A stretch of 24,656 bases of DNA, taken from positions 1 to 24,656 of the forward strand of contig JBHGBC010000086.1 in assembly GCA_041946805.1 (NCBI GenBank). The letters run 5' to 3'. A model generated the notes under the pieces. The model saw only the letters and a list, made by a program, of their open reading frames with translations, made no database searches and was not told the origin of the DNA. The stretch comes from a bacterium (GTDB lineage Bacteria > Hinthialibacterota > Hinthialibacteria > Hinthialibacterales > Hinthialibacteraceae). This document shows, in pieces, positions 1-24,656 of the stretch. The position numbers and the translations under genes were made by a program. Numbering within the stretch: position 1 is the stretch's first letter; the number at the start of each line of letters is the position of its first letter.

Positions 1-14
1 TAAATTGTCTGAAT

Positions 15-50
15 CAGGATGGCCAGGATGGCCAAGATGACCAGGATTTT
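15..50. repeat. Four tandem 9-bp units (CAGGATGGC, CAGGATGGC, CAAGATGAC, CAGGATTTT)
   Basis: Read directly at 15-23, 24-32, 33-41 and 42-50. Intergenic, at the window edge. Confidence 0.8.
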
Positions 51-81
51 AGTGGATTTCGCGATGCTCAACCCACCTTAC
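51..81 (-). repeat. Degenerate REP-like palindrome (GTAAGGTGGGTTGAGCATCGCGAAATCCACT on the minus strand)
   Basis: A GTAG-like tetranucleotide (GTAA) followed by an imperfect hairpin GGTGGGTT...AATCCACT, which is the architecture of RAYT-associated REPs. Confidence 0.55.
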
Positions 82-119
82 ATTTTCATGGGAAAAATAA
101 TCACCGAAAGGATACGGCA

Positions 120-1745
120 ATGAAAAAAAATCTTTACATCATCGGCATCATCGCGTGTTTGATGTTCACGGGCGCTTATCTTTACGCGCAAAGCGCCGGA
201 TCTTCCTCTCCGGCGGCGGAAATCCCACCCTCCGCTTCTTCCAATGTCCTGCCGCCGGCGGTGCAGCCCGGACTCCCCTCACCCGCGAAGCAGGCCGGTC
301 CTGTTCAACCGGCCGCCCCGGAGGCCGCGCCCCAACCGGCCCCGTCCGCCGGGGCCATACCAGCGGATCAGGCGGCGCCTGTTCAACCGGCCGCTCCGAA
401 AGTCCCGCCCCAGTCGCTCCCATCGTCTTCCGGCCCCCAACCGGAGGGCCAAAACGTGGGATTTCCCACCGGCATGGGCTATGGCATGGGCGGCATGATG
501 GGCTCCGCGGAGAGCGGCGCGTCTGTCGGCATGGCCGGTGAAGGGGAATCCGGCATGATGGGATTCGGTTACATGGGACCCTCTCCAAATGTGTACGGTG
601 GCATGGGCATGATGGGAAGTGGCATGGGCATGGGCTATGGGATGGGGGGATTCGGGGTGGCCGGATTTCCCATCGACGTCACGGGCGAAATGTCCATCAA
701 GCCCTTTCCCATAGGCAATCTGCCCATGAACGCCGTGTGTGAAATTCTGCAACGCCGGGCCGGGGGAATCCGCTTCTACATGATGCCCAACAAAATCGTG
801 GCCATCGGGTCGAAAGACGATCTCCATCGCGTCCAGCAGGTCCTGAACCAGATCGGCGCCAGCATGGGGGAACCCGTGGGGTCCGCCCTGCCCGCGAATA
901 TCGCTTACCAAGTGTATATCGTGGAAGTGCCTTCGCAAAGGGAGGAAATGTTTTCCTTCTACATGACGCTCCGCTATATTTCCTTGGCTAATCCGCTTAC
1001 TGGATTTGATGAGTTTGATTTTGACGGAATGATCGTGGAGCAATTTTCCAGCCATGAGACCGACAGCACCCTGGTCGATGGGAAATCCCAGGCGAATATG
1101 GAAATCAACATCAATGGCAAGACCCGCTCCGAGAAATTGCTGGAGGAACTGGTGGCTTTCATTCAAAAAAAGGTGAAATCCCAAGTGTCGGTAACGGGAA
1201 TGCGGATCGAAAAAGATGAATCGGCTCTGGATCCCTCCCAGAGCGGATACGGAAGGTATAGAAGCCGGACCGGCCAAAAAGAATCTCAAAGCGCGGAGCT
1301 CGCGCCCGCCCAAGTCATCGTGAATTTGCCGGAAGGGATTCAAAAAAACCTCGCCCAGTTGCTGGGTCCGGATACCCAAACCGTGGGTTACTGGTTCGGC
1401 AACAGCGCCCTGCCGGGGAAATGCCAAACCTCGATCGGCAATTGGAATCTCTCGCTGGTGACGATAGAATCAGGACCTTCCGATTTCCTGCTCGAACTCA
1501 AATTGACCGGCGAGGGCGTGGAAATCGAGAACACGGTGAACGCCAAGATCGGCCAACCGGTGCTCGTCGGGTACAACCGCAACATGAGAGGTATGTTGTT
1601 GCCGGGTGCGCTGGTGATTATTCCCCGGGAGAGTTTCGACAGCGCACCGGTAAGCGAAATCCCATCGAAGAGCACCTCGGCCGCCCCGGACGCCGCCGCT
1701 CCCGTGGTTCCGGCGGCACCGACGGCACCCTCCTCACCGAGGTAA
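120..1745 (+). CDS. Secreted hypothetical protein with Pro/Ala-rich and Gly/Met-rich low-complexity regions and a probable NolW-like (secretin N-domain) repeat
   Basis: 541-aa ORF with AAGGA RBS upstream. Signal peptide MKKNLYIIGIIACLMFTGAYLYA|Q. The segment IKPFPIGNLPMNAVCEIL...PNKIVAIGSKDDLHRVQQVLNQIG fits the NolW-like pattern. The CDS is secure; the domain call is tentative. Confidence 0.8.
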   Translation: MKKNLYIIGIIACLMFTGAYLYAQSAGSSSPAAEIPPSASSNVLPPAVQPGLPSPAKQAGPVQPAAPEAAPQPAPSAGAIPADQAAPVQPAAPKVPPQSLPSSSGPQPEGQNVGFPTGMGYGMGGMMGSAESGASVGMAGEGESGMMGFGYMGPSPNVYGGMGMMGSGMGMGYGMGGFGVAGFPIDVTGEMSIKPFPIGNLPMNAVCEILQRRAGGIRFYMMPNKIVAIGSKDDLHRVQQVLNQIGASMGEPVGSALPANIAYQVYIVEVPSQREEMFSFYMTLRYISLANPLTGFDEFDFDGMIVEQFSSHETDSTLVDGKSQANMEININGKTRSEKLLEELVAFIQKKVKSQVSVTGMRIEKDESALDPSQSGYGRYRSRTGQKESQSAELAPAQVIVNLPEGIQKNLAQLLGPDTQTVGYWFGNSALPGKCQTSIGNWNLSLVTIESGPSDFLLELKLTGEGVEIENTVNAKIGQPVLVGYNRNMRGMLLPGALVIIPRESFDSAPVSEIPSKSTSAAPDAAAPVVPAAPTAPSSPR

Positions 1746-1762
1746 GGTGAAATGCAAATATG

Positions 1763-1842
1763 GGGAGGGCGAGGCTCCCGCCGAGCCGTGTTTTTTTGAA
1801 TCCTCGCGGTTCAATGCGGCTCACCAGGAGGTTCGCCCTCCC
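1763..1842. repeat. Inverted pair of 26-bp REP-like arms (REPIN-like) between convergent genes; may also act as a terminator
   Basis: GGGAGGGCGAGGCTCCCGCCGAGCCG (1763-1788) versus the reverse complement of 1817-1842, GGGAGGGCGAACCTCCTGGTGAGCCG. Confidence 0.75.
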
Positions 1843-1852
1843 ATTTTGTATA

Positions 1853-2977
1853 TCATCCTTTGAGATTTTCTGGATTGAGTCCGCGCAGTTCGGGTAGAAC
1901 GAAGAAGCCGTCCTGGCGGATCAGGACGTCGTCGAAATAGATTTCGCCGCCGCCGTACTCGGGGCGCTGGATGAGCACCAGGTCCCAATGCAAGGTGGAG
2001 TGGTTGCCGTTGGGGGCGTCATCGTAGCAGGCTCCCAGGGCGAAATGCAGCGAGCCGGCGATTTTCTCGTCGAAAAGAGTATCCTTCATGGGAGTGAGGA
2101 TGTAGGGATTGTAGCCGAGGGCGAATTCGCCGATGTACGATGCGCCCTCGTCGGCGGTCAGGGCCTTGCGCAGCGCGGCGGTATTCGGCCCGGCGTCCAT
2201 CTCCACCACGCGGCCGTTTTCGAACCGCAGGCGGATGTTTTCGTAGAGCAGGCCTTCGTGCAGCGAGGGCGTGTTGAACTGGATGGTCCCATTCACCGAA
2301 TCCCGCACCGGCGCGGTGAAGCATTCGCCGTCGGGGATGTTCATCGTGCCCGAGCAAGGGACGGCGGGGATGTTCTTAATCGAAAAGCGCAGGTCAGTCC
2401 CGGGAGAGACGATCCGCACGCGGTCCGTGGCTTCCATGAGCCGCTTCAAGGGGGCGGCCGCCTCGTCCATGCGGGCGTAATTCAGGCAGCAAACATCGTA
2501 GAAGAATTTTTGGAAACCCTCGCTGGACATCTGCGCCAGCTGGCACATGGCGGGATTGGGATAGCGCATGACGCACCAGCGGGTGTGCTTCACGCGCTGC
2601 TCGATGTGCACCGGGCCGGTGATGTACTTGTCGTACAGGTCCAGTTTTTCGCGGGGGACGTCGGAGAGTTCAAAGACGTTGGCGCTTCCGCGGATGCCGA
2701 TGTACACCTGCGCCTGCTGCATCTCGAGCAGCAGGAATTCGCCCAGTTTCTTGAAGGTGTCTTCGCTGCCCTCGAGCAGCAGCCGCCGCGTGGCCGGGTC
2801 ATTCTCAAAATAGAGATACGGCACGCCACCGGCCAGGAGGGTTTCCGAGAGCACCGCCTCGGCCAGGTCCCAGGTATCGAATCCCTTGCCGTGGATGAAC
2901 ACGAGGTCGCCCGGCCGCACGCGGGTGGAATAGCGCACGATCGTGTTCGCGAGAGAATGAATCCGGTCAAAAAACAT
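1853..2977 (-). CDS. M29 family aminopeptidase (AmpS/AmpT/PepS-like metallopeptidase)
   Basis: 374 aa with the family motifs NIPDGECFTAP, GEFALGYNP, LFDEKIAGSLHFALG and NHSTLHWDLV. Confidence 0.93.
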   Translation of the reverse strand: MFFDRIHSLANTIVRYSTRVRPGDLVFIHGKGFDTWDLAEAVLSETLLAGGVPYLYFENDPATRRLLLEGSEDTFKKLGEFLLLEMQQAQVYIGIRGSANVFELSDVPREKLDLYDKYITGPVHIEQRVKHTRWCVMRYPNPAMCQLAQMSSEGFQKFFYDVCCLNYARMDEAAAPLKRLMEATDRVRIVSPGTDLRFSIKNIPAVPCSGTMNIPDGECFTAPVRDSVNGTIQFNTPSLHEGLLYENIRLRFENGRVVEMDAGPNTAALRKALTADEGASYIGEFALGYNPYILTPMKDTLFDEKIAGSLHFALGACYDDAPNGNHSTLHWDLVLIQRPEYGGGEIYFDDVLIRQDGFFVLPELRGLNPENLKG

Positions 2978-3088
2978 GAAATTCGCCTCGGTATAAGGGT
3001 GATAGGAAGACAGGTAAAAATAGTGCCATATGCCCCGGTGGAAAAGGGTGAGGAGAGAAGGATGGGGTGGAGAGGTATAGAAAACAAA

Positions 3089-3115
3089 GTAGGGGCGGAC
3101 CTAGGTGTCCGCCTC
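3089..3115 (+). repeat. GTAG-REP, copy overlapping the 3' end of the RAYT gene
   Basis: GTAG GGGCGGAC CTAGGT GTCCGCCT C: GTAG followed by a hairpin. Confidence 0.85.
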
Positions 3116-3360
3116 TTGCTTTTCTTTTACCATGTTCTCTGGATTTTCATCATCGAAATTCCACCGTGTTGGATTATTGGCAATATAATCACTGATCTCC
3201 ACGAATTCTGTGTGATTGCGGATGATATGTTCATAATAATTACGCTGCCCCAGCCGCTTGTCATATGGTTGCCAATTTGCGGTTCTAATTTTTTGGATGT
3301 ATTCAAAGGTTGTGACGGTTTTAAACCAGTGAATTATACGGGGTAATGAAACCATGTCCC

Positions 3361-3424
3361 GTGGGAGTGGACTGGGATGTCCGCCGGTAGAATTAACGGG
3401 GCGGACACCTAGGTCCGCCCCTAC
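3361..3424. repeat. Inverted REP pair (REPIN) inside the RAYT coding sequence
   Basis: 3398-3424 on minus reads GTAGGGGCGGACCTAGGTGTCCGCCCC. 3361-3385 on plus reads GTGGGAGTGGACTGGGATGTCCGCC, a decayed copy in the opposite orientation. Confidence 0.8.
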
Positions 3425-3726
3425 AAGGAGATCGGATTTTGCGTTTTCGTATTGGATTGTGATTATCCCATGAACATGGTTGGGCATGATTACCTAAGGC
3501 TGGTTGTCAATGGTTGGGAATTTATGTGTCAATTCCAACCACCGTTTTAGAATCATTCTACCGGCATCATTTATATGCATAATTCCATCTATAATTTCGC
3601 CTAGAAGGCATTGCCGGTTTTGTACGCAAATGGTCACGAAGTAGGAACCATTCCGTGAATAATCGTACCCTTTCAGGCGAATAGACCGCCGAAGATGCTT
3701 CTCTGGATCAGAATGGTTTGCGTTCT

Positions 3727-3752
3727 GTAGGGGCGGACCTTTGTGTCCGCCC
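3727..3752 (+). repeat. GTAG-REP at the 5' end of the RAYT core
   Basis: GTAG GGGCGGAC CTTTGT GTCCGCCC. Confidence 0.85.
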
Positions 3753-3753
3753 T

Positions 3754-3808
3754 CATCCCGGAGTGAATGGAATCGATTTAACTCCTGATGTACGCACTTC
3801 CCGGATGA
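3754..3808 (+). repeat. 55-bp element, copy A (inverted copy B at 24601-24656)
   Basis: The first 22 nt match copy B at 21/22 and the last 19 nt match at 19/19; the middle differs. Confidence 0.85.
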
Positions 3809-3943
3809 ACCAATTTTTGATATCGAATCCAATGGAATTCATTATATTATATATTATTTTTTTAAAATATACAACATGCCTTTTCCAAAGATGTGCCAGA
3901 TAATAATTCAATCGTATAAGCAGATGTTCCAGCCAGTAATGCA

Positions 3944-3970
3944 GGGACGGACCGGGATGCCCGCTCCTAC
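3944..3970 (-). repeat. Degenerate GTAG-REP
   Basis: Minus strand GTAG GAGCGGGC ATCCCG GTCCGTCCC. It is inverted relative to the 3727 copy. Confidence 0.6.
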
Positions 3971-3976
3971 AAATTT

Positions 3977-4005
3977 CCCTCACCCTGACCCTCTGGGAGA
4001 GGGGA
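3977..4005 (+). repeat. CCCTCACCC-type palindromic repeat, copy 1 (internally deleted)
   Basis: CCCTCACCCTGACCCTCTGGGAGAGGGGA. Confidence 0.7.
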
Positions 4006-4181
4006 TTGGTTACCTCCGTCCTCCCTGGCACCCCTCCTTATCCCTCGCCCTGGGCGGAAGGTGATTGTATAGTTTCACGGTTGGAACGGGAAATCGGCAG
4101 AGGAAAGACGGGGGCGGATGAATCGCGCCGGCACAACGAAAAGCGCCGCGCGCCATCACAACGAAGAGGGAGAGCGGCATC

Positions 4182-5267
4182 GTGCATAAAGTACTCAAGA
4201 CCATCGCTCAACAAGCCAATCTGGACCGGGTGTTGTTCACGCCCGCGCTGAAGAAGATCTACGTGGAAATGGCCCTGGCGGCCGGCGGGGCCACGCAGTT
4301 CAAGCACGTGGAAGACGTGCGCAAGGGCCTGTCGTTCGCGGCCGACAAGGCGGACGACGAGAAGCATATCCTGTTGTTCTGCACCTCGCATGAGCTCTTT
4401 TTGGGCTATGACATGCTGGTGCGCTCGGCGGCCGAGATGCTGCCCTTCGTGGTGCTGGCCACGCGCAGCGAGGTGGAGGACAAGTTCAACGACAACTGGT
4501 CGTTCCTGCAGTTCCGCGACACGGGCTGCATCCAGTTCCACACCCACACGCTGCAGGAAGTCTACAACCACCTGGCCATCGCCTACCACATGTTCGAGAC
4601 CAAGAACGTCCGGCTGCCGGTGCTGGTGCTGCACTCCAGCATCATGCAGAAAAACCAGACCTTCGCGCCGCGCGAGGGGCTGGAGATGGGCAATCCGCTG
4701 GTGGGCCTGGAGAGTTCGCGCGTGCGGCGCAAGCTGGGCTTCGAGGACGCCCTGGCCCTCGCCCGGGAAGAGAAAGCCCGCCCGACCCTGCGCAGCATCC
4801 ACGAGACCTTGGTGGAGAACCTGCGGGAGATTTATAGCAACTTGGGCTACGTTCTGCCCGAGGAGGGGCTGCCCTACCGGGGCGAATTCGCCAAGGGAGA
4901 CATCGCGATCCTCTCCATGGTCCCTGCTGACGTGGAGGACGAGCGCGCCGGCCATATCACCCGGCTGCTGTGCTACCGGCCCATCGCCATGGGTGCGTTG
5001 ATGAAGCAAATGGCGGAGAAAAAGATCGTGGTGGTGATTGAACCCCGGCCCACGCCCGGCTCGCTGCCCGCGTTCTTCACGGAGATCCGCACCACCATGC
5101 CGCCGGAATTCAAGGGACAGGTCATCTCGATCACATGCCCGGCGAGCACGACGATCTTGTACAGCAAGCACTTGGACCATATTGACGAGATCGTGGCGAA
5201 GATCAAGAAGTCGCCCAAGAAGGCCCTGCCGGTGTACGACCTAGCCCGGGATGACGCCGGCGAGTGA
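4182..5267 (+). CDS. Divergent pyruvate/2-oxoacid:ferredoxin oxidoreductase alpha-subunit-like protein (PorA-like), catalytic motifs degenerate
   Basis: GTG start with GAGGGAG RBS and strong GC3 bias. LPFVVLATR...RDTGCIQF....LQEVYNHLAIAYHMFE...VRLPVLV matches PorA domain I (LPIV...NR...RDTGWIQL....QEAYD....AF.IAE...LLPVMV). YRPI...KIVVVIE.....G....FFTEIR matches PorA domain II. Confidence 0.75.
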   Translation: MHKVLKTIAQQANLDRVLFTPALKKIYVEMALAAGGATQFKHVEDVRKGLSFAADKADDEKHILLFCTSHELFLGYDMLVRSAAEMLPFVVLATRSEVEDKFNDNWSFLQFRDTGCIQFHTHTLQEVYNHLAIAYHMFETKNVRLPVLVLHSSIMQKNQTFAPREGLEMGNPLVGLESSRVRRKLGFEDALALAREEKARPTLRSIHETLVENLREIYSNLGYVLPEEGLPYRGEFAKGDIAILSMVPADVEDERAGHITRLLCYRPIAMGALMKQMAEKKIVVVIEPRPTPGSLPAFFTEIRTTMPPEFKGQVISITCPASTTILYSKHLDHIDEIVAKIKKSPKKALPVYDLARDDAGE

Positions 5268-5372
5268 AGTGTAAAAATTCTTTGCCGGGATTAAAAATCA
5301 GGGCGGGCAGGAAGAATAGATCAGGGGGGATGTGGTGCAAATCGGAAGGGAAAACCACGCAGCAAGGTTTTA

Positions 5373-5406
5373 CCCTCACCCCGGCCCTCTCCCAGAAGGA
5401 GAGGGA
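5373..5406 (+). repeat. CCCTCACCC-type palindromic repeat, copy 2, between convergent genes
   Basis: CCCTCACCCCGGCCCTCTCCCAGAAGGAGAGGGA, with hairpin CCCTCTCC/GGAGAGGG. Confidence 0.8.
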
Positions 5407-5464
5407 GCATAGAAGAAAAGCTTATTGTCGATGGGCTGTGCTGTGCGTTAAGCCTACGCTGTAT

Positions 5465-6823
5465 TTATTTTGAGTTCCCGGCGCCGAGGTTGCGCAGTTC
5501 GTCGCCGAAGACGGTTTGGTTGTGGGGCATGGCGCTTTCCCATTGGTGGTAGATGTCGCGCAGCCAGTACACGATGTCGATGTTGCGTTCCTTGCGGTTC
5601 ACCTGCTCGCCGGGATCTTCCTCCAGGTTGAAGAGATACTCCTCATCCTTGATTTTCAGCCATTTCCAATGGCCCCAGCGCAGCGCCTTCTGAGCGTGCC
5701 AGTTGTCGCGCCACACGAAGGTCTGCTCAACCGGCGGTTTCCAGCCGCTGAGGAAGGCCAGCAGGCTCATGCCGTCCATCCGGCGGGTGGGTTTCACCCG
5801 CGCGGCGGAGAGCAAGGTGGCGGAGAGATCCATGGTGATGGCCGACTGGGGGGAAACCGTCCCCGCGGGGAGCAGGTTGGGCCAGCGGCAGATGCAGGGG
5901 ACGCGGATGCCGCCGTCCCAGAGGGTTCCCTTTTGCCCCCGCAAGGGCAGGTTGCGCCCCAGGTGGTCGCCGCCGTTGTCGCTGGCGAAGATCACCAGCG
6001 TGTTGTCCACCAATCCTTTTTCCACGAGCGCTTGCAGGATTTGCCCGATGCCCTCGTCCAGGCGCTCGACCATGCGGGCGTAATCGGCGCGGCCGCCGTG
6101 CTGGGACCAGGCGGGGCCTTCGAGGATGAGGCCGCGGTCTTCCGGACGTTGAATAGGCCAGTGGGGGGCGTTGTAGGCCGAGTATAAAAAGAAGGAATGG
6201 CCCGCGTGGCGGTGGATGAAATCGACGGAGCGTGCGGTGATCAGATCGGTGATGTAACCGTCGCGCTGGACGGGTTCGGTGTTCTCGAACAGGTCCGATT
6301 CGCCGGTGTTTTCGATATGGCGGAAATAATCGATGTTGCCGCTGAGGAGGCCGAAGAATTCATGGAAGCCGTGGCGGTTGGGTCCCCATTCGGGCCGCGC
6401 GCCGAGATGCCACTTGCCGAACATCCCGGTGGCGTATCCCGCCTCTTTGAGCATGGAGGCGATGGTGATTTCCTCCGGCGGCAGGCCCACGGTCTTGATG
6501 CCGGGATGGATGGCCCATTCCAGGTTCTGCTGGCGCTGCTGGTAGCAACCGGTCATCAGGGCGCAGCGGGTTGGGGTGCAGACCGGAGCGGCGGCGTAAT
6601 AATCGGTGAGGCGCACGCCCTCCGCGGCCAGGCGGTCGAGGTTCGGCGTGCGGATATCGGGGCAGCCGTAGCAACCCAGATCGCCATAGCCCAGGTCGTC
6701 GGCCAGGATCAGCACCAGGTTGGGGCGGCCCGGATCGGGTTTCTCGAGAGCGGCCAGCGGTCCCGCGGCGGCGGCGAGAGCGGCGGTGGATAAAAAAGAC
6801 CGCCGGGTAAGGGAATTATTCAT
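5465..6823 (-). CDS. Tat-exported Cys-type (formylglycine-dependent) sulfatase, arylsulfatase A-like
   Basis: Twin-arginine signal TRRSFL. Motifs PNLVLILADDLGYGD, CTPTRCALMTG (CxPxR), GKWHLG, APHWP, SDNG and KGTLWDGGIRVP. Confidence 0.95.
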   Translation of the reverse strand: MNNSLTRRSFLSTAALAAAAGPLAALEKPDPGRPNLVLILADDLGYGDLGCYGCPDIRTPNLDRLAAEGVRLTDYYAAAPVCTPTRCALMTGCYQQRQQNLEWAIHPGIKTVGLPPEEITIASMLKEAGYATGMFGKWHLGARPEWGPNRHGFHEFFGLLSGNIDYFRHIENTGESDLFENTEPVQRDGYITDLITARSVDFIHRHAGHSFFLYSAYNAPHWPIQRPEDRGLILEGPAWSQHGGRADYARMVERLDEGIGQILQALVEKGLVDNTLVIFASDNGGDHLGRNLPLRGQKGTLWDGGIRVPCICRWPNLLPAGTVSPQSAITMDLSATLLSAARVKPTRRMDGMSLLAFLSGWKPPVEQTFVWRDNWHAQKALRWGHWKWLKIKDEEYLFNLEEDPGEQVNRKERNIDIVYWLRDIYHQWESAMPHNQTVFGDELRNLGAGNSK

Positions 6824-6915
6824 GATGGCACTCGATCAATATTTTTCTAGTTCGTGTTAGTGGGCTACGCTTCGCTTTGAGCCCCCCCCTCATTCCTGCT
6901 TTTGTCCAACGTCGT

Positions 6916-6973
6916 AGTAGGGGCACGTTGCAACGTGCCCCTACTGATTAGGTTGCCCCGTGCCCCTACTGAT
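6916..6973. repeat. Perfect 30-bp GTAG...CTAC palindrome plus a duplicated half copy
   Basis: AGTAGGGGCACGTTG|CAACGTGCCCCTACT (6916-6945). CGTGCCCCTACTGAT occurs at 6934-6948 and again at 6959-6973. Confidence 0.85.
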
Positions 6974-6990
6974 GCGATTGTCGAATATTT

Positions 6991-7024
6991 CCCTCACCCA
7001 AGCCCTCTCCCGGAGGGAGAGGGA
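6991..7024 (+). repeat. CCCTCACCC-type palindromic repeat, copy 3
   Basis: CCCTCACCCAAGCCCTCTCCCGGAGGGAGAGGGA. Confidence 0.8.
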
Positions 7025-7150
7025 ATTATTTACTTCTATTTTGATAAATCCAGGGTGTTGCCCCGGATTGGCTTCCTCCGCGCCCGTGGGCGCGTCCGCT
7101 TCTGGCTGAAGGCGAACACGATCCTCAATCCCAATGGATCCGAAAGAACG

Positions 7151-7233
7151 TAGCCGGGGTGGGATTCGAACCCACAAGCCGTTTCCGGCAAGGGATTTTA
7201 AGTCCCTCGTGTATACCGTTCCACCACCCGGCC
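7151..7233 (-). tRNA. tRNA-Leu (anticodon TAA), CCA not encoded
   Basis: Cloverleaf: acceptor GGCCGGG/CCCGGCT plus discriminator A; D arm GTG..GG..CAC; anticodon arm AGGGA CT-TAA-AA TCCCT; long variable arm GCCG GAAA CGGC; T arm GTGGG TTCGAAT CCCAC. Confidence 0.96.
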
Positions 7234-7292
7234 GTACGAATTCAGGCTCTGTCTGCCAGGGAAGAATCATTCGTCGTGTCCCGGCAGGGCTT

Positions 7293-7327
7293 CCCTCACC
7301 CTAGCCCTCTCCCCGAGGGTGAGGGGA
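7293..7327 (+). repeat. CCCTCACCC-type palindromic repeat, copy 4
   Basis: CCCTCACCCTAGCCCTCTCCCCGAGGGTGAGGGGA. Confidence 0.8.
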
Positions 7328-7482
7328 TTGCCGGTTTTTTACGCCAACCGTGTCCGGCCTTGCGGCTTCAGCCGGTGCTGGTCCACTCGTTGATTAGCCA
7401 AGCGGCCATTCCTCTCCCGGCAAAAACAATGACGCCAACGCGATTCTCATCATAGCCAAATTCCTGGAATTCCTGAATGGTC

Positions 7483-9105
7483 TCATTTCAGGGCGTCCCA
7501 GACCGGCTGGACCGGTTCGGACGGTTTGTAATCGTGGATTTTCTGCATCAGGCTGGAGCGGGAAATGTTATACAGCACCTTGGAATTGACCAAGTCCGCC
7601 CGGTTCCGGGCCAGTTCCACCTGCAGGTCTTGCACGTCACGGAAGGTGATCTGGCCGAAGTTTTCGAAATCATAGAGACCGTTCTCCAGGTTGATGGTGG
7701 CCAGATCCACGTTCCGCTGCAGGATGTCCATGCGTTGCTGTTGCAGCTGCAGGTCGCGCAGGTCGGTATAGGTTTGTTGCACCAGGTTCCGTTCCGTGTC
7801 CCAGAGGTTGGTCTGGAGTTGTTTGATGTTTTCCTGGGCGGCGCGGACACGGGCCTTGGTGGCGCCGCCGTCGCTGAACGGCCAGGAAAAAAGCAGTCCC
7901 ACGCCCAGGTTTTGCTGGCCCTCGTCGGTTTGGGAAGCGAAGGAGGAGAGGACCAGATCGGGCTGTTGGCCGAGCATGGCGACGCGCAGATCGTTTTCGG
8001 CCTGGCGGATAGACACACGCAGGGATTCCAATTGCAGGTTGGTGGACGTCACCATCTCGACATAAGCCCGCCCACTGAGAGGCAGCGGCTCCACGTTCAG
8101 TTCATCGGTCAGTTGCAGCTGGGTATCGATGGGAATGCCGAGAACGAGGTTGAAGTTTTCGATCGCGTTGCGCAGGCTGCCCTCCAGTTCGATCAGCGTG
8201 GTCTCGTCCTGTAATACGTTGACCTGAGCCTCGCCGACCTGCTGGCGGGAGGCGTTTTCGTACTCGAACTGGGTTTGGCGGATGAACTCGATCCGGCGTG
8301 ACTGCAGCAGGCGCTCCTTTTGAATGACGAGCTGTTCCTGCAGCCGTTTGATGTTCCAGTAATTGTTGATCACTTGTTGGGTGGTCTGCTTCGCGCGCAT
8401 GTACAGAGAATAATCGGAACGGATGGCCGACAGCCGCGAGTTTTCGATCCGCGTGCGGATCTCTTCCCGGGGGCGGGAGTTGAGGGGGAAATTGTAACTG
8501 GCGGACAGGCTGTACCGGTCTTCATAGTTGTTGCCGTCCGGATTGCCGGCGCCCCGGTCGAAGGCCCCTTCGGAGTCGTGTTCATATTGGAACTCCGGCG
8601 CGATTTCGAGGAACGAGCCGTTTTTGAAGGTTTGGGTGTACCGCGGCCCGACCTGGAACAGGGTGTTGTTTTCGTAACTTTTGACCTCATCGGAGATGAG
8701 TCCCAGATTGGGATCGAGGCGGAAGGTCCCCGTGGAGCGGCGGCGGATGCGTTCATCCAGCGAGGAATCGAGATTGAACTTGGCGCGGTAGTTGCTCTCG
8801 GTCAAATCCAGATTGGCCAGACTTTCATCCACGGAGCTTTCCGCGATCCGCATCTGGGGATTCTGTTCCAAGGCGATATCGATGGCCTGTTGCAGGGTCA
8901 ACACTTGGATCTGGCCTTGCTCCCGGAAATCTTCCTGTTTCAAAAGCCCCCCTCCCACGGTGATGTCTTCGATGTTCCGCGCCACGGCGGGCGTCGGATC
9001 CAGGATTTGGGGACGCGCCGGAAGATCCAATTCACCGCACACACCCGCCGAAGGATCACTCACCATTCCTGCTACGCAAATCCAAACCAATTTCTGCCAT
9101 TTCAC
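7483..9105 (-). CDS. TolC-family outer membrane efflux channel (OMF)
   Basis: 540 aa with an N-terminal hydrophobic signal. LTLQQAIDIALEQNP, two OEP-like repeats with coiled coils (QVINNYWNI; LVQQTYTDL), and beta-strand ends YNFPL and FSWPFSDGG. Last gene of an MFP/RND cluster. Confidence 0.9.
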   Translation of the reverse strand: MKWQKLVWICVAGMVSDPSAGVCGELDLPARPQILDPTPAVARNIEDITVGGGLLKQEDFREQGQIQVLTLQQAIDIALEQNPQMRIAESSVDESLANLDLTESNYRAKFNLDSSLDERIRRRSTGTFRLDPNLGLISDEVKSYENNTLFQVGPRYTQTFKNGSFLEIAPEFQYEHDSEGAFDRGAGNPDGNNYEDRYSLSASYNFPLNSRPREEIRTRIENSRLSAIRSDYSLYMRAKQTTQQVINNYWNIKRLQEQLVIQKERLLQSRRIEFIRQTQFEYENASRQQVGEAQVNVLQDETTLIELEGSLRNAIENFNLVLGIPIDTQLQLTDELNVEPLPLSGRAYVEMVTSTNLQLESLRVSIRQAENDLRVAMLGQQPDLVLSSFASQTDEGQQNLGVGLLFSWPFSDGGATKARVRAAQENIKQLQTNLWDTERNLVQQTYTDLRDLQLQQQRMDILQRNVDLATINLENGLYDFENFGQITFRDVQDLQVELARNRADLVNSKVLYNISRSSLMQKIHDYKPSEPVQPVWDALK

Positions 9106-9196
9106 GTGCTGAACTCCCTCTTTTTCATGGTTCTTACATACAATCCCCTTGGATAGGGGGGATCCACAATCCGTTTCACGCCGCCCCCCGCAGGGT

Positions 9197-12100
9197 TCAC
9201 CGCGAGTCCGGGGCCGCGGGGATGCGGGTGTGGTACAGATACGCGTCTTCCAGGTTGGGTTCGGCGGTTTCCGCTCCCGGACCGGGCGGAGTGTCGGCGA
9301 TTACCCGCATCCGGATACCGTCCGCCGTGTAGGATTGCCCCGCCACCTTGTACCGGCGGCGGATCTCATGCCAGGCCGAGTCGTTGGCCAGGGTGAATTC
9401 CCACACTTTGCCTTGCACCGATTCCACCAGTTCTTCCGGACGGCCGGTGAAGAGGATTTTCCCTTCATCCATCAGCGCCATGGTGCGGCAGCTGTGCGCC
9501 ACGTCATCCACGATATGGGTGGAAAGAATGACCACCCGGTCCTGGCTGAGCCGGACCAGCAAATTGCGGAACCGGACCCGCTCCAGGGGATCGAGGCCGA
9601 CGGTCGGTTCGTCGACGATCAACACCTTGGGAGGACGCACCAGGATCTGGGCCAAGCCGATCCGGCGCATCATGCCGCCGGAAAATTGGCCGACCGGAAT
9701 GTCCAGCTGGTCCAACAAGTTGACTTGCTCGAGGGCGCGGAGAATGGCGTTCCGCCGTTCCGTCCGGCGCCGGATGCCTTTCAGCAAGGCGAAATAATCC
9801 AGGTATTGATACGCCGTCAAATCCGTGTACACACCGAAATATTGCGGCAGGTACCCGATCAGTTTCTTCGCGTGCTTGGCCTCGGTTTTCATGTCATATC
9901 CACAGATGGACAGATACCCGCGGGTGGCCTGATCGATCCCGGCCAGCAGCCGCAACAAGGTGGTTTTTCCCGCCCCGTTGGGCCCCAAGAGGCCGAAGAG
10001 GCCTGCTTCGATGGTGAGGGAGACCGTGTCCAGCGCCTTGGTCCGCGCCAAGGTGGACACCGGCTCCTCCGCCGAGGAGAGGGACACGGGGAGGAATCCC
10101 GGCGCGGGCGCCAGGACGGGCAGAGATTGGATCAGGGATTTGCCCCGGGCCGAGATTTTCTCCAGGCGGCTGACCGGATAAATCCGGGTCAGGTGGTCGA
10201 TCTGGACCCTCAACGGTTCCGCGCGGGGCTGGATCCGGCGGTACGCGGTCAGCGTTTCATGGATCCGTTCGCGCCGGCGGCGGCTCCAGAAGACCAGGAT
10301 CCAGCGCCAGCTGGCCACGTAACGAATGGCCCGCAAAGCCAATTTGGCGATATCCTCCACGATGAATGAAAAGCCCGGCACGATCAGAAGGGTGAGGATG
10401 GTCGAGCTGGCCAGCCCGCCGATCACGCAGATGGCGAAGGGGGACCATTGCTCCTCGCCGGTGGCCATGGGGATGAGGCCCAGGATGGCGGTGATGACGG
10501 TCATGAAGATCGGGCGCAGGCGGTGGTAGCCCGAGACCATGATGGCGCGCTGGCGGGGGAAGTGTTTCTCTTTCCGGAGATAGCCGGAGTAGTGAATCAT
10601 CAGGATGGCGCTGTTGGGAAGAATACCGAGCAGGAAAATACCGCCCAGGGCCGCCATCTCGGTGAAGGCGCTGCCGGTGAGCAGGAAGATCCACACAATG
10701 CCCACCAGCGCCAGGGGGATCGCCAGCATGATCACCAACGGCTGGCTGAAGGACTCGAACAGCGCGGCGATGCACATGTACAGCAGGATGAGGGCCAGAA
10801 GCACAATGTTCCACAGGGCCGTCACCATTTCATCCATCTGCCGAGACTGTCCCCCCAGGGTCATCCGGTAGCCGGCGGGAACGGGATAGGTGTCGAGCAG
10901 TTGCTTCACCACCGATTCCACTTCGGAATATTTGACGTTCGGGGCGGTTTCGAACCGGATGCGGCCGATCCGTTCACGGTTTTCGCGCTGGATGTTGCTT
11001 TGGCCCCGCCGGACCTGGAGGGTGCCGATTTCCTCCAGCGACACCGTAGTGCCCAGGCTGGGCGAATAGATCGGGATTTGCTTGAGCTCCTCGAAGCGGA
11101 TGCCTTCCAGTTCCTTGGTTTCGGCTTTGTTGAGATCGTTAGGATCCTCGATCTGGGCGAAAATGATGTCGATGTCCTCGTCGCCCTTTTTCATCTGAAT
11201 GGTGGAGTAATCACCGCGGCGCTGGGCCACCTGGATGGACTGAGCCACCAGTTGCGGGGTGATTTGCAGCACGGCGGCCGTATCGCGGTCCAGTTGGAAA
11301 TGGATTTCCAGGGGGCCGGGCTCGCTTTGGTTGTACACGTCGCGCACGCCGTTGATCTGCATGAGGATTTCGGCGAAATTCTCGGCCAGGGTGTTGATTT
11401 GGTTGTACTCCGGCCCGCGGATTTCGATCTCTCCGCCGCTGCCGGTTTCGACGGGCGGCGTTTCGTTTTCGCCCCGGGTGCGCGAACGGTTAAAGGTCAC
11501 CTCGGCCGTGGCGAAGTTTTCCAGGAACGGCCGGAGTTCCTCCTGAATGGAGGCCGACTCGCGTTTCCGGTTCTCCTTGTCCACCAGGAGGATGCGCAGC
11601 GAGGCGAAATCGTCCTGAATCCAGGAATGGAGGTTCTTGATTTCGGGCACCTGCCTGAGAATCATGTCCTCCACGCGGTTGACGACCTGCAGGGTGTAAT
11701 CCTGTTTGGTGCCGTTGGGGAGGTAGACGAAGACTTCGAAGGAATCCTCGTCCTTGGGGGCCTCCAGGACATCCTGCTGGATGCCGCTCATGGTGTAGTA
11801 ATACGTGTACAGCACCACCAGGATGACGGCGATCAGAAAGCGGACCCGGTGGCGCAGGCAGCTTTTCAGGATGGTCCCATATTTCCGCCGGCACTGGGCC
11901 ATGGTGGGATGAGGAATCTTCCGCAAGACTCCGAGGACCTGGAGCTTGGCCGATGTCCACCGCGTCCGCCAGCGTCCTCCCGAAAAGCGGCCGCCGGAGC
12001 CGGCGAGCAGCGCCTGCTTGGCGTTGAGGAGCTGCAGGACCTTGGCGGTCAGCATCGGGACCAGGGTCAACGCCACCAGCATGGAGATCACGGTGGGGAA

Positions 12101-13504
12101 GATGATCGCCAGCGCCCCTTCGATGAAGGTCAGCCGGATCTGCCCCTCCACGAACACGATGGGCAAAAAGACCACCACGTTGGTCAGGGTCAGGGCGAAG
12201 ATGGCCTTGCCGACTTCATGGCTGCCCACCACCGCCGAGATGATGGGATCCCGGCCGCGCTCGTGATGGCGGAACACGTTTTCCAGCACGACAATGGCGC
12301 TGTCGATCAAGGTGCCGATCCCGACGGCCAGGCCGATCAAGGTAATGATGTTGATCGACATGTTGGTGAAGTACATCGCGTTGAAGGCGGCGATGAGGCT
12401 GATGGGGATGACCAGGCAGATGATCATCGAGACGCGCACGTTGCGGATGAAGAGATACAGCACGCCGATCGAGAGCAGGATGCCGATGAGGGCCAGTTTG
12501 GAGAGTTCCTTGAGCAGGTCCAGGATCTCATCCGCCACTTCCCAGGTCACGGAGAGTTCATAGCCCTCGGGGAGTTCCTTGTTGATCTGGTCAATGACCT
12601 TATGGGTGCGGCGTGAGAGTTCGATGGGATTGACCAGGGCTTCCTTCTCCAGGTCGACGCCCAGGGCCGGCTTGCCGTCCACCCGGCGCAGCCAGCGGCG
12701 GGAGTGGGAGGTGTTTTCCACTACTCCCAGATGGCGCACGGCGATGTTCCCCTCGCCCTTCACAACCACATCCTCGATTTCGGACGTGTCGGAGAACTGC
12801 CCATCCAGCCGGACGAAGTAATTCCGGTCGCCTTCCTCGACATCGCCCAGGAAAACCGGTTCGTTGGCGTAGGTCTGGACCCGGTTGATCACCCGCCAGA
12901 GGGGCACGCCGAATTCGCGCAGGCGGTCCTGCAGGATCGTGACATCCACGGTCCGCCGTTTTCCGCCCCAGATCTCGGCCTGGGCCACGCCATCGATATC
13001 CTGCAGCCGCTGCCGGTAGCGTTCGGTGTCGATCATCTCCAGGTAGGGATCGTCGCGCGGCCCTTTGAGAACCAGGTCCATGAATTCCTTGTTGAACCAG
13101 GAGGTTTCGAAGGGGAAAGCGTCGATGTAGATGGAGCGCCTGGGGAACGTGCGGCGGAAGCGGTCCAGCCGGTCCTGCAGGTCCACGATGCGGTACTTGA
13201 CGTTCGTGCCGAATTCGAACTCGATGGGGAAAAAGCAGCCCCAGCGGCTGCTGAAGACGCGGATGTTCTTCACGTTGGGCAGCTGGGCGATTTCGCCCTC
13301 GATGGGCATGATGATCCGCCGTTCCATCTCCTCGACGCTCATGTTGTCGCGGACCCGGCAGAAAGCAGCCCCGTAGGGAGGGGAAATGTCGGGAAGAATC
13401 TGCATGGGGATCTTGGGCAGCGACACGATGCCGAGCATCACGATCGCGGCGAAGAACATGATGGTGGTTATGGGGCGGTGTACCGAAAACTGGGATAGTT
13501 TCAT
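9197..13504 (-). CDS. RND (AcrB/MdtB-like) permease fused C-terminally to an ABC ATPase domain
   Basis: Single 1435-aa ORF. RND part: FSVHRPIT, GIGTLIDSAIVVLEN, LTLVPML, FESFSQPLVIMLAIPLA, RLRPIFMT, GGLASSTILTL. NBD from about 10213 to 9197: Walker A GPNGAGKT (9962-9985), Q-loop YLPQ, signature FSGGM, Walker B LIVDE, D-loop GLDP, H-loop STH. Confidence 0.93.
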   Translation of the reverse strand: MKLSQFSVHRPITTIMFFAAIVMLGIVSLPKIPMQILPDISPPYGAAFCRVRDNMSVEEMERRIIMPIEGEIAQLPNVKNIRVFSSRWGCFFPIEFEFGTNVKYRIVDLQDRLDRFRRTFPRRSIYIDAFPFETSWFNKEFMDLVLKGPRDDPYLEMIDTERYRQRLQDIDGVAQAEIWGGKRRTVDVTILQDRLREFGVPLWRVINRVQTYANEPVFLGDVEEGDRNYFVRLDGQFSDTSEIEDVVVKGEGNIAVRHLGVVENTSHSRRWLRRVDGKPALGVDLEKEALVNPIELSRRTHKVIDQINKELPEGYELSVTWEVADEILDLLKELSKLALIGILLSIGVLYLFIRNVRVSMIICLVIPISLIAAFNAMYFTNMSINIITLIGLAVGIGTLIDSAIVVLENVFRHHERGRDPIISAVVGSHEVGKAIFALTLTNVVVFLPIVFVEGQIRLTFIEGALAIIFPTVISMLVALTLVPMLTAKVLQLLNAKQALLAGSGGRFSGGRWRTRWTSAKLQVLGVLRKIPHPTMAQCRRKYGTILKSCLRHRVRFLIAVILVVLYTYYYTMSGIQQDVLEAPKDEDSFEVFVYLPNGTKQDYTLQVVNRVEDMILRQVPEIKNLHSWIQDDFASLRILLVDKENRKRESASIQEELRPFLENFATAEVTFNRSRTRGENETPPVETGSGGEIEIRGPEYNQINTLAENFAEILMQINGVRDVYNQSEPGPLEIHFQLDRDTAAVLQITPQLVAQSIQVAQRRGDYSTIQMKKGDEDIDIIFAQIEDPNDLNKAETKELEGIRFEELKQIPIYSPSLGTTVSLEEIGTLQVRRGQSNIQRENRERIGRIRFETAPNVKYSEVESVVKQLLDTYPVPAGYRMTLGGQSRQMDEMVTALWNIVLLALILLYMCIAALFESFSQPLVIMLAIPLALVGIVWIFLLTGSAFTEMAALGGIFLLGILPNSAILMIHYSGYLRKEKHFPRQRAIMVSGYHRLRPIFMTVITAILGLIPMATGEEQWSPFAICVIGGLASSTILTLLIVPGFSFIVEDIAKLALRAIRYVASWRWILVFWSRRRRERIHETLTAYRRIQPRAEPLRVQIDHLTRIYPVSRLEKISARGKSLIQSLPVLAPAPGFLPVSLSSAEEPVSTLARTKALDTVSLTIEAGLFGLLGPNGAGKTTLLRLLAGIDQATRGYLSICGYDMKTEAKHAKKLIGYLPQYFGVYTDLTAYQYLDYFALLKGIRRRTERRNAILRALEQVNLLDQLDIPVGQFSGGMMRRIGLAQILVRPPKVLIVDEPTVGLDPLERVRFRNLLVRLSQDRVVILSTHIVDDVAHSCRTMALMDEGKILFTGRPEELVESVQGKVWEFTLANDSAWHEIRRRYKVAGQSYTADGIRMRVIADTPPGPGAETAEPNLEDAYLYHTRIPAAPDSR

Positions 13505-13507
13505 GAT

Positions 13508-16315
13508 TTAATGCCAGTGCCAACCTCCGCGCATTTGTCCTTGGTTGCGGTTGCGGCGGAACGCCATGGTATTTTCATCCCCTTCCACGATGACGCGCGT
13601 TTCCGAATGGGCGCGGCTTTTTTTGATGGGATCCAGGAAGGGGACCTGCAGCACCTTGTTTTCCGGATCCACCGCCGCGAAGATCGGGCGGTGGGGCACT
13701 GTGAGGTTCAGGGTCTGTTCATCGTGGGCGTCCAGCCAGAGATCGCGGAACACATAATCCATTTCGGTTTCCACGAAAATCGGGACCGCCATCCGCCCGG
13801 CGCCGTGATTCTTGACCCGGATGAGAATCTGGTATTCCACTCCGTTGCGGTCCTTGTTGGGAACGATCTTGGCGTCGGCCTGGACGATCTCGTATTCCGG
13901 CAGCGCGCTTCCCCGGATCCATTGTTCCTGGAACCATTGCAGATCCTGGCCGTAGGCGGCCTGCGCCCGCGCCAGGAAGTCGTCCACCGGCATTTCCCGG
14001 TTCCCATAATCCTGGAAGATGCCCTTGAGCAGATCCCACCATTTGTCGTCCCCAAGCAGATGGTGAATCATGCGGAACAGGCCCTCGCCGCGCACCCGCT
14101 CCAGTTGGGGGTATTCCCCGTTGCGGTGCAGTTCGAGGAGGGAGCTGCGGGAGGCGATGGACAGGGGGAGGCTGGTGTCGCCGCCGACATCGTATTGGAG
14201 TTCCGCGCGCCGCCGCCAGGGATTTTGTTCGAGCAATTTGGAGACATAGCGGGAAAGGTCTTCCTCGAGCCAGAAGGCCAGTTCGCCGGTGGGATGCAGG
14301 GAATAGTCGAAATAGGCGGCGATTAATTTCTTGTAGAATTGCTCGTGCAGGGAGCGAAGGATGTCGGGCAAGCGCAGGAAAAAAGGAATGGTGCGGGGAT
14401 TGCGGTCCAGGCGGTCCAAGAGCCACATGCGTTCGTGCAAATACCCCACCAGGTTTTCGGGAATGAGCAGGATGCCGGGCATCCGGCCGGCGGAGGCGGT
14501 CAGGGCGGGGGTGTGAATTTTCTTGAACCACGAAGCCGTGGCCGGTTCGCCGCGTTCCCGGGCGCGTTGGTCCCCGTCGCGCCGGTCCTCGGCGGGAGCC
14601 ATTTCCGCCGTGGCCTCGTAGGGGATTTCGATCAGGGTGAGTTGCGGCAGAGGGAGGCGTCCCAGTTTGTCGTGCACGTATTCCTGCTGGTCCTTGACCT
14701 CTTCGAGATACACCTGCGCCTGGTAGCCGTGGGACGGCAGATGATAAAACCGGATGTGGTATCCGAATTTTTGGCTGTCGACATACGCGTATTCGCCCCA
14801 GTACATCTCCAACTCGTCGACGAGGTACAGGGTCTTCCACCGTTCCACATGCCAGCCGTCTTCCTCGGTTTCGCTTTCCAGGCGGCCCGCGAATGCCCCC
14901 CGCTGCCCGGGCGGCAGCTGGAGGACCACCTCGGCCTCGAAGAGGTCCTCATCCAGGGGGACCCAATGGTCACGTCGTTCCGTTTTGACCTTCCGCCACG
15001 GGTTGGGATACCAGCTTCCCTCCAGGGCGGTGAAGCGCGGGTGGAAATACGCGGGCCGGCCGTGGTAGCGGATTTCCACTTGTGCTTCGGTTCCGGCGGC
15101 CAGCGGCTCCGGAAAATCGAATTGGAGCCGGGCGCCGGAGCGGGTAAACGGACAAGGTTCGCCGCCGAAGGCGATCCGGTCCACGACAAACCGGGGATCG
15201 AGTTCCACTCCCAGGAATTTCAGGGATTCCCGCGCCACGAAGGTCATCCGTGCTTCCAGGGACAAGCGGTCGTAGACACGGGACGGTTTCAATGTCAGCT
15301 GATATTGCTTGACGTCCACGGGCATGGCGGGGAGTTCCATGCGCAGCCCCTGTTCCCGTTCCTGTTCACTTTGGCGGTCGGCCAGGATCCGTTCCTGATA
15401 TTGGAAGGAAGCCCAGATCATGCCCGCGGCGGTGAGGGTGAGCACGCCGGTCAAAAACAGCCGGTAGGTCCAGCCGAGATGGCGGTCGGGGCGCAGGTTG
15501 GTGAGAAACCGCATCAAGGTGGAAACCGAGAACAGCGATTGGCGCTGCCCCCGGGGCACGATCCAACGCTGGGGTTCCTGCCGCCGCAGGTAAAGGGGGG
15601 CCAGGGTCAAAAATACGATGCCCGCCAGGAAATGAACCGCCAGCGGGAAAAGGTATTCCCCGTACGCGATGCGTGCTCCCAGGGTGGGAGAGGAATCCAT
15701 CAGGCGCTCGAGCAGGGCCGGCACATCGAGAAACACGCGTCCCTGGATGCCCGCGAAGACTAACGCCGTACCCAGCGCCGCGCCCATCAGCAAGGCGGCG
15801 AAGTCGTGCTTGAAGAACGTGCGCATGGCGATCGCGAAGGCCGCGACCGGCACAATGACCGGCAGGTACAGCAGCACGAACGCGGCCCAAAACGGTTGCC
15901 AGACGACGGGCGCGTGCCCGTACAGGTATTGCCAGAGGCCCAGGGAAAACAAGCCCACGGCGCTGAGAGGCAGCATGATCACCAGGACGCCCAAAAGACG
16001 GCCCACCATGATTTCCATGGAACCCGTGGGGAGGGGGAACAGGATTTTGTCCATACCCGTCCGGCCCAGGCGGCCGCACAGGTCGAGGGCCAGGGCAATG
16101 GCGCCCAGGGACAGAATGGCGAGCATCAGCCCGAAACTGGGATGTTGAAAGCTGTAGGCGGAATGCAGGTAATAGCCTTCGCCGGCCCGGGCGAGATAGT
16201 CGGTCCGGGCAAACAAAGATATGGCTCCGATCAGCCCCAACAGCAACCAGAAGCGCCATCCCCGGCTGCTGATGCGGGCTTCGTACCAGGCGATCAACAG
16301 GCTTTTCCGGATCAT
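13508..16315 (-). CDS. ABC-2-type permease domain fused to an extracytoplasmic M1 (aminopeptidase N)-like domain lacking HEXXH
   Basis: The N-terminal ~300 aa are multi-TM (IAWYEAR..., MDKILFPLP....IMVGR). An M1-like beta region follows (QYQLTL, VEIRYHG, WYP), then the C-terminal M1 signature RG..LFRMIHHLLGDD....LLK..F..Y......DDF.......GQDLQWFQEQWIRG..LP. The stop codon is 3 bp from the next start. Confidence 0.8.
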   Translation of the reverse strand: MIRKSLLIAWYEARISSRGWRFWLLLGLIGAISLFARTDYLARAGEGYYLHSAYSFQHPSFGLMLAILSLGAIALALDLCGRLGRTGMDKILFPLPTGSMEIMVGRLLGVLVIMLPLSAVGLFSLGLWQYLYGHAPVVWQPFWAAFVLLYLPVIVPVAAFAIAMRTFFKHDFAALLMGAALGTALVFAGIQGRVFLDVPALLERLMDSSPTLGARIAYGEYLFPLAVHFLAGIVFLTLAPLYLRRQEPQRWIVPRGQRQSLFSVSTLMRFLTNLRPDRHLGWTYRLFLTGVLTLTAAGMIWASFQYQERILADRQSEQEREQGLRMELPAMPVDVKQYQLTLKPSRVYDRLSLEARMTFVARESLKFLGVELDPRFVVDRIAFGGEPCPFTRSGARLQFDFPEPLAAGTEAQVEIRYHGRPAYFHPRFTALEGSWYPNPWRKVKTERRDHWVPLDEDLFEAEVVLQLPPGQRGAFAGRLESETEEDGWHVERWKTLYLVDELEMYWGEYAYVDSQKFGYHIRFYHLPSHGYQAQVYLEEVKDQQEYVHDKLGRLPLPQLTLIEIPYEATAEMAPAEDRRDGDQRARERGEPATASWFKKIHTPALTASAGRMPGILLIPENLVGYLHERMWLLDRLDRNPRTIPFFLRLPDILRSLHEQFYKKLIAAYFDYSLHPTGELAFWLEEDLSRYVSKLLEQNPWRRRAELQYDVGGDTSLPLSIASRSSLLELHRNGEYPQLERVRGEGLFRMIHHLLGDDKWWDLLKGIFQDYGNREMPVDDFLARAQAAYGQDLQWFQEQWIRGSALPEYEIVQADAKIVPNKDRNGVEYQILIRVKNHGAGRMAVPIFVETEMDYVFRDLWLDAHDEQTLNLTVPHRPIFAAVDPENKVLQVPFLDPIKKSRAHSETRVIVEGDENTMAFRRNRNQGQMRGGWHWH

Positions 16316-16382
16316 GATCTCCTCAGAATGGATCTTCCCCCGTCCGGAGAGCGAACGGGTCTTCCCGATAGCATGGCCCGCT

Positions 16383-19300
16383 TCAGGTTTCCTGCTGTTC
16401 AGGAATCCATTTGCCCAATCCCAACGCGGCGAAGAACCGCTTGATGGCGGCCATGGCGTCCTCGAAGGCCGCGTACACGATGGGGATGATCACCAGGGTC
16501 AACACCGTGGAAGAGAGCATCCCGCCGATGACCGCCACTGCCATGGGGGCGCGGATTTCGGCGCCCTCGCCGAATCCTAGGGCCAGGGGCAGCAGGCCCA
16601 CCACGGTGGTCAGGGTAGTCATGAGGATCGGGCGCAGGCGGCGGCAGCCGGCGTGCACGATAGCCTCGTTCATATCCTGGCCCATGTCCCGCCGCAAGTA
16701 GTTGATGTAATCCACCAGCACGATGGCGTTGTTCACCACGATGCCAGCCAGCATGATGATGCCGATATAGCCCATCAGGTTGATGGTCTGGCCGGTCAGA
16801 TAGAAGGCCCAGATCACGCCGATGGCGCCCAGGGGCATGGTGAACATGATGACGAACGGATGCATGAGCGACTCGAACAGGGAAGCCATGACCATGTACA
16901 CCAGGATCAGGGCGAGGATCAAGGCGAATTTCAGGCGGTTGAATGAATCCTGGCGCCGTTCCTCCTCTCCTCCGAAGCGGATGTAGTAACCGGTGGGCAG
17001 TTGCATCTCGCCGATTTGCGCGCGGACGGAGGTGATGGCGTCGCTGAGTTTCTGATTTTCGCCCACGTCGGCCAGCACCCGGGCGATGCGTTCCTGTCCC
17101 CGGTGGATGATCTCGCGGGGGCCGGGTTTGATTTCCACCTGGACCAGGCTGCCGAGCGTGACCGCGCGGCCGGTGCCGGTGGGGATCAGGGTATCGAGCA
17201 ATTCGGGAAGGTTCATTTTTCCGTCTCCCAATTGCACGCGGACGTCCTTGGTCTGTTCCACGTCCTGCAGGCTGGTGGCCACCAGGCCGCGCAACTGGCT
17301 CTGCACCAGCGAGATGAGTTGCTGCTGATCCAGGTTGTATTCATTCATGAGGACCCGGTCCGGGATCAGGTGTACTTCCGGATTCCCTTCCAGGATGGTG
17401 GTGCGGACGTTGGCCACTTCGGGGATCAAATCCATCCGGCTTTTGACCTGTTGCGCCAGGTCGGCCAGCGTTTCCAGACTGCGTCCCCGGATTTCCACCA
17501 CGATGGCGGCCTTTTCGGAGCCGATGAGCGTGGCCAGCGAGGTCTGGGAAAGCAGGAAGGTGATATCCAATCCATTGATATCCTTGGCCCGGGGTTCGAG
17601 GTATTCGATGATCTGGGGCACGTTCATTTTCGCCCCCTTGCGCAAGGAGACCATCAGCTCGGCCGTATGGGACCCTTCCGGCTCCTCGTCCACCGCGCCG
17701 GTGTCTTCCGGCTTGGGGCCGATCCGGGTGAAGATATGTTCGATGTTCTCGCCCAAATCCTGGGAAAGCCACCCTTCGATGATCTTGGCCGCCCGCTCGG
17801 TTCCTTCCAGCCGCGTCCCGGCCGGCATGCGCAGTTTGACGATGAACTGGGATTCGGCGGCCTGGGGGATGAATTCCTGCTTCAAGTCATCCAGGATGGG
17901 ATAGCACGAACAGCACAGCAACACGACCACCACGCATACGAGAAGCCGGTGCCGCATCGTCCAGGCCAGGAAGCGGGGATAGAAGCCGGAGTATTCCTCC
18001 TCCACATCCATGACCTGCTTGAGATACCGCGAGCAGAGCGCGGGGATCATCATGAGCGCGACCACCAGCGAGGCCATCAGCGAGAAAACCACGGTCAGCG
18101 CCTGTTCCTTGAACAATTGCGCGGTCACGCCGCCCATGTAGGCGATGGGCAAAAAGACCACCACCGTGGTCAGCGTGGAGGAAGTGATGGCGGAAGCCAC
18201 CTCGCCCGTGCCGGTCATGGCGGCCTGATAGGGCGAATCGCCGATCTGCCGCCGCCGGAAGATGTTTTCCACGACGACGATGGCGTTGTCCACCAGCATC
18301 CCGCAGCCCAGGGCCAGGCCGCCCAGGGTCATGATGTTGAGGGACAGGCCCATGAAGTACATCAGGTTGAAGGTCGCCAGAATGGATACGGGGATGGAGA
18401 GCGAGACGATCAAGGTCGACCGGAAATTGCGCAAGAACAGCAACAGAATCAGGGCGGCCAGTCCGCTGCCCTGGATGGCGTTGCTCTTTACTTCGGAAAT
18501 GGCCTGGTTGATGAACAGCGACTGATCGTAGGCGATCACCGCCGTGACATCCTTGGGGATGAGGCTGGGTTCGGCGCCGGTGGACAACCATCCTTCCTGA
18601 TCGTTTTGGGGTTTGTTCTGCTGCTGGGATTGGGCGGTCAGAACCGCGAGTTCCTTGTCCTTGCCCAGGAATTCCCGCACCGTCCGCACCACTTCGACCG
18701 TGTTGCTGCCCGCTTCTTTGTAAAGAGAAATGCCCACGCCGGCCTGGCCATCCATGTGGACCGCGTCCACCGGCTCCTGAAATCCCCAGGTCACCTCGCC
18801 CAGGTCGGTCATGTAGATGGGGACGCCGGAGGAGTAGCCGACCACGGTGCGGACCACCTGGTCGAGGTTCTTGATTTCCCCCACGGCGCGGATCATGTAG
18901 CGCTGGTTGCCTTCCTCCACCCAGCCGCCCGAGGCGCTGACGTTGGCCTGATCGACGGCCTGAGAGACGTTGGCGAGAGTCAGGCCATAGAAATGGAGGA
19001 GCTCCGGGTCCAGCTGGCATTTCATCTCGGGGATCAGACCGCCTGTCACTTCCGCGCGGGCGACCCCGGAAAGGCGTTCCAGGGCGGGGCCGATGGTGCG
19101 GTAGGCCAGATAGCGGACTTCATCCAGGCCGCGGGTGCTGTATAAGCCCAGGGTCATGATGGGCAGGGCGTTGGGATCGTAGCGGAGGGTTTGGATCTCT
19201 TCGATTTCCTCGATGTTGCTGCCCTGGACGTTTTTCTTCACTTCCAGCAGGGCGAAATCCATGTCGGTGCCCCAGTTGAAGTCGATGATGATGGCGCCGG

Positions 19301-19658
19301 AATCGGCCCGGGACACGCTGGATACCTGGTCCACGCCCTTGATGGTGGTCAACCGTCCCTCGAGCGGTTCGACCACGATGCGCTCGATTTCCTGGGGCGC
19401 CAGCCCCGGGGCGTCAGCCTTCACGGTAATCCGGGGAGCGCGCAGATCGGGGAAGAGGTTGGTGGGCAATTTGTTGAGCGAAATCCACCCCAGCATGATC
19501 ACGCCGATGAAAAACATGCTGATGGTCACGGGATAGCGCACGGCGAAGGCGGCGGCGCCCATGCCCCGCTTGTTCACACCCTCTTGTTGAGTATCCACCG
19601 GTTGCAGTTCGTCTCCGGGTGAGGAATTCAAGGATAGAGTGTCTTTTTCACTCGTCAT
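16383..19658 (-). CDS. RND (AcrB/MdtB/SwrC-like) efflux permease
   Basis: FAVRYPVT, LFPDL, GMLVDNAIVVVENIFR, FESLMHPFVIMFTMP, GIVVNNAIVLVD, RLRPILMTT, GGMLSSTVLTL. The ORF-track start at 19781 overlaps the upstream gene, so ATG 19658 was chosen (alternatives 19703 and 19563). Confidence 0.93.
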   Translation of the reverse strand: MTSEKDTLSLNSSPGDELQPVDTQQEGVNKRGMGAAAFAVRYPVTISMFFIGVIMLGWISLNKLPTNLFPDLRAPRITVKADAPGLAPQEIERIVVEPLEGRLTTIKGVDQVSSVSRADSGAIIIDFNWGTDMDFALLEVKKNVQGSNIEEIEEIQTLRYDPNALPIMTLGLYSTRGLDEVRYLAYRTIGPALERLSGVARAEVTGGLIPEMKCQLDPELLHFYGLTLANVSQAVDQANVSASGGWVEEGNQRYMIRAVGEIKNLDQVVRTVVGYSSGVPIYMTDLGEVTWGFQEPVDAVHMDGQAGVGISLYKEAGSNTVEVVRTVREFLGKDKELAVLTAQSQQQNKPQNDQEGWLSTGAEPSLIPKDVTAVIAYDQSLFINQAISEVKSNAIQGSGLAALILLLFLRNFRSTLIVSLSIPVSILATFNLMYFMGLSLNIMTLGGLALGCGMLVDNAIVVVENIFRRRQIGDSPYQAAMTGTGEVASAITSSTLTTVVVFLPIAYMGGVTAQLFKEQALTVVFSLMASLVVALMMIPALCSRYLKQVMDVEEEYSGFYPRFLAWTMRHRLLVCVVVVLLCCSCYPILDDLKQEFIPQAAESQFIVKLRMPAGTRLEGTERAAKIIEGWLSQDLGENIEHIFTRIGPKPEDTGAVDEEPEGSHTAELMVSLRKGAKMNVPQIIEYLEPRAKDINGLDITFLLSQTSLATLIGSEKAAIVVEIRGRSLETLADLAQQVKSRMDLIPEVANVRTTILEGNPEVHLIPDRVLMNEYNLDQQQLISLVQSQLRGLVATSLQDVEQTKDVRVQLGDGKMNLPELLDTLIPTGTGRAVTLGSLVQVEIKPGPREIIHRGQERIARVLADVGENQKLSDAITSVRAQIGEMQLPTGYYIRFGGEEERRQDSFNRLKFALILALILVYMVMASLFESLMHPFVIMFTMPLGAIGVIWAFYLTGQTINLMGYIGIIMLAGIVVNNAIVLVDYINYLRRDMGQDMNEAIVHAGCRRLRPILMTTLTTVVGLLPLALGFGEGAEIRAPMAVAVIGGMLSSTVLTLVIIPIVYAAFEDAMAAIKRFFAALGLGKWIPEQQET

Positions 19659-19725
19659 GGTCGTGATCCACGTGTATTGCCCGAAGGGGAATCCAATCAG
19701 CATTCCGCCCCGGGCGGATTCCTTC

Positions 19726-20664
19726 CTAGGTGAACCATTCCGCGGTGCGCCGGAGGCGGCGGAACAGATAATCGAGCACAAAACCCACCAGTCCGAACAC
19801 GAAAAACCGGTTCATGAGCATGGGCATATAGGGAGATATCTTATTGAAAATCAAGGATATGGCGGAAAAAATGAGCATGGGCGCCGACAAGGCCGTATTC
19901 ATGGAAGCGGACCCCATCCCGTCCTGGCGGGGGGCCGGGGGAATGACCGGGAAGGTGGAATAAAAGATCTGGACCGGCCCCAGTTGTTGCAACCAAAAAA
20001 AGTGGATGCCGAATATCAACAGCGCCACGAGACCGGTGGCCATGCTATGGCGGGTGAAGGTGGAAATCAGCACCGTGACCGATCCCACCGCGAACGAGGA
20101 AGTCACCACAAGGGGGATGATCAACCAGCGCCCCTCGGTGTACGCGATGAACCGGCTGAAGAAGAATACCACGGCCGTGCACAGCGCCAACTGCCACAAA
20201 GTGATGGTGATCAGTTGGATCACAATCAATGAGCTCCGGCGGATGGGCTGGCTCCAGAGGATTTCCAGCGTATCTTCATCCCGTTCCCGCGGCAGCAGAC
20301 TCATGGCGGTCAGAATGGTCACCACACAGAAATATATATAGCAGTAATATAGCAAATCCCGCGGATTATCCGCCAGATTGCGGGAGATCACCCAGCCGAA
20401 AAAGGCGAAGGCCCCGATGAGCGAGAGAAACACCTCGATGTGGAGAATCCGCCGGGTGGTGTATAGAAACAACTTGAACCAATAGCTGGTTTCCCACCAT
20501 ATCCATTGGATTCCATTCTTTGCGAGCCATCCGGCGTTCTTCCCGGCTTGCCCCAAACGCCGGAACCAGCCCTCGCGGGTGGAGGGTCCATAGGGAAGGT
20601 CGTGTGTTCGTTCCAATCCATCCATCATGATTCCCACGGCCGAGCGGCCTTCTGTGTTGATCAA
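19726..20664 (-). CDS. ABC-2-type transporter permease
   Basis: About six hydrophobic segments and the coupling-helix motif LLPRERDEDTLEILWSQPIRR. Directly downstream of an ABC ATPase. The start may be ATG 20628. Confidence 0.82.
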   Translation of the reverse strand: MINTEGRSAVGIMMDGLERTHDLPYGPSTREGWFRRLGQAGKNAGWLAKNGIQWIWWETSYWFKLFLYTTRRILHIEVFLSLIGAFAFFGWVISRNLADNPRDLLYYCYIYFCVVTILTAMSLLPRERDEDTLEILWSQPIRRSSLIVIQLITITLWQLALCTAVVFFFSRFIAYTEGRWLIIPLVVTSSFAVGSVTVLISTFTRHSMATGLVALLIFGIHFFWLQQLGPVQIFYSTFPVIPPAPRQDGMGSASMNTALSAPMLIFSAISLIFNKISPYMPMLMNRFFVFGLVGFVLDYLFRRLRRTAEWFT

Positions 20665-20800
20665 ATCACCTCAATCCCGGCGCCTGTTTCACAAGCGCGC
20701 GGGTGGAAAGTAGCAGGCCCTCGCAGGGAGGAGGGTCCATGCCTGGCGGGCCTCACCCCGGCGTTCGCTTCCAGGGCGGATGGCAGAAATTCCGCCTCCC

Positions 20801-21679
<879 letters not shown>

Positions 21680-21943
21680 GCCGGAAAACTCCCCTCGCGG
21701 GAGGTTGTGCGCCGTTTCATGTTCCCTCGCCGTCCGGGCCGCCCCGCCTTCCAGGGGTTTCCCGCGGCGTGGCCGGGAAACAAGCCCTACGCCTTCTTTT
21801 CGAACCGTGGATTTCCCTGCACCCGTCTTCCGCGGAACGTCTCAGGAAATCCGCCGCGCGATTGCCCGGGAGGATTTCCACGCCCGGGCCCCTTCGCCGG
21901 TTTCCCGGATCACCGGGCATCCAGGAACGCCAAGTATTCAGGA

Positions 21944-23437
21944 TCACCGGGGGGGATTCGAGGATTGGACCGGTTTGGCGAGGCTTTCAAAATTCACATC
22001 CTCCCGGACGGTGATATTGACGTCCACTCCATTAGTCAGGGTTTCGTATCCCAACACCACCAGCAGGTCGCCCTCGCGCAATCCCTCGACGATTTCCACC
22101 TGTTCCCGGTTCTCGATCCCCAGAGTGATGACCCGCTCCTCCGCGATGTAGGGAATGTCCTGCAGGTTGGCGGAGTCAGACCGGTTTCCGGGCAGGATCG
22201 CCGGGCCGGTGGCTTCGGGCACGGCGTCCGAGGCCACGGCCACATTTTCGAGGCGCCCCGCCATGACCAGTTGTTTGTTCCCGCCGTCCGGGACGGGAGC
22301 ATCGATCCGCAGTTCGCTGGTGGCCCCGCGGATTTCATCCTGGGGTTTTTCTTTCACCACGTAGACCACCTGGCGGTTGTTGCGCAGCAGCACCAGTTCG
22401 CGGGGGATGCTGATGGCGTCGAGACGTTCTTCGGTGATGATTCGGGCCTTGGCGAACATGCCCGGCCGCAGTTCATGGTTCGGGTTGTCGAGCAGCACAT
22501 TGACGGTATATGTGCGCGTGTTGGCGTTGAGGGCCGTGGAAATGTCGGAGACGGTTCCCTTGTAGAGCGTCCCCGCGCGCGAGTAGATTTCCACCTCCAC
22601 GTCCTGTCCGACCTTCACCGCTTCCAGGTCTTTGGCGGGCACGTCGAGAGCCGCGTAAACCTTCTCGATATTGGCCACGCGGAACAGGATGGTCCCGCTG
22701 CCCACGGTTTGGCCGTTCAGCAAGGTCAGGTCGGTTTCGCCCCCCTGCTTCTGGGAGGTGGAAACGCTTTGCTTGGCCGGCAACAGCACGCCGTCAAAGG
22801 GCGCCAGGATCGGCACTTTTTCCAATTCCTGACGCATTTTTTGGAGGGCCATCTGGCGGGATTCGATATTACGGAGCGTATTTTGGTACTGGTTTTCCTG
22901 CTGGATGCGCTTCAAGACCGCCTGATCGTATTCATACTTGGAAATTGCGCCCCGCGCGTACATGGCCTTTTTGAATTCCTCATCCTTGTAGGCCTGCATC
23001 AGGGTGGCGCTGGCGGGGCGGACGCTTTCCGATGCCAGCCGCAGCTGCAAATCGCCCTCGTTGATGTTGAGGTTCAGCTCCCGGTCGTCCATCCGGGCCA
23101 AAACAGCATTTTTTTTGACCTCATCCCCTTCCAGCCAGCGTTGGGTGAAATAAATCCGGCCGGTCATCTCGGGTTTGATCTCGATTTCCTTGATGGGCAC
23201 CACGGTCCCCACGGCCTGCAAGTAGGCGTACATCCGGCCGCGGTTCACCTGCTGGACGGTTACAGGAATTTTGAACTTGAGTTTCTCCGGTTTTCCCCAT
23301 GTCCCGGCGTTTTCTCCCGGATTCCCGCTCTTGGCCGTGGCTCCCACACTCTGCGCCGTTTCCGTATTCCGGCCGCAACTCAACACCAGCGAAATTGCCA
23401 AGATTAACAACATGCCTGTCAATGCCGATTTCTTCAT
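21944..23437 (-). CDS. Efflux RND periplasmic adaptor (membrane fusion protein), probable lipoprotein
   Basis: Lipobox-like LVLSC. Lipoyl half-motifs EGDEVKKNAVLARMD and ILAPFDG flank a coiled coil. Also TRTYTV...DNPNHELRPGMFA and VEIVEGLREGDLLVV.G. Confidence 0.93.
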   Translation of the reverse strand: MKKSALTGMLLILAISLVLSCGRNTETAQSVGATAKSGNPGENAGTWGKPEKLKFKIPVTVQQVNRGRMYAYLQAVGTVVPIKEIEIKPEMTGRIYFTQRWLEGDEVKKNAVLARMDDRELNLNINEGDLQLRLASESVRPASATLMQAYKDEEFKKAMYARGAISKYEYDQAVLKRIQQENQYQNTLRNIESRQMALQKMRQELEKVPILAPFDGVLLPAKQSVSTSQKQGGETDLTLLNGQTVGSGTILFRVANIEKVYAALDVPAKDLEAVKVGQDVEVEIYSRAGTLYKGTVSDISTALNANTRTYTVNVLLDNPNHELRPGMFAKARIITEERLDAISIPRELVLLRNNRQVVYVVKEKPQDEIRGATSELRIDAPVPDGGNKQLVMAGRLENVAVASDAVPEATGPAILPGNRSDSANLQDIPYIAEERVITLGIENREQVEIVEGLREGDLLVVLGYETLTNGVDVNITVREDVNFESLAKPVQSSNPPR

Positions 23438-23587
23438 GGTTTATCGAACCCTAGCCGAGTCTACTCGAATGAATTTCCCCGGTTTCCCGCATGCGGACGC
23501 CCGCGCAAGATCCGGATCGTCCTCACCGCCGGGGAAACGGGCGCATCGGTTAACGTATCAACATTCCTCCCAGGGACAAACTTCCCC

Positions 23588-23593
23588 ATTATA
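23588..23593 (-). promoter_or_regulatory. Candidate sigma70 -10 hexamer (TATAAT) upstream of the transport cluster
   Basis: Perfect TATAAT in an AT-rich patch 150 bp upstream of the MFP start. No convincing -35 at 16-18 bp spacing. Confidence 0.35.
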
Positions 23594-23687
23594 CTAATAC
23601 GATTCATTCCCTCTGGCGGTTTAATCGCGAGTGCAAATGTCCGGTGAATCACTCTCTTGCTTGTCCGGTATTCTAGAGTGGTTCTTC

Positions 23688-24407
23688 TCAAATCCGCAGA
23701 CCGGCGATTTCCAGAAAGAAATTTTCGAAGATCCGCTCCGCGTTCCTGTTCATGACTTCCGGCCACGGCTGCTTGGCCTCCTCCAGGATCTTCCGGGCGG
23801 CGGCTTTTTCCCCGCCTTCGAGATCCGGCGCGTAGGCCTTCGCCCATTCCACCGCCGTGGCTTGCGTGATTTCGATATGAAACTGCAACCCGATCAGTAG
23901 GTCCTTATAACCAAATGCCTGGTTCCGGCATAACGGGGATTGGGCGAGATGGTGGGCGTCCGCGGGCATTTCGAACGTGTCTCCATGCCATTGAAACACC
24001 GGCAGGGGTGACTCGATTCCCGCAAACAGCCGGCTTTCCCGGCCGGCGGGCGTCAATTCCACATCCATGCGCCCGATCTCGCTCCTTTCGTTTTTCCGGA
24101 CCCGCGCTCCGAGGACCGCGGCGAGAAGTTGGCTGCCTAGGCAGATTCCCAAAACCGGAACTGCGTGTTCCACGCAGCGGGCCAGTAAGCGCTTTTCCTC
24201 CCGCAAAAAGGGATACCGGTCCTCCTCATCCACATTCATCGGCCCGCCGAGCGGCGCCACCGCGCTGAACTCCCGGGGATCGGCGGGTAATGGAACATCA
24301 GAATATATGTCTCGGATTTCAAAGGGAATGTTCCTTTTTTGAAGGAACAATTTCATGGTCCCTGGACCCTCTAAGGCTATATTTTTCAGGAATAAAACCG
24401 GTTTCAT
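23688..24407 (-). CDS. Class I glutamine amidotransferase-like protein (GATase1, stand-alone)
   Basis: LGGPMNV, nucleophile elbow VLGICLGSQL, FQWHGDTF, and GLQFHIE (Cys-His-Glu triad). Start set at MKPVLFLKN (24407); the ORF track extends to 24470. Confidence 0.92.
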   Translation of the reverse strand: MKPVLFLKNIALEGPGTMKLFLQKRNIPFEIRDIYSDVPLPADPREFSAVAPLGGPMNVDEEDRYPFLREEKRLLARCVEHAVPVLGICLGSQLLAAVLGARVRKNERSEIGRMDVELTPAGRESRLFAGIESPLPVFQWHGDTFEMPADAHHLAQSPLCRNQAFGYKDLLIGLQFHIEITQATAVEWAKAYAPDLEGGEKAAARKILEEAKQPWPEVMNRNAERIFENFFLEIAGLRI

Positions 24408-24600
24408 GGTATATATCCACCGTGTTTCGTGCCATCGGATAATGCTTACGGGATGGTATCTGTGTATCAAGCGTCATTCAACTACTCCTGTAACGGGAAA
24501 CTGATTTGCACACAGCCGTTTTCCGGGTGGTCCTCTCCGCGAAAATGGGAACCCGGCGCCGGATTCCAGAAGAGGGAATAATCCCTCGAAGGATTTCGGA

Positions 24601-24656
24601 TCATCCGGGAAGTGCGTACCTTATGAGGCAATACCGATTCCATCCACTCCGGGATG
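24601..24656 (-). repeat. 56-bp element, copy B (inverted copy of 3754-3808), running into the window end
   Basis: The reverse complement is CATCCCGGAGTGGATGGAATCG-GTATTGCCTCATAAG-GTACGCACTTCCCGGATGA. Confidence 0.85.

Follow-up and report, generated by a model that had tools for sequence, protein, structure and literature searches.

Seven co-directional genes on the minus strand of a bacterial DNA stretch of 24,656 nucleotides, referred to at its full length as the window, appear to encode one export machine of the cell envelope. Tripartite pumps of the RND and ABC types are generally taught as alternative, separately energized solutions to export in Gram-negative bacteria; here one conserved machine holds components of both, joined in one polypeptide. 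The genes occupy positions 7483–23437 and were delimited by open reading frames and by Pfam and NCBIfam profiles (Table 1). The first-pass annotation had described ABC parts interleaved with RND parts and a symmetric inventory, and both descriptions are borne out: there are two intact ATPases (NBDs), two paralogous ABC-2-type membrane subunits (TMDs), two RND paralogues, one adaptor (MFP) and one TolC-like channel (OMF). The tentative reading that we favor, with a probability of about 0.45, is that an ATP-driven ABC-2 heterodimer is tethered to an MdtBC-like RND trimer and passes substrate on to it.

Table 1. Genes and parts of the RND–ABC locus (window coordinates)
Feature	Position	Strand	Size, match or composition
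MFP, periplasmic adaptor	21944..23437	-	497 aa; HlyD_D23 E 4e-26
Free ABC ATPase (NBD), DrrA/GldA-like	20801..21679	-	292 aa; ABC_tran E 1e-29
TMD1, small ABC-2-type membrane subunit	19726..20664	-	<=312 aa; ABC2_membrane_2 E 6e-11
RND1, complete RND permease	16383..19703	-	1059-1106 aa depending on start; ACR_tran E 4e-233
935-aa protein (TMD + M1 fold)	13508..16315	-	
TMD of 935-aa protein, residues 1-325	15341..16315	-	ABC-2-like six-helix core plus seventh helix
Zinc-less M1-aminopeptidase fold, residues 333-911 of 935-aa protein	13583..15319	-	Foldseek
RND2::NBD fusion, single 1435-aa open frame	9197..13504	-	ACR_tran residues 4-1048; ABC_tran residues 1158-1301
RND2 permease part, residues 1-1060 of fusion	10325..13504	-	ACR_tran E 1.5e-162
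Linker between TM12 and NBD, residues 1061-1096 of fusion	10217..10324	-	WRWxxxFW-RRRR segment, hydrophobic/basic
Fused ABC ATPase, residues 1097-1435 plus stop codon	9197..10216	-	ABC_tran E 1e-26
OMF, TolC-like	7483..9105	-	540 aa; OEP E 5.5e-34, three stretches

Two of the gene starts need comment. The longest RND1 frame begins at 19781 and overlaps TMD1 by 56 nt, and in-frame ATG codons past the TMD1 stop lie at 19703, 19658 and 19562; a later start is favored because the orthologous frames measure 1053–1149 aa. The start of TMD1 is uncertain, with an ATG at 20628. The adaptor and channel genes share the operon with the RND permeases. The adaptor carries a lipoprotein-type signal with a cysteine at its end, matches the RND-type family TIGR01730 (RND_mfp) over residues 59–364 with 167.3 bits against a cut-off of 94.9, and gives weak matches of the MacA/DevB type (MacA, 42 bits against a cut-off of 342); its C-terminal extension of about 130 aa matched no family. 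The OMF scored 64.8 bits with TIGR01844, under the cut-off of 225. The nearby genes encode no substrate or regulator.

The in-frame junction between RND2 and its ATPase is genuine, as three independent lines of support indicate. First, 22 related genomes, in addition to that of the window, read the region in one stop-free open frame. Second, at least 2469 database proteins match residues 1000–1435 of the fusion (junction and ATPase), and the best 120, which are those listed, all contain both ACR_tran (PF00873) and ABC_tran (PF00005); they come from many sources, including contigs of 4.3–8.1 Mb. Third, a DNA contig from another study spans positions 9205–11364 without a gap. In addition, 14 fusions drawn from several phyla all have a tryptophan at linker position 1073 (W1073). 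AlphaFold2 (AF2) predicted helices in the linker (pLDDT 57–65), and a model of TM7–TM12, linker and NBD (pTM 0.55) predicted no fixed position for the NBD, either below the RND helices or alongside them.

Both ATPases keep the Walker A, Q-loop, signature, Walker B glutamate and H-loop elements. The free NBD shows all catalytic motifs intact in the alignment (GPNGAGKT, LPQ, FSGGM, VDEPT and STH), is 43% identical to the fused NBD, and scored 175 bits with drrA, below the cut-off of that model. The fused NBD has an insertion of some 45 aa following strand beta-1. Its Walker A, Q-loop, FSGGM, D1298-E1299 and H1330 are invariant in the alignment of 14 fusions, and among full-length fusions Walker A and DEPT are present in 109 of 109, xSGGM in 106 and STH in 108. 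Which NBD acts with which TMD cannot be read from adjacency, since the pairings suggested by neighboring genes in the window and in Bacteroidales are opposite.

Two ABC-2-type TMDs are present, TMD1 recognized by Pfam and that of the 935-aa protein by hhalign and by its Bacteroidales equivalents, which match ABC2_membrane_2 (E 3e-10); in the window's own protein this region had no direct Pfam match. The two were aligned by hhalign with a probability of 81.5% (E 1e-5), by which they are judged paralogues. TMD1 has a conserved cytoplasmic LLPRERxxxTLExLWSQP motif in the TM2–TM3 loop, and the TMD of the 935-aa protein likewise has a conserved cytoplasmic loop at this place. A paralogous pair of this kind, each member with a conserved TM2–TM3 loop, fits the needs of a heterodimeric ABC-2 transporter. 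One homologue of the 935-aa protein is labeled a NosY-like permease by JGI. A tripartite ABC pump of the MacB type, with a four-helix FtsX/MacB TMD and an N-terminal NBD, was considered and rejected: no FtsX/MacB family match was found, each TMD has six or seven helices, and the NBDs are separate from these TMDs.

The first-pass label of "TMD-pseudopeptidase" for the 935-aa protein is borne out. Its AF2 model (pLDDT 82, pTM 0.78) has seven N-terminal transmembrane helices (20–45, 59–86, 99–132, 140–167, 171–192, 218–242 and 282–325) followed by an M1 aminopeptidase fold, which Foldseek matched to IRAP, ERAP1/2 and PSA with E values of 4e-21 to about 1e-20. The helix count is odd and the remainder of the protein is therefore placed, probably, in the periplasm. 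The HEXXH zinc motif, and with it any HEXXH-X18-E site, is missing from all 35 aligned rows of the family; a variable H(E/D)QFY occupies its place, the second histidine is never present and the third glutamate is unconserved. In the same rows E620 of a GAMEN-like xPEN motif is invariant. The Pfam M1 match of 16.3 bits lies under the cut-off of 27.7. Of the features of peptidase family M1 the fold is present and the zinc site absent, and the modeled domain is best described as a pseudopeptidase.

Both RND subunits have the full-length architecture of 12 transmembrane helices and two large periplasmic loops (PF00873). RND2 spans positions 2–1019 of the 1021 in the ACR_tran profile, and RND1 matches it in two stretches; RND1 could be aligned end to end with MdtB (9lyq_B) and ZneA, and RND2 with MdtB. 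Orthology with MdtB or MdtC was rejected, as the two RNDs scored 410 and 272 bits with the MdtC model (cut-off 1774) and 373 and 264 bits with that of MdtB (cut-off 1584). A review (PMC8277102) names D407 and D408 (TM4), K940 (TM10), and R971 and T978 (TM11) as the proton-relay residues, and describes the charges at D407, D408, K940 and R971 of AcrB as important and its central acidic residues as essential. In RND2, compared with MdtB, D401-S402 replaces the D-D pair and N964 replaces the lysine; RND1 has D-N in TM4 and asparagine in the TM10 column of K940. With the AcrB numbering that we take to apply to these columns, two of the five relay residues are missing from both subunits (D408 becomes S in RND2 and N in RND1, and K940 becomes N), and the equivalents of D407, R971 and T978 are retained.

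These substitutions are a consistent property of the family. In both RNDs and in all their orthologues examined, the D408 position is occupied by N or S and that of K940 by N; among the fusions D-D occurs in 0 of 109 and asparagine fills the K940 column in all 105 that were scored. As a control, five of the eight further RND paralogues encoded by the window's genome retain D-D...K. Elsewhere in the relay, D401, R995, R997 and T1002 are invariant in 14 aligned fusions, and the RxRPxxxT motif of TM11 is found in 105 of 109. Three plain adaptor-plus-RND loci have the same D-N / N signature and no ABC genes within the 8–16 kb fetched; two of them (L089 and L090) encode sister RNDs of the system, and the third (L091) is more distant. 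Because these ABC-less relatives share the loss of D408 and K940, the loss does not demonstrate that ATP has taken over from proton drive; the signature, occurring in sister RNDs, is therefore older than the fusion and presumably compatible with ion drive. The ABC-less relatives, the invariant residues and the TM11 motif together suggest that ion-gradient coupling persists in this relay variant. The earlier premise of a proton-driven RND calls for qualification: with the equivalents of D408 and K940 gone from both subunits, proton drive becomes an assumption.

In the model that we favor, the seven products would form one envelope-spanning exporter with two engines. One would be an ABC-2-type heterodimer made of the free NBD, the RND2-fused NBD, TMD1 and the TMD of the 935-aa protein; the other would be an MdtBC-like RND trimer, probably RND1(2)RND2(1), docked on one lipoprotein adaptor and one TolC-like channel. 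With this stoichiometry each trimer would have a single fused NBD and hence a single ABC module. The path from TM12 of RND2 through a linker of about 36 residues to the NBD would pin this module to the side of the trimer. First, binding and hydrolysis of ATP at two consensus sites would move the ABC-2 TMDs and the zinc-less M1 "clamshell" in the periplasm. Second, this motion would extract or capture a substrate, for which the first-pass annotation had put forward a peptide or lipid, at the inner membrane or in the periplasm. Third, the substrate would be offered to the RND porter domain. Finally, the RND would drive it out through the adaptor and channel, powered by ion-motive force through a reduced relay in which D401, R995 and T1002 are kept and the D408 and K940 equivalents are changed to S/N and N, respectively.

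The relay substitutions also invite a scheme, unlikely in our estimate, that dispenses with the proton relay and in which hydrolysis by the dimer of fused and free NBD acts mechanically on the RND2 transmembrane domain and so drives or licenses RND transport. Force would be transmitted through the covalent link and through ABC-2 helices packed on RND2, the ABC-2 part being a transmission element and not a transport path. The N/S and N replacements in both RNDs and their orthologues, the absence of D-D from every fusion and its retention in most same-genome paralogues all suit this scheme, yet the same signature in ABC-less loci does not, and the persistence of D401 and RxRPxxxT would be unexpected had ion coupling been abandoned. 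Similarly, the joining of an NBD to an RND instead of to an ABC TMD, the strict conservation of its catalytic motifs, and the short linker with its invariant tryptophan point to mechanical coupling, whereas RND1, presumably two of the three protomers, has no NBD, and the AF2 packing of NBD on RND is not confident. ABC proteins known to act as mechanotransducers and not to carry a substrate across the membrane (MacB, LolCDE, FtsEX and NosDFY) count in favor of the scheme. So does an orphan RND::NBD gene in one genome (L106 in G020), which has no adjoining ABC-2 or RND1 genes within 16.4 kb (about 9.6 kb preceding the gene and 2.5 kb following it); another genome (G004) perhaps has a similar orphan on a 7.2-kb contig (L108). 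In these orphans, which tell against the favored model, either the fused NBD works without TMD genes of its own in cis or it borrows the parts of the main operon. Equally doubtful is an extended version in which an ATP-driven or ATP-gated RND cycle is combined with the M1 clamshell as an ATP-operated periplasmic substrate loader. If true, this would be the first RND pump run or gated by ATP and not by a proton relay; should ATP drive the RND, the rule that RND transporters are ion-driven would be overturned.

The first-pass annotation had named a lack of ABC–RND synteny in other genomes as a ground for abandoning a joint machine, and synteny was found to hold across phyla. One further locus (L001) has a gene order identical to that of the window, and the same order is seen in 15 of 20 loci from the window's taxonomic order, four of the other five being interrupted by contig ends. 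All seven parts are also found in four Bacteroidales loci, in the order NBD, TMD-M1, OMF, MFP, RND1, RND2::NBD, TMD1. Co-occurrence of the parts was likewise confirmed: the 935-aa protein and the operon are present in the identical 25 of 41 related genomes, 24 with the fusion itself and one (G028) with a frameshifted copy, the sole unfused copy seen. The other 16 have no 935-aa protein, among them two of the same family (G006 and G017) that lack the operon too. A FastTree phylogeny built from 43 RND sequences places every fused RND in a single clade with support 100, made up of 22 rows, the G028 copy among them; the sister group comprises all RND1 partners (7 rows, support 100). Both clades split alike between the window's lineage and Bacteroidales, and the tree indicates that the RND1/RND2 pair arose from one duplication, as did MdtB/MdtC.

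These distributions bear on a further alternative, in which ABC-2 transporter and RND trimer work as independent pumps on different substrates and share an adaptor and channel or are merely co-regulated. The fusion would then provide only co-localization or equal dosage. Tripartite ABC pumps with an adaptor and TolC exist (MacAB-TolC and DevBCA), the locus as a whole has a single adaptor and a single OMF, the tether looks flexible in the AF2 model, and the gene order varies between phyla, so that no strict pattern of translational coupling is kept. We nevertheless consider this quite improbable. Were the fusion neutral or merely regulatory, some lineages should have separated the two parts again, but there is one fused-RND clade across phyla, both domains occur in every one of the 120 matches listed, and the sole unfused copy is frameshifted. 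Moreover, the 935-aa protein follows the operon through the same genomes, the adaptor scores as RND type and weakly as MacA/DevB type, and the ABC-2 TMDs are not of the MacB/FtsX type known for adaptor binding. Finally, an assembly or frameshift error that merged neighboring RND and NBD genes, to which the fragmented source assembly (315 contigs) and the NBD of G028, spread over several frames, might point, is refuted by the open frames, the database matches, the independent contig and the conservation of W1073, and has next to no probability.

The literature search returned no published study of an RND–ABC fused export system, in agreement with the earlier statement that no characterized system of this architecture was known, and the homologues suspected then proved abundant. 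Compared to MdtABC-TolC of E. coli and MuxABC-OpmB, the tethered ABC-2/RND exporter proposed here shares a pair of RND paralogues from one duplication, encoded together with one RND-type adaptor and an OMF in the same operon. MdtBC has the stoichiometry B2C. Among solved structures both RNDs match MdtB best, and among NCBIfam equivalogs MdtC and MdtB. The systems are, however, non-orthologous and derive from separate duplications; here the equivalents of D408 and K940 are absent from both RNDs, an ABC ATPase is attached to the C-terminus of one of them, and a second ATPase and two ABC-2 subunits are added. The review cited above (PMC8277102) names MdtBC as a heterotrimer.

Like MacAB-TolC, the system combines cytoplasmic ATP hydrolysis, a large periplasmic domain on an ABC subunit, an adaptor and a TolC-like channel. 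MacAB-TolC works by mechanotransmission. It differs in its four-helix MacB/FtsX TMD, where the present system has ABC-2 TMDs of six to seven helices, NBDs not joined to their own TMDs, RND subunits and an RND-type adaptor. NosDFY and FtsEX are ABC mechanotransducers with periplasmic partner domains, and EnvC is a dead enzyme-fold effector in FtsEX. The resemblance lies in an ABC-2-like membrane subunit with a large periplasmic non-transport domain and, as with EnvC, in a catalytically dead enzyme fold, here the modeled zinc-less M1 domain, as a putative periplasmic effector; unlike in those systems, this fold is fused to the TMD and the whole is tied to an RND–adaptor–OMF conduit. Compared to the M1 aminopeptidases (APN, ERAP1/2, IRAP and PSA), the same multi-domain fold and the N-terminus-binding glutamate of GXMEN (E620) are retained, but HEXXH-X18-E is found in 0 of 35 rows and the fold is joined to an ABC-2 membrane domain.

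The proposed logic also resembles two-step efflux, in which single-component inner-membrane pumps cooperate with AcrAB-TolC to move compounds from the cytoplasm to the periplasm and then outside: one engine would deliver to the periplasmic side and the RND to the outside. The known partners are unlinked, separately encoded and physically uncoupled, whereas here they are co-encoded, co-occurring and joined in one polypeptide. To our knowledge, the case for two-step efflux has until now come only from genetic inference on pumps that are not linked; such efflux would exist here in hard-wired form if the RND receives its substrate from the ABC module. Whether the ABC module supplies the RND or ATP drives it, the system would be tractable for experiments on the coupling of two transport engines, and would offer a function for many proteins whose present annotation goes no further than "efflux RND transporter permease subunit" or "hypothetical protein". 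As judged by junction matches, the machine occurs in at least 2469 sequences from several phyla, including cultivable Cytophagales. An RNA-library contig from a 90–95% relative extends from the 5' end of RND1 across TMD1 and the NBD as far as the MFP, which hints only weakly at co-transcription.

Seven consecutive ORFs were found on the minus strand of the window between 7483 and 23437. Their domains, identified by Pfam and NCBIfam, matched the co-directional series of adaptor, ATPase, membrane subunit, RND, membrane domain–pseudopeptidase, RND–ATPase and TolC genes described in the first-pass annotation. The intergenic gaps range from 3 to 264 nt. The longest ORF of RND1, the unfused permease, overlaps TMD1, and one of the in-frame ATGs further on (19703, 19658 or 19562) is more likely to be its start. 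The genes flanking the operon, which encode an M29 peptidase, a sulfatase and a class-I amidotransferase, gave no clue to substrate or regulation. A tRNA gene 250 nt downstream of the channel gene marks the 3′ end of the operon.

Coordinates of the operon genes and of related features
Feature	Sequence	Coordinates	Strand	Remarks
RND-type adaptor (MFP)	window	23437-21944	-	497 aa; TIGR01730 167 bits, cut-off 94.9; lipoprotein-type N-terminus
MFP–free NBD spacer	window	21680-21943		264 nt; G+C-rich; several GGGAAAYCC-like repeats
Free ABC ATPase (NBD)	window	21679-20801	-	292 aa; ABC_tran
TMD1, ABC-2 membrane subunit	window	20664-19726	-	<=312 aa; ABC2_membrane_2 E 6e-11
RND1	window	end at 16383	-	1059-1106 aa; ACR_tran E 4e-233
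935-aa TMD-M1 protein	window	16315-13508	-	935 aa; sub-threshold Peptidase_M1 match only
RND2::NBD	window	13504-9197	-	1435 aa, one frame; ACR_tran residues 4-1048, ABC_tran 1158-1301
TolC-like factor (OMF)	window	9105-7483	-	540 aa; OEP
tRNA gene	window	7151-7233	-	Rfam tRNA 58.8 bits
Small ORF	window	3494-3832	-	no Pfam match
Small ORF	window	3101-3487	-	no Pfam match
Low-G+C stretch	window	3001-4000		G+C 0.44 vs ~0.60 elsewhere
Bacteroidales TMD-M1 equivalent	L002	820-4281
Bacteroidales TMD-M1 equivalent	L004	4063-7413
Bacteroidales TMD-M1 equivalent	L005	3784-7308
Bacteroidales TMD-M1 equivalent	L025	1622-4957
Same operon, genome from another order	L087 (G028:C12)	1592-16276
Orphan RND::NBD copy	L106 (G020:C97)	7156-13935
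Adaptor+RND locus with D-N/N signature	L089	6062-10384
Adaptor+RND locus with D-N/N signature	L090	1618-6215
Adaptor+RND locus with D-N/N signature	L091	4467-9328

The fusion of an RND permease to an ABC ATPase is real and widespread. With RND2::NBD residues 1000-1435 as the query, at least 2469 proteins matched at E <= 1e-3 among 7998 candidates scored. Both ACR_tran (PF00873) and ABC_tran (PF00005) were present in 120 of the 120 matches listed. Two size classes could be told apart among these listed matches: fusions of about 1430 aa came from Omnitrophota- and Hinthialibacter-labelled assemblies, and fusions of 1550-1600 aa came from Bacteroidota (Fulvivirga, Marinoscillum, Imperialibacter), Calditrichota, Latescibacteria and Chlorobi-labelled assemblies. 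In the ESM Atlas, RND–NBD fusion proteins make up several clusters, with 139-189 members each. In a set of 41 related genomes, the full-length fusion occupied one stop-free frame in 18 of the 20 genomes of the window's family and in four of six others of the same order, the remaining two having the fusion cut by contig ends; it was found in one open frame in none of nine genomes from other orders of the class and in none of six more distant ones. An independent DNA contig (run X2) spans 9205-11364 of the window with no gaps. An artefact of assembly or of a frameshift is excluded. A search for loci by generic NBD peptide patterns taken from the fusion alignment recovered the fusion in five of 80 loci, the other 75 containing no fusion and being mostly stand-alone NBD matches.

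The linkage of ABC and RND genes held in other genomes. At L001, a locus whose fusion is 63% identical to the window's, the identical seven genes stand in identical order, and all seven are so arranged at 15 of 20 fusion loci retrieved from the window's taxonomic order; of the other five, four are truncated at the end of a contig and the fifth, L106, is an orphan copy. A rearranged set is present in four Bacteroidales loci (L002, L004, L005 and L025), which contain the free NBD, OMF, MFP, RND1 and RND2::NBD, with a small membrane protein homologous to TMD1 immediately 3′ of the fusion gene (hhalign 76-93%). Their TMD-M1 equivalents are proteins of 1111-1175 aa with ABC2_membrane_2, a weak M1 match and a Golvesin_C domain. 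Golvesin_C (E 1e-10 to 2e-17) forms the C-terminal end of these proteins and is absent from the window's 935-aa protein. Among the 41 related genomes, the 935-aa protein was found in 25 and not in the other 16; those 25 are precisely the 24 genomes that have the fusion, together with G028, whose operon is frameshifted; G006 (94% complete) and G017 (82% complete), both from the window's family, have neither the fusion nor the 935-aa protein. No statistic is attached to this co-occurrence because related genomes are non-independent samples.

In the G028 operon (L087), the NBD following RND2 is broken into at least three frames and the M1-like gene into two, reflecting either decay or indel errors of assembly. 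An additional, orphan copy of RND::NBD, with about 45% identity to that of the window, was seen at L106 and perhaps at L108 (G004:C264); no RND1, ABC-2 or M1-like gene was detected next to either one (BLAST E <= 1e-10). The L106 copy is preceded by an ECF sigma factor and two unknown ORFs, and the two orphans have no neighbours in common. Their products may serve the main operon as alternative RND2 subunits.

Both ATPases of the system look active by their motifs. In 14 diverse fusions, Walker A, the Q-loop, the FSGGM signature, Walker B (D1298-E1299) and H1330 of the fused NBD are invariant. When the 12 proteins shorter than 1300 aa were removed from the 121 fusion proteins (P0001-P0121), Walker A and DEPT were present in 109/109, STH in 108/109 and xSGGM in 106/109. 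The free NBD carries the same catalytic motifs; its identity to the fused NBD is 43%, and both have a C-terminal domain ending in PNLEDAY. After strand beta-1, the fused NBD of the window has an insert of about 45 residues. In the 1550-1600-aa fusions there are six additional hydrophobic helices, of which two lie between RND TM12 and beta-1 and four are inserted after beta-1 (fusion alignment A1, columns about 1120-1390; P0051-P0109; L002 10697-15466). That these helices in the 1560-1600-aa Bacteroidota fusions are a fused TMD1 copy was rejected (hhalign probability 0.4%); a separate TMD1 homologue lies downstream of the fusion gene in 4/4 Bacteroidales loci.

An AF2 model of RND2::NBD residues 877-1435 (TM7-12, linker and NBD; 20-row alignment; pLDDT 77) showed a long helix extending TM12, then two short helices across a conserved WRW..FW-RRRR segment (pLDDT 57-65), then the NBD, and suggests that the linker is a short, non-rigid tether. 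It gave no confident domain packing, and no docking conclusion is drawn because pTM was 0.55. A four-chain prediction with fused NBD 1148-1375, free NBD 1-232, TMD1 40-312 and residues 1-250 of the 935-aa protein scored 0.27 against a mark of 0.32 and was counted neither for nor against binding.

The 935-aa protein has 34 homologues, which are "hypothetical" or without a name at source save for two with JGI transporter-type names, one of them NosY-like permease. In its AF2 model (35-row alignment; pLDDT 82, pTM 0.78), an amphipathic helix at the N-terminus precedes seven TM helices (residues 20-325), which lead into a multi-domain soluble part. By Foldseek, this soluble part (M1-like domain at residues about 333-911) resembles the M1 aminopeptidases IRAP, ERAP1/2 and PSA (E ~1e-20). 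In the family alignment, the Glu of GXMEN is invariant (E620, inside xPEN), a variable H(E/D)QFY stands in place of HEXXH, no row has the second zinc-ligand His, and the third ligand is not conserved. By these substitutions in the zinc site the protein is a pseudopeptidase. Because the number of TM helices is odd, we infer that the M1-like part is periplasmic. By hhalign, the membrane domain and the TMD1 family are homologous (81.5%, E 1e-5, 119 columns), and both have a conserved TM2-TM3 loop; in type-V ABC exporters, the coupling helix sits between TM2 and TM3.

Judged from the sequences, the parts fit one ABC-2 heterodimer, with two NBDs and two paralogous TMDs, together with an MdtBC-like RND assembly, one adaptor and one channel. 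MdtBC is an MdtB2C heterotrimer. If the RNDs here formed an RND1(2)RND2(1) trimer, there would be exactly one fused NBD per trimer, a number that would match the free NBD, TMD1 and the TMD-M1 protein, each present in one copy. The reading that we favor, with a probability of about 0.45, is a hand-off: the ABC module, driven by ATP and bearing a zinc-less M1 clamshell in the periplasm, would pass a substrate to the porter domain of the RND, which would then expel it by ion drive. Two-step efflux by cooperating pumps is known as a concept. MacB works by mechanotransmission, and NosDFY and FtsEX-EnvC are mechanotransducer-type ABC systems with periplasmic partners. A full-text literature search, from whose coverage subscription journals were mostly absent, found no description of an RND–ABC fusion or of an ABC-2/M1 fusion protein.

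An RND powered or gated by ATP is an unlikely alternative, to which the fusion of the NBD to the RND itself and the missing relay charges would point. According to the review PMC8277102, the proton relay of AcrB is a triad of D407, D408 and K940, with R971 and T978; it attaches importance to the charges at D407, D408, K940 and R971 and describes the central acidic residues as indispensable in every RND protein studied so far. In alignments with MdtB (9lyq_B) and other solved pumps, RND2 has D401-S402 opposite the MdtB D-D and N964 opposite its Lys, and RND1 has D-N and N in the same columns. This D-N/S plus N signature is present in all orthologues of L001, L002, L004, L005, L025 and L087. None of the 109 fusions has D-D (82 DN, 20 DS, 4 DT, 2 DA and 1 unmatched), and the K940 column is N in 105 of the 105 with an RxRPxxxT anchor, four being without it. 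As a same-genome control, eight other RND paralogues comprised five with D-D...K, one with D-D...R and two that are metal-pump-like. However, the Asp, Arg and Thr of the relay are retained, the equivalents of D407, R971 and T978 being invariant in 14 aligned fusions, and ABC-free relatives carry the same signature: it is found in the plain adaptor+RND loci L089, L090 and L091, where the stretches fetched, of 8-16 kb, contained no ABC genes. This weakens the case for reading the missing D408 and K940 as a sign of ATP coupling. Because these ABC-free loci carry it, the variant relay is older than the ABC association. We take it for a reduced but probably functional ion-coupling site rather than for proof that proton drive has been lost. 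The reduced-relay RND subgroup of these three loci may itself be uncharacterised.

The history of the pair was examined with a FastTree phylogeny of 43 RND sequences (17 of the 121 fusions, four locus fusions, partners, paralogues and unlinked RNDs), in which all support values are SH-like and a compositional-bias flag was raised for some rows. The fused RNDs, including the G028 copy, formed a single clade (22 rows, support 100), consistent with a single origin of the fusion. The RND1 partners formed a second clade (7 rows, support 100), and since the two clades were sisters (support 97), the pair derives from one duplication. The split between the window's lineage and Bacteroidales is mirrored in both clades, and the closest relatives of the pair are the RNDs of the plain adaptor+RND loci L088, L089 and L090 (support 96 for their clade).

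Two independent pumps with a common duct are more doubtful still than an ATP-powered RND, and functions of other kinds, such as a role in assembly or signalling, take the remaining probability.

There is a weak hint that the operon is co-transcribed. Two metatranscriptome libraries from one study contained contigs from a 90-95% identical relative, one of which, of 4113 nt, begins in the 5′ part of RND1, crosses TMD1 and the free NBD and reaches the adaptor; no RNA-library contig bridges the RND2–NBD junction. This evidence is weak because a contig is no proof of one continuous transcript, and libraries of this kind may contain contaminating DNA. A promoter and terminator scan is uninformative on operon structure, as its counts were not above those of shuffles. 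The spacer between the adaptor and free NBD genes is swapped for 167 nt of other sequence in relatives' contigs; its interpretation as a repeat element was dropped, with only one 27-base match elsewhere in the genome. Two small ORFs lie within a low-G+C stretch of the window.

Follow-up and report, generated by a model that had tools for sequence, protein, structure and literature searches.

An RND permease fused to an ABC-2-type ATPase in a conserved seven-gene cassette

The fusion gene and its conservation

The stretch of DNA that we analysed (24,656 nucleotides, the window hereafter) carries on its minus strand, at positions 9197..13504, a gene with an ATG start whose single frame of 1435 aa holds no internal stop. 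Pfam and full-length relatives identify this gene (P0001) as an RND-NBD fusion. An ACR_tran match covers residues 4-1048 in one stretch (E 1.5e-162, profile positions 2-1019 of 1021), and an ABC_tran match covers residues 1158-1301 (E 1.2e-26; 94.4 bits vs a cut-off of 25). Since two Pfam domains lie in one frame at such E-values, we dismissed chance co-occurrence. The gene is a genuine single chain that consists of a complete RND permease and a C-terminal ABC-2-type ATPase, and the uninterrupted run from RND into NBD claimed by the first-pass annotation is thus borne out.

The RND permease domain (residues 4-1048; 10361..13495, minus strand) was delimited with ACR_tran, hydropathy and PDB alignments (MdtB and 7b8p_A). 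Hydropathy places hydrophobic segments at residues 11-29, 330-493, 554-572 and 897-1053, from which we estimate twelve TM helices, with one large periplasmic loop following TM1 and another following TM7. The earlier claim that this architecture puts the NBD on the cytoplasmic side of the fused RND is upheld. The 48-aa linker (residues 1049-1096; 10217..10360, minus strand) consists of an extension of TM12, the hydrophobic WRWILVFW and then a polybasic stretch, and the AF2 model shows helices in this region at residues 1021-1064, 1067-1073 and 1075-1087. The linker text quoted by the first-pass annotation, YVASWRWILVFWSRRRRERIHETL, is present in the window protein, and a linker motif SWRWxxxFWS is conserved across the short class of fusions. 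As was also claimed, there is no Met between the last RND helix and Walker A (none from residue 1045 on). Where the NBD begins, the frame offers just one alternative start codon, a TTG at L1098, and this is not preceded by a Shine-Dalgarno-like sequence.

The remaining residues, 1097-1435 (9200..10216, minus strand), form an ABC-2-type NBD with a C-terminal beta-domain, as assigned from ABC_tran, NCBIfam, Foldseek and motifs. The full set of catalytic motifs reported at first pass is indeed intact: Walker A GPNGAGKTT (1174), Q-loop YLPQ (1218), signature FSGGM (1274), Walker B VLIVDE (1294), D-loop GLDP (1303) and H-switch STH (1327). The Walker A lysine, Q-loop Q, SGGM, Walker B DE, GLDP and H-switch are kept in 17/17 orthologues, and the key motif residues are invariant in a 49-row alignment. 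The best NCBIfam matches are DrrA/GldA-like, below the curated cut-offs (TIGR01188, 175.8 vs 312.45; TIGR03522, 160.8 vs 402.6). Foldseek places TM_1403 (1.9e-21), ABCA7 and ABCA3 (~1e-18) and NosF (7osf_B, 1.6e-17; also 7o0y_B) among the top structural neighbours.

The fused NBD contains an insertion of 45 aa between beta-strands 1 and 2 (residues 1111-1155; 10040..10174, minus strand), lying between IYP and KALD, where the free NBD of the same cassette has just 'DG'; the first-pass annotation had this difference right. A helix is predicted at residues 1113-1126, followed by a loop that is modelled by AF2 with low confidence and holds a conserved PxPG(F/I)xP. The insertion is common to all size classes of the family, the 45 aa of the window protein being the short form. 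In the long class it holds hydrophobic helices and the NBD is surrounded by extra membrane helices, which the window gene lacks, so the contact geometry of the NBD may differ between classes. In the type V ABC exporters Wzm-Wzt and TarGH, the available part of PMC6379404 describes a gate-helix extension between NBD beta-strands 1 and 2, at the cytosolic membrane interface. The insertion occupies the same topological place as that gate helix of Wzt. However, with its 45 aa, its PxPGFxP loop and the membrane helices of the long class, it has no sequence relation to Wzt/TarGH, and in contrast to those systems the cassette has no polysaccharide genes.

The fusion is widespread. Junction-spanning open frames of 1429-1501 aa are found in 24/26 genomes of the same order; by family, tallied at E<=1e-90, these are 18/20 (the window's genome counted), 4/4 and 2/2. 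All of the 120 homologues of similar length among the matches listed carry both PF00873 and PF00005, and the source names of the listed homologues span several phyla. Full-length fusion proteins number 107, from several sources, and named MAG records hold 8 full-length relatives. These counts bear on one way in which the first-pass annotation could have failed, namely that close relatives encode the domains separately: the fusion is kept in the order. With regard to another, a chimeric join or stop at the junction, a contig from another study covers positions 9205-11364 and crosses the junction with 56 substitutions and no indels. In one more distant relative (G028) the NBD part is collinear behind the RND yet interrupted, with a stop after the RND frame, two frame changes and one in-frame stop, and X935 (see below) is split over two frames. 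This would fit an assembly error, the loss of a stop codon or gene decay, but for the window gene such an artefact is refuted by the intact frames in relatives, the conserved loci, linker and motifs, and the independent contig, and we give it practically no credence.

A seven-gene cassette

The fusion gene is the sixth of seven genes in an envelope-export cassette, in the order adaptor, free ATPase, ABC-2 permease, RND2, X935, RND-ATPase and outer-membrane channel. This order and the common strand are kept in 16/16 related loci that we fetched, counting one that ends with its contig before the channel gene and one in which a permease was detected by blastp only.

The cassette is bounded by a periplasmic adaptor, or membrane-fusion protein (21944..23437, minus strand; HlyD_D23, E 4e-26; TIGR01730 RND_mfp, 167.3 bits vs a cut-off of 94.9), and by an outer-membrane channel of the OEP/TolC family (7483..9105, minus strand; Pfam OEP, E 5.5e-34). 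The free ABC NBD (20801..21679, minus strand; 292 aa, found by Pfam) has intact motifs in 17/17 orthologues. No other NBD of the genome is as close to the fused one (46% identity, E 1.4e-69; the next NBD has 39%), and each of the two is the closest paralogue of the other. Next comes an ABC-2 permease (19726..20664, minus strand; ABC2_membrane_2, E 5.8e-11) with 6 hydrophobic segments by hydropathy, and then RND2, a second, unfused RND permease (16383..19781, minus strand; ACR_tran, E 4.2e-233). Alignments of RND2 with its homologues begin at residues 37-71, and its true start probably lies ~40-70 codons past the TTG at 19781. In a tree, the fused RND domains (65 sequences) are sister to RND2 (17 sequences), and both are separate from the 8 other RNDs of the genome, with support of 1.0 at three nodes.

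The stop codon of the remaining gene, X935 (13508..16315, minus strand), lies 3 nt ahead of the ATG of the fusion gene. An AF2 model (pLDDT 79.4), Foldseek and Atlas indicate a 7-TM ABC-2-type permease joined to an M1-aminopeptidase-fold domain. The latter resembles M1 aminopeptidases (Foldseek E 5.6e-21). The ABC-2 assignment draws on fold likeness to PF12679 permeases (Atlas TM 0.62-0.76) and on weak Pfam ABC-2 matches, in at best 5/17 orthologues; a profile-profile comparison of the X935 membrane domain with the plain ABC-2 permease was poor (probability 18%, E 0.0013). The nearest Atlas cluster (TM 0.76) has the same two-part build and bears the automatic database name 'ABC transporter permease/M1 family aminopeptidase', for which our literature search found no paper. 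X935 has neither HExxH nor GxMEN in any of 17 orthologues, and its periplasmic M1-peptidase-like domain appears to be catalytically dead. NosDFY, with a role in copper delivery, is an ABC-2 module that acts on a periplasmic partner. The cassette permeases match or resemble PF12679 ABC-2 permeases, the family to which NosY belongs, but RND, adaptor and TolC, which all have counterparts in the cassette, are absent from the Nos system.

Relay residues of the RND domains

The available part of PMC8277102 gives D407, D408 and K940 as the triad of AcrB and reports that substitution of triad residues abolishes AcrB export. In the window fusion this proton-relay triad is incomplete. Alignments with sequences from the structure database pair AcrB D407-D408 with D401-S402 in TM4 (12299..12304, minus strand), and K940 with N964 in TM10 (10613..10615, minus strand). 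The D407 equivalent is D in 107/107 full-length fusions, while the D408 equivalent is D in 0/107 and is likewise not D in 17/17 RND2 proteins. The K940 equivalent is N in 107/107 fusions and 17/17 RND2 proteins. The equivalents of R971 and T978 (R997 and T1002 in the window protein) are kept in all 107 fusions. The other HAE-1-like RNDs of the same genome have DD in 6/6 cases, with K in 4 of these, and the tree maps the relay change to the common stem of the two cassette paralogues.

However, a related genome (G026) contains a plain adaptor-RND pair, G026:C942, with the same DN/NN pattern, and another RND with TN/NN, so the relay pattern is not tied to ABC partners. A Pfam scan of the four ORFs flanking G026:C942 found no ABC family match; two of them are a sigma-54 gene and a proline-synthesis gene, and one has no Pfam match. 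Judged from these residues, the RND half of the fusion would have a non-canonical proton relay, possibly one with a single carboxylate.

The AcrAB-TolC/HAE-1 pumps share with the cassette the full-length ACR_tran fold and genes for an adaptor and an outer-membrane channel. They differ in lacking a C-terminal ABC ATPase, and the NCBIfam RND subfamily scores of the fused RND are far below cut-off (RND_permease_2, 481.7 vs 1250; TIGR00915, 271.8 vs 940). Among PDB sequences, MdtB matches the fused RND domain best (9lyq_B, E 1.1e-65); its relay has DD and K where the fused RND has DS and N. MdtABC-TolC resembles the cassette in that two RND paralogues lie side by side and go with a single adaptor gene. 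Its heterotrimer has the stoichiometry MdtB2C; unlike the cassette, it has no ABC components. The available part of PMC8277102 describes mdtABC as an operon with two transporters.

Working model and alternative readings

Given the two ABC-2 permeases and the further NBD of the cassette, the fused NBD is more likely part of a tethered ABC-2 module than a direct drive for the RND domain. The reading that we favour, with a probability of roughly 45%, is that it is one of two ATPases in an ABC-2 module with two permeases, and that this module is tethered to an RND pump built of two paralogues; together they would make a hard-wired two-stage exporter. The fused NBD would pair with its free paralogue, and the paired NBDs would power a heterodimeric ABC-2 module of the plain permease and X935, held against the RND pump by the covalent tether. 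The pump is probably heteromeric and MdtBC-like, composed of the fused paralogue and RND2, and would be served by the single adaptor and the single channel. Fuelled by ATP, the ABC module would either drive its periplasmic domain or act on an amphiphilic substrate by extracting or flipping it; the substrate would then be passed to the RND porter domain and expelled via the channel. In an RND trimer with three NBDs not all of these could dimerise, which a 2:1 RND heterotrimer plus the free NBD would resolve.

When the membrane domain of X935 was modelled in complex with the fused NBD, the prediction scored 0.44, against 0.00 for the best of 3 controls, and is graded as weak support: the mark for such scores is passed by 116/157 solved complexes and 2/215 mismatched pairs, but scores of 0.60 or lower account for just 18 of the 157 solved complexes, yet for both passing mismatches. 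At least 68% of contacts agree between runs, with a partner pLDDT of at least 73.

The ABC-2 exporter and the RND pump could instead be independent engines on the same adaptor and channel, with no hand-over of substrate and a fusion that serves co-assembly or fixed stoichiometry only. This arrangement would fit the gene content, in which a single adaptor gene and a single channel gene accompany inner-membrane transporters of two kinds, and adaptor-linked ABC systems without an RND exist. An ABC-type operon of Bacteroides uniformis is annotated with HlyD, an ABC ATPase and ABC-2 permeases, and has no RND. According to the available part of PMC13739795, YbhGFSR of E. coli is an adaptor-dependent ABC-2 pump that, like the cassette, has ABC-2-type NBDs, two unlike ABC-2 permeases and two NBDs; there, both NBDs are fused together in YbhF, whereas the cassette has one free and the other on the RND permease, and the system as described has neither the RND nor the M1-like domain of the cassette. 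However, the covalent link across several phyla and size classes, the fixed gene order and the membrane-interface insertion in the NBD all suggest more than co-regulation, and the paralogue pairs (NBDs and RNDs) point to an old functional unit. We consider separate engines unlikely, though worth serious consideration.

It is also conceivable that the conformational cycle of the RND is driven directly by the fused NBD, whether by itself or together with the free NBD, in place of the proton-motive force. The loss of the D408 and K940 equivalents from both cassette RNDs, on their common stem, in a genome whose other HAE-1-like RNDs keep DD, is what such a pump might show. Nevertheless, the plain pair in G026 has lost them too, the retained D407, R971 and T978 equivalents leave room for a one-carboxylate relay, and the operon encodes proper ABC-2 permeases for its NBDs. 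Furthermore, no equivalent of the ABC coupling helix is known in RND permeases. Direct ATP drive is thus improbable. The earlier proposal that one chain couples ATP and proton-motive force remains a conjecture: both RNDs lack the D408/K940 equivalents, and the two ABC-2 permeases and second NBD favour the tethered module.

Slightly less probable still is a regulatory NBD, whose ATP binding or hydrolysis would gate a proton-driven RND, or sense energy state for it, with no ABC transport. The presence of both superfamilies in one chain and the conservation of all catalytic motifs fit a switch no less than a motor, but two ABC-2 permeases are always co-encoded, and a complete hydrolytic set in both NBDs (17/17) is as in working transport ATPases. 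The wider conjecture of an RND lineage whose cycle is driven or gated by an attached ABC ATPase, dual-energy (ATP and proton) or ATP-only, and which gave up the D408/K940 relay before the cassette paralogues diverged, is one that we hold to be doubtful.

Our literature search found no published description of an RND-ABC ATPase fusion in such an operon. Members of the family bear only generic annotations ('efflux RND transporter permease subunit', 'ATP-binding cassette domain-containing protein') and are thus easily overlooked. Protons are regarded as the only energy source of RND tripartite pumps, and ABC pumps, driven by ATP, as a class of their own. The covalent join of the two, conserved across several phyla, is 'Rosetta-stone' evidence that both can act as one machine. 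It offers a natural system in which to study how export from cytoplasm to periplasm is coupled to export from periplasm to the outside, and raises the testable possibility of ATP input to the RND cycle.

A fused reading frame in a conserved cassette

The minus-strand gene at 9197..13504 is a stop-free frame of 1435 codons that begins with ATG and encodes, as the first-pass annotation had claimed, an RND permease and an ABC ATPase domain (NBD) in one chain. Residues 4-1048 form a complete AcrB-type RND permease (Pfam, E 1.5e-162, covering profile positions 2-1019 of 1021 in a single stretch), and the ABC ATPase domain lies at residues 1158-1301 (Pfam, E 1.2e-26). The linker sequence quoted in that annotation is found in the protein, the interval from TM12 to Walker A contains no Met, and the set of NBD motifs (Walker A, Q-loop, the signature FSGGM, Walker B, D-loop and H-switch) is complete, with key catalytic residues conserved in 17/17 orthologues. 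The earlier observation on this gene is thereby confirmed in every detail. Separate translation of the NBD from an internal start appears unlikely, as only one other in-frame start codon is available where the domain begins, a TTG (L1098) that is not accompanied by a Shine-Dalgarno-like sequence.

The fusion gene is part of a seven-gene cassette on the minus strand, comprising an adaptor (23437-21944), a free NBD (21679-20801), an ABC-2 permease (20664-19726), a second, unfused RND that we call RND2 (19781-16383), a 935-aa protein that we call X935 (16315-13508), the fusion itself and an OEP/TolC channel (9105-7483). Only 3 nt separate the X935 stop from the fusion ATG. All seven genes occur in the same order on a single strand in 16 loci fetched from related genomes; the evidence for the small permease comes solely from blastp on ORFs at one locus, and at one a contig end precedes the channel gene. 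The longest RND2 ORF, from a TTG at 19781, shares 56 nt with the ABC-2 permease gene (19726-19781), and since homologues align no earlier than from residues 37-71, translation of RND2 probably initiates downstream of the permease stop.

Several other features surround the cassette. A tRNA gene (7151-7233, minus strand; Rfam RF00005, 58.8 bits), the only Rfam hit in the window, lies directly behind the channel gene. An AT-rich island at 3001-4000 (GC 0.444, versus 0.56-0.63 in other bins) holds two adjacent minus-strand ORFs, 3494..3832 and 3101..3487, whose translations may represent a split REP-associated/IS200-like tyrosine transposase. A sulfatase gene (5465-6823, minus strand; Pfam Sulfatase, E 2.4e-58) is also found downstream of the cassette; the candidate phylum to which the nearest named relatives belong has been inferred to specialise on sulfated polysaccharides (PMC9324843).

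Misassembly or a frameshift at the junction, the artefact that the first-pass annotation had considered, is ruled out by intact frames in relatives together with contigs from another study. We searched 41 genomes, namely the window's own and 40 relatives, with a 535-aa query that covers TM8-12 and the linker as well as the NBD. Junction-spanning matches in open frames of 1429-1501 aa were obtained in 18/20 genomes of the window's family, so that the fusion is kept in close relatives. In one genome (G004) the query matched as two pieces, both within a single 1448-aa frame, and in two genomes, G006 (94% complete) and G017 (82% complete), this 535-aa query had no match. One genome, G020, holds two copies (C64:6907-8376 and C97:12340-13926) with open frames of 1501 and 1429 aa. 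The query also matched 4/4 and 2/2 genomes of the order's two other families, with two of these matches cut by contig ends. Across 35 genomes of the phylum, 23 match at E<=1e-90, every one of them in the window's order, and 0/9 genomes of the phylum's three other families match the fusion query at that threshold. As for sequencing data, Logan contigs from a different study's run span 9205-11364 as a single piece, differing by 56 substitutions and 0 indels. A second Logan run gave full coverage with 0 differences; it may be the source of the window itself and is not independent.

Distribution, junction anatomy and origin of the fusion

A homologue search with residues 960-1435 against proteins of 789-2512 aa (7997 candidates scored) yielded 3004 hits at E<=0.001, and PF00873 and PF00005 are both present in 120/120 of the homologues listed. 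Those listed bear source names such as Omnitrophota, Calditrichaeota, Bacteroidota (Fulvivirga, Portibacter, Imperialibacter), Gemmatimonadetes and Chlorobi, and in one case 'Candidatus Hinthialibacter sp.'. Eight full-length relatives with 62-89% identity come from MAG records titled 'Candidatus Omnitrophota bacterium', 'bacterium' and 'uncultured bacterium', Omnitrophota being the former placement of Hinthialibacterota according to PMC9324843. The homologues listed fall mainly into a short class of about 1410-1470 aa, which covers 97-100% of the query region and includes the window's fusion, and a long class of about 1540-1595 aa, which covers 56-72%.

A search for shorter, split orthologues (8000 candidates scored, 120 matches listed) gave only four listed proteins that cover at least 97% of the linker-plus-NBD region. 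Three of these (631, 782 and 689 aa) also contain PF00873, and the fourth (380 aa) is probably cut, since its contig is 1427 nt long; the shorter proteins listed include no convincing stand-alone orthologue. A collinear but interrupted copy, which we do not regard as a clean split orthologue, is found in G028, a genome from another family of the class, where the cassette order is the same as in the window (locus L061, G028:C12:159500-179400, at about 8259-15235). There, a stop ends the RND frame, and the NBD, which lies collinearly behind this second RND, is spread over two other frames and interrupted by an in-frame stop. X935 is likewise in two frames, the first matching ABC2_membrane_2 (E 1e-5) and the second weakly matching Peptidase_M1. 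The interruption may reflect decay or an assembly error rather than a clean split form.

We aligned the junction in 107 proteins of at least 1380 aa (out of 121) together with the free NBD. An insertion between beta-strand 1 (ending LTRIYP) and beta-strand 2 (beginning KALD) of the NBD is common to every size class. In the short class it is the insertion of about 45 aa that had been described in the fused NBD and carries a conserved PxPG(F/I)xP, and the segment after the RND contains a conserved SWRWxxxFWS with basic residues behind it; in the long class about two hydrophobic helices follow the RND and about four lie within the insertion. Residues 886-1435 were modelled with AlphaFold2 (49-row alignment, mean pLDDT 83.5, pTM 0.58). 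In this model TM12 extends to residue 1064 and is followed by short helices at 1067-1073 and 1075-1087 and by beta-strand 1 at 1099-1108, with the insertion modelled as a helix (1113-1126) and a low-confidence loop (1131-1153). We infer that the membrane, or a membrane domain, is in contact with this insertion.

The best NCBIfam matches of the fused NBD are of the DrrA, GldA and NodI types, all under curated cut-offs; among PDB sequences it matches ABCA3, ABCA7 and ABCA1 best, and by fold it is closest to TM_1403 (E 1.9e-21), to ABCA proteins and to NosF of NosDFY. We therefore assign the fused domain to the ABC-2-type NBDs, whose usual small C-terminal beta-domain it possesses. Its closest relative in the window's genome is the free NBD of the cassette (46% identity, E 1.4e-69; next 39%, 5e-41).

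The RND domains are similarly paired. A FastTree phylogeny (LG+gamma, 1012 columns) was built from 90 rows, namely 65 fused RND domains, 17 RND2 proteins and eight other RNDs of the window's genome, leaving out 42 of 63 long-class proteins (every third was retained) and 14 proteins shorter than 1380 aa. Rooted on the two most divergent rows, from a small outgroup sample, the tree places the fused domains in one clade with RND2 as its sister, and the pair apart from other RNDs, with support of 1.0 at each of the three nodes. As the fused domains are monophyletic and RND2 is their sister, the fusion appears to have arisen once, long ago, and the fused RND and RND2 look like products of an old duplication within the system.

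X935 and the proton relay

The AlphaFold2 model of X935 (17 rows, pLDDT 79.4, pTM 0.75) starts with an N-terminal helix, continues with seven long membrane helices that reach residue 325 and ends in a three-part soluble region. The latter matches M1 aminopeptidases (puromycin-sensitive aminopeptidase, IRAP and ERAP1; Foldseek, E 5.6e-21 onward, 11-14% identity), and Peptidase_M1 matches 14/17 members. Because HExxH and GxMEN are missing in 17/17 orthologues, this domain is probably a dead peptidase that serves as a binding or scaffold domain, and the seven helices with a cytoplasmic N-terminus would place it in the periplasm. The membrane part resembles PF12679 ABC-2 permeases (ESM Atlas, TM 0.62-0.76), where the nearest cluster carries the automatic name 'ABC transporter permease/M1 family aminopeptidase'. 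Sequence evidence for an ABC-2 permease is weaker than this fold evidence: Pfam ABC-2 families match 5, 3, 2 and 1 of 17 members, and profile-profile comparison with the plain ABC-2 permease gave an hhalign probability of only 18%.

In AcrB, the proton relay consists of D407, D408 and K940, with R971 and T978, as given in PMC8277102. HMMER alignments to MdtB and 7b8p_A place D401-S402 of the fusion opposite DD and N964 opposite the Lys. Among 107 full-length fusions, the first Asp, the Arg and the Thr are kept in 107/107, the Lys position is N in 107/107, and no protein has Asp at the second Asp position, which is S in 21, N in 79, T in 4, A in 2 and K in 1. The corresponding RND2 motifs are VDNAIVV and VVNNAIV in 17/17. 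Of the eight other RND genes of the window's genome, six have DD (accompanied by K in four and R in one, with one unaligned there), and the remaining two are heavy-metal-like or divergent.

Such a lost relay could mean that ATP replaces protons, but this reading is weakened by a check among the best RND2-like genes of five fusion-free, class-level genomes. One of them (G026:C942) encodes LLDNSIVV and VVNNAIL, that is, DN in TM4 and NN in TM10, within a plain adaptor-RND pair (locus L062, 1618-6215, minus strand). The four flanking ORFs scanned there include no ABC gene; among them are a sigma-54 gene, a pyrroline-5-carboxylate reductase (proline-synthesis) gene and one without a Pfam match. 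Another RND of this genome (G026:C1100) has TN and NN at the relay positions. Since the G026:C942 pair shares the pattern with no ABC gene among the flanking ORFs scanned, the relay change is not tied to ABC partnership; the cassette RNDs have a non-canonical relay, yet not one peculiar to ABC-linked RNDs. ATP input into the RND cycle is a bolder reading that may apply.

A proposed mechanism and its relation to known exporters

The architecture of the fusion and its conservation are established here, as are the cassette and the folds of its parts, and we propose that they would work together as follows. The fused and free NBDs would be the ATPase pair of an ABC-2 module, of which the plain permease and X935 would form the membrane half. 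Tethering one NBD to one RND paralogue would hold this module beside a mixed RND trimer, which would also resolve the mismatch between three-fold RND and two-fold NBD symmetry. The RND porter domain would receive an amphiphilic substrate from the module, or mechanical work via the M1-like domain, and would expel the substrate through the shared adaptor and channel. A predicted complex of the fused NBD with the X935 membrane domain, which scored 0.44 (best control 0.00) with contact agreement between runs of at least 68% and partner pLDDT of at least 73, lends weak support to this arrangement: the mark for complex scores is reached by 116/157 solved complexes and 2/215 mismatches, and at scores of 0.60 or under by only 18/157 solved complexes and by both passing mismatches.

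Searches of full-text literature outside subscription journals turned up neither a description of an RND-ABC fusion nor one of an ABC-2/M1 permease, and 'RND' and 'efflux' have 0 occurrences in the accessible part of the Hinthialibacterota paper (PMC9324843). We also considered the seven-gene 'ABC-type pump' of Bacteroides uniformis (BACUNI_01926-01932) as a possible studied relative. The five of its products that were examined (PMC12694919, supplementary table 4), a transporter, an HlyD adaptor, an ABC ATPase and two ABC-2 permeases, include no RND and correspond to an ordinary adaptor-dependent ABC-2 system, distinct from the cassette described here. The fusion and its cassette are a variant of tripartite RND and ABC-2 exporters, both known kinds, and proteins of the fusion family are already present in public databases under generic names.
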